Part shown: positions 1 to 64,000 of the stretch, piece after piece
How the letters are laid out: every line of letters starts with the position of its first letter
Position numbering within the stretch: the stretch's first letter is position 1
Translations under genes and position numbers: made by a program
Notes under the pieces: model-generated
Database searches by the model: none
Told to the model about the DNA's origin: nothing
The model's input: only the letters and a program-made list of their open reading frames with translations
Sequence record: DRR378314_1883
DNA length: 64,000 nucleotides
Reading direction: 5' to 3' (one strand)

Positions 1-7
1 AGGTTTT

Positions 8-27
8 AATCTCGATTATCGAGTAAA
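8..27. repeat. Repeated palindromic element end (AATCTCGATTATCGAGTAAA), copy 1; probably truncated by the window start
   Basis: Identical 20-mer at 7502-7521; core CTCGAT-T-ATCGAG is a perfect inverted repeat. Confidence 0.75.
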
Positions 28-81
28 AATTAACTTTAACAATATTAAGTACACTACGTACATAATCCTAAAACTATAAAA

Positions 82-273
82 ATGAAAAAATCGATAATAT
101 ACTTTTTATTCGCTCTTCTATTTACTGTTTCATTGGCCACCTTTAGCAGTTGCAGGGAAGAAAAAACTGCAGGTGAGAAAATTGAAGATGGAATAGAACA
201 AGTAGGTGACGACATTGAGGAAGGTGTGGAAGAAATTGGAGATGAAATAGATGACGCCACGGACGACAATTAA
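82..273 (+). CDS. Small acidic lipoprotein
   Basis: Signal peptide ending in lipobox-like FSSC, then an acidic quasi-repeat helix (IEDGIEQVGDDIEEGVEEIGDEID). Confidence 0.8.
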   Translation: MKKSIIYFLFALLFTVSLATFSSCREEKTAGEKIEDGIEQVGDDIEEGVEEIGDEIDDATDDN

Positions 274-485
274 GAAAATCTCTTTGGTTGGTTAGATTTT
301 GTTATGGACGGACATTTTCCTCTGGGGATTTTGTCCGTTCTTATTTCATCCACAAAATATCTGAGCATCTACAAAGCCGAAAGTTGCGGGTAAAACCAAT
401 AACTTTTGGTTGCCCAAAACAGGGAACCCTTTATCAGGGATTCAATAAAAAATATAATCCGTTATTAATCTAAAAAATAATAGAA

Positions 486-806
486 ATGAAGAATGATTTT
501 GCTAAGAACGAAAAAGAAATTATTGATGAATATCAAAAAAAGGGCTTTAATGGCAACTACCGCGTAGATAACAAGAAATTGATCGATTTGAAGACAAAAA
601 TAGCGTACGCACCTGAAAATGTTACCATTTTGAAGGAATATCGCTTCGAAGGTATGAGCAATCCGTCCGACATGTCCATCTTATATATTGTGGAAACGAA
701 CGATGGCAGTAAAGGAACGGTATTGGCCAATTATAGTCCATCCAGTAATATTGAAACAGCTGAATTTTTTAAGGAAATTCCAGAAGAAAACTATATAACA
801 AACTAA
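486..806 (+). CDS. Conserved hypothetical protein (YRFEGxSNPxDxSILY family)
   Basis: 106-aa ORF with EYRFEGMSNPSDMSILY motif typical of a Bacteroidota small-protein family. Confidence 0.75.
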   Translation: MKNDFAKNEKEIIDEYQKKGFNGNYRVDNKKLIDLKTKIAYAPENVTILKEYRFEGMSNPSDMSILYIVETNDGSKGTVLANYSPSSNIETAEFFKEIPEENYITN

Positions 807-1086
807 AAACCAATACCCCCAATTACAGCTGCTACAGCTTGAAAGGTCTGAAATTGTCTTCTTGTTAACTAATGGTACGGAAAAGGCATTATGAACATGT
901 CACAGAATGCAAAAAGGGCGAAGGATACAGTTAGTAGTACAGTTTAACTATAATATCGATTAGGTGTACAATTGATAAAAAATTCACTGAGCAGTTTAAT
1001 TGAAATTAAAAATTCATCATCTTTGTGTATAACGCCTACATTGTTTTTCCAAGTTTATAGGAATCCATGTTACAGGCCCATATTAT

Positions 1087-1659
1087 ATGCAATTAATGAG
1101 AATCTATCTAAAATTTGATTTTAACCTTATCTGTAAAACTGTACTACAGGAGCAACTGGACGCTTTGGGAATGAACTATACCATTCATGGAGTTGGGGAA
1201 ATTGAATTTGATAAAAGGCCTACAAATGAAGAAGAACAGGAAATGGCCTCGGTCTTGGGAAATTATGGCATAGAAATTATGGATGATCAACAAATGGCCT
1301 TGGTTCAACGTATTAAAGATTCCATTTCAGAATGGATAAATGATGAGGAGAATCCTAAACTTTATAATTTCTCTTCCTATCTTTCTGAAAAACTGGATTA
1401 TTCATATACCTATTTGTCCTCGATATTCTCTGAAGCTACCTACTCTTCAATCGAGAACTTTGTAATTTTAAAAAAAATAGATTTCGCCAAAAGTTTAATA
1501 CTCCAAAACAATCTAACCTTAACCGAAATAGCGTATAAGCTTAACTATAGCAGTGTATCACATTTATCGGCCCAATTCAAAAAAACGACCGGACTTACTC
1601 CCTCCGCTTTTCAGAAAATAATCCTGAAACGGAAAGAAAGAGCCTTAAACCAAAAATAA
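1087..1659 (+). CDS. AraC family transcriptional regulator
   Basis: C-terminal AraC HTH (LTEIAYKLNYSSVSHLSAQFKKTTGLTPS). Confidence 0.9.
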   Translation: MQLMRIYLKFDFNLICKTVLQEQLDALGMNYTIHGVGEIEFDKRPTNEEEQEMASVLGNYGIEIMDDQQMALVQRIKDSISEWINDEENPKLYNFSSYLSEKLDYSYTYLSSIFSEATYSSIENFVILKKIDFAKSLILQNNLTLTEIAYKLNYSSVSHLSAQFKKTTGLTPSAFQKIILKRKERALNQK

Positions 1660-1671
1660 CCCCGCCAAAAT

Positions 1672-2118
1672 ATGCCCCTACAAACCTTAAACATAGCCCT
1701 GGCCGATGATGATGAAGATGACAGAACATTATTCAAGGAAGCTATGAGCGAAATAAAAATTAAGACCAAATTATCCCTTTTCAACAATGGAAAAGAATTA
1801 ATGGATTATTTGACCCTGCCCAATGTAATCTTACCTGAAATAGTATTTCTAGATTTAAATATGCCCATCAAAAATGGAATGCAATGTCTCAATGAAATTA
1901 GAAACCACCCTAGACTTCAGGACCTTTTGGTTGCCATATATTCAACCTCCTCTTCTGAAGCCGATATTGAGGAGACCTTTGTGAACGGCGCCAATATTTA
2001 CATTAACAAGCCCAATAGCTTTGGGGCCCTAAAACAAGCAATTGAAAAGGTTTTACAGCTCAATTGGCAATACCATACCTCGGCCTTGAACAAGGATAAT
2101 TTTTTACTAAGGATCTAA
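1672..2118 (+). CDS. Single-domain response regulator
   Basis: REC motifs DDDEDD, FLDLNMP, YSTSS, KP. Confidence 0.9.
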   Translation: MPLQTLNIALADDDEDDRTLFKEAMSEIKIKTKLSLFNNGKELMDYLTLPNVILPEIVFLDLNMPIKNGMQCLNEIRNHPRLQDLLVAIYSTSSSEADIEETFVNGANIYINKPNSFGALKQAIEKVLQLNWQYHTSALNKDNFLLRI

Positions 2119-2131
2119 AGGGATTTTAGGC

Positions 2132-4711
2132 ATGCCAATAAGAAAAATAACATCCTCTCCAAAAGTACTTGCCGTTTCCCTTGTTTTGGCCATTGCACTT
2201 CTCATGTTCCTTGGAAGCATTAGTTACAAGCAGATTGTGCAGCTTGGAGAATCGGCAGATATGGTTTCCCATAGCTTGGAGGTGGACATGGAAATAAATC
2301 AGCTTTTTTCCTATTATGCCCAAATGCAGTCCACGGAGCTTAAAAATCTTCTTTCCCATGACACCTTAGGTATTTCATCTTTTGAAAATTACAAACCCGA
2401 AGTACAGGAATCATTCATAAAACTCAAGAAACTAACACAAGACAATGCTATACAGCAGAAGATTCTACTATCGGTACAATCTTGGCAGGATAGCCTCTAT
2501 AATTCCTTAAATATAATTGCCAGTATCCCATTTCAAAAAACAAATTATTCTTCTAGGGATAGAGAAAAAATAACAAACGTTTCAAAGTCGATTACCCAAC
2601 TAAATCTGCTCAGAAACCAAATGTATCAAGAAAAGCAGATACAACTCGCGAAGAGTAAGGAAGAATACAGATCGCAAATATTCTTTACTCCCCTAATGAC
2701 TCTGCTCTTGGGTATGTTTGCGTTATTTATCTTTATTATTTCATTTCTGCAGATTAATTCTCAGCGAAAAAAAACGGCTACAGCAGAGAAATTTCTTCAA
2801 AATATTTTGGGCAGTACAGACAATATTATAAGTTATTTTGAGCCAATATATAATACTGCCGGCAAAGTAAAAGACTTTACCATTGTATTCACCAATGAAA
2901 AAATAGAGTCTGTTCTAGGGCAAAATTCCAGCCAAATAGAGCAGCGTAAAATGTCCGAATTGGTTCCCATTAACTTTGAAAATGGCATTTTTGATGAATT
3001 GACCAAAGTTATTGAAGAAGGAGAGACCCGTAAATTCGAAAAGCATTTTCAATATAACGGTAAGGAGTTTTGGTTCAAGACCACCGCCGTAAAAATGGAG
3101 AACGGAGTTTTAACTACTTCGGTGGATACTACATCGGAAAGAAAGTTTACGCAAAATTTAAGGGTTTTGAACGAACAATTGGAAAAGCACAATCGCGATT
3201 TGATCGAAACCAAGTCTTTTTTGAACAATATCCTTGAAAGCACTAGCAACACTGTTAGCCACCTTGTTACCGAAAGGGACTCCAATGGTAAAATAATAGA
3301 TTTTATATATGTATTTACCAACACCGAAAGTGAGAACCTTACCGGAAAACAAGTAGGGGACGTAATTGGAAAGTCTATATCCAAAATCTATCCTTCTGTT
3401 CATGATACCGGATTATACGAACTAATGGTAAAATGTGCCAACATAGGCACCATTGAAACGCATGAAAGCGAATATATTTTAAAAGGTAAAAGGGTATGGG
3501 TCAACACTACAATAAATAAACTGGACGATGGCATTACCCTTACTTCCTATGACAGTACCCAGATAATCAATGCCAAACAACGCCTATTGGAACTCAACGA
3601 ACAGTTGACGGTGCAGAATTCCATTTTAAATGATGCGGAGGCTGTTGCCAAAATTGGAAGTTACCGTTGGAATATTGAAACCGAAAAGGCCACCATGTCC
3701 GATAATTTTTTCAGGTTATTGGACTGCGAACCAAACGAGTTTATTCCAGCACCTGAAAATTACAGGCCATTTGTTCATCCAAAAGACCTCAAGATTTACG
3801 ATGAAAAACTAAATCTGGCCTTGGAGAAAAAAATAGTCAGTAATTTCACTTATCGCGTTATCACCAAAAACAGAAAGGTAAAGCACCTTCAGAATACAGG
3901 TCATTTTTTAAAGAACGAATTTATTGGGGTGGTGAAGGACATCACCAAGGATCTAAAAAATGAACAAAAACTAAAAGACAAGAACTTAGAGCTTAAGCGC
4001 ATTAATAGTGAATTGGAATCCTTTACCCGGATTGCCAGTCATGATCTTCAGGAGCCGTTACGGAAAATTCAGATGTTCATTTCTCGGATAACAGATTCCG
4101 ATTCCTCCTATTTTACGGAACAGCAAACACAATACATTAGCAAAGTACAATCTTCTGCCAACCGTATGCAGAACCTTATAAAGTACCTATTATCCTATTC
4201 AAGGCTTAGAAAAAAGAAAAAGGACTTGGTATATGTAGATCTGAATCTGGTTCTGGAAAAAGTACAGGAAGATCTGGAGGCCCCGATCAGGGAGTCCGGG
4301 GTAGAATTTGTTATTGCTGACCTTCCCGAGGTAAGAGGTGTCCCCTTTCAGTTAGAGCAACTCTTCAACAACCTGATTTCCAATTCCATTAAATATCACA
4401 GTATTCTAGAAACTCCAAAAATAGAAATCGCCTGCAAGAAAATGGAACGCAATTCAATTCCTGACGATTTTAATAAAAAAGCCAAGGAATATTACTGCAT
4501 TTCGGTAAAGGATAACGGCATTGGTTTTGAGCAGGAAAATGCCCAAAAAATATTTGAACTATTCCAACGTCTTCATCAAAAAAACGAATATTCGGGCACA
4601 GGAATAGGATTGGCTATTTGCAAGAAGATTGTGGAAAAACACAAAGGGCATATTGTGGCCCATGGACAAGTAAATAAAGGGGCTAGCTTTTACATTTATT
4701 TACCCGTTTAG
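2132..4711 (+). CDS. Membrane sensor histidine kinase (CHASE3-like, PAS repeats)
   Basis: Two TM helices around a periplasmic domain, PAS-like repeats, H-box ASHDLQEPLRKI, N box, DNGIGF and GTGIGLAIC boxes. Confidence 0.92.
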   Translation: MPIRKITSSPKVLAVSLVLAIALLMFLGSISYKQIVQLGESADMVSHSLEVDMEINQLFSYYAQMQSTELKNLLSHDTLGISSFENYKPEVQESFIKLKKLTQDNAIQQKILLSVQSWQDSLYNSLNIIASIPFQKTNYSSRDREKITNVSKSITQLNLLRNQMYQEKQIQLAKSKEEYRSQIFFTPLMTLLLGMFALFIFIISFLQINSQRKKTATAEKFLQNILGSTDNIISYFEPIYNTAGKVKDFTIVFTNEKIESVLGQNSSQIEQRKMSELVPINFENGIFDELTKVIEEGETRKFEKHFQYNGKEFWFKTTAVKMENGVLTTSVDTTSERKFTQNLRVLNEQLEKHNRDLIETKSFLNNILESTSNTVSHLVTERDSNGKIIDFIYVFTNTESENLTGKQVGDVIGKSISKIYPSVHDTGLYELMVKCANIGTIETHESEYILKGKRVWVNTTINKLDDGITLTSYDSTQIINAKQRLLELNEQLTVQNSILNDAEAVAKIGSYRWNIETEKATMSDNFFRLLDCEPNEFIPAPENYRPFVHPKDLKIYDEKLNLALEKKIVSNFTYRVITKNRKVKHLQNTGHFLKNEFIGVVKDITKDLKNEQKLKDKNLELKRINSELESFTRIASHDLQEPLRKIQMFISRITDSDSSYFTEQQTQYISKVQSSANRMQNLIKYLLSYSRLRKKKKDLVYVDLNLVLEKVQEDLEAPIRESGVEFVIADLPEVRGVPFQLEQLFNNLISNSIKYHSILETPKIEIACKKMERNSIPDDFNKKAKEYYCISVKDNGIGFEQENAQKIFELFQRLHQKNEYSGTGIGLAICKKIVEKHKGHIVAHGQVNKGASFYIYLPV

Positions 4712-5129
4712 ACAAATCATAATTCCCAAACGATTTATATTCTCACGGTCAATTCTGATCCCGACTAACATTGTCAGTGAAACCAAAAGTATTAAGTACA
4801 CTCTTGGATATAGGTATACCTCTGCATAACACATTTTCCTAATACAGTATAAAGCAAGGTCTAACTTTAAGCTTGGTCCCAACTCTCCACTCGTTCTTTT
4901 GGAAGAAATATCCGGACTTGGACTCACTAAAATTTAAAGGAAATACTAGTATAAACCCTAATACTATTCTTCATGAACATTGATTCTACCCATTAAAATC
5001 TTGCTTTTTTTAATGAAATAATGGCCATTTCGTGAAATTATATAACAGAATACAAAAATTGTATAACAAAAAAGGTACCCTCAGTAACGAACTTTGTTAA
5101 ACACGATTAGAAATTTAAAGACAACCAAC

Positions 5130-5270
5130 ATGAAAAAGACAACTGAACCATATCAACTGAATTCAAAAATTGGCAAAAGTTGGACATTGGATGCCGATGA
5201 CAACAAAAATTATGATCTCCCTGATAATTTTATCCTGGGCATGACCAATAGCAATTTAGAATCCAACTAA
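5130..5270 (+). CDS. Putative 46-aa small protein (not in ORF track)
   Basis: Own translation MKKTTEPYQLNSKIGKSWTLDADDNKNYDLPDNFILGMTNSNLESN; A-rich leader, first ORF after a promoter-like ACTTTG at 5091. Confidence 0.45.
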   Translation: MKKTTEPYQLNSKIGKSWTLDADDNKNYDLPDNFILGMTNSNLESN

Positions 5271-5330
5271 GTTCAGTACTTGGTTAATTCGGAAGACCAA
5301 GGAGGTCTTTTAATAATCATAAAACAAAAA

Positions 5331-5477
5331 ATGTCGAAAATGTTGATTATCGTCGCTATTATAATGCTCTTTTTATGGGCTATAGGCTTTTTTATATTCG
5401 ATATAGGCATAATGATACATCTACTACTCCTAGTTGCAGTGGTACTTTTTATCACCAGGGTGATTAGAGACAAATGA
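5331..5477 (+). CDS. lmo0937/DUF5670-like small membrane protein
   Basis: 48 aa from ATG 5331; two hydrophobic helices with LWAIGFF and IHLLLLVAVV motifs. Confidence 0.8.
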   Translation: MSKMLIIVAIIMLFLWAIGFFIFDIGIMIHLLLLVAVVLFITRVIRDK

Positions 5478-5502
5478 AGTAATAATTCTAAAAAACGGGA
5501 AC

Positions 5503-6534
5503 ATGAAAATTGTATATCTTAAAACGAACAATATAGCTAACATATTTAATCAGTTACAACAAGACTTGGGTGGAAAATTAAAAATTCGCCCACAGGAGTA
5601 TAGTCTAGAGTTGCACAATAATTTGGTAAGCGGGGTCATAAGCGGGGTTTCCTTTAAGAACAATATATCCTTTATTGAATACGACATTGTCTTTAAGGAA
5701 GATATGCTTCTCATAAATAACATGCCGATTACCAACCCTATTCACTTTATGTATTGTGCTAAAGGAAAAATCAGCCACAGTTTCGGAATCAAAGGAGAAA
5801 AAAGACTACTGAACCAATTCCAAACGGGAATTTTTTCCTGTGACCCCAGTCAGGATACCACTTTGTTCTTTAGAAAAAATGAAGCTGTTAAACTTTCCAA
5901 TATAATGGTGGACACGCATGAAGTTGAGCAAGATGATGACAATACCGATCTACTGAGAAATCAGTTGTTAAGAACCTTCTTACCAAAAGCAGGGGAGTAT
6001 ATTTTTGCCTATACCGGATCCTACAATCTAAAGATTGCCGAAAAAATGCAGCAGTTGGGTGCCATTAGCCAAAAGGGATTGGTGAGAAATCTCTTGATAA
6101 AAGGTATTGTGCACGTTATTTTGGCCATGGAAATCCAACAACATAAAGAGGATAAAAAGAATGCGAAAAACAACTTCGGATCCCTCACCAAGGATGAGAT
6201 GGATGACATAAAAGAACTATCCAGCTTTATCAAGAATTATCCTGAAATACAATATAGCCTTAAATACCTAAGTAAGAAATCCGGTCTTTCACCAGCCAAA
6301 CTTCAGGAAGGTTTTAAACTATTGTTCGATAGAACGGTCACAGATTACATTAGGAACGTAAGGGTAGAGACTGCCGAACATCTTATTAAAACTACAGACC
6401 TCAATATTTCGGAAATTGTGTATAGTGTAGGCCTAACTAGCAGAAGTTACTTTTCCAAGATATTCAAAGAAAAATACAATTGTAGTCCAAAGCATTATCA
6501 GGACCATCAAAATTCGTTAGCTGTTACAGCCTAA
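5503..6534 (+). CDS. AraC family transcriptional regulator
   Basis: C-terminal AraC HTH (KLQEGFKLLF...ISEIVYSVGLTSRSYFSKIFKEKYNCSP). Confidence 0.92.
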   Translation: MKIVYLKTNNIANIFNQLQQDLGGKLKIRPQEYSLELHNNLVSGVISGVSFKNNISFIEYDIVFKEDMLLINNMPITNPIHFMYCAKGKISHSFGIKGEKRLLNQFQTGIFSCDPSQDTTLFFRKNEAVKLSNIMVDTHEVEQDDDNTDLLRNQLLRTFLPKAGEYIFAYTGSYNLKIAEKMQQLGAISQKGLVRNLLIKGIVHVILAMEIQQHKEDKKNAKNNFGSLTKDEMDDIKELSSFIKNYPEIQYSLKYLSKKSGLSPAKLQEGFKLLFDRTVTDYIRNVRVETAEHLIKTTDLNISEIVYSVGLTSRSYFSKIFKEKYNCSPKHYQDHQNSLAVTA

Positions 6535-6557
6535 TATATAGCTAAGTTTAATTACAC

Positions 6558-6582
6558 AACCAGTCTAATGACTGGTTTTTTT
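6558..6582 (+). terminator. Intrinsic terminator after AraC gene
   Basis: AACCAGTC-TAAT-GACTGGTT hairpin followed by a T-run. Confidence 0.75.
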
Positions 6583-6720
6583 GTTTATAAAAACCTGTTC
6601 ATACTACATTCATCCTTTTTGGCCCACCTATATTTTTCCCCTAACCAAGCTTGGTCAAAGTCTTGGCGGGAATATTCACTTATTGGATTTGGAACCATAA
6701 TCATATACAGCTTATTTAAC

Positions 6721-6751
6721 AAAAAAACGGCAGGAGAAAATCTCCTGCCGT
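6721..6751 (-). terminator. Intrinsic terminator of dps
   Basis: ACGGCAGGAGA-AAA-TCTCCTGCCGT hairpin with an A-run on its left (U-tail on the minus strand). Confidence 0.85.
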
Positions 6752-6784
6752 CCCAAATACGTTGTAAATGAGTCTAATTACTTA

Positions 6785-7273
6785 TTAAAAGGTTTTCAAG
6801 GAAGCCCTTAGCATCCACGACATCTGCTCGTGCATTTGCATGATTCCAGTAATGAAATCGGCCGTACCTTCGTCATTGTGTTCCTCTGCATTTTCACTGA
6901 TACTTTTTCTAATGAACTTGATAATTGTATTATGGTCCTCCAATAGAACTTCCATAAAACTAGCGCTATCGTTCTTTTTTGGACTTTCGTCCCTCAAATG
7001 TGAAAGCTCTAAAAACTCCTTCAAAGTCCCCGGGGAATAAAAACCTAGCATACGTATTCTCTCGGCAACCTCATCCACAATTTTTTCTATTTTATTGTAT
7101 TCTTCCTCAAAAAAAACGTGTTTGGTATGGAAGTCGATCCCCTCTACATTCCAATGCGCATTCCTCAATTTGGTATACAGCAAATACTCGTCCGCCAAAA
7201 GTTTGCCCAGCATGGCCACTACAGCCTTTCTATTGTCTTTTTTTATTCCGATAGTTGCTTGTGTTGTTTCCAT
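6785..7273 (-). CDS. dps: Dps family DNA-protection ferritin-like protein
   Basis: HWNVEG, FHTKHVFFEE, DEVAERI and WML ferroxidase-centre motifs. Confidence 0.95.
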   Translation of the reverse strand: METTQATIGIKKDNRKAVVAMLGKLLADEYLLYTKLRNAHWNVEGIDFHTKHVFFEEEYNKIEKIVDEVAERIRMLGFYSPGTLKEFLELSHLRDESPKKNDSASFMEVLLEDHNTIIKFIRKSISENAEEHNDEGTADFITGIMQMHEQMSWMLRASLKTF

Positions 7274-7457
7274 AATATATAAATGATTTTATCTTTTGTT
7301 AATAACAACAATTTAAGGCCATTCCATCGGAACCATTGATCGAAACAATTTTTTGCTTTGCTCTTTTAAAATGATGCCCATATTTTTGGTAGAACCAAGC
7401 CAGAAGAATATAAAACTGACTGTCCCATCCTATTTTTAGTATGATTTTGTCTTACCA

Positions 7458-7521
7458 GTAAACTACCTCGGGGCAGGCCTGTCTACCGATAGGCAGATTA
7501 AAATCTCGATTATCGAGTAAA
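7458..7521. repeat. REP-like composite palindromic element, copy 2
   Basis: GTAAACTACCTCGGGGCAG, hairpin CTGTCTA-CCGA-TAGGCAG, then AATCTCGATTATCGAGTAAA identical to 8-27. Confidence 0.7.
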
Positions 7522-9099
7522 TTATTCCTTTTTGCCATCACCGGTAAGTGTGTTGACGATCCCGTCCATTACATTGAGCCATAAATAATTAAAAAATGAT
7601 TTGGTATTATCCCTCTCTGCATATATTTCCCCATACCTGTAGCCCTGTTTGTCCGTTTTGGAGCCGTCGTTGGTGAAAATATTACCAACGAAGGTGAGCA
7701 GTTTATTTACTCCCGTTCTATCCTTTTTAAGAACGGTAAATCGAAAATCCTCATAGTTCATTTTCATATCGCCACTAGAACTAATTGCATCACCACTAAC
7801 TGTAAAATACAATTCTTGTACATCCCCTTCGGCCTCTGTACGAAGATTGGATCTTAGGAATTGATTGATGCTCTCGGATTTAAAATCTGTGACAACGCCA
7901 GATACATAAAATGCATCGTTCTCCTTGCTGGCATCAAAATTCCATGTTAGCTCAATCGGGGCTTCACCCATGAGTTGGGCCATAACTTTAATTTGGGTCT
8001 TTTCTCCATTTTTATAAGTATTGGAGACATTTCCTATTGTAGCCCCAAGATCGGCGAATACAATCTCTCCAGGCACTGTACCCCTTTTTACCAATTCGGA
8101 ATACGCAATATATCCGTCGTTTATTTTAACCTCCGAAACATTTAGATCTATGGGCAACTCCCGTAACATACGGCTGTATAGTTTTTTTTGTTCATAGTCA
8201 TCCTGAACAAGCTTGTCGCGATATATTTCCATTTTTGGTTTTTGGAGAGCCAACGATGAGGAGTTTAGAAAAAATCGCTCTTTATTAAATCCAAAGTCCA
8301 TATTGACCATCCTAAGCTCGGGGATTTTCAAATCAATATAATCATGCTCTTTGTCCAATTTTTTAGAAAGCGTTATCTTATCATACTTGGACTTCAAGTA
8401 TAAATTACTAAGTTCCATTTCTTTGTTCTTGATATTTATACCGCCAAGGTTTACAGCCTCATATGGTCCAAGATCCGCATATACCAATCCCGTACTCAAA
8501 TTGTAATCCCCATAGGAAAATGGTATTTCCCGTTCTATAGTTTCCTTATCCAATTTTAGATTTTCAAGGGACAAATTCAAATTTTCCACCGAGAAAACTA
8601 TAGAATCCCCGCCCTTTCCGAAAATCTTGAATTCCCCGTCCTCAATGGACAATTTGGCTATGGACAAAGTTCTTTCCATAGGACTGTCCGTTGCTGCAAT
8701 CCCATTGTTTTTAACTTGATGTTCTCCTTGATAATATTCTGTTTTTGGCTTTAACAATCGAATTTTACGGATACTTATTGTGTTTCCAAATATGGCTTGG
8801 TAAAAGCCTATACCCTTTAGGTCAATAGCCTCTAGGCTCATCCCCGCTTTTCTAAAATTGGCATCCTTTTCCAAAATATCCAACCCAACCTCAGTTAATC
8901 TTACCGAACCCCGTATCAGATTTACCTGAATTTGATCATAGGTCAAATGCATATGATCCGGTATTTGTTGGCTCAGATAATTTTCAATATAACTCTTGGC
9001 CCTCAATTGTAGGATGGTCAACAAAAGCAGTATCAGGACTACTGAAACAGTGATGATCCAAACTATTCTTTTTTTCAGTTTGCGGTAGGCCATAATCAA
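7522..9099 (-). CDS. AsmA/DUF748-like membrane-anchored beta-rich protein
   Basis: N-terminal TM anchor, beta-strand-rich body, C-terminal RDNTKSFFNYLW motif. Confidence 0.7.
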   Translation of the reverse strand: MIMAYRKLKKRIVWIITVSVVLILLLLTILQLRAKSYIENYLSQQIPDHMHLTYDQIQVNLIRGSVRLTEVGLDILEKDANFRKAGMSLEAIDLKGIGFYQAIFGNTISIRKIRLLKPKTEYYQGEHQVKNNGIAATDSPMERTLSIAKLSIEDGEFKIFGKGGDSIVFSVENLNLSLENLKLDKETIEREIPFSYGDYNLSTGLVYADLGPYEAVNLGGINIKNKEMELSNLYLKSKYDKITLSKKLDKEHDYIDLKIPELRMVNMDFGFNKERFFLNSSSLALQKPKMEIYRDKLVQDDYEQKKLYSRMLRELPIDLNVSEVKINDGYIAYSELVKRGTVPGEIVFADLGATIGNVSNTYKNGEKTQIKVMAQLMGEAPIELTWNFDASKENDAFYVSGVVTDFKSESINQFLRSNLRTEAEGDVQELYFTVSGDAISSSGDMKMNYEDFRFTVLKKDRTGVNKLLTFVGNIFTNDGSKTDKQGYRYGEIYAERDNTKSFFNYLWLNVMDGIVNTLTGDGKKE

Positions 9100-9287
9100 A
9101 TTAAAAATATGCTACTATCCACAAAGTACGCGCATGCAATTTTTAATTAATGATCCAACCACATTTAATATTGACTTTTTCCAAAGAGTAAGCCTATGAA
9201 TCCAATGGAGTTATAATTTATATTGATGGGGACAATACGGTAGCCATACAATATCTATTCTTGTAAAAAATAAAAACAGTCATAATC

Positions 9288-9758
9288 ATGAAGAAGATAT
9301 TAAGTGTTTTAACAGTTGTAACAATGACAATTGTAGCGGCTAATGCCCAATCCATTTCTAAAAACGCCTTAGGTTTAAGGCTTGGAGACAATGACGGATT
9401 TGGAGGGGAAGTATCCTATCAAAGGGCGGTATCGGACAATAACAGACTTGAGTTTGATCTAGGTTGGCGCGATTCCAACAATGTTGATGCTTTTAAATTG
9501 GTTGGACTCTATCAATGGGTGATGCCAATAGAAGGACTATTTAACTGGTATGTGGGCGCAGGGGCAGGAATAGGCTCCTTCGATTCCCCTGGAGGAGATG
9601 GCGCCTTTGCCCTTGTGGCAGGTGACATAGGTATAGAGTGTAATTTTGATTTTCCGCTTTTGTTGTCCTTGGACATACGTCCAGAACTTGGTTTTAATGA
9701 TGACTACTCGGACGATCTCGATTTGGATATCGCCTTAGGTATCAGGTATCAGTTCTAA
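9288..9758 (+). CDS. Small outer-membrane beta-barrel protein
   Basis: Signal peptide, amphipathic strands (WYVGAGAG), C-terminal LGIRYQF. Confidence 0.85.
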   Translation: MKKILSVLTVVTMTIVAANAQSISKNALGLRLGDNDGFGGEVSYQRAVSDNNRLEFDLGWRDSNNVDAFKLVGLYQWVMPIEGLFNWYVGAGAGIGSFDSPGGDGAFALVAGDIGIECNFDFPLLLSLDIRPELGFNDDYSDDLDLDIALGIRYQF

Positions 9759-9784
9759 AACTGATTAAAAATTAAAACAACATT

Positions 9785-9822
9785 TACCCTAGAATCAAGT
9801 TCTTTGATTTCTAGGGTATTTT
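9785..9822 (+). terminator. Probable intrinsic terminator
   Basis: TACCCTAGAATCAA...TTGATTTCTAGGGTA imperfect hairpin plus T-rich tail. Confidence 0.6.
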
Positions 9823-9996
9823 CATTCTATAGTAGCTTAAAGTGAACCCATAAATAATTTCAAACTATTGATTATCCAGTTTACCACAAACAATTCCCAC
9901 TGTTGTCCCCTATGAATAATACTTGTTACTTCATTAGAGTTTGTCTTCAAAGTTTTTTAAATTACTGAATTAAAATCAGTTAAATAATTAATAAGA

Positions 9997-10740
9997 ATGA
10001 AAAAACTAGAGGGGCAGGTTGTAATCATTACCGGTGGGGCAAGAGGCATAGGTGAAGGAATCTGTAAAGTCTTTTGTAATGAGGGGGCCACCGTAGCCCT
10101 ATGGGATGTGCTGGAAGAAGGCCAAAAAACCGCGGACAGGATTGCTAAGAACGGTGGTAAAATATTCTACCAAAAGGTGGATGTTTCCAGCCAAGAATCT
10201 GTTGACAAGGCTGTTGCCAAGGTCATTTCCGAATATGGAAAGATAGATGTACTCATTAACAACGCCGGAATAATTCGTGACCGATCTATTTTAAAAATGA
10301 GTCGTGAGGAATGGGACCAAGTTATGCGCGTAAATGTTGATTCCCTATACATTACCGCCAAAGCCGTAGTACCCCATATGAAGACGGCCAATTATGGCAG
10401 GATTATCTCCGCCTCCTCCGTGAATGCCTTTCAAGGCGCCTTTGGACAGACCAACTATAGTGCCAGTAAGGCTGCTATAGTAGGCTTTACACATTCTCTG
10501 TGCAGGGAAGTTGGCAAATACAATATTACTGTTAATGCCATTGCCCCAGGATTTATTAAAACTGAAATGACGGATTCCATGCCTCAAGATGTCATACAGG
10601 CAGGAATCTCCATGATTCCGGTGGGCCGCATTGGCACCCCGGAAGATATGGGACATGCCTATCTCTTCCTGGCTTCCAAGGAAGCCGGATTTATAAGTGG
10701 GCATACCTTGCATGCCAATGGTGGTGCCATGCCAATGTAA
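9997..10740 (+). CDS. SDR oxidoreductase, FabG/PhaB-like 3-oxoacyl reductase
   Basis: TGGARGIG, NNAGI, GQTNYSASK (YxxxK), PGFIKTEM. Confidence 0.9.
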   Translation: MKKLEGQVVIITGGARGIGEGICKVFCNEGATVALWDVLEEGQKTADRIAKNGGKIFYQKVDVSSQESVDKAVAKVISEYGKIDVLINNAGIIRDRSILKMSREEWDQVMRVNVDSLYITAKAVVPHMKTANYGRIISASSVNAFQGAFGQTNYSASKAAIVGFTHSLCREVGKYNITVNAIAPGFIKTEMTDSMPQDVIQAGISMIPVGRIGTPEDMGHAYLFLASKEAGFISGHTLHANGGAMPM

Positions 10741-10804
10741 TACAAGCCCATTGCACAACCAAGAAAATACAAAATACCAATAGTACATTATTAATACCAG
10801 TGGG

Positions 10805-11593
10805 ATGCAAACAAGTGTAAAACAAAAATTCAATTTAAAGAACAAGGTAGCCATTGTCACCGGTGCCAGTAAGGGTATTGGGGAATCTATTGCCAGAGGT
10901 CTAGCCGAATATGGAGCCAAGGTGGTCATTAGTTCCCGTAACCAAGAAGCAGTTGACCAAGTGGCAAATAATTTTAAAAAGGAAGGGTACGATGCCTTGG
11001 GGATAGCTTGCCATGTTGGTGATGAAGACCAATTAAAAAAATTGGTTGAGGAAACAATGAACGCTTATGGAGGGGTGGACATCCTAGTGAACAATGCCGC
11101 CACCAATCCGTTTTATGGCCCCTTGGACACCATGGAGAACGCCCTATTCGACAAAATAATGGACATAAATGCCAAGGCTCCTTTCCATTTGGCCAATCTA
11201 TGTTATCCCATTATGAAAAAAAGCGGAGGAGGGAGTATCATTAATATTGCTTCGGTGGAAGGAATGAAACCAAGTGTTGGATTGGGATTGTACAGTGTTA
11301 GTAAGGCGGCCTTGATCATGTTGACCAAATCACAGGCAGTGGAATGGGGCAAATTTGGAATCCGTTCCAATGCCATCTGCCCAGGACTCATCAAGACCAA
11401 ATTTAGTTCGGCCCTATGGCAGAACGAAAAAATATTGGATCAAGTAACCCGTCATTTACCTGCAGGAAGAATGGCCGTTCCGGACGAAATGGCCGGCCTG
11501 GCCTGTTTTTTGGCTTCTGATGCTTCCAGCTATTGTACTGGATCGGTTTTTACGGCCGATGGCGGGCATATGATTGCCGGTGGTTTCAATTAG
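10805..11593 (+). CDS. SDR oxidoreductase (DHRS4-like)
   Basis: TGASKGIG, NNAATNP, YSVSK, PGLIKTKFS. Confidence 0.9.
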   Translation: MQTSVKQKFNLKNKVAIVTGASKGIGESIARGLAEYGAKVVISSRNQEAVDQVANNFKKEGYDALGIACHVGDEDQLKKLVEETMNAYGGVDILVNNAATNPFYGPLDTMENALFDKIMDINAKAPFHLANLCYPIMKKSGGGSIINIASVEGMKPSVGLGLYSVSKAALIMLTKSQAVEWGKFGIRSNAICPGLIKTKFSSALWQNEKILDQVTRHLPAGRMAVPDEMAGLACFLASDASSYCTGSVFTADGGHMIAGGFN

Positions 11594-11650
11594 TCATTGG
11601 ACAAAGCTTAGTACATCCCACACAATTTAAAAGGACATAAATCAAACCAA

Positions 11651-12985
11651 ATGGAAGAAGAAAAATCGATCAATAAGGCGTACTCCACGGAAATTCCACA
11701 ACTGTCGGATCTGACCCATTACCTAGGCAAGGAATTGGGGCTATCCAATTGGATAACTATAACCCAGGATATGATCGACACCTTTGCCAGAACAACGGAC
11801 GATAATCAATGGATTCACGTGGATCCTGAAAAATCCGCCAAATATTCCCCCTATAAAAAAACGGTGGCACATGGATTTTTGGTCCTTTCCCTAGCCTCAA
11901 AATTCTGCTTTGAAACCCTCAAGATAAAAGATATTGCTATGGGGGTAAATTATGGATTGGACAAAGTGCGGTTTATGAATGCCACCCCTGTGGGCACCTT
12001 ATTAAGGGCTCGTGTATCTTTAATGGAATTCAGCCCTTTTGAAGGCGGGGCCAAATACAAATTAAAGCTTGTATTTGAGCTTAAAGGGGAAGAAAAACCG
12101 GCTTGTGTAGCCGAGTTTATTGCCCAAGCCTATGCAAACCCAAGTAGTAAAAAAACAAGTTCGGCACCTAAAAAGGTCGCTCCAGAAAAAATTGAAAGCC
12201 TCAGTAATGAGAGTGTTCTTTTTGAAAAGGAAGGCGATATTGGAATTATCACCCTTAACAGGCCGTCAAGATACAATGCGGTTACCGACGATGTCGTGAA
12301 CGGAATTACTGCCGCTATCAACATAATCCGCAAGGACGATGACATTCGCGCAGTGGTTATTACAGGAGCCGGAAAAGGTTTTTGTGCCGGTGCTGATATG
12401 GCGGTCTTCGGCCAAGTTACACCCGAAGAAGGCAGGGCATATATTACCAGTACCTACCAACCATTGATGCGCACTCTTTTTACCCTTCGTAAACCCATTA
12501 TCGGGGCCATTAACGGAACTGCGGCCGGAGTAGGAGCTTCCCTGGCCCTTGCCTGCGATTTTAGGGTAATGTCCAAAAGCAGTGCTTTACTGTACGCCTT
12601 TATTAATATAGGCTTAGGCCCCGACGGTGGCGGCAGTTGGCTTTTGGCAAGACAGGTGGGTTATAGCAAAGCCTTGCAAATAGCCGTGGAGGGAAAAAAA
12701 ATAATGGCCTCGGAATGCCTGGATCTTGGCCTCACCAATAAATTGGTACAGGACGATACCGATTTGCTTAAAACCGCCAAAAATTGGGCCCATGAATTGG
12801 CCAAACTGCCCACCCTTGCCGTTGGTGTTACCAAAGAAGATATGTTCTATGCCATGGGACATGATCTATATGATACCATTGCTTATGAAGCGGAAAAACA
12901 AGTTGCCACTTTTGGGAGTCGCGATTTTGCAGAAGGCGTCAATGCCTTTTTAGAAAAGCGCCCCGCTAAGTTTATAGGCAAATAA
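11651..12985 (+). CDS. Fusion of MaoC-like hotdog dehydratase and enoyl-CoA hydratase/isomerase (crotonase)
   Basis: N-terminal FARTTDDNQWIHVD...VAHGFL, NYGLDKVRF; low-complexity linker; C-terminal TLNRP, FCAGAD, AINGTAAGVG, EGVNAFLEKR. Confidence 0.9.
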   Translation: MEEEKSINKAYSTEIPQLSDLTHYLGKELGLSNWITITQDMIDTFARTTDDNQWIHVDPEKSAKYSPYKKTVAHGFLVLSLASKFCFETLKIKDIAMGVNYGLDKVRFMNATPVGTLLRARVSLMEFSPFEGGAKYKLKLVFELKGEEKPACVAEFIAQAYANPSSKKTSSAPKKVAPEKIESLSNESVLFEKEGDIGIITLNRPSRYNAVTDDVVNGITAAINIIRKDDDIRAVVITGAGKGFCAGADMAVFGQVTPEEGRAYITSTYQPLMRTLFTLRKPIIGAINGTAAGVGASLALACDFRVMSKSSALLYAFINIGLGPDGGGSWLLARQVGYSKALQIAVEGKKIMASECLDLGLTNKLVQDDTDLLKTAKNWAHELAKLPTLAVGVTKEDMFYAMGHDLYDTIAYEAEKQVATFGSRDFAEGVNAFLEKRPAKFIGK

Positions 12986-13072
12986 TACTTTGTTAATGGT
13001 ACTGCTACCTTAATTAAAACATTTCCCCAGCCGGTAATAAATGAAGACCAAACCTTCCAAAAAGCAAATCAA

Positions 13073-14251
13073 ATGAATTTCGACGATATAAAAAAAAGGA
13101 TAAAGGCTTTTGTTAAGGAGGAACTTTTTCCTTTGGAACCCTGGATTTTAAATTGTAGCTGGGATGAAAAACTTCCAAAACTCAATGAACTCCGCCAAAA
13201 AGTAAAGGATATTGGACTTTGGCTACCTCAGATTCCAAAGGAATACGGGGGTTTAGGGCTATCCAATACCCAGCACGGGGAAATAAGCGAAATTTTGGGT
13301 GCCAGTCCCTACGGACATTACTGTTTTAATTGTCAGGCCCCTGACGCCGGCAACATGGAAATATTGATCGAATTCGGGACCAAAGAACAAAAAGAGGCAT
13401 ACCTCTACCCTCTTCTAGCGGGCGATATTAGAAGTTGTTTTGCCATGACCGAACCGGATTTTGCTGGCTCCAATCCCGTAAATATGGGCACAATGGCCTT
13501 TAAAAAAGATGGCAACTATATAATAAACGGCCATAAATGGTTTACGACAGGTTTTGATGGGGCCACCTTTGCCATTGTAATGTTGATAACCAATCCAGAG
13601 GCAACAGAAGCGCATAAAAAGGCTAGTCAGGCTATTATCCCCACCAATACCCCTGGTATTGAATTCATTAGAAACATTCCCGTTATGGGTCATACCGGTA
13701 ATGGCTGGGAGAGTCATTCCGAAATTAAATTCCATAATGTAAAAGTCTCATTGACCAATGTCCTTGGAGGAGATGGAGAAGGATTTACCATTGCCCAAAA
13801 AAGGTTGGGCCCGGGACGTATTCACCATTGCATGCGATGGATGGGTATTTGCGAACGATCTTTTGATCTCATGTGTCAGCGGGCCATATCCCGGGAATTG
13901 GCACATAGTAAGACATTGGCCGATAAACAGACCGTTCAAAACTGGATAGCCGAATCCAGGGCCGAAATTAATGCTGCAAGATTATTAATCCAGGATGCCG
14001 CAAAAAAAATTGATTCTCAGGGTGCCTATAAGACCCGAAAGGAAATTTCCATCATTAAATTTTACTGTGCCAACGTCCTACAAAAGGTGGTAGACCGTGC
14101 CATTCAGGTCCATGGTGCCTTGGGCCTAACAGACGACACCATCCTGGCCTTCTACTATAGACAGGAGCGGGCTGCCCGAATTTATGATGGGGCGGACGAG
14201 GTGCATATGAGCAGCTTGGCCAGACATATTTTAAAAGAATACAGAATTTAA
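13073..14251 (+). CDS. Acyl-CoA dehydrogenase (ACAD10/11, LvaC-like)
   Basis: FNCQAPDAGNME, FAMTEP, RLGPGRIHHCMR, RIYDGADEVH. Confidence 0.92.
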   Translation: MNFDDIKKRIKAFVKEELFPLEPWILNCSWDEKLPKLNELRQKVKDIGLWLPQIPKEYGGLGLSNTQHGEISEILGASPYGHYCFNCQAPDAGNMEILIEFGTKEQKEAYLYPLLAGDIRSCFAMTEPDFAGSNPVNMGTMAFKKDGNYIINGHKWFTTGFDGATFAIVMLITNPEATEAHKKASQAIIPTNTPGIEFIRNIPVMGHTGNGWESHSEIKFHNVKVSLTNVLGGDGEGFTIAQKRLGPGRIHHCMRWMGICERSFDLMCQRAISRELAHSKTLADKQTVQNWIAESRAEINAARLLIQDAAKKIDSQGAYKTRKEISIIKFYCANVLQKVVDRAIQVHGALGLTDDTILAFYYRQERAARIYDGADEVHMSSLARHILKEYRI

Positions 14252-14256
14252 GCGCT

Positions 14257-15345
14257 ATGTTGAACATATGGAACGATAAATCAACCAAGGTTCGCATAGG
14301 CGAGGAATTGGGAGTGGGTAATTTGAAATCCTATTTGAACCATTTCTTTGAAATTGATGGGGATATAAATATATCCCAATTCCCAAGTGGTTATTCCAAC
14401 CTAACATATCTGCTGCAAATTGGGAAAAGTGAATATGTATTGCGAAGGCCGCCCATTGGGGCCAATATAAAATCCGGACACGACATGAAGCGTGAATTCG
14501 ATATATTATCGGCCTTAAAACCTTCCTATACCAAAGTGCCTAAGCCAATACTTTATTGTGAGGACAATACTGTTTTAGGTTGCCCCTTCTACCTTATGGA
14601 ACGGGTGGAAGGAGTAATTCTAAGGGCAAAAATGCCTGAAGGGATGATTCCGTCCACGGCAGAGATGCAAGGCATATCCAACAGTTTTGTAGATACATTT
14701 GTTGATCTTCATCAGCTCAATGTTAAGGATATTGGCCTAGATGATTTTGGTAAACCTGAAGGATATATGCAACGACAAATTGAAGGCTGGACCAAACGAT
14801 ATTACAAATCCAAAACCGATGAAATACCCAAAATTGAAGCTGCGGCCAAATGGTTGGGCCAAAATACGCCCAAAGAACCCAAAAACTATTCCCTGATCCA
14901 TAACGATTTTAAATACGACAATTTGATACTGGACCCCCAGGATTGGACCAAAGTAAATGCGGTTCTGGATTGGGAAATGGCCACGATAGGAAATCCGTTG
15001 ATGGATCTGGGAACCACTCTGGGATATTGGGTAAATCCCAATGACCCCGACTTTATGAAGGCATTGAACCTTACACCTACAAATCTGCGAGGGAACCTAT
15101 CTCGGGAAGAAGTGGTGCATCAATATTCCCTTAAAAGTGGACAGGAAGTAACTAATATTATCTTTTACTACGTTTATGGATTATTCAAAATAGCGGTGAT
15201 CATACAACAAATATTCTACCGCTACAAAAAGGGATTTACACAAGATCCACGTTTTGCAAAACTAATTGACGGCGTAACCCTTCTCGGAGAAATTTCACAG
15301 ATGGCCATAGCCAAAAAAAGATTGGACGGTTTGTTTGAAAATTAA
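14257..15345 (+). CDS. APH-family phosphotransferase (ACAD10/11 kinase, LvaA-like)
   Basis: GYSNLTY, VLRRPP, HDMKRE, HNDFKYDN, LDWEMATIG. Confidence 0.92.
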   Translation: MLNIWNDKSTKVRIGEELGVGNLKSYLNHFFEIDGDINISQFPSGYSNLTYLLQIGKSEYVLRRPPIGANIKSGHDMKREFDILSALKPSYTKVPKPILYCEDNTVLGCPFYLMERVEGVILRAKMPEGMIPSTAEMQGISNSFVDTFVDLHQLNVKDIGLDDFGKPEGYMQRQIEGWTKRYYKSKTDEIPKIEAAAKWLGQNTPKEPKNYSLIHNDFKYDNLILDPQDWTKVNAVLDWEMATIGNPLMDLGTTLGYWVNPNDPDFMKALNLTPTNLRGNLSREEVVHQYSLKSGQEVTNIIFYYVYGLFKIAVIIQQIFYRYKKGFTQDPRFAKLIDGVTLLGEISQMAIAKKRLDGLFEN

Positions 15346-15384
15346 ATGGTCTACCATCAAAATACAAATGGCGTACCATAAGGA

Positions 15385-15454
15385 CCACTGGTCTACACAA
15401 AATGTCCATTCACCTAAAGTAGGGAATTATTACAATCTATTATTCGGTAATTTG
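15385..15454 (+). promoter_or_regulatory. Putative LytTR-type operator plus promoter of the signalling operon
   Basis: CCACTGGTCTAC (15385) and CCATTCACCTAA (15406), 21 bp apart; TTTG ends at 15454. Confidence 0.65.
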
Positions 15455-15478
15455 TAATTAACGGTAATACGACTTAAA

Positions 15479-15880
15479 ATGAATATTCTATTTATTGAAG
15501 ATGATGCTATAGAAACCATGAAACTTCAAAGAACTACGGTTAAGCTTGGTTTAAAACATAATATTATAGAAGCCAAAAATGGTGAGGAAGCCCTCACCGT
15601 TTTAAATTCCAATTCCCCATTGCCAGATCTTATTTTATTGGATCTCAATATGCCTAGAATGAACGGGATCGAATTCTTAAAAATACTTAAGGCGGACGTA
15701 AACTTTAGATACCTCCCAACTATTGTTTTAACAACATCGCAAAATAGGGCCGATTTATTGGAATGCTATAGGATTGGAATAGCCGGATACATTCTAAAAC
15801 CCTTAAAATATGAGGATTACGAGGATAAATTAAAAAAAGTATTGGAATATTGGGATATTAATGAACTTGTTAAGGCATAA
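15479..15880 (+). CDS. Single-domain response regulator
   Basis: IEDD, LLDLNMP, LTTS, KP motifs. Confidence 0.92.
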   Translation: MNILFIEDDAIETMKLQRTTVKLGLKHNIIEAKNGEEALTVLNSNSPLPDLILLDLNMPRMNGIEFLKILKADVNFRYLPTIVLTTSQNRADLLECYRIGIAGYILKPLKYEDYEDKLKKVLEYWDINELVKA

Positions 15881-15954
15881 CAGATTTCACGGGATTCACA
15901 ACAATTTATTTTCCATAAGTAATCGTTTTCCTACATTTGATCAAAACCTAAAAA

Positions 15955-16497
15955 ATGAAAGGAATTGTATTTACAGAATTTTTGGAAATGGTGGAATCCG
16001 AATTCGGTTTAGCAGTGGTAGACGCCATCATAGACGAATGCGATTTACCCTCCGAAGGCATCTATACTTCGGTTGGCACCTATGATTTTAATGAAATGGT
16101 TGCTTTAATTAAAAGTTTGAGCAATAATGTAGGCGTAGATTCCAATACTTTGATCTTTTCTTTTGGTCGTTATCTATTTACCAGTCTGGGCAAGGCACAT
16201 CCAGAAGTAATTCAAAGCTATAACAATCCACTAGGCCTTCTATATTCCATTGAAGACCATATACATGTCCATGTTCAAAAATTGTATCCAGAAGCTGAGT
16301 TACCCACATTTAAAATATTGGAAAAAACAGACACCTCCATTTCTATGATCTATTCCTCCTCCAGGGGTTTATATCGTTTGGCCCATGGTCTTATAGAAAA
16401 ATGTTTTGAACACTATAATGGATCTGCCCAAGTTTCCTATGAACTATTAAAGGCAGACGGTACCGAAGTGAAATTTGATATTATTCAAAATGGATAG
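15955..16497 (+). CDS. H-NOX haem NO-binding domain protein
   Basis: MKGIVF start, YTSVGTY, proximal His region IHVHVQKLYP, LPTF, YxSxR (YSSSR). Confidence 0.92.
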   Translation: MKGIVFTEFLEMVESEFGLAVVDAIIDECDLPSEGIYTSVGTYDFNEMVALIKSLSNNVGVDSNTLIFSFGRYLFTSLGKAHPEVIQSYNNPLGLLYSIEDHIHVHVQKLYPEAELPTFKILEKTDTSISMIYSSSRGLYRLAHGLIEKCFEHYNGSAQVSYELLKADGTEVKFDIIQNG

Positions 16498-18871
16498 TAA
16501 ACAAGAAATAATACTTCTCAAAAAGGCTTTGGAGCGACAGAAAAAAGCACGCATACAGGCCGAAAAAATCTTGGAAATCAAATCCAAGGAACTCTACGAT
16601 ACCTCCTTCCATTTAAAACAGGCAAATCATAAACTAGAAAGTTTATTAAATAAAAAAACTGCGGCCCTAAATGGCTCCTTTCTGGACATAATTGATCCCT
16701 ATGTAATCATGGACCTTAAGGCCAATGTCATAAATATGAACCTTTCTGCCAAAGAGTTTCTGGGTTATGACCATACAGTAGAACCTGTTAACTTAACACA
16801 ACTTGTACATAAAGATTACTTGGACTATACCAAGGAATCTTTCCAGATATTGATAAAAGCAGGGACAATCAAAAATTATAGGGCAAAAATCATACTTAAA
16901 AATAAGGAGGAAAGATATGTTCAGATAAACAGTAGCCTTATTTACGACCAGGACAGAAAACCCATTGCGGCCCAGGGAATTATAAGAGATATTAGCCAAG
17001 AAACAGAAATAAAACATTTGTTGGCAGAGCAAAAAAAACAACTTAATATCATAGTTGAAAATTCACCTCTTGGCATTGCATTAACCGTTAAAGGAAAAAT
17101 CATAAAGGCAAACCCTAGTTTTTGCAACCTCCTTGGGTACTCGACCAATGAGCTCAAAAATCAAACCATTAAGGATATTTCCGAACCTGTTGATTCCTTG
17201 GATTCGACGGACAAACTGGTTAAAATGAATGATGGAGAAATTGATAATTTTTCATGTATTAGAAAATACTTACGAAAAGATGGTAGCCATTTGTATGCCA
17301 AAACCCATATAAGCGCCGTAAGAAATAACCAAAATGAAGTAGAATTTCAAGTAACTACCATAGAAGACATTACCAAGGAAATGAAAGCGGAGGAAAAGTT
17401 AAAGGCCTCCGAAAACCGACTTTCTACACTTATACTAAACCTACAGACCGGGGTGCTCCTGGAAAATGAAGATCATAAAATCTCACTTACCAATCAACTT
17501 TTTTGTGACCTTTTTCAAATACCCGCCTCACCAGAGCAACTGATAGGGGCCGATTGTGTTGATGCGGCCGAGCAAAATAAGTCACTTTTTAAAAACCCAG
17601 ACTCCTTCGTGGCAAGAATTGAAAAAATTCTTAGCGATCAAGTTATGGTGGTCTCAGACGAACTGGAAATGGTAGATGGCAGAATCCTGGAGCGCGATTA
17701 TATCCCTATCTTTAATAATGGGGAATACAAAGGACACCTTTGGACATACCAAGACGTGACACTTAGTAGAAATTACAATAGAACTTTGGAAGCACAAAGG
17801 GAGAAATACAGTAGTATTATTGCTAACATGAATCTAGGACTTATTGAAGTAGACAATGACGATATTATTCAAATGGTAAACCAAAGTTTCTGCCAAATGA
17901 GCGCCTACTCCGAACAGGAATTATTAGGAAAAAAAGCAAAAGAGGTCATCAATATTACGGACAACACTATAATAAACGAAAAAAACCAAAAAAGGCTAGA
18001 AGGAAAGTCAGATTCCTATGAAATAGAAGTAAGGGATAAAAATGGGTCGTTAAAGCATTGGATGATCAGTGGGGCTCCAAGATATAATGAGTCTGGTGCC
18101 ATTATAGGGTCTATAGGCATACACTTGGATATTACAGAACAAAAACTGTTGCAATTGGAAAAATTAGAATTGGTCAAGGAATTGGAAAACAGTAATAAAG
18201 GATTACAAGAGTACGCCCATATAGTCTCACATGATTTAAAATCACCATTGCGAAGTATCATGGCCTTGTCTACATGGATGCTAGAAGACTACAGGGAGGT
18301 CTTGGATGAAGCAGGACAAAAAAATCTGCAATTGATGCAGGACAAAATAGAATTGATGGACAATTTGATCAGCGGCATTTTGGAATATTCAACTGCCAAT
18401 AGTTCCAATTTGGTCAATAGCGATATTGACCTAAACTGCGTGGTGTCAGATATAACCGATAGTATTTACATTCCAGAGCATGTCACCGTTACTGTACCTG
18501 TAAAATTACCAACCGTCTTGGCAGACAAAACAAAGATTCACCAATTGTTCCAGAATATTATTGGCAATGCCGTGGTACATATAGAAAAAGAAAAGGGACT
18601 GGTGGAAGTATTATGTTCGGAAACTGAAAACTACTGGCAGTTTACAATAAAGGATAATGGAGTAGGTATTCCCGAAAAATATCACACAAAAATATTTGAG
18701 ATTTTCCAATCTGTCGGTACCAATGAAAGATCTTCCGGAATCGGATTGTCTATCGTAAAGAAAATTGTAGATCGCTACAATGGACGTGTTTGGATAGATA
18801 GCCAAGTAGAGATTGGCACTAATTTTCATTTTACCCTTCAAAAAATTAAAAACAAACAACCCGTAACATGA
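16490..18871 (+). CDS. Cytoplasmic multi-PAS histidine kinase (H-NOX-associated)
   Basis: ATG 16490 overlaps the H-NOX end; N-terminal coiled coil ERQKKARIQAEKILEIKSKELY; about four PAS repeats; VSHDLKSP, DNGVGI, GIGLSIV. Confidence 0.92.
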   Translation: MDSKQEIILLKKALERQKKARIQAEKILEIKSKELYDTSFHLKQANHKLESLLNKKTAALNGSFLDIIDPYVIMDLKANVINMNLSAKEFLGYDHTVEPVNLTQLVHKDYLDYTKESFQILIKAGTIKNYRAKIILKNKEERYVQINSSLIYDQDRKPIAAQGIIRDISQETEIKHLLAEQKKQLNIIVENSPLGIALTVKGKIIKANPSFCNLLGYSTNELKNQTIKDISEPVDSLDSTDKLVKMNDGEIDNFSCIRKYLRKDGSHLYAKTHISAVRNNQNEVEFQVTTIEDITKEMKAEEKLKASENRLSTLILNLQTGVLLENEDHKISLTNQLFCDLFQIPASPEQLIGADCVDAAEQNKSLFKNPDSFVARIEKILSDQVMVVSDELEMVDGRILERDYIPIFNNGEYKGHLWTYQDVTLSRNYNRTLEAQREKYSSIIANMNLGLIEVDNDDIIQMVNQSFCQMSAYSEQELLGKKAKEVINITDNTIINEKNQKRLEGKSDSYEIEVRDKNGSLKHWMISGAPRYNESGAIIGSIGIHLDITEQKLLQLEKLELVKELENSNKGLQEYAHIVSHDLKSPLRSIMALSTWMLEDYREVLDEAGQKNLQLMQDKIELMDNLISGILEYSTANSSNLVNSDIDLNCVVSDITDSIYIPEHVTVTVPVKLPTVLADKTKIHQLFQNIIGNAVVHIEKEKGLVEVLCSETENYWQFTIKDNGVGIPEKYHTKIFEIFQSVGTNERSSGIGLSIVKKIVDRYNGRVWIDSQVEIGTNFHFTLQKIKNKQPVT

Positions 18872-20001
18872 AAATATTACAGGCCATTAAAATGAAAGGT
18901 TCAACCTTCAATTTTATCCAAGACCTACAAGTTCTAAAAAATCCACTTGTACTTGTTTTTGGAAATAGGTACATGTTACAGGCTAAGGATCTATATAGGG
19001 AAGTAAGAACTCTTTTCCCAAACGGACATATTGTTTTTGGCACTACTTCTGGTGAAATTATGGATGCCAATGTCTATGATGAGACTGTAGTTCTGACAGC
19101 CATAGAATTTGAAAAAAGCACTTTTCTTGTTAAGGCCAAAAATGTGGTTGATTTTGGCAACGATGACAAAAGCTTGGGACAGCAACTTATGTCCGAGTTT
19201 TCACAAGAGGGTTTACAGCATTTATTTATTGTTTCAGAAGGCAGTTCCGTAAATGGTAGCGCGCTGATTCATGGTGTGGAAATAAACAAGTTATGTAAGG
19301 TGGGCCTGTCAGGAGGATTATGTGGTGATGATGACCGATTTGAACTTACCTTATCATCATATAACGAACCCCCTAAAGAGGGTCAGGTGGTCGCAATCGG
19401 TTTCTATGGGGACACCTTGGAAATCACTAGTGCCAACTTTGGAGGTTGGACTGCATTTGGACCAGAGCGAATTATAACAAAGTCCAAGGACAATATCCTG
19501 TATGAATTAGATGGTAAGCCCGCATTGGACCTATATAAAAAATACTTGGGCAATAAAGCATCCGAACTTCCTAAATCGGCCTTGCTCTATCCGTTAAGTG
19601 TTAGAACACAAGGAGATTCCGAACCCATTGTTAGGACCATACTCAATATTGATGAATTGGAAAATGCCATGATTCTGGCCGGGGACGTACCTGAGAGATC
19701 TAAAGTTCAATTAATGATGTCTACTGTAGATGATATTGCCAACGGCGCTAATTTGGCAGCTAAAATAGCCATGCGAAATAGAAAAAATAAACCCGAATTG
19801 GCATTGCTCGTTAGCTGTATTGGAAGAAAATTAGTGATGGATCAGCGAACCGAAGAGGAGGTTGAAGAGGTTATTTCCGTAATAGGCCCAAGCGCCAAAA
19901 TTACAGGATTCTACTCCTATGGTGAAATGGCTCCCTTTGAAGGTCAAGAAACCTGTAAATTACACAATCAGACCATGACATTAACCTTATTCAGCGAATA
20001 A
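18868..20001 (+). CDS. FIST N/C domain protein (NosP-like haem sensor)
   Basis: GTTSGEI, GGLCGD, GGW, ELDGKPA, SCIGRK, GFYSYGE, HNQT. Confidence 0.9.
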   Translation: MKILQAIKMKGSTFNFIQDLQVLKNPLVLVFGNRYMLQAKDLYREVRTLFPNGHIVFGTTSGEIMDANVYDETVVLTAIEFEKSTFLVKAKNVVDFGNDDKSLGQQLMSEFSQEGLQHLFIVSEGSSVNGSALIHGVEINKLCKVGLSGGLCGDDDRFELTLSSYNEPPKEGQVVAIGFYGDTLEITSANFGGWTAFGPERIITKSKDNILYELDGKPALDLYKKYLGNKASELPKSALLYPLSVRTQGDSEPIVRTILNIDELENAMILAGDVPERSKVQLMMSTVDDIANGANLAAKIAMRNRKNKPELALLVSCIGRKLVMDQRTEEEVEEVISVIGPSAKITGFYSYGEMAPFEGQETCKLHNQTMTLTLFSE

Positions 20002-21077
20002 TGCATAACCTGCTCAAAAGACAACTCAAAAAGTATCTATCGGAAAACCTCAGTGAGGATGATGCCCTAAACCCTTTCTTAACAGCTGTTGAGAGGTCCT
20101 ACGAAAATTATGACGATAAACTGAGCATGTTGCAAAGAGCTACTACCATTAGTTCTGAAGAACTGTATGCAGCCAATCGCGAGCTGGAAAATGAAGCCCA
20201 ACGACAAAATCACATCCTTAATTCTTTAGAAAAAGCAATAACTAGTCTGGAAGCCAATCTAGAACATAAAAACCAATTGGATTATAACTCTGAAAACGAG
20301 TTTGATGCCGAAAAACTTGCAAAACATATAAGTGACCTGGCCAGAAAGGTGGCAAATATGGCTATGGAAAAAGATAATTTATTAAAAGATTTAAAAACCC
20401 AAAATGAATCACTGAACAATTATGCACATATAGTGTCTCACGATTTAAAATCACCGATTAGAAATATCAGTACATTGATGAATTGGATTTTGGAAGATGA
20501 AAAAGGGAAATTCTCACCGGAGAGTAGTATCAACTGTTCACTGATTACACAAAACCTTGGAAAAATGGACAAGCTTATAGATGGTATTTTAGAGCATGCC
20601 ACTATGGGTACCACAAATGAAAATTACGTTTCTTTCAGTTTAAAATCGGTACTGGACAATTTGAAACAAACGCTGTATATCCCTAAAAATATAAATATTA
20701 TATACGCTGACACACTGCCCATATTATTCTGTGAAATAAAACGTATTGAGCAGTTATTTATGAATTTAATTATCAACGCAGTAACAGCTACCGAGGAGAT
20801 TGAACAAGGGATTATTGAAATTAAGGCCAAAGATCAAGGCGACTACTGGAAATTTAGTATTACCGACAATGGTAAGGGAATTCCGGAAAATCATCAATCC
20901 AGTATTTTTGAAATGTTCAAAAAATTGGATACGGATAGTAAATCTACTGGTATTGGTCTTGCTTTAGTAAAAAAAATAGTAGATTTATACGAGGGTGAAA
21001 TTTCGTTGAAATCGGAGGAAAACAAAGGAACAACCTTTTTTTTCACATTAAAAAAACCATATGACCGAAGTACCTAA
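20001..21077 (+). CDS. Cytoplasmic histidine kinase (FIST-associated)
   Basis: MHNLLKRQL start, VSHDLKSP, DNGKGI, GIGLALV; no TM helix. Confidence 0.92.
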   Translation: MHNLLKRQLKKYLSENLSEDDALNPFLTAVERSYENYDDKLSMLQRATTISSEELYAANRELENEAQRQNHILNSLEKAITSLEANLEHKNQLDYNSENEFDAEKLAKHISDLARKVANMAMEKDNLLKDLKTQNESLNNYAHIVSHDLKSPIRNISTLMNWILEDEKGKFSPESSINCSLITQNLGKMDKLIDGILEHATMGTTNENYVSFSLKSVLDNLKQTLYIPKNINIIYADTLPILFCEIKRIEQLFMNLIINAVTATEEIEQGIIEIKAKDQGDYWKFSITDNGKGIPENHQSSIFEMFKKLDTDSKSTGIGLALVKKIVDLYEGEISLKSEENKGTTFFFTLKKPYDRST

Positions 21078-21381
21078 TCTTAATTACATAAAGGAGCTGG
21101 CCGGTGATGATATTGAGTTTGAGAAAAAATTCATCAGTATCATAAAAAAGGAGTTACCGGAAGAGGTAGATACATACCTGGGACAGATCCGAACAAATGA
21201 GCTATTAATGGCCGCTGAAACTGTACATAAATTAAAGCACAAATTTAACATCCTGGGACTAGAACAGGCCTACGGATATGCGGTAACCTATGAGGAAGAC
21301 CTTAGGAATGGCAATAATAAGATGGACATGGATTTTAGAGCAATACTTCAAAAAATAACAAAATACCTTACAACTATATAA
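21061..21381 (+). CDS. Hpt phosphotransfer protein
   Basis: 106-aa helical protein, LNYIKELAGDD start, VHKLKHK phospho-His motif. Confidence 0.85.
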   Translation: MTEVPNLNYIKELAGDDIEFEKKFISIIKKELPEEVDTYLGQIRTNELLMAAETVHKLKHKFNILGLEQAYGYAVTYEEDLRNGNNKMDMDFRAILQKITKYLTTI

Positions 21382-21382
21382 T

Positions 21383-22093
21383 ATGAATTGTATTATCATA
21401 GACGACGAGGCCGCGGCAAGGGCAATTGTAGCCCAATTATGCTCCAAAATATCGGAATTGGATGTTATTGCCGAATTTGATAATGCTATTGACGCATTAA
21501 AATTTCTAAATCAAGAATCCATAGATATTGTTTTCCTGGATATCCACATGCCTGGATTTTCTGGTGTCGATTTTGTACAGACCCTAAAAAATCCTCCTAA
21601 AATTGTACTGACTACCTCCGACACCAATTTTGCCATAGAGGCCTATGAATACGAGTCCATTGTGGACTACTTAGTAAAGCCTATTACCTTGGACCGCTTT
21701 CAAAAATCCGTTCAAAAATTAAAGAACATATGACAACAGTCACCCAATAGCCCATCTAAGAACGAAGGAGGGTCAGCCTCAGGGGAAGATCTTTATATCA
21801 ATATAGATAGACGCCTAATTAAATTGAAGCTGAATGAGCTTACGGTCATAGAAGCCAAAGGGGATTATATTGATATCAAGACCGAAAAAGAGGTGTATCA
21901 CGTACATACTACCTTAAAGAAAATTAAGGAGAAACTGCCGGAAAAGGTTTTCATGCAAATACATAGGTCTTTTATAATTAACTTCAGCAAAATTATAGAT
22001 ATTGAGGACAATAGCGTCTTAATAGGTAAGAACGTTATTCCGATCAGTCGCTCCAATAGACCTGAACTGATGCGAAGGCTAAACCTTCTGTAA
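21383..22093 (+). pseudogene. LytTR-family response regulator interrupted by in-frame TGA at 21731-21733
   Basis: REC ORF 21383-21733 and LytTR ORF 21824-22093 share a frame; reading through TGA gives QQSPNSPSKNEGGSASGEDLYINIDRRLIKLK into EAKGDY...QIHRSFIIN...PISRS. Confidence 0.88.
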
Positions 22094-22138
22094 AAACAGC
22101 ACAAATATATTGGACTTAACCTTCACACTGGAAGATTT

Positions 22139-24214
22139 TTAATTCGATTTGCTTTCCGCCTCCAAATTGGCAAAGAACAATGGCTGTTTGGTCAAGGACC
22201 ATTTTAGTTTAAATCCAATTTCCGTAAATTCAAAACCAGCGGCCGTGGCCGATGCTATATTGCTATATTTGCCGTAAATACTTCCACTGAGACGTTTGCC
22301 AAATTGGTGCTGCATGGAAGCCTCTGCCCTGAAAATTGCAGTTTGAGGGTCGTTTTCCACCTTTTGAATTCCTGTAGCCACACTGGCCATATAGTTGGTA
22401 TGAGTGGATATTTTTCCCCTGATATCCCCAAAAACTTCCCCAGCCTGATATTTTTCTGGGCTAAAATATATGGTAGGCACTTGCTCTCCGAAGGTGATAT
22501 ACTGATAATTAAGACCGAACTTTAATGCCGGTTTCTGTAATACCGTATAATACAAAGAGGTAAATAAGAGGTTACGACTGTTGTTGTCGGTCTGCTGGGT
22601 GTACATCAATTGCGTATACCAACCCAAATTTACATTGGTGCCCAGATTGTAATTAAGTCCATAATGATTCATCACAATTTCGCGCTCTATCAAATCAGCA
22701 TTAAAATTCTGCACTTCCCTTTGGTAGCCAAGTTCTAGATTTTGCAACTTAAAAGGCTTTATTTTTAATTTGGCATCCAAAACCGGTTGTGTGTAAGCTG
22801 TTTCCATAAACCTACTGTTATTGAATCCCAATACAGTGGCCATATCTACATTAGGGGCCAATTTGTATCCAAAACCAACCAACACAACATGGGATTCCGC
22901 CTTATTCTGGGTAACCGTATTCTCTGTAGTTCGGTACTGGTAGTTTAGTGTGGTTTTAAATTTGGTGGAAAAAGGTACAAAGGCATTTACGGAACTGGAA
23001 AAAGCCACGTTATTTCCATTGTCAAAGGTATAGGCAGCATGTTCTTCAATACTTGGGGTATGCAAACCATTGAGTTTTTCAATAAAACCTTGTGCATCCT
23101 TTTGATTCTTAAAAATTTTCAAGGTCTGAAATGCCGCCTTATAAGCAGGTACGATTCTATCTGAAGCAAAAAGTGCATTTGCCTTGCCTAGGTTTCCGTC
23201 AAAAGAAACACTGTCCTTAGCGAGTATGGCATCATAGCTTGATAAACTTGCCTTAAAATCACCGGTATACATTCCTAGTGTAGCATTTAATGCCTGAACC
23301 CAATTGCCATTCGGATATACCAGGGCTAGACGGTCTATTTCCTTTCTGGCTTCGGCAAACTTCCTATTCCATATCAGGGCCTGCACATAGCGGTCGAAGG
23401 TGTGCTGATTAAGCACCGGATCGCCAAATGACTCCACTTTTTCTTTAGCTTCCAAGGCCATTTTCAGAGCCATTTTTTCATTTCCGGCTATGTGTTCTGC
23501 AAGTGCAATTCCATTTATAGCGGTGATGGAATCTTTAGCGGATGTGGCATATCTTCGGTAGGTATTTTTGGCACTATCCGTCTCTTTGGTTATCAATTGT
23601 AGGTTGGCCAAATTCAACAATACCTCCTTATCTTCTGGAAAGTCTCCAAAAATTTCCTGTAGCAATTGTTGTCCCATCCCATAATTTTGTGCATTCACAA
23701 ACTCATTGGCGTATCCCAATTTTATATACTTCCTTGAAATCTTGGCACCTTCATTATCCGGTTGCAGTGCTATGGCCTTATTTACCCAATTCAGTGCCGT
23801 TTCATATTCCCTTAGATTGCTCAAGGTATTGGCATACCCCAACAAAGCCCCAAACTTATCTGGATTTTTGGCCACCATATCCTTATATAGGGGTTTGGCC
23901 TCCTTAAATTTTCCTGCCCATAAAAGGGATTCTATATAATTTATGGCCACCTCGTAATCATTGGGGTACTTTTGTTGTAAATCTCCAAATAAAGCATTGG
24001 CCGTTTTAGGCGCTCCATTTAGTCCTACTGCCCTTCCGTAACAAATCTGTGCGGTCTTGTTTTCGGAATCCGATTCCAAAAAGGCTTCAAAAAAAATCTC
24101 GGCATCTGCAAAATTACCATTTTCCAAAAGTTCAAATCCCTTTTGCATAGATTGCTGGGCCTGTATGGAAAATGACAATAATAAGAATGTAGTAATTAAT
24201 TTATAAATATTCAT
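22139..24214 (-). CDS. TPR-repeat protein with C-terminal outer-membrane beta-barrel (PgaA/PelB/BcsC-like architecture)
   Basis: Signal peptide, about 380 aa of TPR-like helices, then alternating aromatic strands including YFSPEKYQ. Confidence 0.75.
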   Translation of the reverse strand: MNIYKLITTFLLLSFSIQAQQSMQKGFELLENGNFADAEIFFEAFLESDSENKTAQICYGRAVGLNGAPKTANALFGDLQQKYPNDYEVAINYIESLLWAGKFKEAKPLYKDMVAKNPDKFGALLGYANTLSNLREYETALNWVNKAIALQPDNEGAKISRKYIKLGYANEFVNAQNYGMGQQLLQEIFGDFPEDKEVLLNLANLQLITKETDSAKNTYRRYATSAKDSITAINGIALAEHIAGNEKMALKMALEAKEKVESFGDPVLNQHTFDRYVQALIWNRKFAEARKEIDRLALVYPNGNWVQALNATLGMYTGDFKASLSSYDAILAKDSVSFDGNLGKANALFASDRIVPAYKAAFQTLKIFKNQKDAQGFIEKLNGLHTPSIEEHAAYTFDNGNNVAFSSSVNAFVPFSTKFKTTLNYQYRTTENTVTQNKAESHVVLVGFGYKLAPNVDMATVLGFNNSRFMETAYTQPVLDAKLKIKPFKLQNLELGYQREVQNFNADLIEREIVMNHYGLNYNLGTNVNLGWYTQLMYTQQTDNNSRNLLFTSLYYTVLQKPALKFGLNYQYITFGEQVPTIYFSPEKYQAGEVFGDIRGKISTHTNYMASVATGIQKVENDPQTAIFRAEASMQHQFGKRLSGSIYGKYSNIASATAAGFEFTEIGFKLKWSLTKQPLFFANLEAESKSN

Positions 24215-24323
24215 AGGTTAAGTTTTCTGGATTTTATAGGCTATTTGGTTCGCCTAAGAATCCTATTTATTAAGCTTATGTAAAGTTACCGCATACCCTT
24301 CTTTACCGGAAGTGCAATACCCG

Positions 24324-24393
24324 CCATTCGTCTACAGCAATTGACGATCCGTCTACATCGGCCTTTTCAAAAGGTCTATCATTTAGATATTTG
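24324..24393 (+). promoter_or_regulatory. Putative LytTR-type operator plus promoter of the flippase gene
   Basis: CCATTCGTCTAC (24324) and CGATCCGTCTAC (24345); GATATTTG ends at 24393. Confidence 0.7.
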
Positions 24394-24467
24394 CTTAATA
24401 AATGCATAATTATTGACCCTAAATACCATTCGCCAACAGATCAATATAGAAAACCTTTAAAAAAAAT

Positions 24468-25706
24468 ATGATGACCATATCCAATATAGTAATCAAAAAA
24501 ATTTCCCCCGCACAGTTGTTTATGGGTAGTGCGCTCCTAGTAAATGGGGGCAACTACCTGTACAACTTAGCTTTGGGAAGAATACTCGGGCCTGAGGCCT
24601 TTGCTGAAGCGGCACTGTTGATCACCCTTTTATTGGTATTATCCTTTATAGGAATGACGTTTCAATTGGTAACCGCCAAGTTTGCCGTTTTGCTTTCAGA
24701 TGAGGATTACTCCCATTTTCAAAACACTATCTATACCTATTCGCTTGCTTTTGGTATGGCCATTGGAATAATGGTAATTTATTTTGCCCCAGAGCTCCAA
24801 ATTTTGTTCCAAACCCAAAATACCTGGATGTTTACCATATTTGGTGTTGGTATCCCCATTTATTTTTTAATGAGCGTCAATCGCGGTAAATATCAAGGTT
24901 TCCAAAACTTTGGAAAACTATCCTTTACCTACCAGACGGAAATGTGGAGCAGATTGATCATCACCGTGCTCTTGTTAATTTTACTCCCATTTGAGCCTGC
25001 CATCCTGGTGGCGCTTGGAATAGGACTTTCTTTTCTTTTTGGATTGATTCCGATGGATTTTAAAGAGGTGACAATTTTTACAAAAAATAGACTTTCCAAA
25101 GCCAACACAAAAAAAGTGCTTCAATTCATAGGACTCACCGCTGGCTATGAACTAACACAGATTATTATTAATAATAGTGATATTCTTTTGGTTAAGCATT
25201 ATTTTGATGCTTTGGAAGCAGGTTTATATGCCTCTTTAGCTTTGATTGGTCGCGTTGTCTATTTTGTTGCATGGATGTTCGTAATGTTATTGTTGCCAAA
25301 AGTGGTCCAAAAACACAAGGACGGAGAGCCCACAGTTCCGGTACTTTCAAAATACATAGGATTTATTGGCATGTTATCCCTGGGCATTGTTATGGCTTGC
25401 TATCTGTTTCCAGGAACAATAATTAATTTATTGTTCGGAGAGGCCTACCTATCCATGGCCCCTTTACTATGGCAATATGCCCTAGCTACATCGCTTTTCG
25501 CCATCTCCAATATTTTTGCCTACTATTTTCTGTCATTGGACCATTACATACCGGTAATTCTATCTGGTATTCTAGGGGTTTCCCAGGTGTTGTTGATTGT
25601 TCTGTTTCACAGTAGCCTTACTATGATAGTCCAAATTCAGATTATAGTAATGGTCGCGTTACTGGCGGCTCAGGCACTCTACTTTTTTAGCAAATCCATA
25701 AAGTAA
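24468..25706 (+). CDS. Oligosaccharide flippase (Wzx/MOP family)
   Basis: About 12 TM helices; NYLYNLALGRILGP, SDILLVKHYF, AGLYAS. Confidence 0.88.
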   Translation: MMTISNIVIKKISPAQLFMGSALLVNGGNYLYNLALGRILGPEAFAEAALLITLLLVLSFIGMTFQLVTAKFAVLLSDEDYSHFQNTIYTYSLAFGMAIGIMVIYFAPELQILFQTQNTWMFTIFGVGIPIYFLMSVNRGKYQGFQNFGKLSFTYQTEMWSRLIITVLLLILLPFEPAILVALGIGLSFLFGLIPMDFKEVTIFTKNRLSKANTKKVLQFIGLTAGYELTQIIINNSDILLVKHYFDALEAGLYASLALIGRVVYFVAWMFVMLLLPKVVQKHKDGEPTVPVLSKYIGFIGMLSLGIVMACYLFPGTIINLLFGEAYLSMAPLLWQYALATSLFAISNIFAYYFLSLDHYIPVILSGILGVSQVLLIVLFHSSLTMIVQIQIIVMVALLAAQALYFFSKSIK

Positions 25707-25846
25707 TACTTTGCAATTAAAAATATAATTCTATGGCACCTCTGCCCCCAGAGCGGTTATTTTTGAGGATAAAGTCTAGGCAATGGACCAAAACTAAAAA
25801 CAATTAATGGGCAATTTCCTTAAAACAATTTAACCGAACACCTTTA

Positions 25847-25916
25847 CCATTGGTCTATACAAAAGAGCCAACCACCTCTAATCATCCATATTTATAATAC
25901 TTATGGGTGATATTTG
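25847..25916 (+). promoter_or_regulatory. Putative LytTR-type operator plus promoter of the GT4 gene
   Basis: CCATTGGTCTAT (25847) and CCAACCACCTCT (25868); GATATTTG ends at 25916. Confidence 0.65.
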
Positions 25917-25957
25917 TCCCAGAAATTAATTCTAAATCTTAACACAAAACTTGACCT

Positions 25958-27187
25958 ATGAAATTAGCCATTGTAACTGCCTACCCTCCCAGTAAAGTAA
26001 CCCTAACGGAATACGGATATCACCTAGTGAAGCACTTTAGGTTACAAAATGAGGTCAGCGAAATAGTTTTGATTTGCGACAGGACCTCTGAGGAAAAAGA
26101 CCTGAACTTTGAGGGGGAAGGCTGTAAAATAAGCGTTAAGGAATGCTGGAATTTTAATAGCTATACCAACCTTTTAAGCATTAGCAAAACCATTACGGAG
26201 ACTAATCCGGATGCCGTATTGTTCAATCTACAGTTCTTAAAATTCGGCGATAAAAAAATCCCGGCCGCCCTAGGTCTACTTCTTCCTTTGATATGTAAAC
26301 TAAAAGGTATCCCCACCATTTCCTTGTTGCATAACATTATGGAACAGGTGGACTTAAAAAATGCAGGTATCACCAAAAATATCATTTTGCAAAAGGCCTA
26401 TAACCTCATAGGAACTACCCTGACCAAGTTTGTTTTGGCATCCGATGTACTTGCCGTAACTATCAGTAAATATGTAGATATCCTAGAGAAAAAATACAAG
26501 GCCAGAAACGTTGCACTGGTTCCTCATGGAGCCTTTGAAACACCTCCAGAACCAGATTATTGCTTACCAGAAGGTCCAAAACAAATCATGGCATTTGGTA
26601 AATTCGGCACCTATAAAAAGGTAGAAATACTTATAGAGGCCGTTGAAATTATCAGAAACAGGACAAGTATGGATTTAGAAATCGTAATTGCAGGTACAGA
26701 TAGTCCCAATACTCCTGGATATTTGGAAGGAATCAAGAAAAGTTATCAACATGTACCGCAAATGAGGTTTACAGGGTATGTTGCCGAGGAAAATGTTCCC
26801 GTGATTTTCTCGGAGAGTGCGGTTACTGTATTTCCCTACACTTCCACCACAGGTAGTTCGGGGGTATTGCACCAGGCCGGCAGTTATGGTAAGGCCGTTG
26901 CCCTTCCCGACTTGGGAGATCTGAGTATTCTGGTAAAAGAAGAAGGATATAAAGGAGAGTTTTTCAAGCCAGACAGTGCAGAATCTTTGGCCAATGCCAT
27001 AGAAAATATTCTAAAAGACGATTCCTATCGTATCCAACTGGGAATGAACAATTATAAAGCTGCCTGCTCTTTGCCCATGTCTGAAATCACCAATATGTAC
27101 GTGAATTATTTTAAAGCGATTCAATTGGCGAAATCCGAAGGGTTTTCTATAAAACTACCAAAAAAAGTAGCCGAGTTGGAGAAATAG
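25958..27187 (+). CDS. Glycosyltransferase, GT-B fold (GT4-like)
   Basis: TAYPP, VPHG, FGKFGTYKKVE, VFPY-TSTTGSSGVL. Confidence 0.9.
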   Translation: MKLAIVTAYPPSKVTLTEYGYHLVKHFRLQNEVSEIVLICDRTSEEKDLNFEGEGCKISVKECWNFNSYTNLLSISKTITETNPDAVLFNLQFLKFGDKKIPAALGLLLPLICKLKGIPTISLLHNIMEQVDLKNAGITKNIILQKAYNLIGTTLTKFVLASDVLAVTISKYVDILEKKYKARNVALVPHGAFETPPEPDYCLPEGPKQIMAFGKFGTYKKVEILIEAVEIIRNRTSMDLEIVIAGTDSPNTPGYLEGIKKSYQHVPQMRFTGYVAEENVPVIFSESAVTVFPYTSTTGSSGVLHQAGSYGKAVALPDLGDLSILVKEEGYKGEFFKPDSAESLANAIENILKDDSYRIQLGMNNYKAACSLPMSEITNMYVNYFKAIQLAKSEGFSIKLPKKVAELEK

Positions 27188-27228
27188 AATTAAGTTTAAG
27201 GTTAAGTGAGGAAAGGGGAACGGTTTGG

Positions 27229-28782
27229 CTAATCGTTCTCCTTTCTATTTTTGGAAGTATTGTTTAGAAAGTAGAAAGCTTTTTTTGGTTTACCTGCCAA
27301 ATCCAAGCAACCAAAATATCTTTGGGGTTCCCTTCTCCATGGCCGCTTGCCCACTACTGAAGACGGAACCCCTTCAAAATCGTATAAGGTCCAGAAAAGA
27401 AAAGGTATTTCGGCCTTCTCTAGAATAGGTTGAAATTCCTCATAATAAGCCGCCTGTTTATCTTCCGAGTTTAGAAAAGCATTCCACACTCCACTATAGG
27501 AAGACCTCCCATATTCCTGAAGTACCGCAGTTTTATCTTTTGGAATTGCGTTTCGCAATTTTTGATAGGAAGGTATAAAACCCGAAATTTCCCTGTAATA
27601 GTGAAAAGAAACAAAATCCACTACCTCTGCCATATTTACCGCAGCCTCCGGACTGGACCATCCTATGGTGATAGGATGCACCCCGTCCCATTTTTTTATC
27701 CGTAGAGCCAGCTCATTTAACCAGGCCATTACATTTTCTTTTCCCCTAGACCCAAAGTCCAAATCGGGTTCGTTTTTGAGGTCCCAGGCCAATAAACTAG
27801 GATGGTCCTTTAAGGTGGTTACCAACTTTTCAGCATGTGCAAATGTAGCTGTCCAATTGGCAACACTATAATCTCCATAAAAATCAAAGAGGGTGATGAC
27901 CACCTTGAGGCTTTCCTTATCCGCAGCATCCAAAAGGGTCCTGACTTTGGCAAGTCTGTCTTCATTTACCCGTGCCTCCCCAAAGTCCGAATACGGAATA
28001 AATATACGGACAGTGTTGAGACCCATATCCCTAATAATTCTAAAATCAGACGAAATAACCTTTTCGTTAAACCGATTTCCAAAAGTATCCCACGGACTGT
28101 CCTGTGGATAATAATTGAGTCCTTTTATTTTACTTAATGCCTCCGTATTATCAACGCCAATTACGGGCCCTTCCTTCACCTCAGGTTCGGTTATTACCCT
28201 AACAAAATGACGTACCCTCCAAAAGCCGTCCTCCAAAAGCATAATTACCTGGAATGTTGCTGTTTCCCGATATTCCAAGACGGGATTGCCATCTATAAAT
28301 CCCTTCTTATAAAGTGACACATTCTTATCTAGAAAAGAGATTTGGGTTCCATCGGTGCTATAGAAATTCAATTTGGGCCAATGTTCCAAAGTGGTTTGTA
28401 CAAAGGTGGTACCCTTTTCCTTGTTTATGTTGAGTATTTTAAAAAGTTTGGTCCTCGCACTTTCGGTAAAGTAGTCGGCAATGCCGTATTGATTGTTGGT
28501 AGCTAGGGAGGCATTTTTCACGTACCAACCATTAAGATAGTCCCGTTCAACTTTTTCCAAAGTTTGTGGCTCAATTGGGCGGCCTTCCACGGAAGTGGTA
28601 TCCCAAACCACCTTGGGAAAATAAATTTGAGCCTTTTCTCCACCTATATGCAGAAGGGTGGAGCGCTCCGCACCGGTATTGAGATAGGACCAAACCGAAC
28701 TTATCCCGAAAAGCACCAATGCATTAATGGCCAGGAATGTACCAATCAAAAGAACCCTTAAGATGTTTTTATTCCACTTCAT
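27229..28782 (-). CDS. Membrane-anchored clan GH-A glycoside hydrolase (GH5/GH2-like TIM barrel)
   Basis: N-terminal TM; KGLNYYP, GLNTVRIF, acid/base WDLKNEPD, SFHYY, nucleophile LQEYG, FWTL. Confidence 0.85.
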   Translation of the reverse strand: MKWNKNILRVLLIGTFLAINALVLFGISSVWSYLNTGAERSTLLHIGGEKAQIYFPKVVWDTTSVEGRPIEPQTLEKVERDYLNGWYVKNASLATNNQYGIADYFTESARTKLFKILNINKEKGTTFVQTTLEHWPKLNFYSTDGTQISFLDKNVSLYKKGFIDGNPVLEYRETATFQVIMLLEDGFWRVRHFVRVITEPEVKEGPVIGVDNTEALSKIKGLNYYPQDSPWDTFGNRFNEKVISSDFRIIRDMGLNTVRIFIPYSDFGEARVNEDRLAKVRTLLDAADKESLKVVITLFDFYGDYSVANWTATFAHAEKLVTTLKDHPSLLAWDLKNEPDLDFGSRGKENVMAWLNELALRIKKWDGVHPITIGWSSPEAAVNMAEVVDFVSFHYYREISGFIPSYQKLRNAIPKDKTAVLQEYGRSSYSGVWNAFLNSEDKQAAYYEEFQPILEKAEIPFLFWTLYDFEGVPSSVVGKRPWRREPQRYFGCLDLAGKPKKAFYFLNNTSKNRKEND

Positions 28783-30001
28783 TTTGGGTCAATTTTAAAA
28801 TCATTTCTTTTTTTACACCTGCGCATTCCACAGCTAATTGATAATCCCCAACGGCATACAGTCCACTATCAAGTTCAAAGGACCCCAAACCTGATCTGGA
28901 ATTGGTTTGTTTGACTTCAATTAAATCTCCTTTGCTATCGTAAATTTTTAATTCTATAAGTAGTCCTTCCGGCACCAATTGCCCCATAAATCCAAGTATC
29001 GGCCCTACTGTGACGTTGCGATTATCGTTGGCTAATTTCACGTCAAAATCTTTTATGGCACTTTTAAAATTCAGCTGAAGCTCATTGCTCTTTGCCTCAC
29101 CCGTAATATACGCAGTAACCCCCCATTCTTCCTCCTCATTAGGGTGCAACATATTGGAGGTTGCAATTCCGGCCAAGGTAGCCCCCATAGATTTGAGCAA
29201 TTCACCACGCTTATTTTTAACTATGAAATTAACCAAGGTTCCATCGTTAACCGTATTCCCAAACCTATCCGTTATTAGTGAGGTTATAAATCTCACGACT
29301 TGATTACCATCCGCAAAATCATGTACGCGTTCAAATCCAATTTTGAAATCAGTACTATTGGAGGGGGATACAATGCTTGTAAGCTCTTTGGAAGTTACCC
29401 CGTTTACCGCCGCAGTAACCAACATACGTCCCGATTTTTCTTCCCCATAAAGTAGGCTATAGGCAAGACCATCTTTAAGGCGAACTTCAAATACATTGGT
29501 TTTGAAATCTATTAGTTGGCTGATAGACACTACAGTACTATCCGGAAGTGGGTTGTCATAATCGTCGGTTGGGATAATGGTAAGCATGGAATAATCTTTT
29601 CCCCCTGCCCTAATACTTCTTGGGCCAAAATAGGTTTCTATTTTGGAGAGATTCCCAATCCGCGGACCAAGATAAAATTTGTCCGACAACAGTACCTTGG
29701 AATTGGATACGAGCTTCCAGTGGTATTCCCCAGCCTCTTCCGTGAATTCTGGGGGTATATTGAACATGGCCTTATCATTGATTATTTTAGGCTGAAAAAA
29801 CAGGGGACCAAAACTATTGTCCAACAAAAGAAAAAGATTTCCCTTTCCTTGAAGTTGGAATTGGAATTCCAAGCCTTTCCCAACGGTTGAAGGCTGAGAA
29901 ACAGCCACTACTTCCACCTTCAGATCGGTATTGAGTGCCTCCTCCCTCTCCTTGCAACCAAGGCCCATCAACAATACCAAAATGTAGAGCTTCCACTTCA
30001 T
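28769..30001 (-). CDS. Lipoprotein with Ig-like (invasin/Big-type) repeats
   Basis: ATG at 30001 gives MKWKLYILVLLMGLGC lipobox; repeated motifs DDYDNPLPDST, DRFGNTVNDGT, GQLVPEG. Confidence 0.65.
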   Translation of the reverse strand: MKWKLYILVLLMGLGCKEREEALNTDLKVEVVAVSQPSTVGKGLEFQFQLQGKGNLFLLLDNSFGPLFFQPKIINDKAMFNIPPEFTEEAGEYHWKLVSNSKVLLSDKFYLGPRIGNLSKIETYFGPRSIRAGGKDYSMLTIIPTDDYDNPLPDSTVVSISQLIDFKTNVFEVRLKDGLAYSLLYGEEKSGRMLVTAAVNGVTSKELTSIVSPSNSTDFKIGFERVHDFADGNQVVRFITSLITDRFGNTVNDGTLVNFIVKNKRGELLKSMGATLAGIATSNMLHPNEEEEWGVTAYITGEAKSNELQLNFKSAIKDFDVKLANDNRNVTVGPILGFMGQLVPEGLLIELKIYDSKGDLIEVKQTNSRSGLGSFELDSGLYAVGDYQLAVECAGVKKEMILKLTQNEVE

Positions 30002-30002
30002 A

Positions 30003-33000
30003 TTATCTTGGATTTCCAATATAACTGTTCAGTTCCAACTTTATAAATTGAAACCCAGATCCCTTAAGTGGCTGTAGTTGGTCATATGAATGCTGCCGAA
30101 TCCGTTCTTGAATCACTTTTCCTGCAATTTGCGCATTGGGCAGGCCATTAACAAAACAGTTTTTTAGACTGCTGTCGACAATCTCCAACCCTCCCAATTC
30201 CAAATTATTGTAATGGAACGACTGTTTGCGCTGTACGCGGACCCCTTCACGTACAAATTTGTGGTCCACCCAAAGAAGATTTTTCTCAGTATCGTAATAA
30301 GAAATCAATAGTAAGGGAATGGTTACTTCCTGAACCCCTGAATTGTACAGTTGTCCCTTAAACCCGTTTGGCAACAATTGTAATTCCTGTAGCACCAATC
30401 CCTTATAAAGATCGGTATTGGCCACATTTCCCGCACACTGCAAATTGAATTTGGTAGGTTGCTCCGAAAATTGCACTGGTGTAAATTCATCTGGATTGAA
30501 AGTAGGAGGAATAGTGTCTTTGGTCTGTGACCATGCAATGCCTTCAAAATTAATTTTAAAGGTGGTGGTTTCCATTGGCATTAGCTTATGCTTCAGATGA
30601 AACTTGGCATTATAATTGGCCAATTCTTTATCGTCATCATTGTACAGGGTGGCCTTTAACACCACGTCGGCAGGTACATTGTCCACATTCTGCAACTCGC
30701 CGATAACCGAGTAACTACCGTCCATTTTAACCAATTTGGCACTGAGCACCTCCAGAACAGGTTGTTTCAGTACATCCTCATGATGGGTCTGTTCTGTGGT
30801 TATTTTTCGGCGACCATGGTTATAAAAAGTAGTACTGTTGGAAGTAAACAATTGATCAGGGGGAATGTCGCTATCTAAATAGGAAGGTTCTATATACCAT
30901 TTCCCTTGACGTTTTACCAAATCATGATTATAGGTCTTTTGTATTCTTTCCAAGGGGGTTACCCAATAGGTTTTTACCTCCGCCCTGGCATTTTGGTCAG
31001 TCTCATTGGATAGTTTTATTTCCATGGCGTCCAATTTGGCATAGGAGCTTAGGATACCATCGGTTACAGATACTTCCTGCATATATTGGGCAATCGAAAT
31101 TTCCTTTTCTATATCCAAAAATGAGTGTGCTGTCTCAAATTCCTTAAAATCCAAGGCATTATAATAGGCCTTAACCACATTTTGTGGAGACCTTTGGGCT
31201 GTGTTGTGGATATAAAATTGGTAGATTCCAAATCCGAACAACGATAAGACCAAGAATGCCCAGAGATGATTTACACTGATAAGGAATGATGGAAATTTCC
31301 TATATTCAATAGCATACTTCATATAGTCCGGCTGTTGGATCATTCTTGAATTAAGTATTCGAATCCAGAGCAGTTGAATATTGATAACAAAGGCTATCAC
31401 TACCGTTAGAATAGGCACAATGCCCCACATTAGCTTCAGCCATTGGGCTACATCCTCTTTGGGAAGAATGGAGGGCACCGGGGGTACGTTTAATTTTTCC
31501 CAAACCATAATACCATTTTCCAACTGTTGTAGACGTTGCCATCCACAGAAATAAAGGATGGGGTCATAGAATTTATCATTACTAAAGATATACTTTAGGT
31601 TATACTTTTCCGGAACGGTCAAAAACTGCTGAAGGGAACCAATACCTTCTACCCCCCTAAATTTCGAATTCTCCAAACGCTCAATGGCCCTGGTCGTCAA
31701 TTCCGGTAATCGTCTTGCAGAATGATAATTACCATCAACGGTCATGGCATTTGTCTGCGACGAGAGCCAAGCCATTTGATCCCCGAAACCCAAGGGCAAA
31801 TATCGCCACTGGTCGTGTTGGTCCTGATTTAAAAAATTGACGATGGGCAACATTTTTATTTTTTGGGGTTGGGAAGGTCGAAAATACCCCAAACTCATTG
31901 TAAAAATCACCATTAAAAGTATACTGCCACCTATTAAAATACTAAGCACCCTATGATAGAAAGCCCCAAATCGTTGCTGAAGTTGAAGTTTTAGATCCCC
32001 TTCGGCCAATCTATAGATGAATTCCCCAAAAATAGGTAATGCCATTATGGTAGCCCAAAGGGTGAAACGGTCCAAGGTCAGAATATTAAAAGCTGTTTCG
32101 CCCAATACCTTCAGTGGAATTGGGGTTGTACCCCCAGTGCCCAAAATAGTAAGTACCGATATGGACAAACCAAAGAACAAATATCGTTTACTGTAAAACC
32201 GGTAAAAAATATAGGGCAGAAAGAACAGCAGGATTCCCCAAGGCACAATAAAGAAAACCAGACCTGAAGAGGTCACTTCCAAAAAATTATCCCTGGAACC
32301 ATGTGGAATGGGGATTTGGGTAATAGGGTTCTTTTTGGAATTGACCCAATAGGGCAAAATACAGACCACTATTAATACCAAAGAGGAAAAACCAAATCCA
32401 ACTATACGCCAAAAGAGCTGTTTAAAAGATTTGAAGAACACCTTAAAAGTTAATTCCCTATTGGTAGATACCTTATCACGGGATACATCCATAACGACCA
32501 TTCCAATTAATGGAAAGACAAAAAATACCATTCCAAAAATAGGTGTAACATGATGAGAGGTAACCGTTACGGCAATCAATGATAAGGAAGTGAGTAAATA
32601 ATGCGACCTCCCCGTTTTGATCCATAGATATATCTCAGGCAGGGCATGCAAAAGAACTGAAAGTCCAATAATACTGGGTAACTGCCCAAATATATGTAAG
32701 GTTTCTATAAAGGTTGTGGAAAATACCGCCATCAAGGAAGTATAGCCTGCTACTTTTTGATTCCCCGTCATTAAAAGCCCAAAACGGTAAGTACCTGTAA
32801 TAAAAAGAACAATTCCCAAAAGAGCTACCGTGAACAATCCAAATTTTAAGCCACCAACATAGGATAAAAGGGCAATGGATTGATGAACTAAAGGTGGATA
32901 ACCCTGAACTGTAAACCCCGTATACCATCTATAATCCCATGGTTCGAACCAACTATTGGCATAATGATCGGCAAAAAAAAGATGGATCAAAGCATCATAG

Positions 33001-33089
33001 GTAGATTCCAATGTAAAAAAAATACTGGCACCGTGAAATGTAAGTCCAAAAAACAGGGCCAAGACCAGTAAACTATTGGTGTTTTTCAT
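30003..33089 (-). CDS. Large polytopic membrane protein, GT-C-like glycosyltransferase with C-terminal soluble domains
   Basis: TYDALIH after TM1, WYTGF..GYPPL loop, more than 12 TMs, SHH motif; C-terminal repeats resembling FxLYD Ig-like domains (VIGELQN...ATLYNDD; GQLYN...SYYDTE). Confidence 0.65.
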   Translation of the reverse strand: MKNTNSLLVLALFFGLTFHGASIFFTLESTYDALIHLFFADHYANSWFEPWDYRWYTGFTVQGYPPLVHQSIALLSYVGGLKFGLFTVALLGIVLFITGTYRFGLLMTGNQKVAGYTSLMAVFSTTFIETLHIFGQLPSIIGLSVLLHALPEIYLWIKTGRSHYLLTSLSLIAVTVTSHHVTPIFGMVFFVFPLIGMVVMDVSRDKVSTNRELTFKVFFKSFKQLFWRIVGFGFSSLVLIVVCILPYWVNSKKNPITQIPIPHGSRDNFLEVTSSGLVFFIVPWGILLFFLPYIFYRFYSKRYLFFGLSISVLTILGTGGTTPIPLKVLGETAFNILTLDRFTLWATIMALPIFGEFIYRLAEGDLKLQLQQRFGAFYHRVLSILIGGSILLMVIFTMSLGYFRPSQPQKIKMLPIVNFLNQDQHDQWRYLPLGFGDQMAWLSSQTNAMTVDGNYHSARRLPELTTRAIERLENSKFRGVEGIGSLQQFLTVPEKYNLKYIFSNDKFYDPILYFCGWQRLQQLENGIMVWEKLNVPPVPSILPKEDVAQWLKLMWGIVPILTVVIAFVINIQLLWIRILNSRMIQQPDYMKYAIEYRKFPSFLISVNHLWAFLVLSLFGFGIYQFYIHNTAQRSPQNVVKAYYNALDFKEFETAHSFLDIEKEISIAQYMQEVSVTDGILSSYAKLDAMEIKLSNETDQNARAEVKTYWVTPLERIQKTYNHDLVKRQGKWYIEPSYLDSDIPPDQLFTSNSTTFYNHGRRKITTEQTHHEDVLKQPVLEVLSAKLVKMDGSYSVIGELQNVDNVPADVVLKATLYNDDDKELANYNAKFHLKHKLMPMETTTFKINFEGIAWSQTKDTIPPTFNPDEFTPVQFSEQPTKFNLQCAGNVANTDLYKGLVLQELQLLPNGFKGQLYNSGVQEVTIPLLLISYYDTEKNLLWVDHKFVREGVRVQRKQSFHYNNLELGGLEIVDSSLKNCFVNGLPNAQIAGKVIQERIRQHSYDQLQPLKGSGFQFIKLELNSYIGNPR

Positions 33090-33172
33090 TAATGGATTGT
33101 AACAGAATTATAACAATTTAAAGGTAGCATTATTGTATAAGAGTCTATATATCAGTCATCGCATCAAAAAAT

Positions 33173-33243
33173 CCATTCACCTACAGAAAACAGCCACTCA
33201 ACTTTTGACCATCATTTTAAAGGGTAGCTTGTTGCTACATTTG
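33173..33243 (+). promoter_or_regulatory. Putative LytTR-type operator plus promoter of the REC-GT2 gene
   Basis: CCATTCACCTAC (33173) and CCACTCAACTTT (33194); consensus -7 TACATTTG ends at 33243. Confidence 0.65.
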
Positions 33244-33299
33244 CTCCAGAAATCACAATAAACCAAGCGATTTAAATAAATAAACTTAAAACTTAACCT

Positions 33300-34439
33300 A
33301 TGAAAATTTTAGCCATTGACGACCAACAACTAATTCTCCTATCAGTAGAGAAAAGATTATCCGAACTCGGATATGCAGTAAAAACGGCCAACAGCGGGGC
33401 CAGCGGAATAAAGCTATTCGATAGCTACAAACCAGATCTTGTTTTGGTTGACATGAACATGCCCGATATGTCCGGGATGGAAGTGGTAAAACATATCAGA
33501 TTTTTCAAAGATTCCAAAACACCTGTGCTGGTCATGTCCGGAAATACTGATGAATCTATAATTCTTAATAGTTTTATGCTTGGTATTGACGATTATATGA
33601 AAAAACCTGTGAGTTTGGATGAAATGACCGCTAGGATCAAAAGAATAGTCGGAAGTCCAAAAATACAGGTTAATGGATTGCCAAAAGCAAGTACGCGTAT
33701 GCTGCAAAAAAATTGTGTGGGTGTAGTAATTCCCTGCTATAATGAGGAGGATAGACTGTCCAGTGAGCTGTTCCGAAATTTTGCCTTCGAGAATCTTGGT
33801 TACCATCTATGTTTTGTAAACGACGGAAGTACGGACAATACTTTGGAAGTATTGGAAGAACTTAGAAAAGGAAACGAGTCCAACATAAGTATCTATAACT
33901 GTGATAAAAATGGTGGAAAAGCGGAAGCGGTCAGACAAGGAATACAGTATTTAATGCAGGACGAACAATTTGATTATGTAGGGTATCTTGATGCGGATCT
34001 TTCTACAGACTTCAGGGATTTTGACGACTTGGTCAAAACCATGGAAACCTCTAAATTTAAAATTGTGAGTGGCTCGCGTATCAGCAGAATGGGTGCTGAC
34101 ATCACCAAGGAATCTGCCCGAAAAATAATTAGTAAAACCATAAATATTATTATTCAAAAGATTCTTGGCATGCCCTTTAAGGATACCCAATGCGGTGCCA
34201 AGGTAATGAACAGGGAAATTGCAGCAACTATGTTTGCAAAGAAATTCATAACCAAATGGTTATTCGATGTTGAAATATTTATGCGCATGCGTAAGCATTA
34301 CGGTAAAAAGGAGGCGACCAATATGATCTGCGAACAACCATTAAAGCGCTGGATTCATGCCGACGGATCTAAACTATCTATGAAGGATTCCATCAAAATT
34401 GTAGGCCAATTGGCAAAGATTGCGATAGTTTACAATTAG
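33300..34439 (+). CDS. Response regulator receiver fused to GT2 polyprenyl-phosphate glycosyltransferase
   Basis: REC (IDD, VDMNMP, MSG, KP) then GT2 VIPCYNE, VNDGSTD, GKAEAV, DADLS, GSR, DTQCGAK, WLFDVEI. Confidence 0.92.
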   Translation: MKILAIDDQQLILLSVEKRLSELGYAVKTANSGASGIKLFDSYKPDLVLVDMNMPDMSGMEVVKHIRFFKDSKTPVLVMSGNTDESIILNSFMLGIDDYMKKPVSLDEMTARIKRIVGSPKIQVNGLPKASTRMLQKNCVGVVIPCYNEEDRLSSELFRNFAFENLGYHLCFVNDGSTDNTLEVLEELRKGNESNISIYNCDKNGGKAEAVRQGIQYLMQDEQFDYVGYLDADLSTDFRDFDDLVKTMETSKFKIVSGSRISRMGADITKESARKIISKTINIIIQKILGMPFKDTQCGAKVMNREIAATMFAKKFITKWLFDVEIFMRMRKHYGKKEATNMICEQPLKRWIHADGSKLSMKDSIKIVGQLAKIAIVYN

Positions 34440-34443
34440 TAGG

Positions 34444-34488
34444 AAAGGAGGTATCCATAACTTTATTTTAAATTGAGATACCTCTTTT
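34444..34488 (+). terminator. Probable terminator after REC-GT2
   Basis: AAAGGAGGTATC...GATACCTCTTTT inverted repeat. Confidence 0.5.
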
Positions 34489-34554
34489 GGCTTTGAAGAT
34501 TTTGATATGATCATTTTTTGTTATCTTCAAATCCAAATAACAACAACCAAAATA

Positions 34555-35976
34555 ATGATGAAACAGTGGCTTAAAACCAGCATAAATTTAAAAACTTTGC
34601 TAACCCTTCTATTAATATCCTCTTGTTTCAGCAATGGCTGGGGCCAAGAAAACCTTAGCAAAACCCCTAATTTCATCATCATCTTTGCAGACGATCTGGG
34701 CTATGGCGACCTAGGTACCTATGGGCACCCAACCATTAAAACACCCCATCTGGATCAAATGGCCTCGGAGGGGCAAAAGTGGACCAATTTTTACGTAGGT
34801 GCCAGTGTGTGTACGCCCAGTAGGGCGGCATTGTTAACTGGAAGATTGCCAGTAAGAAGTGGTATGGCCAGTGATAAGCACAGGGTGTTGTTCCCCGACT
34901 CCAAATACGGGCTACCCAGCTCAGAGATTACCTTGGCGGAACAATTAAAAAAAGTTGGTTATAGTACAGCCTGTGTTGGCAAGTGGCATTTGGGCCATAA
35001 GGAAGAATACCTACCTACCAATAATGGGTTCGATTACTATTTTGGTATCCCCTACTCCAATGATATGGATTTTGTGGGGGATTATAAGGCCTTCAAAGAA
35101 TCTAAAGGGAGTTTGCCCACCGAAAACTTTAATGTGCCCTTAATAAGAAATACGGAAATAATAGAACGCCCTGCCAATCAAAATACCATTACCAAAAGAT
35201 ATGCAGAGGAAACCATTTCTTTTATCAAAAGAAATAAGGATAATCCTTTCTTTATATACTTGGCCCACAATCTTCCCCATATTCCGTTATTCGCCTCAGA
35301 GGATTTTTTGGGTAAAAGTAAAAGGGGAATATATGGCGATGTATTGGAGGAAATTGATCATGGCATAGGACAAATAATTGCTGCCCTAAAGGAAGAGGGA
35401 TTGGACAAAAACACCATCGTAATCTTTACCTCGGACAATGGCCCTTGGCTTTCCTACGGAATTAATGGCGGAAGTGCCGGTCTGTTAAAGGCCGGAAAAG
35501 GCATGACCTGGGAGGGTGGAATGCGGGAGCCTTGCATTTTCTGGTCGCCGTCCAACATTAAACCGGCCGTGGTTAGCGAACTGGGCACCACCATGGACCT
35601 TTTCACAACCTTCAGTGCCTTGGCCGGCGTACCCTTGCCCAAGGACAGGGTTATGGATGGTTTTGACCTAAGTGGCACCCTTTTTAAGAATGCACCCAGC
35701 CCGCGAAAGGAAGTTTTCTATTATAGGGGAACACAACTATATGCTGCCCGACTAGGAGATTATAAAGCCCATTACATTACCCAGGGATCTTATGGCCAAT
35801 TTGGGGAAAAAGAAGTTCACGATATCCCAATCCTATACAATTTAAGCGAAGACCCATCAGAGAACTTTGATATTGGAGCAAGTCATCCAGAAATTCTTGC
35901 CGATATAGACCGTATGGTCAAGGAGCACCAGTCCAAACTAATTATGGGCAAGGACCAATTGGCGGATAAGGAATAG
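34555..35976 (+). CDS. Formylglycine-dependent sulfatase (S1)
   Basis: Signal peptide; ADDLGYGD, CTPSRAALLTGR, GKWHLG, SDNG. Confidence 0.95.
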   Translation: MMKQWLKTSINLKTLLTLLLISSCFSNGWGQENLSKTPNFIIIFADDLGYGDLGTYGHPTIKTPHLDQMASEGQKWTNFYVGASVCTPSRAALLTGRLPVRSGMASDKHRVLFPDSKYGLPSSEITLAEQLKKVGYSTACVGKWHLGHKEEYLPTNNGFDYYFGIPYSNDMDFVGDYKAFKESKGSLPTENFNVPLIRNTEIIERPANQNTITKRYAEETISFIKRNKDNPFFIYLAHNLPHIPLFASEDFLGKSKRGIYGDVLEEIDHGIGQIIAALKEEGLDKNTIVIFTSDNGPWLSYGINGGSAGLLKAGKGMTWEGGMREPCIFWSPSNIKPAVVSELGTTMDLFTTFSALAGVPLPKDRVMDGFDLSGTLFKNAPSPRKEVFYYRGTQLYAARLGDYKAHYITQGSYGQFGEKEVHDIPILYNLSEDPSENFDIGASHPEILADIDRMVKEHQSKLIMGKDQLADKE

Positions 35977-36037
35977 TTGGGGCACCAAAGCTACTTGGAA
36001 GTAGTTACTATAACATTGGCCATGCATACCATAGTCA

Positions 36038-37027
36038 CTATATAGAGCCCTCACCTACCGCTTTCCGGCGTGCGAGTTTTCCCGCTATAATACTCATAAT
36101 CAAAATCTGACTAGCATGGTATATCATTAGGGGCAACAAAATAATTCCAATGGATGCCATCTTCCCAAACAAAATTTTAGAAAAAACAGTACCATGTACA
36201 AGTGACTTTTTTGTCCCACAGAACTGGGCAGTAATTTGATCTTCCAGATTGAATTTTAGTTTTTTAGCCGTAATTCCAGTACTAAAAAACACCAAAAAGA
36301 ATAGGGCCAATACCCCAATAAAAAGCATTACCAAATCCAAAAGGGATACCGAACCGAATATTTTTGCCTCAAATGATTCCGCAAAACTTTTGTAAATAAT
36401 GAGCAATATAATCGACTTGTCAAAAAGCGACAATTGACTACTGTATTTTTGTGCCAAAACCCCCAAAAACCGTTGCAGAAGAAGCCCTAAAAAGACGGGG
36501 ACCAAAATTTGCAGTAAAAGCTTTGTGTATATTTCCGTGAAGTCGAAATCTGCCTGGGTATTCTGAACAAAAAGTCCCATCCATATTGGCGTTAGCACTA
36601 TCCCTATAATACCTGAAATACTCGCGTTAAAAATGGCTGCCGGGATGTTTCCCTTGGCCATGGAGACCATTACAACAGAGGAAGATACCGTGGACGGTAG
36701 GGCTGCCAAAAAAAAGAAGGCCAACCAAAGTGTCTCCTGTTCTTCATTTTGCATGAGCGGATAAAATGTTAAAACAATAAGTGGAAATATCAAAAAGGTA
36801 GATGCCTGCACCAACAAGTGCAACTTCCAGTTCTTAAGTCCGGCCTTTAATTTTTGGGGACTCAATTTTAATCCATAAAAAAAGAAGATCAATGAAATTC
36901 CTATTGCACTAATTGTATCGATAGGAACGCGACTGTCTGCCGTACCCCATTGTGGAAAAATATAAGCTATACCAATAACAGCTATTATGGACAGAACAAA
37001 CCCATCGATCTTAAATTTCATACTCAA
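36038..37027 (-). CDS. Bile acid:sodium symporter family transporter
   Basis: IFFFYGLKLS, LPSTVSSSV, FCGTKKSL, PLMIYH. Confidence 0.9.
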   Translation of the reverse strand: MSMKFKIDGFVLSIIAVIGIAYIFPQWGTADSRVPIDTISAIGISLIFFFYGLKLSPQKLKAGLKNWKLHLLVQASTFLIFPLIVLTFYPLMQNEEQETLWLAFFFLAALPSTVSSSVVMVSMAKGNIPAAIFNASISGIIGIVLTPIWMGLFVQNTQADFDFTEIYTKLLLQILVPVFLGLLLQRFLGVLAQKYSSQLSLFDKSIILLIIYKSFAESFEAKIFGSVSLLDLVMLFIGVLALFFLVFFSTGITAKKLKFNLEDQITAQFCGTKKSLVHGTVFSKILFGKMASIGIILLPLMIYHASQILIMSIIAGKLARRKAVGEGSI

Positions 37028-37211
37028 TCCCTGTTTTACAGTTTGCCCATTAAATTAATTGAGGTAGTCCGGTGATAGATAAATTAAAAAAAACCACTGC
37101 GAACAATAAGCTGGCAAAATTAAGATTTAATCCCAAAATATATAGAGATCTACCCGCTTAAATCAGATTATGGAATCTGTACAAAAAAAGGAAGTGGACA
37201 AAATACATTAA

Positions 37212-38240
37212 TCAATTAATTTTCAAAACTTTAGCTCCTTTAACATGACGTTCTTTAAGTTCAAGCAGCGCCTTATTGGCCTCCTCCAAGGAAAATATTT
37301 GAACTTCTGGCCTAATGGAAGCATTAGCTGCCAAAATTAGAAAATCTTCAACATCCTTGGCCGTTAAATTGGCAACCGACTTAATTTCCTTCTCCATCCA
37401 TAGATGGTCTTGATAGTTTAGATTTTGTAGGTAACCTTTATCCGTCCCTTCCTTTCGAATGGCATTGATGACCAACCGGCCTCCTTTTTTTAAATTGGCA
37501 AGAGCTTCCACCACGGGTTTCCAGGCAGGCGTGGTGTCTATGATAAAATCCAATTTCTCCGGGCAGGCATTTGAGGTATCTCCGGCCCATTCCGCCCCCA
37601 ATTCCATGGCAAATGACCTTTCCTCCTCCTTTCTGGCAAATACGAATATTTTGGTCTTGGGGTAAGAATACTTCAATATTTTTAAGACAAGATGTGCGGA
37701 GGCTCCAAAACCGGTAAGTCCTACATTGTCACCATCCTTTAATTGTGCAAGCCGTAAAGATCGATATCCTATTGCCCCTGCACAAAGAAGTGGAGCTGCC
37801 TCGGCATCGGAAAAAAATTCTGGGATCTTGTGGGCATATTTTTCAGGAACGGCCATGTACTCCGCATATCCGCCATTGACATCCTTTCCCGTGGCCAGAA
37901 AATGATCACAAAGATTTTCTTTTCCATCCAAACAAAACTTGCACAAGCCGCAAGCGGAATAAATCCAGGCCACCCCTACCCGATCTCCTATCTTTAATTT
38001 CGATATCCCAGTTCCTAATTCAGTAACAATTCCTACCACCTGATGTCCGGGTACCACAGGAAAAACTATTGGGGCTATTCTCCCCTCTATTTCATCCAGC
38101 TCCGTATGACAAACCCCACAAACCGAAATCTTTATCAATACTTCCATGTCTTTAGGTACGGGAACGGGAATATTTACCATGGTCAAAGGATTCCTATTTT
38201 CCTTTAAATTGCTTACTCCATTCAATATCATTGCCTTCAT
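37212..38240 (-). CDS. Zinc-dependent alcohol dehydrogenase family protein
   Basis: CGVCHTE, PGHQVVG, CGLCKFC...C, PLLCAG, GFGASAH. Confidence 0.92.
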   Translation of the reverse strand: MKAMILNGVSNLKENRNPLTMVNIPVPVPKDMEVLIKISVCGVCHTELDEIEGRIAPIVFPVVPGHQVVGIVTELGTGISKLKIGDRVGVAWIYSACGLCKFCLDGKENLCDHFLATGKDVNGGYAEYMAVPEKYAHKIPEFFSDAEAAPLLCAGAIGYRSLRLAQLKDGDNVGLTGFGASAHLVLKILKYSYPKTKIFVFARKEEERSFAMELGAEWAGDTSNACPEKLDFIIDTTPAWKPVVEALANLKKGGRLVINAIRKEGTDKGYLQNLNYQDHLWMEKEIKSVANLTAKDVEDFLILAANASIRPEVQIFSLEEANKALLELKERHVKGAKVLKIN

Positions 38241-38300
38241 ATGCGCTGGTCATTTTATTGTCCAAAACCTTTCCTAATCCAATCATACAATAAGTAAATA

Positions 38301-39383
38301 CTAGTCAACAACGTTATAGGCAATATCAACCACCTCAAATTTTCCATAGACGAATTCCCCATCTGGGTAATGCCATGTAGCTTCTCCATAGGTAGGCAGT
38401 TGGTAGCCGTTAACATTTTTATAATTACCTGCGGGAGTTGAAAAAGGAAACGCTTTCATTTCAGAAACGGAATAGCGATCATTGGAAACAAAATTAACAA
38501 GCTGTCCCTTTTCATTAAAGTATAAAATAGCAGATATTATAGTGCCGTTGTTATTAAAGGTGGCTTTTGCGATTAAGTTATCCAAGGTTTCCCAGCTTAT
38601 TCTATCATCTATAAGAGCGGCTGGGGCAAATAGACATAGATCATTAAAAAAGGTCACCGTTTCCGTGGGATACAATTCCGGTTCTGCAAGGTCCACCACC
38701 GAAAAAAGGGACAAGAGTTTTATTTGCATCCTGGCCGCTTCATTGATGTACTTATGATAGCCATAAGTGGGCAGACCTATTACGTGGGCCTTCATAAAGA
38801 ACAATCGGGTGGGCGAAACGAAAAAATTATATTGTTCCGAAGTAAATTTGAACCAATCCTTGCCCTTGTCTCGCATTTCTCCTTTAAACACAATTTTAAC
38901 ATTTTTTATCTTGGGCTTTCCTACCGCACCCACATAAACCAGATACTTTTGAACGCACATTGGCAAAGGAGCCAAATCCTCTTCAGTTAGAAGTTCAGGA
39001 GTTGGGGCATTTATGTTCATGGCAGAAGCAACATCCTCTTTAAAACCTCTTTCAAATATCAAATTGGACATACCTACAATGGCCACCACCATTATAATAA
39101 CATTCGCAATTGTCCCATATTTGGCATCGGCCCAGGTCGTAAAAATTAAACTTTGTGAAAGAATCACAACTACAATTCCAAGTAATGGCCACCAGTCCTT
39201 TCTTAAAAGCAATCCAAGTGCTGTCACTATAAAAAATAGTGCCGCCAAGAACCAAAGTATTCCCATGGGCCTGGAGATTTCCTTGGTGAATTGTTCCATC
39301 TCCCCAAATTGGAAGGCTTTGGCAAAACCCAGCACATGGATAAGGCCGTGTAGAATAATTAACAACAGCAATACAATGCGCAT
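38301..39383 (-). CDS. DUF6544-like membrane protein
   Basis: Four N-terminal TMs (HGLIH, WADAKYGT) and a soluble domain LPxCVQKYL...SNDRY; start set at MRIVLL. Confidence 0.7.
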   Translation of the reverse strand: MRIVLLLLIILHGLIHVLGFAKAFQFGEMEQFTKEISRPMGILWFLAALFFIVTALGLLLRKDWWPLLGIVVVILSQSLIFTTWADAKYGTIANVIIMVVAIVGMSNLIFERGFKEDVASAMNINAPTPELLTEEDLAPLPMCVQKYLVYVGAVGKPKIKNVKIVFKGEMRDKGKDWFKFTSEQYNFFVSPTRLFFMKAHVIGLPTYGYHKYINEAARMQIKLLSLFSVVDLAEPELYPTETVTFFNDLCLFAPAALIDDRISWETLDNLIAKATFNNNGTIISAILYFNEKGQLVNFVSNDRYSVSEMKAFPFSTPAGNYKNVNGYQLPTYGEATWHYPDGEFVYGKFEVVDIAYNVVD

Positions 39384-39437
39384 ATCTACCCCTTTGAAAT
39401 TAAAAATAAACAATACTTATAACTCATAGGTATTTAT

Positions 39438-39887
39438 TCAATGGTCCATCAAATTTGCAAGGGACTCGCTATCAATTATAAATTCTGTTATGGCAAAGGC
39501 CTCCTTCCTATTGCTGCGAAACAATGTTACGAAATGTGCAACCTCCTCCTCAAGATGTTCATGCTCCCTAATTATTATGCTGGCATCGGCCTTCTTATAA
39601 TCCTCCACCATTTGACCCAATTGTGTTCTATGTCTTTGAACTTTCTCCAATAAATCCTGGCATTTATTCTTTAGGTCGAATAATCCAACTTTTAGTTCTT
39701 TTACCATATCCAAATTTTCCGGCTTGGTAATCCACATAAAATATTTGTCTATTAAATGGTGTAAAAAGCGCAGGTCGTCCTTATAAAACTCCAAATCAGA
39801 TTTCCAATGCTCCGTTAAAACATACAACTCGGACCATGGTCCGTCCTTTACATATTTGTGGTCCTTATTGCTTTCGGTATGTTCCAT
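39438..39887 (-). CDS. Conserved hypothetical helical protein
   Basis: 149-aa ORF with HWKSDLEFYKDDLRFL motif. Confidence 0.7.
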   Translation of the reverse strand: MEHTESNKDHKYVKDGPWSELYVLTEHWKSDLEFYKDDLRFLHHLIDKYFMWITKPENLDMVKELKVGLFDLKNKCQDLLEKVQRHRTQLGQMVEDYKKADASIIIREHEHLEEEVAHFVTLFRSNRKEAFAITEFIIDSESLANLMDH

Positions 39888-39944
39888 TAAATTAAATTTT
39901 AAAGATTATAGCCTAAAATTAGTTTAGTCACAGGTCTTTGGAAA

Positions 39945-39987
39945 TGACATATATCAGGTGCCTATAAGTGATGCATGACAACGGTCA
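39945..39987. promoter_or_regulatory. Two Crp/Fnr-like boxes in a divergent promoter
   Basis: TGACATATATCA (39945) and TGACAACGGTCA (39976), both TGA-N6-TCA. Confidence 0.55.
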
Positions 39988-40040
39988 TTTTGAACATGGA
40001 ATTTATGCAGTAGCTTGGGAAAAGAAATCGAAATCAGCAA

Positions 40041-40886
40041 ATGATGAAAACCATTCTCTACGCAACGGACTATTCCCAAAATTCGGTCGCTGCCTTAAAG
40101 TTGGCCTACCTAATGACGAAAAAATTTGACGCAAAATTGTTTGTAATGCACGTTTTTGATATTCCCCTAACCCTGAGTACCGTATCTATAAGCCACTTAA
40201 AAAAGGAGAAAAGATTATTGATAGAAAACAAATCCAAGCTGAAAGAGTTTTGCAAGGAACATCTGGGTGATACCTGGGAAGGTGGCGATATTAATTTTAT
40301 AGTTGAAGAAAACGTTTCGGTAGTTCAAACCATCTTGAAGAAAGCAACAGAACTTGAAATTGATCTCATTGTTTTAGGGGCCAAAGGCACAAGTGCTGTA
40401 AAGCAATTTTTTATGGGAAGTGCAACAACAGCATTGATCAAAAAGGCTCCTTGCGCTGTTTTGGCAGTACCGGTCATGTTCACCCTCGAAAATTTCCAAA
40501 GCATGGTTTATGCCACCGATTTTGAACAGGCCGACATTTTTGCCATCAATAGGCTTGTGGAAATTGCTAAGAAATTCAACTCTAAAATAAGTATTGTTCA
40601 TATATCAACCAGCGCAGAATATGCCGGTGATCAGCAGATGGAATGGTTTAAAGAAATGCTATATCAAAAAGTGACTTATGACAAAATGGAATTTGATCTG
40701 ATATTTGACGATGACATTTTTGAAGGATTAAATAGGTATTTGGAAAATGCCCATGCCAGTATGTTTGCTATGTTGGAACGAAAGGACAACTCCTTTTCCC
40801 GAAGATTCCTACAAGAAGATAAGGTAAAAAAAATGGTGTCTGCTACTACCATCCCATTAATAAGTTTCAACATTGGGGGACTATAG
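40041..40886 (+). CDS. Universal stress protein (tandem Usp domains)
   Basis: ILYATDYS, DLIVLGAKG...GS, PCAVLAVP, second YATDF. Confidence 0.92.
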   Translation: MMKTILYATDYSQNSVAALKLAYLMTKKFDAKLFVMHVFDIPLTLSTVSISHLKKEKRLLIENKSKLKEFCKEHLGDTWEGGDINFIVEENVSVVQTILKKATELEIDLIVLGAKGTSAVKQFFMGSATTALIKKAPCAVLAVPVMFTLENFQSMVYATDFEQADIFAINRLVEIAKKFNSKISIVHISTSAEYAGDQQMEWFKEMLYQKVTYDKMEFDLIFDDDIFEGLNRYLENAHASMFAMLERKDNSFSRRFLQEDKVKKMVSATTIPLISFNIGGL

Positions 40887-41147
40887 CCTGTCCTGCAGAA
40901 TACTGAACATATGAGATTCTCCTTTGCTGTGTCCTTTCAAAAATTACACGATAGACCTTATTCCTACAGCTAACGATTAAACCTTTTTATTAATCTTCTT
41001 TACCTTCTTTTTGGGTCTTACCTATGGAAACCCATGTTGAATTACTCGTAAAATTATATTGAGTTGATGAATTTGACAATTTCTGTATGGATGTTATCGG
41101 TTGCCCATTCCCATAAAATAGGGCCTCAACAATTATTTTTAATTTCT

Positions 41148-41228
41148 TATTTAAAATTATTCTAAATAGTTTTGCACAAGATAAATTTCCATTCTATTTT
41201 AGCGCCTTATTTATAACCAGTCTAATTT
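41148..41228 (+). promoter_or_regulatory. Two Fur-like boxes
   Basis: TATTTAAAATTATTCTAAATA (41148) near-palindrome and TATTTATAACCAGTCTAATTT (41208) upstream of a TonB receptor. Confidence 0.55.
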
Positions 41229-41236
41229 AAAATAAG

Positions 41237-43615
41237 ATGAGAAATTTATTTCTAATAATCAATCTGTTAATAGCCACCTCCATTTTTGCCCAAAATTATG
41301 GGACGGTTAGCGGAACTATACTTGACAGTGACAACAATCCTGTTCCTTTCGCCAATATTTTTATAGAAAACCTAAAAAAAGGTGGAATGGCCGATGAGTT
41401 TGGAAAATATACCCTAACAGAAGTACCCTATGGGGATTGGCAAATTAAAGTTAGTTCGGTAGGATTTAGGACTATAAAATTTCCCATGACCGTATTCTCT
41501 GCCAATATCGATAATCAAGTAATAAAGCTTAGTATGGACAACCCTTTGAGCGAAGTAGAAGTATTTGGCAGAAGATTGTCACATCCAGATAAAATAGAGG
41601 CCCTTACACGTCTTCCTTTGGAGCCTTACGAACAGATTCAGAGTATATCGGTCATTTCAGAGAAACTAATAACAAATCAAGGTGCACTTACCATTTCAGA
41701 AGCTACCAAAAACGTTCCCGGAGTATATACTTTTGCCACCTATGGCAACAAACGTGAGAGTATGTCCTCCCGAGGTTTTAGAGGCATCCCCATCCTAAAG
41801 AATGGGGTTAGGGTCCATTCTGATTTTAGGGGTGTAGGTATTTTGACCGATATGCAGGGAGTGGACAACATACAGGTATTAAAAGGCGCAGCTTCAATTA
41901 CCCAAGGGGTTGCCACAGATTTGGGAAGTCCGGGAGGAGTTATCAATATTGTAACCAAGACACCGATCTACCAATTTGGGGGAGCGGTTACCCAACGCTT
42001 CGGCAGTTTTGGGCAGGTAAGGCCTACCTTCGATATTTATGGCCCTATAGATGACAATCAGTCTGTAGCCTTCCGTATCAATGGTGCCTTGGAACGGGCA
42101 GATAGTTTTAGGTCTGGTGTAAGTTCCGAGCGCATCTATATCAATCCTTCCCTACAATGGAAAATAGACGATAGGACGAAGATTACCCTTGAGTTTGATC
42201 ATTTTGACGATAGCAGAACCCCCGATCTCGGAACCGTAAATCTGGCCTCCAACGATGTAAGTGCCATTTATGACCTGCCTACAGATCAATTTCTAGGATT
42301 TGCAAACGACCGTTCACTTACCAAAAATACCACCTATTCACTGAGGTTCGACAGGCAGTTGAACGATAAACTTACTGTGAAGACTGCCTTTTATAAATCC
42401 CAATTAAAATTGGACGACAAAGGTGCCAGTCTTGGAAGTGTAGTTTCCATAGATGATGTGGAGCAATACAATCTGCGCACCAGAGGCTACTCTACCTCTA
42501 CCCGAAACGATGATAATGGTGTTTTACAGATTGATCTAATTGGTGATGATGTTAAAACTGGAAGCATCAATCATACCTTTCAGGTGGGGTTCGACTATAG
42601 GACTTCAAAATATAGTACAAGTAGTCAATCCCTTAGCGCCTTGGACACCATCAATGTTTTTGAGAGCAATTCCAATACTTTGCCCAATGTAACACTCAAT
42701 AGTGGGAATCCTGGAGGTGCAGAAAGCAAATCCCTGGGCCTTGTGGCACAGGACGTGGTTTCCTGGACAGAATGGTTCAAAACATTTTTGGGAATCAGAT
42801 ATAGTACAACGGAAACCATTACGGATACAGAAAATGATAAAAGTGACGCCTTTAGCCCACTGGGAGGAATCATAGTTCATCCCTTCAAAAATATTAACGT
42901 TTTTGCCTCCTACACCAATAGTGCCTATCCAAGAACTGCTGCACGGCTAAGTGTCAATGGCGAAGCTCTGGGGAATGAACGATATGACCAATTGGAAGCT
43001 GGTGTAAAAACGAGTTGGCTTGCCGACCGTCTGCGATTTAACCTGACCCTTTTTAAAATCAACAATAAGAATATTAACTTACCTGTATACGACGAGAACT
43101 GGGTAGCTACGGGCTATTACCAAAAAGGTGGCAACGACCAAAGACAGGGAGTTGAGGTGGAACTTACCGGGCGTATACTGGAAAATTTGACCGCAGTTGC
43201 CGGTTATTCCTACATTGATGCACAGTACAAGGAACACACCTCTTTTGTTTATGGTTCGGCACCACTTAACACCCCTAAACACACTGCGAATGTATATCTG
43301 GACTATAAATTTCAAGGTCCGCTCCAAGGACTTTCATTAGGAGGCGGTGTTTACTACACTGGAGAAAGGCCTATCAACGATTGGTCGTCCGGGGCAGTTA
43401 CCCATCAGGGAATAGTTCCCAACGAAAAACCATTCAATGTAGAGGCTTATACATTGACCAATCTTCAGGCAGGATTTAAGTTCAACCATCATTGGGATGT
43501 TAGGCTAATGGTAAACAATGTTTTTGACCAAATTGGTTACAACGCCTATCGTACCAGCTATATTAACCAGACCGACCCTAGATCCTTTGCTGGAATATTA
43601 CGATATACACTTTAA
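41237..43615 (+). CDS. TonB-dependent siderophore receptor
   Basis: Signal peptide, carboxypeptidase-regulatory-like N domain, plug (QVLKGA...PGGVINIVTK), barrel ending NNVFD...PRSF..LRYTL. Confidence 0.93.
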   Translation: MRNLFLIINLLIATSIFAQNYGTVSGTILDSDNNPVPFANIFIENLKKGGMADEFGKYTLTEVPYGDWQIKVSSVGFRTIKFPMTVFSANIDNQVIKLSMDNPLSEVEVFGRRLSHPDKIEALTRLPLEPYEQIQSISVISEKLITNQGALTISEATKNVPGVYTFATYGNKRESMSSRGFRGIPILKNGVRVHSDFRGVGILTDMQGVDNIQVLKGAASITQGVATDLGSPGGVINIVTKTPIYQFGGAVTQRFGSFGQVRPTFDIYGPIDDNQSVAFRINGALERADSFRSGVSSERIYINPSLQWKIDDRTKITLEFDHFDDSRTPDLGTVNLASNDVSAIYDLPTDQFLGFANDRSLTKNTTYSLRFDRQLNDKLTVKTAFYKSQLKLDDKGASLGSVVSIDDVEQYNLRTRGYSTSTRNDDNGVLQIDLIGDDVKTGSINHTFQVGFDYRTSKYSTSSQSLSALDTINVFESNSNTLPNVTLNSGNPGGAESKSLGLVAQDVVSWTEWFKTFLGIRYSTTETITDTENDKSDAFSPLGGIIVHPFKNINVFASYTNSAYPRTAARLSVNGEALGNERYDQLEAGVKTSWLADRLRFNLTLFKINNKNINLPVYDENWVATGYYQKGGNDQRQGVEVELTGRILENLTAVAGYSYIDAQYKEHTSFVYGSAPLNTPKHTANVYLDYKFQGPLQGLSLGGGVYYTGERPINDWSSGAVTHQGIVPNEKPFNVEAYTLTNLQAGFKFNHHWDVRLMVNNVFDQIGYNAYRTSYINQTDPRSFAGILRYTL

Positions 43616-43636
43616 TAGTTAAAAAATAGCCCGAAC

Positions 43637-44791
43637 ATGTCCAAAAAAACTAAAAAATATACCTTCAGAAAATTTATAAACGATGCGCATCTTTGGTTGG
43701 GAATAGGCAGTGGAATTATTTTATTCCTTGTCTGTTTAAGTGGCACGGTATTAACTTTTGAGGAGGAAATAAAGACGCTCTTTGCCAAAGAATTTGTAGT
43801 TGCCGATGCAACGGGAAGCCCTCTTTCCATGAAGGAACTGACGGAATCTTTGTCCAACGAAGGAATCGTTACCAATGTTACCATCCCTGCAAAAACGAAA
43901 GAAGCCTTTAAATTTAGTATAAAAACCTCGCCCAAGGAAAGAAGGGGCACCACCTTTTTCGTTGACCCATATTCCGGGAAATACCAAAAAGTTCAAAAAT
44001 CCAATTTGGACGGATTCTTTATGACCATGTTTAAAATGCACAGGTGGTTATTGTTGGAAACCGAAGTAGGAAGACCTATCGTAGGCATTGCCACCCTTAT
44101 CTTTCTGTTCTTGGCGGTAAGTGGAATTATCTTGTGGTTTCCCAAAAGGATGAAGTGGAAGAATTTTAAGCCAGGCTTCAAAATTAAGTTCAATGCAAAC
44201 TGGAAGCGGATAAACCATGACCTACATAACACACTTGGATTTTATGCGTGTATCTTTTTGGTCATCATGTCGCTAACCGGGCTATTTTGGTCCTTTGAAT
44301 GGTATCGCGACGCTGGCAGCAAGGTATTGGGCACCAAGGTTTTCGGAAATCGCGGTGGTGGTCCACAGTTTGAATCGGCACTAGAGCCCGGTAGCTCGCA
44401 AAAAACCTTTGAGGAGATACTACAGCTTACCTCAGCGGAGTTGGCCTATGAAGGTGAGACCACTATTACCATACCGGCTAAGGACAATGAGGTCTACACC
44501 ATTACCAAAAACAATAATTCCAGATTTTCACCTGTCATAACCGACAAGCTTATATTGGATAGGGATGGAACCCTTCTACATAAAGAACTTTTTGCCAATA
44601 AGCCATTGAATGTTCAGATAGCCTCTTTGATCAAGCCCATACACATGGGTACCATATACGGCACCTTTTCTAAAATTATTTACTTTCTTGCCTGCCTAAT
44701 TGCCACTAGTTTGCCCATTACAGGAACCCTTATCTGGATCAACAAACTAAAAACCAAAAAGGCTAAAAAGAAGCAGCCTGCATTTGTCTAA
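43637..44791 (+). CDS. PepSY-associated TM helix protein
   Basis: HLWLG, MHRWLL, SGIILWFP, HNTLG, PIHMG, ITG motifs. Confidence 0.92.
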   Translation: MSKKTKKYTFRKFINDAHLWLGIGSGIILFLVCLSGTVLTFEEEIKTLFAKEFVVADATGSPLSMKELTESLSNEGIVTNVTIPAKTKEAFKFSIKTSPKERRGTTFFVDPYSGKYQKVQKSNLDGFFMTMFKMHRWLLLETEVGRPIVGIATLIFLFLAVSGIILWFPKRMKWKNFKPGFKIKFNANWKRINHDLHNTLGFYACIFLVIMSLTGLFWSFEWYRDAGSKVLGTKVFGNRGGGPQFESALEPGSSQKTFEEILQLTSAELAYEGETTITIPAKDNEVYTITKNNNSRFSPVITDKLILDRDGTLLHKELFANKPLNVQIASLIKPIHMGTIYGTFSKIIYFLACLIATSLPITGTLIWINKLKTKKAKKKQPAFV

Positions 44792-44837
44792 ACCCCATTG
44801 TATATGGTTACAACATCTTTAAGTTATCATAGGGCCT

Positions 44838-46145
44838 TTAGTGGCCCTTTTCTTTTCCGCCACTCCAACGCAGTATAAGATATCCGACCAAACCTGAACC
44901 AACAGACCCAATTAAAATACCAACTTTGGCGGAATCAATAAATATTACATTGCTTGCAAACGCCAAATTGGCTATAAAAATGGACATGGTAAAACCTACT
45001 CCTGCCAAAATAGCTATTCCCGAAATCTGGAGGAAATTAATGTCCTCTGGCAATACAGCAATCTTTAATTTAATCCCTATCCAGGATAATAATGTAACAC
45101 CAACCAATTTCCCCAAAAACAAGGCTATAGCGATATTCATCATCAATGAAGTATTCAATTCCATATTAGTTCCAAATACAACTCCTGCATTGGCCAAGGC
45201 AAAAATGGGCATAATAAAATAGGCCACCCAACCATGAAGTCGATGCTCCAATTTTTGTAGGGGCGATGTAAATTTATCGGTCAAATCCTCCAGATCGTCC
45301 ATATGCCCTATTTGTTCATTGGATAGTACAGGAACATTCTCGTTATTGGATTGGGCAATACCGGTCATGATTTTGGATAAATTCTCCTTAAAATACTGCA
45401 TATCTATCTTTTGCCGAATTGGCACGGTAAAGGCAACGAGTACACCCGCTATAGTTGGATGTATACCCGACTTTAAAAAAAGCACCCAAATTATGACCCC
45501 AAGAATTACTGTCCAGTACTTGGAATAGACCCCCTTAAACCCTAGAAAAGAGAGTATTAGCAATGGAATTAATGCATATAAAATTAATAGCCAATCTACC
45601 CCTCCGCTATAAAAAATGGCAATGACCATTACGGCTCCCAAATCGTCTACTATGGCGAATGCAGTAAGAAATATTTTAAGGCTTAGGGGAACTCTATCCC
45701 CTAATAGTTTCAAAATTGCCAAGGAAAAAGCAATATCAGTTGCCATAGGAATACCCCAGCCTTGGGCCGTTTGGGGAGAGTCATTTAAGAAAAGAAATAA
45801 CAACAAAGGAAAGATCATTCCCCCGATTGCGGCGAACAAGGGAAACATTGCTTTTCGAAGTCCGTTAAGTTCCCCTATCAGAAGCTCCCTTTTAATTTCC
45901 AATCCGATCAGAAAGAAAAATAAAGCCATGAGGCCGTCGTTGATCCATAGAATAAGCGGTTTTGTAAGCTGAAAAGTTTCAGAGCCGACACCAATTTTAT
46001 ACTGCCATAAGGAATTGTAGGAATCACTAAACCCGGAATTTGCCCAAATCATGGCAATGAGTGTAGCACTAAATAATAGGATACCACTTAAACTCTCTAT
46101 TTTTACGAATTTCTGAAAGGGTGTAAGAATAATTCTTTTGATCAT
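44838..46145 (-). CDS. nhaA: Na+/H+ antiporter NhaA
   Basis: WINDGLM, GLEIKRE, ATDIAF, AIVDDLG, GVGFTMSIF; start set at MIKR (46145). Confidence 0.95.
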   Translation of the reverse strand: MIKRIILTPFQKFVKIESLSGILLFSATLIAMIWANSGFSDSYNSLWQYKIGVGSETFQLTKPLILWINDGLMALFFFLIGLEIKRELLIGELNGLRKAMFPLFAAIGGMIFPLLLFLFLNDSPQTAQGWGIPMATDIAFSLAILKLLGDRVPLSLKIFLTAFAIVDDLGAVMVIAIFYSGGVDWLLILYALIPLLILSFLGFKGVYSKYWTVILGVIIWVLFLKSGIHPTIAGVLVAFTVPIRQKIDMQYFKENLSKIMTGIAQSNNENVPVLSNEQIGHMDDLEDLTDKFTSPLQKLEHRLHGWVAYFIMPIFALANAGVVFGTNMELNTSLMMNIAIALFLGKLVGVTLLSWIGIKLKIAVLPEDINFLQISGIAILAGVGFTMSIFIANLAFASNVIFIDSAKVGILIGSVGSGLVGYLILRWSGGKEKGH

Positions 46146-46375
46146 AAAATTTAAATGTAAGTGAACAAAAAGGTCATAAATGTAAAAATACATAAATGCT
46201 TTAAATAGCAATGGAAAGGCTATTATTCATAGATTTTGATTTAAAAAGAATTTGTGCTCTTTATTACTAAGGATCAATTCCATAGGAAGCCGATAAGTAT
46301 AAATTAGGCAGCTATCCATTCCCAATTTTTACAATTTAATTAACAAACAGTAACTAATAACCTTCTATGAATCTT

Positions 46376-48610
46376 CTAATCAAACTCGATTTTTGAGACC
46401 AGCCTTAACATTTTTCCACTTAAGGAAAATAGCCAGTGCAATTGTTCTGTAACCAAGTGGGCTTCCTGAAGTTCGCGCTCCAATTTTAAGTCTACCCTAG
46501 AGGAAAGTTCAATATTCTTGGGTACAAAGGAGGGAAGCTGTTCCTTGGCGAACTGATTGTTTTGGGAATCAATGGGTGCCTGGTCCGATTTTGAATTCTC
46601 TAAGGCCTGAAGTACCTGCTCCAAATTTTCATCAATTTCAGAAATAAAATTTTTAAATTTTAACGAAGCCTCAGTAGTAGGATTGTTCTGGATAAAAGTA
46701 CTGAATGACGCCAAAGACGAAAGAAAGGTATGGTTAAGCACAACCAGTTCATATATTTTATCCAGATTTTTCTGTTTGGACACAGGTTCTTGGGCCATTC
46801 TCTGAAAGGCCGAACTAAGGTTGGAAGTTTCTACGAAAGCCTCCTTTCGGGATACCTTATAAGTGGTAGTCACCTTACCCTTTTGTTCGTAATAACGGGC
46901 AATTTGGGCAAGAAATGCTCTATTGGCCTTAACGCTATTTTTTATTTGCTCTCGGATCTCCATAAATCCCCAAGCCGGCAAAATCCATAACATGGCCACA
47001 AAAGACAGACCTGCTCCAATAAGCGTATCCAATACTCTGTACTGTATAACGGTAATCACATCTGGACGAATAATGGCGTAAACAAATACTACTGTAAGTG
47101 TTATGAATGTTGCCCCTGCCCTATAATTCTTCTGGACCATTGAAAAGGCAATAACCAATGACACCACTCCCAAAGCTCCAAACATATAGGGGTTCTGTAT
47201 TAGAAATACAAAACCGGTTGCAATAGCGCCTCCTATAAGCGTTCCAATAATTCTATCTTTTGTACGGGATTTGGTAAGGCCATAACTGGGCCGCATTATA
47301 ACGATAATGGTTAAGAGTATCCAATAAGGGTTCTGAAAATCAAAAAAGTTACCTAGGGCATACCCGATCATTACTGTCACTGACAGCCTTAACGAATGTT
47401 TAAATATGGCAGACCTAAAACTAAAGTTGCTCAGCAATAGTTTGGGATCGTAATCTTGGGCAACTATAAAACGTTTGGCAGCAGCCTGGTCTACCAAATC
47501 CACCGAGCCCATATCAGGATTCCCTAGAAGCCATTTTATCTTTTTGAGCTTTTCAAATTGTTTTTCAAGATATTGTAAAAGGTTTTGAAGCATTAGGAAT
47601 CTCTCATAATCTTCAGTGCCCGTTTCCTTCCTGAAGCTGGCTATTTCGTGTTCCACCTTACCAAAATATTGCACCAATTTGGAATTTTTGGGAAACTTGC
47701 TTTGGTCGGTTCCTGCCTCGGCGATTATCCTTAATTGACCTGCCATTTCAAATATTAGATTCTGAAAGCTCTCTATAAACTCGGGGTGGTCTCCAAAAAG
47801 AGCATCCATTTTGTCATAATTGACCGGATTTGCTATAGCGGTTTCAAGCATGTCTATTAATTCAACAAAAATCAACAGTCTTTTGGCCTGATAACTTGAC
47901 CTTCCTGAACTTTTCCTTGAAAGCAGTAAAATTTCCCTTAGGGTTTCATGATGTTCAATTAACTTACTCTGAATCTCATATAATTTGGACTGCAATTCCA
48001 ATCGATCCATCTTCGGACCTACCAATTTAGCCCGAGTTTCCAGAAATTCCGCGGTGAGCCTATAAGTCTCCCAAAAAAGCTCTTCGGTCTGCGCTTTGGG
48101 ATTTATACGATACCAAAGTACGGCCAATAGCAAATACCATAGTCCACCCGCACCTATTAAAAGTGCGTATTCATAAATTTCCAATTCCTGCGATTCATGG
48201 GCGAAACTCAATACCAGGGCCAGCAAGCCGGAAAAACTGATTAGGGAAGCCCTAAAACCATAAACCGAAATAAAGGCGATTGCAAAAGTTAGAAGCCCCA
48301 AAACAGGAATCAACAACCACGTTTCGAACTTGAGATAGCCCCCAATAAAACTAACCAACATTACCAGCAGCGCAGAAAATAGGATCCCAAACTTCTTATG
48401 ACGAAAATTGCCACTCACATCACTGGGCGAACTCCAAAAGGCCCCAAAGCAAAGCGCAAGTCCAATTTCTAAATGTCCCCATCTGATGGAAAGTAAAATA
48501 GGTACCGTAACCGCAATGGCAATCAGAATGGCCTTAGAGAAATTGGTACTTTTCAAAAAGTGCAGCAGTTCCCTAAAATTATTGAAAATGATTTGGCTGT
48601 ATGATTTCAA
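46376..48610 (-). CDS. FUSC family (YccS/YhfK-like) membrane protein
   Basis: Two TM blocks; FKHSLRL, YWILLT, RIIGTLIG, RVLDTLIG. Confidence 0.88.
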   Translation of the reverse strand: MKSYSQIIFNNFRELLHFLKSTNFSKAILIAIAVTVPILLSIRWGHLEIGLALCFGAFWSSPSDVSGNFRHKKFGILFSALLVMLVSFIGGYLKFETWLLIPVLGLLTFAIAFISVYGFRASLISFSGLLALVLSFAHESQELEIYEYALLIGAGGLWYLLLAVLWYRINPKAQTEELFWETYRLTAEFLETRAKLVGPKMDRLELQSKLYEIQSKLIEHHETLREILLLSRKSSGRSSYQAKRLLIFVELIDMLETAIANPVNYDKMDALFGDHPEFIESFQNLIFEMAGQLRIIAEAGTDQSKFPKNSKLVQYFGKVEHEIASFRKETGTEDYERFLMLQNLLQYLEKQFEKLKKIKWLLGNPDMGSVDLVDQAAAKRFIVAQDYDPKLLLSNFSFRSAIFKHSLRLSVTVMIGYALGNFFDFQNPYWILLTIIVIMRPSYGLTKSRTKDRIIGTLIGGAIATGFVFLIQNPYMFGALGVVSLVIAFSMVQKNYRAGATFITLTVVFVYAIIRPDVITVIQYRVLDTLIGAGLSFVAMLWILPAWGFMEIREQIKNSVKANRAFLAQIARYYEQKGKVTTTYKVSRKEAFVETSNLSSAFQRMAQEPVSKQKNLDKIYELVVLNHTFLSSLASFSTFIQNNPTTEASLKFKNFISEIDENLEQVLQALENSKSDQAPIDSQNNQFAKEQLPSFVPKNIELSSRVDLKLERELQEAHLVTEQLHWLFSLSGKMLRLVSKIEFD

Positions 48611-48810
48611 TACATAATTGTTCAGCCATAAAGATACGATTTGCCATGGCTAAGGCAAATAGTGGAATATTCTGTTTTCGGGAAATATTGTTTAAGAAAA
48701 AAACTGGCCGAAGATGGAATCACATGAACAGACCCATAAATTAAACCTTTGTATAAACTTTGAAATAAAATATAAAAATGATATTTTTGTTTAACCTTTT
48801 TTAAAAATTA

Positions 48811-49710
48811 ATGAACAACGTTAAGAGTAATTTTAGCATTAAAGACCTTGAGAATCTTTCTGGTATTAAGGCCCATACCATTAGAATATGGGAAAAGCGA
48901 TACAATCTTTTTCAGCCCAACAGAACGGACACCAACATAAGATGTTATGATTTAGAGAACCTACAAAAACTTCTTAACGTTACCTTTCTCTACAATAACG
49001 GTTATAAGATTTCAAAGATTTCGCAGCTAGGAGAAGATAATATACCTAAGGTTGTAAAAAATATGGTTGCGGAACAGAGGGACAACGGACATGTGCTAAA
49101 TTCCTTTAAAATGTCCATGATGAACTTTGATCAGGCACTATTTTTTAAAACATACAATGCACTTTTAAAGGAGAAATCATTTAGGGAAATTTTCTATGAA
49201 GATTTTATCCCTTTTTTAAACGAAGTCGGATTGCTTTGGCAGACCGATACCATTACGCCCTCCCATGAACATTTTATCTGCGCCCTGATCAAACAAAAGA
49301 TTTTGGTAAATACAGAAAAGTTGCAATTCAGTGCACCTACCAATGCCTCCAAAACCTTTGTGCTGTATCTTCCGGACAACGAAATACACGAATTGGGACT
49401 GATGTTCCTAAATTATGAAATCCTATCAAAAGGCTATCAATCCATTTTTCTTGGACAAAGCATTCCTATATTTAGTTTAAAGGATTTGGTTCCATTATAT
49501 GATAATATTGTCTTCGTTTCCTATTTTACGGTACAACCCGAAAAGGAAAACATTATGGCATATCTAAATGAATTTCATGAAATGTTACTTAAAGACACTG
49601 CTTCCGAGCTTTGGATATCGGGAAAAATGCTCCAAGAAATAAATAAAAGCAATTTGCCCAAAACTATTGTTGCCTTTTCCCAGATAGATCAATTGGTGCA
49701 AAATCTTTGA
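48811..49710 (+). CDS. MerR-family regulator with cobalamin-binding domain (CarH/LitR-like)
   Basis: MerR HTH (HTIRIWEKRY), W-x9-EH (WQTDTITPSHEH), ExHxxG (EIHELG). Confidence 0.9.
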   Translation: MNNVKSNFSIKDLENLSGIKAHTIRIWEKRYNLFQPNRTDTNIRCYDLENLQKLLNVTFLYNNGYKISKISQLGEDNIPKVVKNMVAEQRDNGHVLNSFKMSMMNFDQALFFKTYNALLKEKSFREIFYEDFIPFLNEVGLLWQTDTITPSHEHFICALIKQKILVNTEKLQFSAPTNASKTFVLYLPDNEIHELGLMFLNYEILSKGYQSIFLGQSIPIFSLKDLVPLYDNIVFVSYFTVQPEKENIMAYLNEFHEMLLKDTASELWISGKMLQEINKSNLPKTIVAFSQIDQLVQNL

Positions 49711-49895
49711 CGACCCAAAATAGATATAAATTTGGAATCTTACCGCTAAGGAAGAAATCCTTGCAACCCTAATTTACCACCTAGGTTGTTAACCCGCTAT
49801 TCTGGATGGCAGCCCTTTTTTTGAGTTCTAAAAATTCTATGCAATGCCCTTTAAAGGCTTTTTAAGCTTCAACTCCCTAAAATCAAGTTAAATTT

Positions 49896-49925
49896 TGTTT
49901 AATATTTAATTAAAAAGGTTAAACA
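49896..49925. promoter_or_regulatory. TGTTTAA-N16-TTAAACA operator, copy 1
   Basis: Same arms and spacing recur at 53456-53485, and degenerate at 48788-48817. Confidence 0.7.
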
Positions 49926-49956
49926 TTTTGTATCTTGTACCCTACAACAGAAAATC

Positions 49957-50613
49957 ATGGCAAAAAAGAAAACAATAACAGAAAACGACATTATCTCATC
50001 TTATATGGATTATGTCCTTGAACATAATGAAAACCCCAAATCGGTTTATGCCTTTGCAAAAGCCAACAACTTTGAAGAGTCTAAGTTCTATGAATTTTTT
50101 GGTTCGTTCGAAGCCATTGAAAAACATATTTTCGAAGCTTTTTTTAATAATACCATTTCTGTACTGGAAAAAAGCGAAGATTATAAATCCTTCGATGCCC
50201 GAAATAAGCTGTTAAGTTTTTACTACACCTTTTTTGAAAATTTAACGGCCAATAGAAGTTATGTAATGTACTCACTACACCGCCAAAAAAACGGCCTAAA
50301 GGGACTATCGCTACTTTCAGGGCTCAAAAAGAATTTCACCTCCTACATAGAGGAATTGGACATTGAAACCTTGGACATTAAACAGGAACAAATAGATAAA
50401 ATTCAACGTAGAGCACTGCAAGAATCGGCTTGGTTACAATTTTTATTGACCATTAAATTCTGGATGGAAGACACCTCGGCTGCCTTTGAAAAGACCGACA
50501 TCTTTATAGAGAAATCGGTCAACACCAGTTTCGATGTTTTGAATATTGCGCCGCTCAAAAGTGTAATCGACTTTGGAAAATTTCTTTTCAAGGAAAAAAT
50601 GCACATGAATTAA
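49957..50613 (+). CDS. TetR-like transcriptional regulator
   Basis: N-terminal HTH (SVYAFAK...FYEFFGSF), C-terminal FWMEDTS..FEKTD..IEKSV. Confidence 0.8.
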   Translation: MAKKKTITENDIISSYMDYVLEHNENPKSVYAFAKANNFEESKFYEFFGSFEAIEKHIFEAFFNNTISVLEKSEDYKSFDARNKLLSFYYTFFENLTANRSYVMYSLHRQKNGLKGLSLLSGLKKNFTSYIEELDIETLDIKQEQIDKIQRRALQESAWLQFLLTIKFWMEDTSAAFEKTDIFIEKSVNTSFDVLNIAPLKSVIDFGKFLFKEKMHMN

Positions 50614-50622
50614 AAACATTCT

Positions 50623-51933
50623 ATGAAAACAATAGACAATATACCTGTTTCTAAAATACATCGCGCTTCAAAACTGGTGTCCACGGGTGCCAGAGTTGGG
50701 GTAAATTATCTAAAGTATTATGGCGACAAACTAACGAAAACAGAGGTTGAGGCAAGATCACGGCTCAACGAGAACAATGCGGGAGATATTTATGATAGCC
50801 TTAAACAACTTAAAGGAAGTGCCCTTAAAGTAGCTCAAATGTTGAGCATGGAAAAAAGCATAATGCCCCAAGCGTATGTGGAAAAGTTTTCTTTGGCCCA
50901 ATTTTCAGTTCCCCCATTATCGCCACCACTGGTAATAAAAACTTTTAAAAATTATTTTGGCAAACTGCCAAATGAATTATTTGATTCCTTCAACACAACT
51001 TCAGTCAACGCTGCCAGTATTGGACAAGTCCATGAGGCAGCAAAATATGGGAAAAAACTTGCTGTGAAAATCCAATATCCTGGAGTTGCCGAGAGTATAG
51101 CCTCCGACCTTGCACTTGTTAAACCTATTGCTATTAAAATGTTTAACATTAAGGGCAAAGATTCGGACAAGTATTTCAAGGAAGTTGAAGGAAAGTTAAT
51201 AGAGGAAACAAATTATGTGTTGGAAATGGAACAGAGTAAGGAAATTGCTGATGCCTGCTCATACATTCCCAACCTTTTGTTTCCTCAATATTATGAAGAA
51301 TTATCCTCTGATCGAATTATTACCATGGATTTCATGCAAGGTGAACACCTTTCAGAGTTTACAGCCTATAATACCGATCAGGAGAAAGCCAATCAATTGG
51401 GACAGGCATTATGGGATTTTTATATGTTCCAAATACATAAGTTGAGAAAAGTACATGCAGATCCACATCCCGGAAATTTCTTGGTATCCAAGGATGGTAA
51501 ATTGATTGCCTTGGATTTTGGCTGTATGAAAATTATTCCCAATGATTTCTACGTTCCCTATTTTGAGTTGGCCAAACCAGAAAATATTAACGACCAGAAA
51601 TTCTTCGTTTCCAAATTATATGAACTGGAAATTTTACGTGAAGACGATTCCCCAGAGGAAGCAGAATTCTTCACGGAGATGTTCCATGAATTGTTAAGTC
51701 TTTTCACCCAACCATTTCAGGTGGAAACCTTCGACTTTTCAAATAATGAATTCTTCGGAAAAATCACAGAATTGGGACAGCGTTACTCCAAGAGCACCGA
51801 ACTACGCAAAATGAACGGTAACAGAGGATCCAAACATTTTATCTATATTAATAGGACATTTTTTGGTTTGTACAACCTTATGTTCGATTTAAAAGCCGAC
51901 AAAATTAAGATTAACAACTTCAATGGATTTTAA
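50623..51933 (+). CDS. ABC1/UbiB/AarF atypical kinase
   Basis: LKVAQMLS, AASIGQVH, AVKIQYPG, HADPHPGN, LDFGC. Confidence 0.93.
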   Translation: MKTIDNIPVSKIHRASKLVSTGARVGVNYLKYYGDKLTKTEVEARSRLNENNAGDIYDSLKQLKGSALKVAQMLSMEKSIMPQAYVEKFSLAQFSVPPLSPPLVIKTFKNYFGKLPNELFDSFNTTSVNAASIGQVHEAAKYGKKLAVKIQYPGVAESIASDLALVKPIAIKMFNIKGKDSDKYFKEVEGKLIEETNYVLEMEQSKEIADACSYIPNLLFPQYYEELSSDRIITMDFMQGEHLSEFTAYNTDQEKANQLGQALWDFYMFQIHKLRKVHADPHPGNFLVSKDGKLIALDFGCMKIIPNDFYVPYFELAKPENINDQKFFVSKLYELEILREDDSPEEAEFFTEMFHELLSLFTQPFQVETFDFSNNEFFGKITELGQRYSKSTELRKMNGNRGSKHFIYINRTFFGLYNLMFDLKADKIKINNFNGF

Positions 51934-51976
51934 TGTCTGAGTGAAGCTGAACTATTTATCCCATATAAAACAATAA

Positions 51977-53401
51977 ATGAAAATTCTCGTAACAGGCGCC
52001 ACAGGATATATCGGAAAACGATTGATTCCTATTTTGACCCATGAAGGGCATACCGTAGTCTGCGCTGTTCGGGATAAGTTAAGAGCGGATAAAAACTACC
52101 TCGATGATGAAAATATCAGTATAATCGAGGCCGATTTTTTAAAACCGGAAACTCTAAAACATATACCCAAAGATATTGATGTGGCATATTATCTTATACA
52201 TTCCATGTCTAACTCTTCCAATAATTTTGAGCGCCTGGAAGCCGCTTGTGCAGCCAATTTCAAAAACTATTTTTCCACTACCAACCTTAAGCAAGTTATT
52301 TATCTAAGTGGTATTACAAACGAAGAACAACTTTCCAAACATTTACAGTCCAGAAAAAATGTAGAAGAAATTTTAGCTTCTGATTCTTACGGACTTACCG
52401 TTTTTAAGGCCGGTATCATTGTTGGATCGGGAAGCTCCTCCTTTGAAATCATTAGGGACCTGGTTGAAAAACTACCTGTAATGGTAGCGCCAAAATGGCT
52501 TAATACCAAAACCCAACCCTTGGCGATAAGGGATGTATTGGCTTTTTTATCACGGGCAAAGGGAAGGAAAGAGCTTTATAATAGCTCATATGACATTTTT
52601 GGTCCCGAAATTTTGACCTATAAGCAAATGCTCTTGGAGTTTGCAGAAACAAGGGGGCTAAAACGCTATATTTTAACCGTGCCAGTCATGACTCCAAAAC
52701 TTTCTTCTTATTGGTTGTATTTTGTAACCTCCACCTCCTACAAATTGGCAACAACATTGGTGGACAGCATGGGCGTCCAAATTGTTGGAAAGCCCAGCAA
52801 TATCAATGAACTCCTGGACGTACACCCTATAACCTATAAAGAGGCCGTGCAATTGGCCTTCGAAAAAATTGAACAAAATAGTATCGTATCCAGCTGGAAG
52901 GATTCCATGGTGAGCAGCGGCCGCTTAAAGAATAACCTGCACAAATACATCAATGTTCCCCAATTTGGATGTTTTAAGGATTATAAAGAACGAAAAGTGC
53001 AAAATGAACAGTCCACTATCAACAAGATTTGGTCTATTGGAGGTACCACGGGTTGGTATTACGGCAATTTCCTCTGGAAAATAAGAGGGTATCTGGATAA
53101 ATTGGTGGGTGGTATTGGGTTGCGTAGAGGAAGAACCCATGTTTCCGAATTGGATGCTGGGGACGCCCTAGATTTTTGGAGAGTCATTTTTAGCGATAAA
53201 AACGAAAAAAAACTATTGTTATACGCAGAAATGAAACTTCCAGGAGAAGCTTGGTTAGAATTTAAAATTGAAAATGGACTTCTGAAACAAACCGCTACCT
53301 TTCGGCCCCGAGGGCTTGCCGGCCGTCTGTATTGGTACAGCGTGTTTCCCTTCCATGGATTAATCTTCAATGGACTTATCAATAAATTGGTGACCAATTA
53401 G
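51977..53401 (+). CDS. Atypical SDR with DUF2867 domain (YbjT-like)
   Basis: TGATGYIG, YYLIHSM, GSGSSSFE, LDFWRV, AEMKLPGEAWLEF. Confidence 0.9.
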   Translation: MKILVTGATGYIGKRLIPILTHEGHTVVCAVRDKLRADKNYLDDENISIIEADFLKPETLKHIPKDIDVAYYLIHSMSNSSNNFERLEAACAANFKNYFSTTNLKQVIYLSGITNEEQLSKHLQSRKNVEEILASDSYGLTVFKAGIIVGSGSSSFEIIRDLVEKLPVMVAPKWLNTKTQPLAIRDVLAFLSRAKGRKELYNSSYDIFGPEILTYKQMLLEFAETRGLKRYILTVPVMTPKLSSYWLYFVTSTSYKLATTLVDSMGVQIVGKPSNINELLDVHPITYKEAVQLAFEKIEQNSIVSSWKDSMVSSGRLKNNLHKYINVPQFGCFKDYKERKVQNEQSTINKIWSIGGTTGWYYGNFLWKIRGYLDKLVGGIGLRRGRTHVSELDAGDALDFWRVIFSDKNEKKLLLYAEMKLPGEAWLEFKIENGLLKQTATFRPRGLAGRLYWYSVFPFHGLIFNGLINKLVTN

Positions 53402-53455
53402 AGTTCCTTTATATAGTATTAGCCTATACCACCATAAGAAAATAGAATCCAATTC

Positions 53456-53498
53456 TGTTTAACTTATTTTCACAATACTTAAACATTTTGTAGCTTTG
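53456..53498 (+). promoter_or_regulatory. TGTTTAA-N16-TTAAACA operator, copy 2, with adjacent -7 element
   Basis: Operator 53456-53485 followed by TAGCTTTG (TAnnTTTG) at 53491-53498. Confidence 0.7.
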
Positions 53499-53517
53499 AG
53501 TATAGTGCAGAAGTAAT

Positions 53518-53949
53518 ATGATTTTAGAAACCTCACATAGTAACAAAGATATTTCCCTACTTATAAATGATTTGGTTGGGAAACCTTTCAGCTTTATAAA
53601 AACTATTAAAATGAAAGGAACTGTTTCTAAAAGAATGGTTATTGAGGAATCCAGTGATAATATGAAAGATTATCTCAACAGTACTTTTGATGCAACTTAT
53701 GCCAATATAGAATTACGCCCGCTGGGAATATTGGTGAGAATAATCAAAGGTACCATCAATTTTACATGGGTCATTCCATATTATCAATTGGTTATTTACA
53801 AAGGTGACTATAGCAGTCTATATGCCCAGGGGCGATTTGTTAGGTTCAGAAAAGATGGGGCATTTGAACAGAGTAAACCTTTTCTACATAAATTGATGAA
53901 ACAAAAAGCTAAATATGAGTCAAAATATGATTTTTTAAATTTCAAATGA
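53518..53949 (+). CDS. Conserved hypothetical protein
   Basis: 143-aa ORF (ANIELRPLGI, WVIPYYQL) heading an operon. Confidence 0.75.
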   Translation: MILETSHSNKDISLLINDLVGKPFSFIKTIKMKGTVSKRMVIEESSDNMKDYLNSTFDATYANIELRPLGILVRIIKGTINFTWVIPYYQLVIYKGDYSSLYAQGRFVRFRKDGAFEQSKPFLHKLMKQKAKYESKYDFLNFK

Positions 53950-54218
53950 GTTTGAGCGAAAGGGATATAGACCGTATTATTGAAATGGCCTGGGAAGACA
54001 GAACTCCATTTGAAGCCATAAGCTATCAGTTCTCTATGCGTGAGCAAGAAGTAATTAAGCTTATGCGACGGGAAATGAAACCAAGTAGTTTTAAAATGTG
54101 GCGCCAACGCGTTCAAGGGCGGGCCACCAAACATCAAAAATTAAGAACTTTTGTAGAAGGTCGTTTTAAATGTTCTAGACAAAAACAGATTACACATAAC
54201 TCAATTTCAAAACGATAA
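53946..54218 (+). CDS. TIGR03643/DUF2805 family protein
   Basis: RIIEMAWEDRTPFEAI...SSFKMWRQRV signature. Confidence 0.9.
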   Translation: MSLSERDIDRIIEMAWEDRTPFEAISYQFSMREQEVIKLMRREMKPSSFKMWRQRVQGRATKHQKLRTFVEGRFKCSRQKQITHNSISKR

Positions 54219-54272
54219 AAGTGCTTTGACTTATGGGATGAGTACATAAGTACAGCACACTAAAAAGATATT

Positions 54273-54971
54273 ATGAATATAGATACCTTAACCCTAAACA
54301 AAAAAAACGGACATAAATTAAATGGTTTCACCCATGAGGATATCGGCGACGACCACCTCTATACAGGTTTGGAAACCCCAATGAAACCAGATGCCTTTAA
54401 ACTTTCGGACACAGAAAAAAAACAACGTATTGCTTTATTATTTCAGGAGATTATGGATATCATGGGATTGGATCTTACAGATGATTCCCTGAAAGGTACT
54501 CCTGAGCGAGTTGCCAAGATGTATATCGATGAGATTTTCTCTGGTTTAAATCCGGCAAACAAACCAAAAATAGCATTATTCGATAATAAATATCAGTACA
54601 ATCAAATGTTGGTGGAAAAGAACATTACTTTCTATTCCAACTGCGAACACCACTTTGTACCCATCATTGGAAAAGCACATGTGGCCTATATCTCTTCCGG
54701 AAAAGTAATAGGCCTGTCCAAGTTGAACAGAATTGTACAGTATTATGCCAAAAGGCCACAGGTACAGGAACGCCTTACCAATCAAATCGCAGAGGATTTG
54801 AAACGTATTTTAGGCACTGACGACGTTGCGGTAATTATAGATGCCAAACACCTTTGTGTGTCATCAAGGGGCATTAAAGATGAAACATCCGCAACCGTAA
54901 CCTCCTATTATGGAGGTAAATTTAACACTCCATCAAAAGTAGCAGAATTACAAAACTATCTTAAAAATTAA
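54273..54971 (+). CDS. folE: GTP cyclohydrolase I
   Basis: TPERVAKM, CEHHF, GLSKLNR, PQVQERLT, HLCVSSRG. Confidence 0.97.
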   Translation: MNIDTLTLNKKNGHKLNGFTHEDIGDDHLYTGLETPMKPDAFKLSDTEKKQRIALLFQEIMDIMGLDLTDDSLKGTPERVAKMYIDEIFSGLNPANKPKIALFDNKYQYNQMLVEKNITFYSNCEHHFVPIIGKAHVAYISSGKVIGLSKLNRIVQYYAKRPQVQERLTNQIAEDLKRILGTDDVAVIIDAKHLCVSSRGIKDETSATVTSYYGGKFNTPSKVAELQNYLKN

Positions 54972-54975
54972 TCTT

Positions 54976-55206
54976 ATGGACCTCATTAACGAAGCATTGG
55001 AATTTGAACAAAGAAAACTAAAATCGCTCTCCACCAGCGACAGAATTGAAATTTCGAGGAAAGCAAAAGCGCTAATCCTGGGACTGAATGAAATTTATAA
55101 AAGCAAGAAGGATGACAAGATTATGGATATCATGAAACGCCTGACCGCCATAAAACGTAAAGTAGAAAAAAGGCTGAAAGGCAAACATTTGGTTACCAAT
55201 ATTTAA
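54976..55206 (+). CDS. Small basic hypothetical protein
   Basis: 76-aa ORF tightly packed between folE and the SDR gene. Confidence 0.7.
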   Translation: MDLINEALEFEQRKLKSLSTSDRIEISRKAKALILGLNEIYKSKKDDKIMDIMKRLTAIKRKVEKRLKGKHLVTNI

Positions 55207-55216
55207 TTCAAAAAAA

Positions 55217-55900
55217 ATGAAGACAATAGTCATTGTAGGAGGCAGTAAGGGAATAGGAAAAGCTATTGTTGGTAATTTGGTAGATTCCCATAAAGTAATC
55301 AATCTTAGTAGGACGGAACCTGAATATACTCACGGAAACCTAACACATTACAATGTTGATATCCTTAAGGATGATTTGCCTGAAATTACCGCACTGGATG
55401 CCATAGTGTACTGTCCCGGAAGCATCAATCTAAAACCTATTTCGCGTTTAAGTTTGGAAGACTTTAGGGATGATTTTGAAATAAATGTTATTGGTGCCGT
55501 CAAGGCCATTCAAAAGTATTTGGATGTATTAAAAAAAGGGCAACACCCATCAGTGTTACTTTTTAGCACTGTGGCCTCCAAATTAGGAATGCCGTACCAC
55601 GCCAGTATTGCCACAGCCAAATCTGGCGTGGATGGTTTGGTGAAATCCCTAGGTGCCGAATTGGCGCCCACGATACGTATTAATGCCATTGCACCTACGG
55701 TTACTGATACCGAATTGGCTTCGAAACTTCTGCGCAATGAAAAGATGATCGAAAATATTAAAGAACGTCATCCTTTAAAGAAATTCCTAGATCCCAAGGA
55801 AGTAGCGGGAATGGCCGAATTTCTATTGTCTGAAAAAGCATCCTCGATCTCAGGTCAAATATTTGAAATGGACTATGGAATTGTAACATTTAAAATTTAA
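55217..55900 (+). CDS. Atypical SDR oxidoreductase
   Basis: GGSKGIG, PGSINLKP; catalytic segment HASIATAK has Ile where YxxxK has Tyr. Confidence 0.85.
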   Translation: MKTIVIVGGSKGIGKAIVGNLVDSHKVINLSRTEPEYTHGNLTHYNVDILKDDLPEITALDAIVYCPGSINLKPISRLSLEDFRDDFEINVIGAVKAIQKYLDVLKKGQHPSVLLFSTVASKLGMPYHASIATAKSGVDGLVKSLGAELAPTIRINAIAPTVTDTELASKLLRNEKMIENIKERHPLKKFLDPKEVAGMAEFLLSEKASSISGQIFEMDYGIVTFKI

Positions 55901-55903
55901 TGT

Positions 55904-56446
55904 ATGAACCCCTTCAAAACATTTGCCGCAACCTTATTCACCAGTTCCAAACCCAAGGAAAAGATGGATCGGCAATCCATATATGATGTCAAAATAAACA
56001 GCCTAAGCGGTGCGCACATAAATTTGAAAGACTTTGAGGGAAAGTATATCCTTTTTGTAAATGTGGCTTCAAAATGTGGCTTTACCCCCCAATACAAGCA
56101 ATTACAGGAACTCCAAGATTCCTATAAAAACACTCTAGTGGTTATAGGATTGCCCTGTAATCAATTTGGAGGCCAAGAACCAGGTAGCCCTGCAGATATT
56201 GAAACATTTTGTGAAGTAAATTATGGGGTAAAATTCTTAATGACCGAAAAGATCGATGTTAAAGGAAAAAACCAACACCCCTTATACAGATGGCTTACTA
56301 ACAAAGATGTAAATGGCCATAAAAATTCTACAGTGAAATGGAATTTTCAAAAATATCTAGTGGACGAAATGGGGAATTTAGTCGATTATTTCTTTTCCAA
56401 CACCAATCCCATGAGTTCTAAAATAACTAAATTCTTAATAAAATAA
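55904..56446 (+). CDS. Glutathione peroxidase family (Cys-type)
   Basis: NVASKCGFT, PCNQFGGQEPG, WNFQKYL. Confidence 0.95.
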   Translation: MNPFKTFAATLFTSSKPKEKMDRQSIYDVKINSLSGAHINLKDFEGKYILFVNVASKCGFTPQYKQLQELQDSYKNTLVVIGLPCNQFGGQEPGSPADIETFCEVNYGVKFLMTEKIDVKGKNQHPLYRWLTNKDVNGHKNSTVKWNFQKYLVDEMGNLVDYFFSNTNPMSSKITKFLIK

Positions 56447-56448
56447 TC

Positions 56449-56619
56449 ATGTTCGGAATATTCAAAAACAAATCCAAGGAAGAAAAACTTCAAGAAAAAT
56501 ACAATGGACTTATGAAGGAGTGGCATACACTTTCCAGCATCAACCGATCTGAAAGCGACAAAAAGTATGCAGAAGCCCAGGAAGTCCTAGAGGAACTAGT
56601 GGCCCTGCAAAAAAATTGA
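56449..56619 (+). CDS. Lacal_2735-like small protein (56 aa, not in ORF track)
   Basis: Own translation MFGIFKNKSKEEKLQEKYNGLMKEWHTLSSINRSESDKKYAEAQEVLEELVALQKN, starting 2 nt after the peroxidase stop. Confidence 0.8.
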   Translation: MFGIFKNKSKEEKLQEKYNGLMKEWHTLSSINRSESDKKYAEAQEVLEELVALQKN

Positions 56620-57114
56620 GTAAACTTTTAGGTCAACTATTCACTTCATGCCCTTAAAGCATGGACCACTTCCTCTAACTTGAAATAAACAAAGATAGTT
56701 TCCCTTTGAACTACATCCATACCCTCTTCATACTACAACAGGCCATGAACCAAAAGTCTGTTTTTACTCCTGTATACCAGTTATAGATTACCCTATTGCT
56801 GCAGTTAGCTTTTTGCCCCTAAAATGACATTGTATCCGTTGCAGGCACAAAAAAAGAAAGTACCATAATACCTTCTACTGCCATTAAAATTTGTTCATTT
56901 CCCAAGTCGAAAAAAAGTGTTCCACAATCCCGAAAGAACAGTTAAGATTTAACCTCCTAATTCAACTTAGTTTATGCGTTACAATACCTTTGCATTTTCC
57001 AACATCTCTGGATGAATCCAATAGAAATGGGATTGACATGTTATAGAAATAATAGGCATAAATAGTTTATCTTTAGTACATATAGCCCAAAACCAACCAT
57101 AAAACCGGGAACAA

Positions 57115-59376
57115 ATGAAGTATTGCTTACATTTGACCTTACTTTTTTTATCTTCCATTATTTATGCCCAAAATCTACCGGGCACAAAATTGAAGATCAA
57201 AAAGTTCCATGGCGACATCGTGCTGGACGGGGTTCTGGATGAAAATGCCTGGAAGGAAGCCGACGTAGCTGATGATTGGTATCAAAACTTTCCGGTAGAT
57301 AGTTTGCCCTCCCCTTTTCAAACAGAGGCTCGGATGACTTACAACGACGAGTTTCTATATGTATCCTTTGTATGTTATGACGATGACACGCCAGATGTAG
57401 TGAGCACCCTTAGAAGGGATTTTAGTTACGCCATCAACGATAATGTTTCCTTTATATTTGGACCGTACAATGACCGTTTAAACGGGTATTTCTTTAATGT
57501 AACTGCCATAGGGGCTCAGAGAGAGGGAACTGTATCCAGTGGCGGAAATGGAGAAAACGCCTTCAATATATATTGGGACAATAAGTGGTACTCCAAGGTT
57601 GTAAGATACGAGGACAAGTGGATTGCCGAATTGGCAATCCCGTTCAAAAGTTTTAAATACAAGAGCGATGTTAAGGAATGGAACGTTACTTTTGATCGTT
57701 TGGATAAAAAACGGAATATAAAGTCGGCCTGGGTACGTACACCACGACAATTCTATACCGGTACCTTTGCCTATGCGGGGCAGCTTATTTGGGAGGGTCC
57801 TATTCCCAAAGCCAGTTCCAACATTTCACTTATCCCTTATATCTCTGGAGGTGCATTCGAAGATAGGGAGGTAGACCCAACAGATTCCTCAACAGAACTA
57901 CAGACTGGATTCGATGCCAAAGTAAGCATTAGCCCATCAATGAATTTAGACCTTACGGTGAATCCCGATTTCTCCCAAATAGAAGTTGATGAACAAATAC
58001 TAAATTTATCAAGGTTCGAATTTAGGTTCCCGGAACGCAGACAATTTTTCCTAGAAAATAGCGACCTTTTTGACAATGCCGGTTTTGATTCGGCCAGACC
58101 CTTTTTCTCCAGACGTATCGGTATTATCCAGGATTCTACCGGAATTCCCCAGAAAGTACCTATAATGTATGGGGCTAGACTTAGTGGAACTATAAACGAA
58201 AAATGGCGCTTAGGGGTCATGAATATGCATACAAAGAAAATGTTGGAATTGGGATTACCTGCCCAAAACTATACCGTGGCCACGGTTCAAAGAATGTTTC
58301 ACGAACAATCCAGTTTTTCCATGACCTTTGTCAACAAAGAAAGTTTGGGGGTAACGGAAAGTGATTCCCTGAAATATTACCACCCTAGTATTTTTGGCAG
58401 ACCTACCTTGGAAGATCGCCTTAGGCCCAACACTTATAATAGGGTCCTTGATGCCGATTTAGTACTGAGAAGTAAGGATAACAGGTGGTACCACAGTTCG
58501 TTCCTGGCACAATCCTTCGACAATAGAAACAAAGCCAAGACCATGTCCGGTTCAGCCTTCTTTCAATATTCGGACCGTAGTCTTTTGGCTAATTTGGGAG
58601 CCTTCTTTGTTGATAAAAACTTTAATGCCGAAGTTGGTTATGTACCGGGAAGTATGGTATATCCAGGACAAATGGGCTATTATTCCGAAGTAGCCTACAA
58701 AATTTACCCTGAGAACAACAGTTTACTTTATTCAGGGCCCCAAGCCAGAATAAATGACACTTATTTACCTAATGGTAATTTGGTAGACAGGGAATTTGCC
58801 ATAGGCTACGTATTCAATTTTAAAAATTCTGCAAACCTAACCTTCGATTTAGCCCATATTTTTCAACAATTGACCTTTGATTTTAATCCTGTAAACAATG
58901 TGGAATCCAGAAAATTTTTGGAAGGCGAGGAATATCGTTGGAATACTATTTCTGCTTCCTATCAAAGTAACACGGTGAAGAAAATGAATTTCCTATTAAA
59001 TTCAACTTATGGCGGATTTTACAATGGCACCAATCTAAATATATCCGGGCAGCTGGATATGCGCTTTCAACCCTACGTAAATATTGCCATGCGTTTTGAC
59101 TATAATAATCTTAAATTGGATGAAGATTATGGTGAAGCAGAGTTATTTCTTTTAGGACCAAAGTTGGATGTTACCTTTACGGATAAGCTTTTCTTTACGG
59201 GTTATTACCAGTACAATAATTTAACGGACAACATGAATTTGAATGCTAGGTTTCAATGGCGATATAAACCGGCTTCAGATTTCTATATCGTTTATACCGA
59301 AAATTATTTTCCTTCCAATTTTACGAGCAAGAATAGGGCTTTGGTATTTAAACTTACCTATTGGATAAATCTTTAA
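57115..59376 (+). CDS. CBM9-like plus DUF5916 outer-membrane protein
   Basis: Signal peptide, LDGVLDENAW, WIAELAIPF, TVNPDFSQIE, PERRQFFLE, FFSRRIG, C-terminal KLTYW. Confidence 0.85.
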   Translation: MKYCLHLTLLFLSSIIYAQNLPGTKLKIKKFHGDIVLDGVLDENAWKEADVADDWYQNFPVDSLPSPFQTEARMTYNDEFLYVSFVCYDDDTPDVVSTLRRDFSYAINDNVSFIFGPYNDRLNGYFFNVTAIGAQREGTVSSGGNGENAFNIYWDNKWYSKVVRYEDKWIAELAIPFKSFKYKSDVKEWNVTFDRLDKKRNIKSAWVRTPRQFYTGTFAYAGQLIWEGPIPKASSNISLIPYISGGAFEDREVDPTDSSTELQTGFDAKVSISPSMNLDLTVNPDFSQIEVDEQILNLSRFEFRFPERRQFFLENSDLFDNAGFDSARPFFSRRIGIIQDSTGIPQKVPIMYGARLSGTINEKWRLGVMNMHTKKMLELGLPAQNYTVATVQRMFHEQSSFSMTFVNKESLGVTESDSLKYYHPSIFGRPTLEDRLRPNTYNRVLDADLVLRSKDNRWYHSSFLAQSFDNRNKAKTMSGSAFFQYSDRSLLANLGAFFVDKNFNAEVGYVPGSMVYPGQMGYYSEVAYKIYPENNSLLYSGPQARINDTYLPNGNLVDREFAIGYVFNFKNSANLTFDLAHIFQQLTFDFNPVNNVESRKFLEGEEYRWNTISASYQSNTVKKMNFLLNSTYGGFYNGTNLNISGQLDMRFQPYVNIAMRFDYNNLKLDEDYGEAELFLLGPKLDVTFTDKLFFTGYYQYNNLTDNMNLNARFQWRYKPASDFYIVYTENYFPSNFTSKNRALVFKLTYWINL

Positions 59377-59397
59377 GCCGCCTATTTTCTTTCTCTA

Positions 59398-60417
59398 TTA
59401 TTTCCTGCTAAAAATATGATGTTGGGTTGCTGTAAAATAATCACAGAAAATTTGGTTTAACTTATTGCCTTTTGTACTTGCCTTCACTCCCAAACTTGGA
59501 AAGATTTCTATGATATTCCGAGAAATTCCTTTCACCGATTGAACTGCTACATTGTGTATTTCTTCCATATAATCCGCCTCAATTGCCCTTTTTTCATCAA
59601 TCCTTTTCTCAATTTCACTGGCGTAAGAGAATATTTTTCGATTGGACTCTAGAATAGTCTCTTCCAACGCGTCCAACTTCCGATTGTCTATATCCGCAGA
59701 GGCTTCTTCCATTAAATGTTCAGCTATTCCAATATAATTTATCCATAAAGTTAAATCGGCAAATAGGGCAAAGGGAATTTTAAAAATAGGGTGAGGCAAA
59801 TAGCAACCATTATAGCCGAAACTACAGCTCTTATGGGCCATATAATCTGCAACAGCAAAAGAATGGGTGGCGGTAGCTTTTAGCCCCATGGTATTCCAAT
59901 CTTCAATTACCTGTACTGCATCTTTAGGAATTACAAATGACTGCACCCTAGGCGACCCGTCATTATTCCGCAATTTGATCCCGTTTTCCACAATTTCCGC
60001 GTTCAATGTGAAATGTGTGAGGTAGGGAGCGCCAGTGGCATAGCGCCATTTTCCCGAAATTCTGAAATAATCACCAACTATTTCAGCCTTTCCAAAAACT
60101 CCTCCACTTCCCCCTAAACAAGGGGAAACCCCTGTCGTCATAAAAATTTCCTGAGCTTTAATTGGCTGTAAATTGCCTATAAAATAATTGGCCCCACTAC
60201 ATAGTGTGATGGTCCATCCCAAGCTGGCATCAATCTTGGCCAATTCCCTAAGCCGGGCCAATCCCGCTGTTAGGGATAGTTCCAATCCACCATAAGTTTT
60301 AGGGACCCATATGTTCCATAGGTTTTCATTTATGATCCAATCCAAAACATCTTGTGGAAATACATCGACTTCCCAATTTATTCTACTATGCTTGTGCAGG
60401 CTGTCTACTAATGTCAT
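59398..60417 (-). CDS. Acyl-CoA dehydrogenase-fold flavoprotein (flavin-dependent monooxygenase-like)
   Basis: VPKTYGGLE, DASLGW, SGKWRYATG, DWNTMGLKATATH. Confidence 0.8.
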   Translation of the reverse strand: MTLVDSLHKHSRINWEVDVFPQDVLDWIINENLWNIWVPKTYGGLELSLTAGLARLRELAKIDASLGWTITLCSGANYFIGNLQPIKAQEIFMTTGVSPCLGGSGGVFGKAEIVGDYFRISGKWRYATGAPYLTHFTLNAEIVENGIKLRNNDGSPRVQSFVIPKDAVQVIEDWNTMGLKATATHSFAVADYMAHKSCSFGYNGCYLPHPIFKIPFALFADLTLWINYIGIAEHLMEEASADIDNRKLDALEETILESNRKIFSYASEIEKRIDEKRAIEADYMEEIHNVAVQSVKGISRNIIEIFPSLGVKASTKGNKLNQIFCDYFTATQHHIFSRK

Positions 60418-60988
60418 CTATAATTAATTTTCTCCATTTAAAATATCCCGAGGTTCCCACTATAAACAAGAAAATGGTGAGGCCTGCATAAATGTACAGT
60501 TCTTTGTAAAAGAGCAAGGGAATTGAAATTATATTACTAATATTTAAGTAGATCCAATTCTCCATTTTTCTTTTGGCCATGAGCCACATCCCGGCCCAGG
60601 CAAAGGCACTAACAGCCGCATCCCAGATAGGAACATCCGAATTGGTATGAAATCTTAGCCAGTAGACCATAAGTGCAAAACAGGCGATCACAATACCAAC
60701 TGCCTTTATTTGTTCTGCCTTATTCGAGTAAGTAATAGGACTTTCTTCTTTTTGACTACCATACTTCCAATAAAGCCAACCGTAGATACTCATAAGCAAA
60801 TAGTATAGATGAAGTATAATATCCGCATACAGTTTTGTTTGGTATAGGACCCAAATACCAATTAAAATGGAAACAATTCCAAATAAATAATTATGGATAT
60901 TATTATTCCTTGCCAATAGCACTTGGGCTACTCCAAGGACTGTTCCAGTTGCCTGTAACCATGTAAGCTGTGTGAAAAAATTCTCCAT
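60386..60988 (-). CDS. pnuC: PnuC-family vitamin transporter, probably thiamine-specific (PnuT)
   Basis: LYAD, SIYGWLYW, WDA, WLMAKRKMENW, GYFKW; preceded by a TPP riboswitch. Confidence 0.9.
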   Translation of the reverse strand: MENFFTQLTWLQATGTVLGVAQVLLARNNNIHNYLFGIVSILIGIWVLYQTKLYADIILHLYYLLMSIYGWLYWKYGSQKEESPITYSNKAEQIKAVGIVIACFALMVYWLRFHTNSDVPIWDAAVSAFAWAGMWLMAKRKMENWIYLNISNIISIPLLFYKELYIYAGLTIFLFIVGTSGYFKWRKLIIDDISRQPAQA

Positions 60989-61061
60989 CGATTCCCTAAC
61001 TTTAATTTATGAAATGGGAAGATGAAGAAAGTAGTGATTTGCAATGGTGCAACATCGAACT

Positions 61062-61155
61062 AAAATCCCTACGCCGGCATTATCCGGATCAGGTTCGGAG
61101 TTAAAACTCCTGGGTATCATCTCAGCCTGCCCATATTGGCAAGCACCCCATTTCA
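61062..61155 (-). ncRNA. TPP riboswitch
   Basis: Minus strand reads GGGGTGC...GCTGAGA..ATACCC...GAACCTGATCCGGATAATGCCGGCGTAGGGA, the THI-box consensus. Confidence 0.95.
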
Positions 61156-61302
61156 AGGACAAAGCTAAAACTAATTTGCGATTTGCACTCCGTTTTTGGA
61201 TATGTATTTAAAAAAAAGATTGTTTAAAGCCGGATAGCCATACTCGAAAGTAAAAGTATAACCATAAAATAGGTCTGTCATCCAGGTTAAGAGGGTGAAT
61301 AT

Positions 61303-62172
61303 CTAATCCTTCTTCACCAAAGTATTCAACACCAAGGCCGAAATGATCATAAATAGTCCAATAAAACTATAAATAGTGTAGGACTCATTGAACCATAAAA
61401 CACCAATGGAAATTGTAAAAATTACCTCAATGTATTTTAAGGGAGCAACCAGGTTTGTTTTTGCAATTTGAAATGCCTTGGTCATATATATTTGCCCCAT
61501 GAAACCAAATACACCTAACAATAGTAAAAACATCCATTCGTAACCTATAGGCCTAACCCAAACAGTTATAGCCAAAAGTCCGCCAATTACGGTCCCTACG
61601 AACATAAAATAATTTACTACAACTGCAGGGTGATCGGAAACTCCTATTTTTCTAATAACCACATAAACCATTCCACTAAAAACAGAGGCGGTTAAGATGA
61701 GGGTCAGCCCTATAGTATTAATATTGCCATCAAACCCTTTTAAAACCAGTACCCCTGCAAAGGCAGTCAGGAAGAAAAGCCATTGAATATTTTTCAACTT
61801 TTCCCTTAACAAGAAAACCGCAAAAACAGCAGCAAAAATAGGGGCTATATACCGTAATGAAACTGCAGTACCAACATTCAAGTATTTTAAGGAAAAAAAG
61901 AACAAACTCATAGCCGTTAGGCCCAACACAGCTCTTAACAACATAAGTCTTCTCTTGATACCAAATATGGGAATCCCCTTGACCAAAATATAGGTTGTTG
62001 CCAACACCAAGGAACCAAAACATCTAAAGAATACAATTTGAAATGTTGGGATCCGGTCTAAATACTTCACGGATACATTCATCAACGCAAATGAAAAGGT
62101 ACTGATGGTCATAAAAAGCAATGCTTTTTTAAAATCCAGTCCGGAAGATTTACTCCATTTAATATGTAACAA
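61303..62172 (-). CDS. DMT/EamA family transporter (start uncertain)
   Basis: About 10 TMs; QIVFFR, APIF..FLLREK, MTKAF, APLKY. Confidence 0.88.
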   Translation of the reverse strand: MLHIKWSKSSGLDFKKALLFMTISTFSFALMNVSVKYLDRIPTFQIVFFRCFGSLVLATTYILVKGIPIFGIKRRLMLLRAVLGLTAMSLFFFSLKYLNVGTAVSLRYIAPIFAAVFAVFLLREKLKNIQWLFFLTAFAGVLVLKGFDGNINTIGLTLILTASVFSGMVYVVIRKIGVSDHPAVVVNYFMFVGTVIGGLLAITVWVRPIGYEWMFLLLLGVFGFMGQIYMTKAFQIAKTNLVAPLKYIEVIFTISIGVLWFNESYTIYSFIGLFMIISALVLNTLVKKD

Positions 62173-62638
62173 AATAGCGTTGTTGTTTTGCCAAGGCCAA
62201 TATTTATTGGCCTAAAATCGCTAAGGTATAAAAACCTCCCCCATACTTCCTTTAAGAACAGTATGAATTGTCCTAATTTGATGAATTTCATGATTTTTAA
62301 CCGGACACAGTCGCAGAGGTTGGTGCAATTAATTAGCTGTGTTTGGTTCTTGTGATAATCCGATCACAATCCTAATCGGAATGGCAAACCTAACTACCTG
62401 CAACCAAAATACTGTTTTACAGTTATTTATAAAATCCTATTTCCCTTTGCAGGCCTATTTGCACACTCAAAACCTAGAAGGAACCCTAAAGATCTATATC
62501 GTATATTCCCCAGTAGCAGCCAAATTGGACAAAATATTTCTTGAGCACAAATTAATGAATGTATAATTTCAATTTCTTTTGACAAGACAAGCTAAACTTA
62601 TCTATAGATGACGCCCCGTATAGATTCTGTTATAAGAT

Positions 62639-62673
62639 CAAAATCACACCTAAATGATTTAGGTGTGATTTTG
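62639..62673. terminator. Perfect 17-bp-arm inverted repeat just after the SSS transporter stop
   Basis: CAAAATCACACCTAAAT-G-ATTTAGGTGTGATTTTG. Confidence 0.65.
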
Positions 62674-62690
62674 GTGGAAAATAAATTAAT

Positions 62691-64000
62691 TTAAGATAAA
62701 TAAACATAAATCCCAATTACCGCAGCCAAAATAGCATACCCAACCGGCTTTAAATATTTCCAAGGTTTAATATCAACCTGCCTCGTATATTCTTGGGTGT
62801 AGTCTGTTTCCCGAGGAGCAAATTGGCTAACAACAAACATGATTATTATAGTTAATACGAACAATATGCCCATAAGGTGTAAGAAACTGATATTGGGTTT
62901 AATGACATACAGTGTAACCAAGTATGTAACAACACTAAACAAAATAGAAATGTTTGCAGCTTTTCCAGACACACGCTTAGAAAAAATCCCAACAATAATA
63001 ATTGCCAAAATGGGGACGCTATGTGTACCGTTCAATTCTTGCAGGTATGTAAATATCCCACCTTGAACACCATAAAGCAACGGTGCAATTCCCATCGAAA
63101 ATAGAGCCAAGATAATACCAAATATTTTACCTGCCTTTACTACCTGTTTCTCTGAGGCGTCCTTATTTATATATTCTTTATAAAAATCAAGACCAAATAA
63201 AGTCACCGAACTATTTAAGGCGCTATTAAAAGAACTCAAAATGGCTCCAAAAAGTACAGCCGCAAAAAATCCTATAAATGCCAACGGGAGCACAGCCTTT
63301 ACAACCATAGGATATGCTTCATCTGCATTGGCCAGATCACCATTGAAAAGATAAAACGCTATTATACCGGGCAGCACCACTATAAAAGGGCCCAGCATTT
63401 TAATAAATGCCGCCAATAGAAGGCCTATTTGCCCTTCTTTTAAATTTTTAGCACCAAGTGCTCTTTGAATAATCGCTTGATTCGTTCCCCAATAGTAAAA
63501 GTTAACTATAATCATCCCAGTAAAAAGTGTCCAAAATGGTACGTCGGAATCTGGTCCTCCAATAATATCAAATTTCTCAGGAAGTGCTGTGGTCAATATT
63601 TTTAAACCTGAAAATACATTGCCATCACCTATCTTCATCAAACCAAAAATGGGAATTAGAGACCCCCCAATAATCAAACCTACTGCATTAACAGTATCAG
63701 ATACGGCCACTGCTTTTAGACCTCCAAAAATAGCATAGATACTACCAATTATGCCAATTGACCAGACCGTTACCCAAAGTGCCGGCTCTGGGTTCATTCC
63801 AATCATCTCAGGAATATCGAACATAGAATTAATGGCCAAAGCTCCTGAGTATAGAACAGTAGGAAGCATAGAAATGGCATACCCCAAAAGGAACAGCATA
63901 GAAACTATGGTCTTGGTAGATTTACCATATCTTTTTTCCAAAAATTGAGGAATGGTGGTAATACCTCCTTTTAGATATTTAGGCAATAATATAAAGGCTG
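62691..64000 (-). CDS. Sodium:solute symporter (YidK-like), 5' end outside the window
   Basis: TIPQFLEKRY, GGLKAVAVSD, YWGTNQAIIQRALGAK, SSFNSALNS; frame stays open to the window edge. Confidence 0.92.
   Translation of the reverse strand, partial: AFILLPKYLKGGITTIPQFLEKRYGKSTKTIVSMLFLLGYAISMLPTVLYSGALAINSMFDIPEMIGMNPEPALWVTVWSIGIIGSIYAIFGGLKAVAVSDTVNAVGLIIGGSLIPIFGLMKIGDGNVFSGLKILTTALPEKFDIIGGPDSDVPFWTLFTGMIIVNFYYWGTNQAIIQRALGAKNLKEGQIGLLLAAFIKMLGPFIVVLPGIIAFYLFNGDLANADEAYPMVVKAVLPLAFIGFFAAVLFGAILSSFNSALNSSVTLFGLDFYKEYINKDASEKQVVKAGKIFGIILALFSMGIAPLLYGVQGGIFTYLQELNGTHSVPILAIIIVGIFSKRVSGKAANISILFSVVTYLVTLYVIKPNISFLHLMGILFVLTIIIMFVVSQFAPRETDYTQEYTRQVDIKPWKYLKPVGYAILAAVIGIYVYLS

Follow-up and report, generated by a model that had tools for sequence, protein, structure and literature searches.

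Within the window, i.e. the whole 64-kb stretch of DNA analysed here, a strain-variable block of approximately 19 kb in a marine flavobacterium combines genes of a haem-based gas-sensor phosphorelay with genes for a surface sugar polymer. The gene order that an earlier note had read was confirmed by Pfam at positions 15479–34439. The signalling genes, all on the plus strand, start with REC1 (15479–15880; Response_reg, 72 bits), a stand-alone receiver and presumed relay intermediate whose acidic pair, LDLNMP aspartate, TTS and LKP motifs are conserved in 24 sequences. It is followed by an H-NOX haem sensor protein (15955–16497; HNOB, 132.6 bits) and, overlapping the H-NOX stop codon by 8 nt with its ATG, by a gene for a cytoplasmic histidine kinase with four PAS, HisKA and HATPase domains according to Pfam (16490–18871; alternative start at 16475). 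Next come a FIST_N+FIST_C protein of NosP-like architecture (18868–20001; Pfam, 137.9 and 117.4 bits) and a second soluble histidine kinase, HK2 (20001–21077; HisKA–HATPase in Pfam), whose N-terminal 135 amino acids matched no known family in profile searches and whose match to the NahK/ErcS model is weak (6.5e-21, below the model cut-off). The Hpt phosphotransfer protein (21061–21381) scores 17.1 bits in Pfam, below the cut-off of 24.6; its ortholog in locus L040 reaches 26.5 bits, and the histidine of the VHKLK motif is invariant in 51 sequences. The last gene of this half encodes a LytTR response regulator (21383–22093), which is split into a REC part (21383–21733) and a LytTR part (21824–22093) by an in-frame TGA at 21731–21733.

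The glycan genes begin with a secreted TPR protein, the presumed exporter (22139–24214, minus strand), which has a signal-peptide-like N-terminus and an outer-membrane-barrel-like C-terminal half. Its previous label, TPR-barrel, is borne out by Pfam for the TPR families; the barrel is suggested only by sub-threshold matches to Porin_4, DUF481, BBP2_2 and BCSC_C (4.6e-5 in one ortholog) and by Atlas leads (PgaA_barrel, 0.92; PelB C-barrel, 0.91). Pfam further identified a multipass, flippase-like membrane protein of the Polysacc_synt_3 family (24468–25706, plus strand) and a soluble GT4 glycosyltransferase (25958–27187, plus strand). On the minus strand follow a membrane-anchored clan-A (GH5-like) glycoside hydrolase (27229–28782; Cellulase, 37.1 bits; N-terminal TM anchor), in which the glutamates of the KNEP and QEYG motifs are invariant in 61 sequences, and a putative lipoprotein with Ig-like domains (28769–30001; Invasin_D3/Big_1 in Pfam) and a lipobox-like LGC, whose ATG lies 1 nt past the stop codon of a gene for a 1028-amino-acid multipass protein (30003–33089, minus strand).

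The latter protein has approximately ten TM helices in residues 1–620, directly after the first of which E28 and D32 are invariant, and a soluble C-terminal part of about 400 amino acids. It has no sequence match in the PDB, and the label GT-C-like given to it before is reached only by way of its relatives. What connects it, if weakly, with GT-C families are transitive profile matches of its relatives: a weak PTPS_related match is seen in 22 of 30 orthologs, and shorter homologs pass the cut-offs of PMT_2 or PTPS_related. Its divergent neighbor, both in the window and in genome rows compared by eye (e.g. G157, G189 and G023), is REC-GT2 (33300–34439, plus strand; Response_reg, 89.8 bits; Glycos_transf_2, 85.4 bits), a receiver fused to a GT2 of the polyprenyl-phosphate type which is nearest to ArnC (2.8e-11), GtrB (3.6e-10) and DPMS (1.2e-6). 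ArnC and GtrB have TM helices; none is predicted for REC-GT2.

The block with both halves (about 15341–34511) is absent from the nearest genome compared, G001, where approximately 30 bp join the two flanks in a clean junction. Window positions 9000–15340 correspond to G001:C1:1518116-1511779 with 93% identity, and positions 34512–42000 to G001:C1:1511748-1504261 with 99% identity. A search of this genome with the 19.2-kb block as query returned no match, and neither an H-NOX nor a homolog of the 1028-amino-acid protein was found in it. The equivalent site, from APH to sulfatase, is occupied in loci L008 and L010.

The promoter motif that had been noted to recur across both halves is real, and its first copy marks position 15385, where the region described earlier starts. 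It is an operator-like element of 35 nt in which two direct repeats of 9 nt each are spaced by 12 nt, with the consensus CCATTCGTC-N12-CCAyCCACC. A weight matrix initialised from one window site and trained on other genera, with the region upstream of REC1 left out of training, detected exactly four sites in the 64-kb window (33.9–38.2 bits), all of them on the plus strand and in promoters of the island; the next best site in the window scores 9.3 bits and the top score in 100 shuffles was 20.9. Operator A (15385–15419; 37.6 bits), the presumed autoregulation site, is located 94 nt upstream of the REC1 ATG and is kept in 16 of 16 loci that have LytTR in the flank compared and in none of four that do not. 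Operator B (24324–24358; 38.2 bits) is positioned in the divergent region between the TPR-porin and flippase genes (110 and 144 nt from the respective ATG), and 42 of 52 non-Arenibacter loci have a site of at least 20 bits there. Operator C (25847–25881; 33.9 bits), 111 nt upstream of the GT4 ATG, is present in only 26 of 52 other loci, and operator D (33173–33207; 35.2 bits), which is 84 nt from the ATG of the 1028-amino-acid protein gene and 127 nt from that of REC-GT2, in only 16 of 30.

The operator was found almost only in the island. Genome-wide matches to IUPAC patterns derived from the window sites fell inside the island in three of three cases in genome G007 and in four of seven in G008, and there were none in G001; four loci with a LytTR ortholog (L023, L024, L027 and L031) have no site detectable with this matrix. 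Geometry and half-site agree with the description of the LytTR family in an excerpt of PMC4064291, namely two imperfect direct repeats 12 bp apart, and with the AlgR 9-mer CCGTTCGTC given there. The LytTR protein is most likely the factor that binds the element. Each of the six transcription units of the island, the operon of the relay itself included, has the operator in its upstream or intergenic region, so that the predicted regulon is essentially the island and would be autoregulated. We regard a LytTR–operator regulon as highly probable.

In the strain represented by the window this regulon may not work as described because its regulator is interrupted. The REC and LytTR parts share one frame and the TGA falls in the linker between them, which confirms an earlier hint that LytTR is not intact and probably means that the transcriptional arm is disabled or altered here. 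The ortholog is a single intact frame of 234–242 amino acids in 51 of 54 related loci, the remaining three not having been extracted. The TGA is kept in a contig of the probable source run at a depth of 28.5, and ACA is present in three other runs.

Gene order and co-occurrence were compared on two scales. Among 58 related loci of at least 20 kb, 55 have the six core glycan genes, 51 have REC-GT2, 45 LytTR, 44 Hpt and 39 H-NOX or FIST; in three loci first scored as lacking signalling genes (L015, L041 and L052) the operon lies just beyond the flank compared. The second scale was an even sampling of the Flavobacteriaceae, 201 genomes from 200 genera, which kinship makes non-independent samples; the 1028-amino-acid protein was found in 43 of them, the LytTR ortholog in 73 and HNOB in 74. 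HNOB is present in 40 of the 43 genomes with the 1028-amino-acid protein and in 34 of 158 without it, and where both occur the two genes are on one contig, at most 32 kb apart, in 34 of 40 genomes. Likewise, 41 of the 43 genomes have the LytTR ortholog and 34 have REC-GT2; LytTR accompanies HNOB in 65 of 74 genomes, compared with 8 of 127 genomes devoid of HNOB. The HNOB gene is single in each of four cluster-bearing genomes. Since 34 genomes have H-NOX but not the cluster, the relay is not reserved for this particular group of glycan genes.

The wiring of the two halves is strongly supported by comparison: they are gained or lost as one block, remain linked across many genera and have a common operator. 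The earlier interpretation as a whole is borne out in part; NO as the signal is putative, and the parallel between FIST and NosP and the label of a new system go too far (see below). Judged from these comparisons, the island is a conserved flavobacterial regulon rather than a chance neighborhood. That the halves are adjacent by chance or hitch-hiking, with no regulatory link, would fit a strain whose regulator is broken and whose glycan genes are still intact, but is very improbable given the operator on both sides, the joint presence or absence and the conserved linkage. What the sequences compared show directly is the domain content of the genes, their joint gain or loss, their conserved order and co-occurrence, and an operator that is conserved and specific; from these we infer all binding and phosphotransfer steps, the ligand and the product, and whether regulation is positive or negative.

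Taking these data together, we propose that two soluble sensor–kinase pairs, H-NOX with the four-PAS kinase and FIST with HK2, determine how strongly a His-Asp-His-Asp relay is phosphorylated; this relay would run through REC1 and Hpt and end in two receivers, LytTR and REC-GT2. The former would control transcription. For the latter, whose GT2 part resembles ArnC, GtrB and DPMS, we expect transfer of a sugar to a polyprenyl-phosphate carrier, and the 1028-amino-acid GT-C-like protein may take this lipid-bound sugar as its donor at the periplasmic side of the inner membrane. The GT4 enzyme, the flippase-like protein, the GH5-like hydrolase, the Ig-like lipoprotein and the TPR-porin are predicted to supply, trim and export a surface polysaccharide. 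We assign a probability of roughly 60% to this reading as a whole, from the sensor relay via LytTR and REC-GT2 to a surface glycan.

The second, enzyme-level output is supported indirectly, and we consider it fairly probable that REC-GT2 is fed by this relay. It is unlikely, if conceivable, that the transcriptional wiring is real and the receiver of REC-GT2 is served by another kinase, acts as a phosphate sink only or is a dimerisation module. Receiver proteins number dozens per genome (LytTR-type regulators alone 10–18 in the genomes listed), and a REC-less GT2 in the equivalent cluster of seven Aquimarina loci shows that the fusion is dispensable. However, the phospho-acceptor residues D7, D8, D51, S80 and K102 are all invariant in 33 sequences, and the gene is placed behind operator D. 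Moreover, four loci with neither a LytTR gene nor the operator beside the cluster have kept the relay up to Hpt (REC1-HNOX-kinase-FIST-kinase-Hpt), and there REC-GT2 is the sole terminal receiver near it. In G058, of a different genus, the genes that follow the same operon and operator include REC-Bac_transf, a REC-fused phosphoglycosyl transferase.

The nature of the product and of the signal also has to be weighed. Polyprenyl-phosphate GT2 and GT-C pairs are a signature of periplasmic decoration systems, and it is precisely such a pair, REC-GT2 and the GT-C-like protein, that is best supported among the enzymes here. Moreover, Pfam recognised in the island neither an initiating phosphoglycosyl transferase nor a processive membrane synthase, which leaves the pathway sketch incomplete, and no polymerase or chain-length regulator. 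The genes might therefore decorate a molecule already present in the envelope (LPS, capsule or glycoprotein), as the three-part Gtr, Arn or PMT systems do, rather than make a secreted exopolysaccharide. We view this as a minority possibility because a TPR protein with a porin-like half (PgaA and PelB barrels in the Atlas) and an anchored hydrolase are typical of polymer export machines, and one distant homolog of the 1028-amino-acid protein has a fused Wzy_C domain; on balance we favor an exported polymer. As to the signal, NO may have been carried over from proteobacterial homologs when in fact O2, redox state, CO or a metabolite is sensed. The four PAS domains of the kinase encoded next to H-NOX have no assigned ligand, the FIST protein does not qualify as a NosP equivalog, and sensor modules are freely swapped (among the 58 loci, 11 have H-NOX only, 15 FIST only, 13 both and 19 neither). 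Yet H-NOX His104 aligns with the proximal, haem-ligating histidine of Shewanella H-NOX, its YSSSR fits the conserved YxSxR motif, and it matches the NO-binding Shewanella protein far better (7.4e-21) than the chemotaxis-receptor chain 4fdk (9.8e-4), which we take to be of the O2-binding type. The hosts are, in addition, aerobic, and characterised H-NOX proteins of aerobes sense NO according to passages of the review PMC8738867. A signal other than NO is thus somewhat doubtful, and NO is the reasonably probable ligand of H-NOX; that the FIST protein, too, is an NO sensor is a tentative suggestion.

No GGDEF, EAL or HD-GYP domain was found in the window, in line with the earlier note, among ORFs of at least 80 amino acids at 13–37 kb and of at least 100 elsewhere, and five whole genomes contained neither GGDEF (0/5) nor EAL (0/5) in scans that detected the positive controls. 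Phosphorylation of REC-GT2 would therefore stand in for the c-di-GMP receptors of proteobacterial exopolysaccharide machines. Calling this a new system is nevertheless too strong since H-NOX control of polysaccharide via Hpt, independent of c-di-GMP, is known in Vibrio fischeri, where HnoX-HahK acts through the Hpt domain of SypF on SypG and SypE and controls the syp locus (excerpts of PMC8738867 and PMC12369376). As described there, an H-NOX-controlled kinase addresses two regulators of a polysaccharide locus via Hpt, one output being transcriptional and one post-transcriptional; the relay proposed here would resemble it in these respects. A further parallel to the Syp system are STAS proteins, which occur in 38 of 74 related loci. 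By contrast, the regulator here is of the LytTR type and not a σ54 activator, and the enzyme of the proposed second output carries its own receiver. Both kinases are soluble proteins of the non-hybrid type, REC1 and Hpt being encoded separately. The glycan genes are unrelated, and the phylum would lack c-di-GMP altogether, to judge from the five genomes tested, none of which has GGDEF or EAL. H-NOX also adjoins a histidine kinase in the HnoX-HnoK network of Shewanella oneidensis and Vibrio cholerae (HnoB, HnoC and HnoD), where the kinase has several receivers as phosphorylation targets, a transcription factor among them, and biofilm is under its control; in the account given in parts of PMC8738867 its outputs mainly concern c-di-GMP phosphodiesterase control, unlike those proposed here.

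As in Pseudomonas aeruginosa AlgZ/AlgR, where the LytTR regulator controls alginate genes, a LytTR response regulator is predicted here to control exopolysaccharide genes. The half-site CCATTCGTC, which is CCGTTCGTC in several loci, nearly equals the AlgR 9-mer, but AlgR sites, according to passages of PMC4064291, frequently stand alone and at a distance from the promoter, whereas the repeats here are paired at a fixed 90–135 nt or so from the start codon. The proposed input is a relay via Hpt instead of a dedicated membrane kinase. In NosP-NahK, too, a FIST_N+FIST_C gene lies directly upstream of, and overlaps, a histidine kinase gene. However, the FIST protein scores 61 bits against the NCBIfam NosP cut-off of 450, the kinase is not a hybrid and haem binding is putative.

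The glycan genes resemble several known machines in part. ArnC/ArnT, GtrB/GtrC-type and DPMS/PMT pairs likewise combine a GT2, to whose chains REC-GT2 matches, with a large multipass partner, but the GT2 here has an N-terminal receiver and no predicted TM helices, and its candidate partner an additional soluble domain of about 400 amino acids that matches no known family. The exporter candidate, with its signal peptide, its TPR array at the N-terminus and its porin-like C-terminal half (from sub-threshold barrel matches), is reminiscent of PgaA, PelB and BcsC, and the GT4 enzyme, flippase-like protein, periplasmic hydrolase and lipoprotein recall PelF, PelG, PelA and PelC of the Pel set. In contrast to the Pel, PNAG and cellulose systems, whose family models were not passed, the island has neither a c-di-GMP receptor nor a deacetylase.

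A precedent for a switch fused to the enzyme is STAS-Bac_transf All4160/XssP of cyanobacteria, where phosphorylation of a domain fused to the committed-step enzyme controls polysaccharide output (passages of bioRxiv 10.64898/2026.04.08.717354). REC-GT2 fusions are catalogued in archaea, and MTH_548 of Methanobacteriaceae is listed as a REC-BcsA-like GT2 of no assigned function (a passage of PMC5847659). By comparison, the proposed switch of REC-GT2 is a receiver phosphorylated on aspartate, and its enzyme part belongs with ArnC and GtrB, neither with Bac_transf nor with BcsA-like enzymes. A layout in which a common operator is combined with a receiver fused to a sugar-carrier enzyme is kept across many genera. 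The solved structure nearest to the H-NOX of the island (residues 1–179) is that of another marine flavobacterium, Kordia algicida (6BDD, E 9.4e-57; 6BDE, 1.4e-57), which was studied as an isolated haem domain according to passages of PMC7356049.

The wiring of the H-NOX/FIST relay to the adjoining glycan genes is well supported by genome comparison. Within the genus the two halves are present or missing jointly, because they are absent together from G001, the nearest genome available for comparison with the window, and occupy the same site, between an APH and a sulfatase gene, in Arenibacter troitsensis (L008) and Arenibacter palladensis (L010). G001 is 100% complete and matches the window flanks up to position 15340 and from position 34512, with about 30 bp in between; nothing in it matched the 19.2 kb that separate the flanks in the window, and neither an H-NOX gene nor a homolog of the 1028-aa multipass protein of the glycan half was found there. 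The right flank (34512–42000) is 99% identical to G001 and the left flank (9000–15340) 93%, with identity at 82% in the final 428 bp of the APH gene; this difference points to a recombination boundary on the left side of the block. The idea of a mobile element was dropped since the island lacks integrase and transposase domains and its location is shared with the two Arenibacter species.

The two halves, for which the earlier note had called for a synteny search, proved to be linked in other genomes as well. We collected 74 loci centred on the flippase-like protein, with up to 10 kb per side and one genome per species, and 58 of them comprise at least 20 kb. All six core glycan genes are present in 55 of these 58 loci, and REC-GT2, a receiver fused to a GT2 domain, in 51; the other seven, all from Aquimarina, carry a receiver-less GT2. 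On the relay side, the LytTR regulator was found in 45 and the small Hpt protein in 44 of the 58 loci, H-NOX in 24, the FIST protein in 28, and at least one of the latter two in 39. Five loci seemed to have no relay; the upstream DNA of three was checked, and in all three the relay lies just beyond the flank.

An unbiased count was obtained from an even sample of 201 Flavobacteriaceae genomes representing 200 genera, in which the 1028-aa protein is present in 43 genomes, the H-NOX domain (HNOB) in 74, the LytTR ortholog in 73, and REC-GT2 in 37. The HNOB domain occurs in 40 of the 43 genomes that encode the 1028-aa protein versus 34 of the 158 others; of the same 43 genomes, 41 also have the LytTR ortholog and 34 REC-GT2. 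Where HNOB and the 1028-aa gene occur together, they are located on one contig within 32 kb in 34 of 40 cases, far apart in one and on different contigs in five. The LytTR ortholog accompanies HNOB in 65 of 74 genomes as compared with 8 of the 127 that lack HNOB. These co-occurrence counts are descriptions rather than tests because related genomes are not independent. H-NOX genes located away from the cluster were still part of the relay operon in all eight genomes examined. In G058, from a genus devoid of this glycan cluster, an operon of REC1, H-NOX, kinase, Hpt, and LytTR genes is present together with the operator; 3' of it (L106, G058:C2, 13899–18707) lie genes for a UDP-glucose dehydrogenase, an epimerase, a lone receiver, a fusion of a receiver with the phosphoglycosyl transferase domain Bac_transf, and an OEP-family protein.

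A further link between the halves is a shared operator, in line with the earlier claim that one promoter motif recurs across both. Each of the four larger intergenic regions of the island holds paired 9-nt direct repeats spaced 21 nt start-to-start. A 35-nt weight matrix, which was started from one site of the window and built from 135 regions of 71 loci outside Arenibacter, located four sites in the window, at positions 15385, 24324, 25847, and 33173 (operators A to D), i.e. at the relay promoter and at glycan promoters. All are on the plus strand and score 33.9–38.2 bits; the next best site scores 9.3 bits, and the maximum in 100 shuffled sequences averaged 8.2 and never exceeded 20.9. With one mismatch allowed, the half-site pattern, which was derived from the same sites, has eight matches in 64 kb versus 1.62 expected, all within 15385–34412. 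Genome-wide, a 17-nt pattern occurs three times in G007 (5.3 Mb), always in the island, and not at all in the island-free G001; of its seven occurrences in G008, four fall within the island. The reversed control gave no match in any genome. The region upstream of REC1 did not contribute to the matrix; it contains a site in 16 of 16 loci with the LytTR gene in the flank, the median distance to the ATG being 93 nt. The four loci without that gene have no site there. These four, from Euzebyella and Pseudozobellia, have no sites in their glycan promoters either. Operators B and D lie between divergent genes, at distances of 110 and 84 nt to the start codons on the minus strand, and thus four operators are enough to cover the six transcription units. 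Each site is followed, about 30 nt further on, by a TTTG-containing box, which we presume to be comparable to the Bacteroidetes −7 element. According to the available text of PMC4064291, LytTR-family regulators recognize two imperfect direct repeats of 8–13 bp about 12 bp apart. The 9-12-9 arrangement at the four promoters, which is conserved across genera, agrees with this rule and marks them as putative targets, and the island half-site is nearly the AlgR 9-mer CCGTTCGTC given in the same source.

Pfam searches bore out the gene list of the earlier note in both halves. The relay genes, all on the plus strand, encode REC1 (15479–15880), H-NOX (15955–16497; HNOB, 132.6 bits versus a cut-off of 25.5), a kinase with four PAS domains (from the ATG at 16490 to 18871), a FIST_N+FIST_C protein (18868–20001), a second kinase, HK2 (20001–21077), a small candidate Hpt protein (21061–21381), and the LytTR response regulator (21383–22093). 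They look like one operon because their starts and stops abut or overlap, and all their products are soluble with no hydrophobic segments. The Hpt match is weak in the window, where it reaches 17.1 bits as compared with a cut-off of 24.6; the ortholog in the Euzebyella locus L040 passes with 26.5 bits, and the histidine of the VHKLK motif is invariant in 51 sequences. Elsewhere in the window (1087–4711) there is a second signalling set consisting of an AraC-type HTH protein, a lone receiver, and a PAS histidine kinase.

The proximal haem histidine and the YxSxR motif have well-known roles in H-NOX proteins. In the window protein, His104 aligns with the proximal histidine of Shewanella H-NOX and YSSSR fits the motif, both being conserved in 25 sequences. 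As far as a sequence match goes, the protein is closer to the NO-type H-NOX of Shewanella (7.4e-21) than to chain 4fdk (9.8e-4), which we take to be of the O2-binding type; the closest solved H-NOX comes from the flavobacterium Kordia algicida. The FIST protein has its FIST_N+FIST_C architecture in common with NosP, but it reaches only 61 bits on the NosP model NF041558 of NCBIfam, far below the curated equivalog cut-off of 450, and is thus, judged by its sequence, NosP-like and not NosP. Complex prediction for the FIST protein with HK2 yielded a score of 0.11 and a mark of 0.34, which favour neither outcome. In proteobacteria, the kinase is usually inhibited by NO-bound H-NOX, as described in the available part of PMC8738867.

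The LytTR gene of the window carries a natural nonsense allele. Its receiver (71.1 bits) and LytTR domain (66.8 bits) both score above the cut-offs and are in the same frame, and yet an in-frame TGA at 21731–21733 in the inter-domain linker keeps them from being part of one intact protein. The frame is open for 234–242 residues in 51 of 54 related loci, the remaining three lying at locus edges from which it was not extractable, and A. palladensis has a serine at the TGA position. In a comparison covering runs X1, X2, X3, and X7, which is not independent of assembly, the TGA was present at a word depth of 28.5 in a contig of the probable source run, and the contigs of the three other runs had ACA. 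The stop thus belongs to the data of this strain. DNA near-identical to the stretch with the LytTR and TPR-protein genes occurs in contigs of runs X2–X18, which come from 12 studies and are labelled as metagenomes of algae, plastic, sediment, tidal flat, biofloc, estuary, and sludge; no RNA data set was listed among the runs with this stretch. In Euzebyella, whose glycan cluster has neither the LytTR gene nor the operator, a LytTR ortholog of 76% identity is found on another contig (L092, G006:C2, 9536–16386), where it adjoins a REC1-like gene and is separated by 4 kb from a gene for a GT4.

The glycan half starts with a secreted TPR protein (22139–24214, minus strand) that matches TPR families above cut-off. 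Among outer-membrane barrel families, its C-terminal half has only sub-threshold matches, to Porin_4, DUF481, BBP2_2, and BCSC_C (4.6e-5 in a Maribacter ortholog); a profile search of the PDB matched TPR chains exclusively, and its language-model neighbours in Atlas, to be read as leads only, are the PgaA and PelB barrels (0.91–0.92). It is followed by a flippase-like multipass protein of the Polysacc_synt_3 family (24468–25706, plus), a soluble GT4 (25958–27187, plus), a membrane-anchored GH5-like hydrolase (27229–28782, minus), an Ig-like putative lipoprotein (28769–30001, minus), the 1028-aa protein (30003–33089, minus), and REC-GT2 (33300–34439, plus). The glutamates of the KNEP and QEYG motifs in the hydrolase, which presumably form the clan A catalytic pair, do not vary among 61 sequences. 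NCBIfam gave no equivalog name to any of the seven glycan proteins, and no initiating transferase is encoded in the island. Pel systems comprise the c-di-GMP receptor PelD, the deacetylase/hydrolase PelA, PelF, and PelG; membership in such a system was dropped as an explanation, since no Pel family model of Pfam or NCBIfam matched and there is no GGDEF-like receptor. Compared with A. troitsensis, the six proteins from REC1 to Hpt are 98–100% identical and the two parts of the LytTR regulator 94–96%, versus only 78% for the hydrolase and 86% for the Ig-like lipoprotein. The periplasmic and surface parts (27229–30001) appear to be fast-evolving or mosaic.

About ten hydrophobic segments are predicted within residues 1–620 of the 1028-aa protein, and the remaining 400 or so residues make up a soluble tail. 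E28 and D32, which follow the first transmembrane segment, are invariant; a GT-C fold would have acidic residues in its first outer loop. Sequence and profile searches of the PDB returned no relative of the protein, and no GT-C family profile matched it above cut-off. A weak match to PTPS_related was found in 22 of 30 orthologs (2.7e-5 at best). In a profile search against 1.8 billion representatives, 1019 relatives were detected at E ≤0.001, and among 36 of them that were scanned, one passed the cut-off of PMT_2 (34.4 bits) and four that of PTPS_related (31.2–38.2 bits). As homologs pass these two models, both of GT-C families, the designation GT-C-like is reasonable for this protein, if provisional. 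Its close orthologs were confined to Flavobacteriaceae (8 of 23 genomes) in a set of 301 genomes across the phylum, with none in the 278 genomes from 49 other families.

REC-GT2, which is divergently oriented to the 1028-aa gene and has operator D in common with it, combines a receiver (Response_reg, 89.8 bits), whose acidic pair (D7, D8), acceptor aspartate (D51), S80, and K102 are invariant in 33 sequences, with a GT2 part whose closest solved chains are ArnC (9hwj, 2.8e-11), GtrB (5ekp, 3.6e-10), and DPMS (5mlz, 1.2e-6). The DxD motif (DAD, 231–233) is invariant. ArnC, GtrB, and DPMS load a sugar onto polyprenyl phosphate. The GT2 part resembles that of ArnC and GtrB; these enzymes have C-terminal membrane helices, whereas the window protein lacks them, having no hydrophobic segment above threshold. 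A MerR regulator with a B12-binding domain is encoded 14 kb downstream (48811–49710), and a protein with the same domains directly follows REC-GT2 in Euzebyella (L040, 20142–21041).

A four-step relay fits this inventory because neither kinase has a receiver of its own and the same operon encodes a separate receiver as well as an Hpt protein. Phosphoryl transfer might end at two places, namely at the LytTR receiver, which would control transcription of the island including its own operon, and at the receiver of REC-GT2, which would control the enzyme itself. We favour the REC-GT2 branch because the acceptor residues of its receiver are invariant, because four loci keep the relay through Hpt with neither LytTR gene nor cluster operator, and because G058 pairs the same operon and operator with the REC-Bac_transf fusion. 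A carrier-loading GT2 and a GT-C enzyme make a donor–user pair, and REC-GT2 may accordingly provide a lipid-linked donor to the GT-C-like 1028-aa protein. The rest of the pathway, namely its primer and polymerase and what the GT4, flippase-like protein, hydrolase, and lipoprotein contribute, can be sketched only conjecturally and incompletely. In a bolder reading, with a probability of roughly 0.4, REC-GT2 would be a response regulator that acts by making a lipid-linked sugar donor. Phosphorylation of its aspartate by the H-NOX/FIST-fed relay would open or close the supply of a GT-C polymerase within seconds and take the place of c-di-GMP receptors such as PelD, BcsA-PilZ, or Alg44. The same reading regards relay plus operator as a portable controller that different genera would have joined to glycan pathways of their own, through REC-GT2 in this case and through a REC-phosphoglycosyl transferase elsewhere.

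To our knowledge, what is understood of H-NOX and NosP signalling comes almost exclusively from Proteobacteria, where it mostly ends in c-di-GMP enzymes. GGDEF and EAL domains were absent from five whole genomes (three Arenibacter, one Ulvibacterium, one Euzebyella), with control genomes being positive; a design free of c-di-GMP thus characterises the lineage and not the window alone. Marine Flavobacteriaceae are major colonisers of surfaces and algae, and the locus offers a concrete and widely conserved answer to the question of how bacteria that, like these five, have no c-di-GMP enzymes could link a gas or redox cue to matrix production. It supplies a defined operator, a regulon of about 15 genes, and a candidate switch at the enzyme level; new from the window are a relative that naturally lacks the island, a regulator allele with a natural nonsense mutation, and evidence for reuse of the cassette with another receiver-fused glycan enzyme. 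By sequence, the GT-C-like protein and the TPR-porin would be an uncharacterised pair to be placed among polysaccharide export machines. By analogy, the closest working precedent is that of Vibrio fischeri where, according to the accessible portions of PMC8738867 and PMC12369376, the HnoX-controlled kinase HahK acts via the Hpt domain of SypF on SypG and SypE and thereby on the syp polysaccharide locus. Receiver-GT2 fusions of Methanobacteriaceae are catalogued in the available text of PMC5847659, and phospho-regulation of a STAS-phosphoglycosyl transferase of Anabaena is reported in that of bioRxiv 10.64898/2026.04.08.717354. A literature search that misses most subscription journals returned no paper on the flavobacterial relay, its operator, or the glycan set.

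Immediately before the ATG, the genes for the TPR-porin (24212–24225, minus), GT4 (25947–25960, plus), and REC-GT2 (33289–33302, plus) carry the leader AAACTTRACCT; these are its three matches in 64 kb, where 0.13 are expected. It may represent a shared translation-start or post-transcriptional element. As a general feature of such clusters it was dropped, being kept in other genera in 9 of 59, 18 of 68, and 10 of 55 orthologs of the three genes, respectively; it was not found among orthologs of eight other genes.

Small genes for STAS-domain proteins were found in 38 of the 74 related loci (e.g. L015, 9679–10017; L061, 11366–11992; L106, 13299–13583), and the window contains neither such a gene nor a remnant of one. 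In the loci inspected they adjoin the flippase gene, and in L015 an operator is located upstream of the STAS gene. The STAS genes suggest that a partner-switching layer is present in many relatives.

Follow-up and report, generated by a model that had tools for sequence, protein, structure and literature searches.

Paired direct repeats at four promoters as candidate operators of a REC-LytTR response regulator in a flavobacterial exopolysaccharide island

In a 64,000-nucleotide stretch of DNA from a marine flavobacterium (record DRR378314_1883; hereafter the window), an island of sensor and exopolysaccharide genes contains four promoters with paired 12-mer direct repeats of consensus CCATTCGTCTAC and a period of 21 bp (Table 1). 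We consider it highly probable, on comparative grounds, that the REC-LytTR response regulator encoded in the island uses the four pairs as its operators; the pairs would represent a classical LytTR operator, with putative binding, in a new regulon. The first-pass annotation had proposed the local LytTR protein as the binder, and the conservation of the sites, their rarity, their co-occurrence with the regulator gene and their fit to LytTR sites support this reading. Its eight 12-mers, 21 bp apart, were found at all the coordinates that it gave, and the genes downstream are REC, flippase, GT4 and REC-GT2, as it stated. The two weaker extra copies that it noticed are also present, but the figures it gave (near 15344 and 15366) are off by one base. 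Each of these copies matches 9 of the 12 consensus positions, with registers of 22 and 20 bp, and a third upstream repeat copy is found in some orthologous REC promoters as well.

Table 1. Features of the island and of its four promoters, with positions in the window.
Feature	Position	Strand	Description
Island	15346-34516	.	Regulator, presumed operators and target genes; ~19.2 kb, boundaries approximate
Two weak extra repeat copies	15343-15376	+	15343-15354 and 15365-15376; upstream of operator 1
Operator 1	15385-15417	+	CCACTGGTCTAC 15385-15396, 9-bp spacer, CCATTCACCTAA 15406-15417; precedes sensor/regulator operon
-7 box, promoter 1 (REC)	15447-15454	+	GTAATTTG, two mismatches; or TAATTTGT one base rightward
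Stand-alone receiver (REC)	15479-15880	+	First gene of operon; PF00072, E 5.7e-20
Sensor and relay genes	15955-21381	+	Pfam matches
H-NOX	15955-16497	+	Pfam
PAS histidine kinase	16475-18871	+	Pfam
FIST	18868-20001	+	Pfam
Second kinase	20001-21077	+	Pfam
Hpt-like 106-aa protein	21061-21381	+	Hpt match below threshold, E 0.0064
REC-LytTR response regulator	21383-22093	+	REC 21383-21730, in-frame TGA 21731-21733, LytTR half 21734-22093
TPR protein	22139-24214	-	TPR families; divergent from flippase promoter; conserved in cluster
Operator 2	24324-24356	+	CCATTCGTCTAC 24324-24335, CGATCCGTCTAC 24345-24356; precedes flippase
-7 box, promoter 2 (flippase)	24386-24393	+	GATATTTG, one mismatch
Flippase (Polysacc_synt_3)	24468-25706	+	PF13440, E 3.4e-12
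Operator 3	25847-25879	+	CCATTGGTCTAT 25847-25858, CCAACCACCTCT 25868-25879; precedes GT4
-7 box, promoter 3 (GT4)	25909-25916	+	GATATTTG, one mismatch
GT4 glycosyltransferase	25958-27187	+	PF13692 and PF00534
Divergent operon	27229-33089	-	GH5 27229-28782, Big_1 protein 28769-30019, 1028-aa protein 30003-33089; Pfam; conserved in cluster
Probable variant -7 box, divergent GH5/Big_1/1028-aa operon	33113-33120	-	TAAATTGT, fits TAnnTTGY (PMC9723704)
Operator 4	33173-33205	+	CCATTCACCTAC 33173-33184, CCACTCAACTTT 33194-33205; precedes REC-GT2
-7 box, promoter 4 (REC-GT2)	33236-33243	+	TACATTTG, consensus
Receiver-GT2 glycosyltransferase fusion	33300-34439	+	PF00072 E 1.6e-25, PF00535 E 5.4e-24

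The nearest genome (G001) has neither the island nor the LytTR orthologue nor REC-GT2, and its flanking genes are joined by ~45 unrelated bases where the island would be. The same cluster was present in 20/20 loci examined from other genomes of the family, across many genera, in the order REC, H-NOX, PAS kinase, (FIST, kinase), Hpt-like, REC-LytTR; TPR/outer-membrane protein; flippase; GT4; GH5-Big_1-1028aa; REC-GT2. REC-GT2 itself is matched over its full length 78 times, in 73 of 401 genomes. The TPR protein shows a weak likeness to PgaA, BcsC and PrsT and is probably a polysaccharide export porin. The 1028-aa protein has no family in Pfam, and neither it nor the Big_1 protein has an NCBIfam match.

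The repeat motif is real and lies far from chance in the window. With a matrix built from any three of the promoters, the omitted fourth ranked first in 128 kb (both strands), scoring 27.1, 25.0, 20.2 and 22.9 bits against 9.2-11.4 bits for the best unrelated place. The pattern CCRYTSRNCTAY-N11-ANYSRNC, which was written from the four window sites, occurs 4 times in the window and never in 100 dinucleotide shuffles. Lone half-sites are not enriched (8 above 12 bits; shuffle mean 4.5, maximum 8), and the non-random part is the pairing and placement of the half-sites. The 21-bp period of the 12-mers corresponds to 9-bp cores separated by 12 bp, as seen in all four window promoters and in ~50 orthologous promoters.

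Conservation in orthologous promoters and rarity in other DNA, which the first-pass annotation had named as points on which its reading could fail, both hold. The motif is kept in many genera, and its distance from the -7 box is rigid. Sites of at least 12.5 bits precede REC, flippase (or a STAS-like gene situated before it), GT4 and REC-GT2 on the coding strand; at one locus (L047), the interval from the 1028-aa gene to the flippase operon showed no site. It is not common outside the cluster, which accounts for 16 of the 22 strict matches in five whole genomes; the reversed-pattern control matched once. Over the 401 genomes, 200 strict matches compare with 48 control matches. Averaged over 42 promoters outside the window (16 loci), the distal repeat carries 1.68 bits of information per position, the proximal repeat 0.84 and the -7 box 1.33. 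The conserved positions include some outside the selection pattern, namely C at distal position 2 (40/42), A at distal position 11 (41/42) and C at proximal position 9 (41/42). Only the repeats and the -7 box are conserved; the 28-bp gap and the upstream flank hold 0.27 and 0.17 bits per position. These figures bear on the idea that the four promoters are alike by duplication of one promoter, the repeats being at most structural or UP-like elements and not binding sites. The GT4 and REC-GT2 promoters do have further sequence in common, CCAGAAAT past the -7 box and ACTTRACCTATG at the start codon, which could reflect common descent. However, since the gap and the upstream flank have decayed across genera while the repeats and their spacing (within 1 bp) are kept, selection acts on the repeats and their phase rather than inheritance preserving them, and loss of the regulator gene goes along with loss of the motif; we regard duplication as very improbable.

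The position of the operator just upstream of the core promoter is fixed. As annotated, the TTTG of the -7 box ends 48, 48, 48 and 49 bp past the start of the second repeat (at 15454, 24393, 25916 and 33243), and three of the four boxes depart from the consensus, that of REC the most. Fifty promoters were chosen for a match to a loose distal pattern and a TTTG 68-70 bp away; measured between the start of the distal repeat and the end of the TTTG, 45 of them have 69 bp, 3 have 68 bp and 2 have 70 bp. In a scan without the TTTG requirement, flippase promoters gave 69 bp twelve times and 68 bp once. In the window, promoter 1 has 69 bp and promoter 4 has 70 bp, versus 69 bp in the orthologues of the latter; GGATATTTG is kept at 69 bp in orthologues of promoter 2, and the box of promoter 3 is likewise conserved at 69 bp. 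The alternative box of promoter 1, TAATTTGT, fits TAnnTTGY, a variant type of -7 box (PMC9723704). The block around TAAATTGT, on the opposite strand, is conserved in orthologues, and this sequence is probably the variant -7 box of the divergent operon. The repeat core contains CGT/CGTC, and one could read the repeats as the -35-like and -10-like elements of promoters for an alternative (ECF-type) sigma factor. We give this reading the least credence of all, since both elements are one sequence directly repeated, where two distinct boxes would be needed, and since a sigma-A-type box is conserved downstream at a constant 69 bp. Moreover, Pfam revealed neither a sigma nor an anti-sigma gene in the island, and the motif tracks the LytTR gene.

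The motif follows the REC-LytTR orthologue and not the polysaccharide genes. In three clusters (L046, L048 and L050), REC-LytTR is absent and the motif is absent at all four promoters, where the best dimers score -7.6 to 8.7 bits, versus 13-36 elsewhere. The genomes of these clusters have the LytTR orthologue (84-87% identity) elsewhere, at a second locus, with strict repeat pairs before a REC paralogue in all three. At one second locus (L053), repeat pairs also precede flippase-like and GT4-like genes; at another (L055), a lone half-site precedes a flippase-like gene, and none was found at the third. At least two strict dimers occur in 42/138 LytTR-positive genomes versus 2/263 LytTR-negative ones, although the genomes are related and not independent and the Fisher figure overstates the association. 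Mean strict dimers per genome are 1.12 and 0.17, respectively, the latter at the rate of the control pattern (0.12).

These distributions also bear on whether another transcription factor, either a LytTR paralogue or an unrelated regulator outside the island, binds the repeats while the local REC-LytTR acts elsewhere. Flavobacteria have many LytTR paralogues, with as many as 66 candidates at first look in a single genome. The strict pattern has no match in 57/138 LytTR-positive genomes and fewer than two in 96/138, shortfalls which indicate that the association is one-sided or that the motif drifts. One cluster (L051) has the LytTR gene, but its REC is preceded by just one half-site, whose partner is weak, and its other genes by no site. 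Nevertheless, the motif travels with this orthologue group to the second locus, disappears from clusters that lost the gene and stays at the control rate in LytTR-negative genomes. The operon encoding the regulator is always preceded by a site, and the LytTR DNA-binding half and the motif are both nearly invariant across genera. Binding by another factor thus seems unlikely, and the local REC-LytTR protein remains the preferred binder.

No DNA-binding domain besides LytTR was found with Pfam among the island proteins. Both halves of the regulator share one frame, and match PF00072 (E 1.1e-19) and PF04397 (E 2.7e-19, 69.6 bits, cut-off 22.6). Phosphorylatable receivers generally have an acidic pair, a phospho-acceptor Asp, a Thr/Ser and a Lys. 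The translation of the REC half, read by eye, has D7-D8, D53 (FLDIHMPG), T78/S79 and K99 (LVKP), suggesting a CheY-like phosphorylatable receiver. In the window, in orthologues and in the minimal second-locus modules, the repeat pair precedes REC, which opens the operon whose last gene is REC-LytTR, a placement that would suit autoregulation of this operon. The 16 REC-LytTR orthologues examined are all intact, and the TGA codon of the window regulator is ACA in three other strains. Since this TGA separates the REC and LytTR halves, the regulon may be silent or weakly inducible in this strain, and the four window sites may currently be without a functional binder.

From the domains, we infer a phosphorelay in which an H-NOX haem sensor with a PAS histidine kinase, FIST with a second kinase, the stand-alone receiver and the Hpt-like protein would lead to phosphorylation of the REC-LytTR protein. 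Two regulator copies would then bind head to tail on the 9-bp cores CCATTCGTC, 12 bp apart. With the sigma-A box at -12 to -5 (PMC9723704), the 12-mers would cover approximately -74 to -63 and -53 to -42, ending just upstream of the expected position of the -33 element. In that position, the bound regulator may bring RNA polymerase to promoters whose -7 box is weak or variant and which lack a clear -33 element. Its predicted targets are its own operon (positive feedback), the flippase and the GT4 and REC-GT2 glycosyltransferases, with the divergent operons in the same intergenic regions (TPR/outer-membrane export protein; 1028-aa, Big_1 and GH5 proteins) as possible further targets. The output would be exopolysaccharide synthesis and export, and the receiver domain fused to GT2 suggests a second, post-translational layer of control.

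According to PMC4064291, LytTR regulators bind imperfect direct repeats of 8-13 bp, ~12 bp apart. The AgrA/ComE/PlnC-type operators of Firmicutes quorum sensing described there, two such repeats directly upstream of the core promoter, resemble those of the island, as do their weak core promoter elements and the autoregulation of their own operon, which is predicted here from sequence alone. AgrA sites lie upstream of P2/P3, which are suboptimal promoters, and a position of about -60 is given for AgrA (PMC4227749), whereas the proximal repeat here is centred near -48. The Firmicutes promoters are of the -35/-10 type, in contrast to the Bacteroidota sigma-A -7 box here; their input is a peptide pheromone, while an H-NOX/FIST multi-kinase relay and polysaccharide gene targets are predicted for the island. 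With phmmer, no solved structure was found at E 0.01 or better.

The core for AlgR of Pseudomonas aeruginosa, given as CCGTTCGTC in PMC4064291, equals CCATTCGTC at 8/9 positions; we do not class the operators of the island as AlgR sites. One AlgR site there is CCGTTCATC; the exact AlgR core occurs in some orthologous sites, and several orthologous sites are CCGTTCGTCTAC or CCGTTCATCTAC. Both regulators are REC-LytTR proteins over an exopolysaccharide pathway, with the control predicted here. The same review describes many AlgR sites as single, as inverted, or as located downstream or far upstream, and not necessarily as tandem pairs with 12-bp spacing, whereas the tandem pair and the promoter distance are nearly invariant in the island.

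H-NOX/histidine-kinase signalling to biofilm occurs in Shewanella, Vibrio and Legionella, and the known H-NOX systems act via c-di-GMP enzymes or quorum-sensing relays. The island resembles them in that the H-NOX gene adjoins a histidine kinase and the predicted output touches surface polysaccharide or biofilm; it differs in what the relay is predicted to act on, namely a transcription factor of the LytTR type and a glycosyltransferase fused to a receiver. A literature search for H-NOX with LytTR in Bacteroidetes/Flavobacteria listed no paper on such a system.

Tentatively, these features can be combined into one joint reading, which we judge slightly less probable than its contrary: the first operator defined for a Bacteroidota LytTR regulator, a self-contained transferable regulon, two-level exopolysaccharide control, a pluggable module and a core shared with AlgR. 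If this is true, a gas/redox-sensing phosphorelay with several kinases (H-NOX and FIST) would act simultaneously on two levels of an exopolysaccharide pathway, transcription via rigidly phased LytTR repeat pairs and enzyme activity via the receiver-fused GT2. The regulator-plus-operator module would move between polysaccharide clusters, as in G016, G227 and G293, and the DNA core common with AlgR would hint at a recognition code conserved between phyla.

The first-pass annotation described pairs of 12-mer direct repeats ahead of four promoters, and a reading of the window sequence bears this out: all eight 12-mers are present with their 21-bp period, every pair (4/4) is intergenic and on the + strand, and TTTG ends 48, 48, 48 and 49 bp past the start of the second repeat. 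The ORF listing and Pfam agree with the annotated downstream genes REC, flippase, GT4 and REC-GT2. The consensus is CCATTCGTCTAC with a 21-bp period, and the -7 box ends at a distance of 69 bp. Weaker extra copies do precede the first promoter, each with 9 of the 12 consensus positions and in a register of 22 and 20 bp, but they start at 15343 and 15365, not at 15344 and 15366 as annotated.

Features of the sensor-plus-exopolysaccharide island and their positions in the window
Feature	Position	Strand	Basis or remark
Operator (two 12-mers) before REC	15385	+	
Stand-alone receiver REC	15479-15880		ORF listing, Pfam
Hpt-like protein, 106 aa			Pfam Hpt below threshold: E 0.0064, 17.1 bits vs cut-off 24.6
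REC-LytTR	21383-22093		LytTR domain PF04397, E 2.7e-19
TPR protein, 691 aa		opposite	weak likeness to PgaA, BcsC, PrsT
GGAAGTG	24302-24308		
Operator before flippase	24324	+	
Lone half-site CCATTCGCCAAC	24426-24437		13.5 bits
Polysacc_synt_3 flippase	24468-25706		ORF listing, Pfam
Operator before GT4	25847	+	
TTTG-YYCCAGAAAT	25913-25925, 33240-33252		
ACTTRACCTATG	25947-25960, 33289-33302		
GT4 glycosyltransferase	25958-27187		ORF listing, Pfam
1028-aa protein	30003-33089	minus	
Conserved intergenic block	33100-33140		
Variant box in block	33113-33120	minus	
Operator before REC-GT2	33173	+	
Receiver-GT2 fusion (REC-GT2)	33300-34439		ORF listing, Pfam

A half-site matrix built from three promoters was scanned as a pair 21 bp apart on both strands, with the fourth promoter left out. 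The omitted promoter ranked first among the non-training places four times out of four (27.1, 25.0, 20.2 and 22.9 bits), against 9.2-11.4 bits for the best unrelated place, and the remaining high rows were true sites displaced by 21 bp. The pattern CCRYTSRNCTAY-N11-ANYSRNC gave four matches in the window, whereas 100 shuffles gave no match. Since single half-sites showed no enrichment in the window (8 above 12 bits, versus a shuffle mean of 4.5 and maximum of 8), only the paired pattern was used.

Across the family, REC-GT2 has 78 full-length matches (identity at least 59%) in 73 of 401 sampled genomes, and 20 loci were taken with ~18 kb upstream. The cluster is found at all 20, rearranged at some. 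At loci with REC-LytTR, coding-strand sites of at least 12.5 bits precede REC, flippase, GT4 and REC-GT2, and at many the flippase site precedes a 112-aa STAS-like gene, itself 5' of the flippase. Most orthologous sites of at least 12.5 bits are exactly CCATTCGTCTAC. At three loci (L045, L047 and L049), GT4 and REC-GT2 directly follow the flippase and lack a separate promoter or site. A matrix-only scan gave 69 bp from distal start to TTTG end in 12 of 13 flippase promoters and 68 bp in one; among 50 promoters chosen by a loose distal pattern plus TTTG at 68-70 bp, with three further rows judged chance left out, this distance is 69 bp in 45, 68 in three and 70 in two. The motif is thus conserved in orthologous promoters, where the annotation had proposed to look for it, and at a fixed 69-bp offset. 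The promoters could also be alike through duplication, an explanation of low probability to be weighed beside the information per position: in 42 promoters outside the window, all at offset 69 and drawn from 16 loci, the distal repeat holds 1.68 bits, the proximal repeat 0.84 and the box 1.33, whereas the 28-bp gap holds 0.27 and the upstream flank 0.17. Some distal positions are fixed by the selection pattern, and the free positions are conserved too.

The motif tracks the regulator gene. At loci L046, L048 and L050 (genomes G016, G227 and G293), the Hpt-like gene abuts the TPR gene without REC-LytTR, and the promoter regions contain no repeat pair (best scores -7.6 to 8.7 bits). These genomes carry a REC-LytTR orthologue elsewhere (84-87% identity), at a second locus where a strict pair, in the pattern written from the four window sites, is followed by a REC paralogue, a small ORF and REC-LytTR, and additional pairs or half-sites lie ahead of flippase-like (36-38% identity) and GT4-like (44%) genes. 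Lost with the regulator and back at the second locus, the motif therefore accompanies the regulator gene and not the REC-GT2 cluster.

Genome-wide scans were run on the relatives' genomes rather than on the window's own. The strict pattern gave 22 matches in five whole genomes, 16 of them within the cluster, and the reversed control gave one; over 401 genomes it gave 200 matches against 48 for the control, so that the motif is not equally common in other DNA, an outcome that the annotation had allowed for. At least two strict matches occur in 42 of 138 genomes with a LytTR orthologue (called at E 1e-35 or better) and in 2 of 263 without, a comparison in which related genomes are not independent; in the two exceptions (G220 and G312), the matches are scattered over different contigs. 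Some results count against the reading: the strict pattern has no match in 57 of the 138 LytTR-positive genomes. At locus L051 the LytTR gene is there, yet we found only one half-site with a weak partner, and at L047 no site precedes the flippase operon. To the alternative that the promoters are read by an ECF sigma factor we give a low probability; the comparative evidence argues that the repeats are very probably sites of the local LytTR protein, as annotated.

An exact 12-mer scan of the 401 genomes, with about one chance match per genome, was too noisy for the cross-table, and the paired pattern was used instead. Among the out-of-cluster matches in the five genomes, the one at G322:C1:3123969-3123998 has the typical AGAAAA spacer and may be a genuine extra target, and the other five look like chance. 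A strict match beginning CCATTCATCTACATCRTAATAAAA recurs in many genomes, at places that have nothing in common (for example G001:C3:2026589, G140:C1:920444 and G293:C1:413520), and LytTR-negative genomes are among them; it is probably a conserved coding stretch that swells the background count.

Passages of the AlgZR review describe LytTR regulators as binding 8-13-bp imperfect direct repeats with a spacing of about 12 bp, and give CCGTTCGTC as the AlgR core and CCGTTCATC as one AlgR site (PMC4064291). The island core is one base off this AlgR core, which several orthologous sites hold exactly. For AgrA, an excerpt places two direct repeats directly 5' of weak promoters, the proximal one centred near -60 (PMC4227749). 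A portion of the work on Flavobacterium psychrophilum puts the sigma-A box TAnnTTTG, with a variant TAnnTTGY at the same place, at -12 to -5 (PMC9723704). With the box so placed, the two 12-mers would span roughly -74 to -63 and -53 to -42. Literature searches turned up no H-NOX-LytTR system, no LytTR operator in flavobacteria and no described operator of any Bacteroidota LytTR regulator; a text search for the 9-mer returned, among the matches listed, unrelated primer-type papers only, and a phmmer search of solved structures with the LytTR half gave no match at or below E 0.01. Motif, phase, conservation and co-occurrence with the regulator gene are seen directly, and we have strong confidence that the four repeat pairs are classical LytTR operators, in a new phylum and with a new regulon, to which binding is predicted.

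The sensor side of the island runs REC, H-NOX (PF07700), PAS histidine kinase, FIST, a second kinase, the 106-aa protein and REC-LytTR; after the TPR gene come flippase and GT4, then GH5, Big_1 and the 1028-aa gene on the other strand, and then REC-GT2. In the nearest genome (G001), the left kinase-like APH gene abuts the right sulfatase gene, with ~45 unrelated bases in place of window ~15346-34516. This genome lacks the block, and therefore regulator, presumed sites and targets form a ~19.2-kb unit that is either there in full or missing altogether. The island junctions showed neither an integrase nor a tRNA or flanking repeat. The 1028-aa, flippase and Big_1 proteins match no NCBIfam family; the 1028-aa protein, also without a Pfam family, has a sub-threshold DUF624 match only, is 65-79% identical across genera and has the Big_1 and GH5 genes as constant partners.

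In the mechanism that we propose, the H-NOX and FIST modules would sense signals and feed the kinases, and REC-LytTR and REC-GT2 would receive phosphate through the stand-alone REC and the Hpt-like protein. Phosphorylated REC-LytTR would bind the pairs and activate four promoters, including its own; exopolysaccharide would then be made and exported, and the GT2 enzyme would in addition be controlled through the receiver fused to it. Co-regulation may extend to the divergent operons, which share the two intergenic regions.

Between the 1028-aa gene and the operator lies a block kept in orthologues. It contains TAAATTGT on the minus strand (TATATTGT in orthologues) and makes a short inverted repeat ACAAT...ATTGT. 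Its minus-strand box fits the variant TAnnTTGY, and so is probably the promoter of the divergent operon. In the same intergenic region 5' of REC-GT2, the LytTR-less loci L046, L048 and L050 have a longer near-perfect palindrome of this type, AATAACAACAATAA ... TTATTGTTAT, which may be the site of a second regulator. Common to the GT4 and REC-GT2 promoters are TTTG-YYCCAGAAAT just past the box and, at the start codon, ACTTRACCTATG. The two stretches are kept in orthologues (TCAGAAAT, CTTAACCTATG) and may be start-site and translation-initiation signals. At the flippase-side operator, GGAAGTG lies 9-10 bp 5' of the distal repeat and faces the divergent TPR/outer-membrane gene; it is also kept at the flippase promoters of L034, L035, L038 and L042 (GGAAGTC at L036). 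The lone half-site stands unpaired in the flippase leader, 3' of the -7 box. In some genomes, the LytTR gene is followed by a gene for a secreted protein of ~810-830 aa (L034, oriented 2906-5344; L053, 10122-12626), whose motif FEDxxxDxxxCDNDFND we take to be typical of DUF4114. In L034 this gene has a separate repeat pair ahead of it, again with the box at 69 bp, and the protein may be an extra regulon member.

In this strain the regulator gene is interrupted: its REC and LytTR halves share one frame, with TGA at 21731-21733 between them. None of the 16 orthologues examined is interrupted; at that position they have Ser, Ala, Thr or a similar residue. The near-identical contig X1, possibly the window's own source, has the TGA (depth 28.5), and contigs X8, X11 and X2, from three other strains or samples and ~96% identical, have ACA. 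The ACA contigs show 18 further differences within a 42-bp linker patch, 21730-21771 (21 in all, no indels), and differ far less in the remainder of the gene. Because the DNA-binding half is otherwise undamaged, the change is recent. The sole common in-frame start codon 3' of the TGA is TTG at 21824, and a start there would remove the domain's first strand. The base after the stop is C; stops in this context are leaky, and a degree of read-through may occur.

LytTR regulators are abundant in Bacteroidota, and here there is a precise, testable consensus with a compact target list. A natural experiment is at hand in clusters that have or lack the regulator and in strains whose linker reads TGA or ACA. 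The H-NOX and FIST sensors of marine Flavobacteriaceae are tied to a concrete predicted output, the export of an exopolysaccharide, which probably matters for colonising surfaces; samples sharing at least half of the sampled words are from algae, plastic, marine, sediment, tidal-flat, biofloc and estuary sources, and no RNA sample is among those listed. This link to exopolysaccharide output thereby makes the role of H-NOX in this phylum directly testable.
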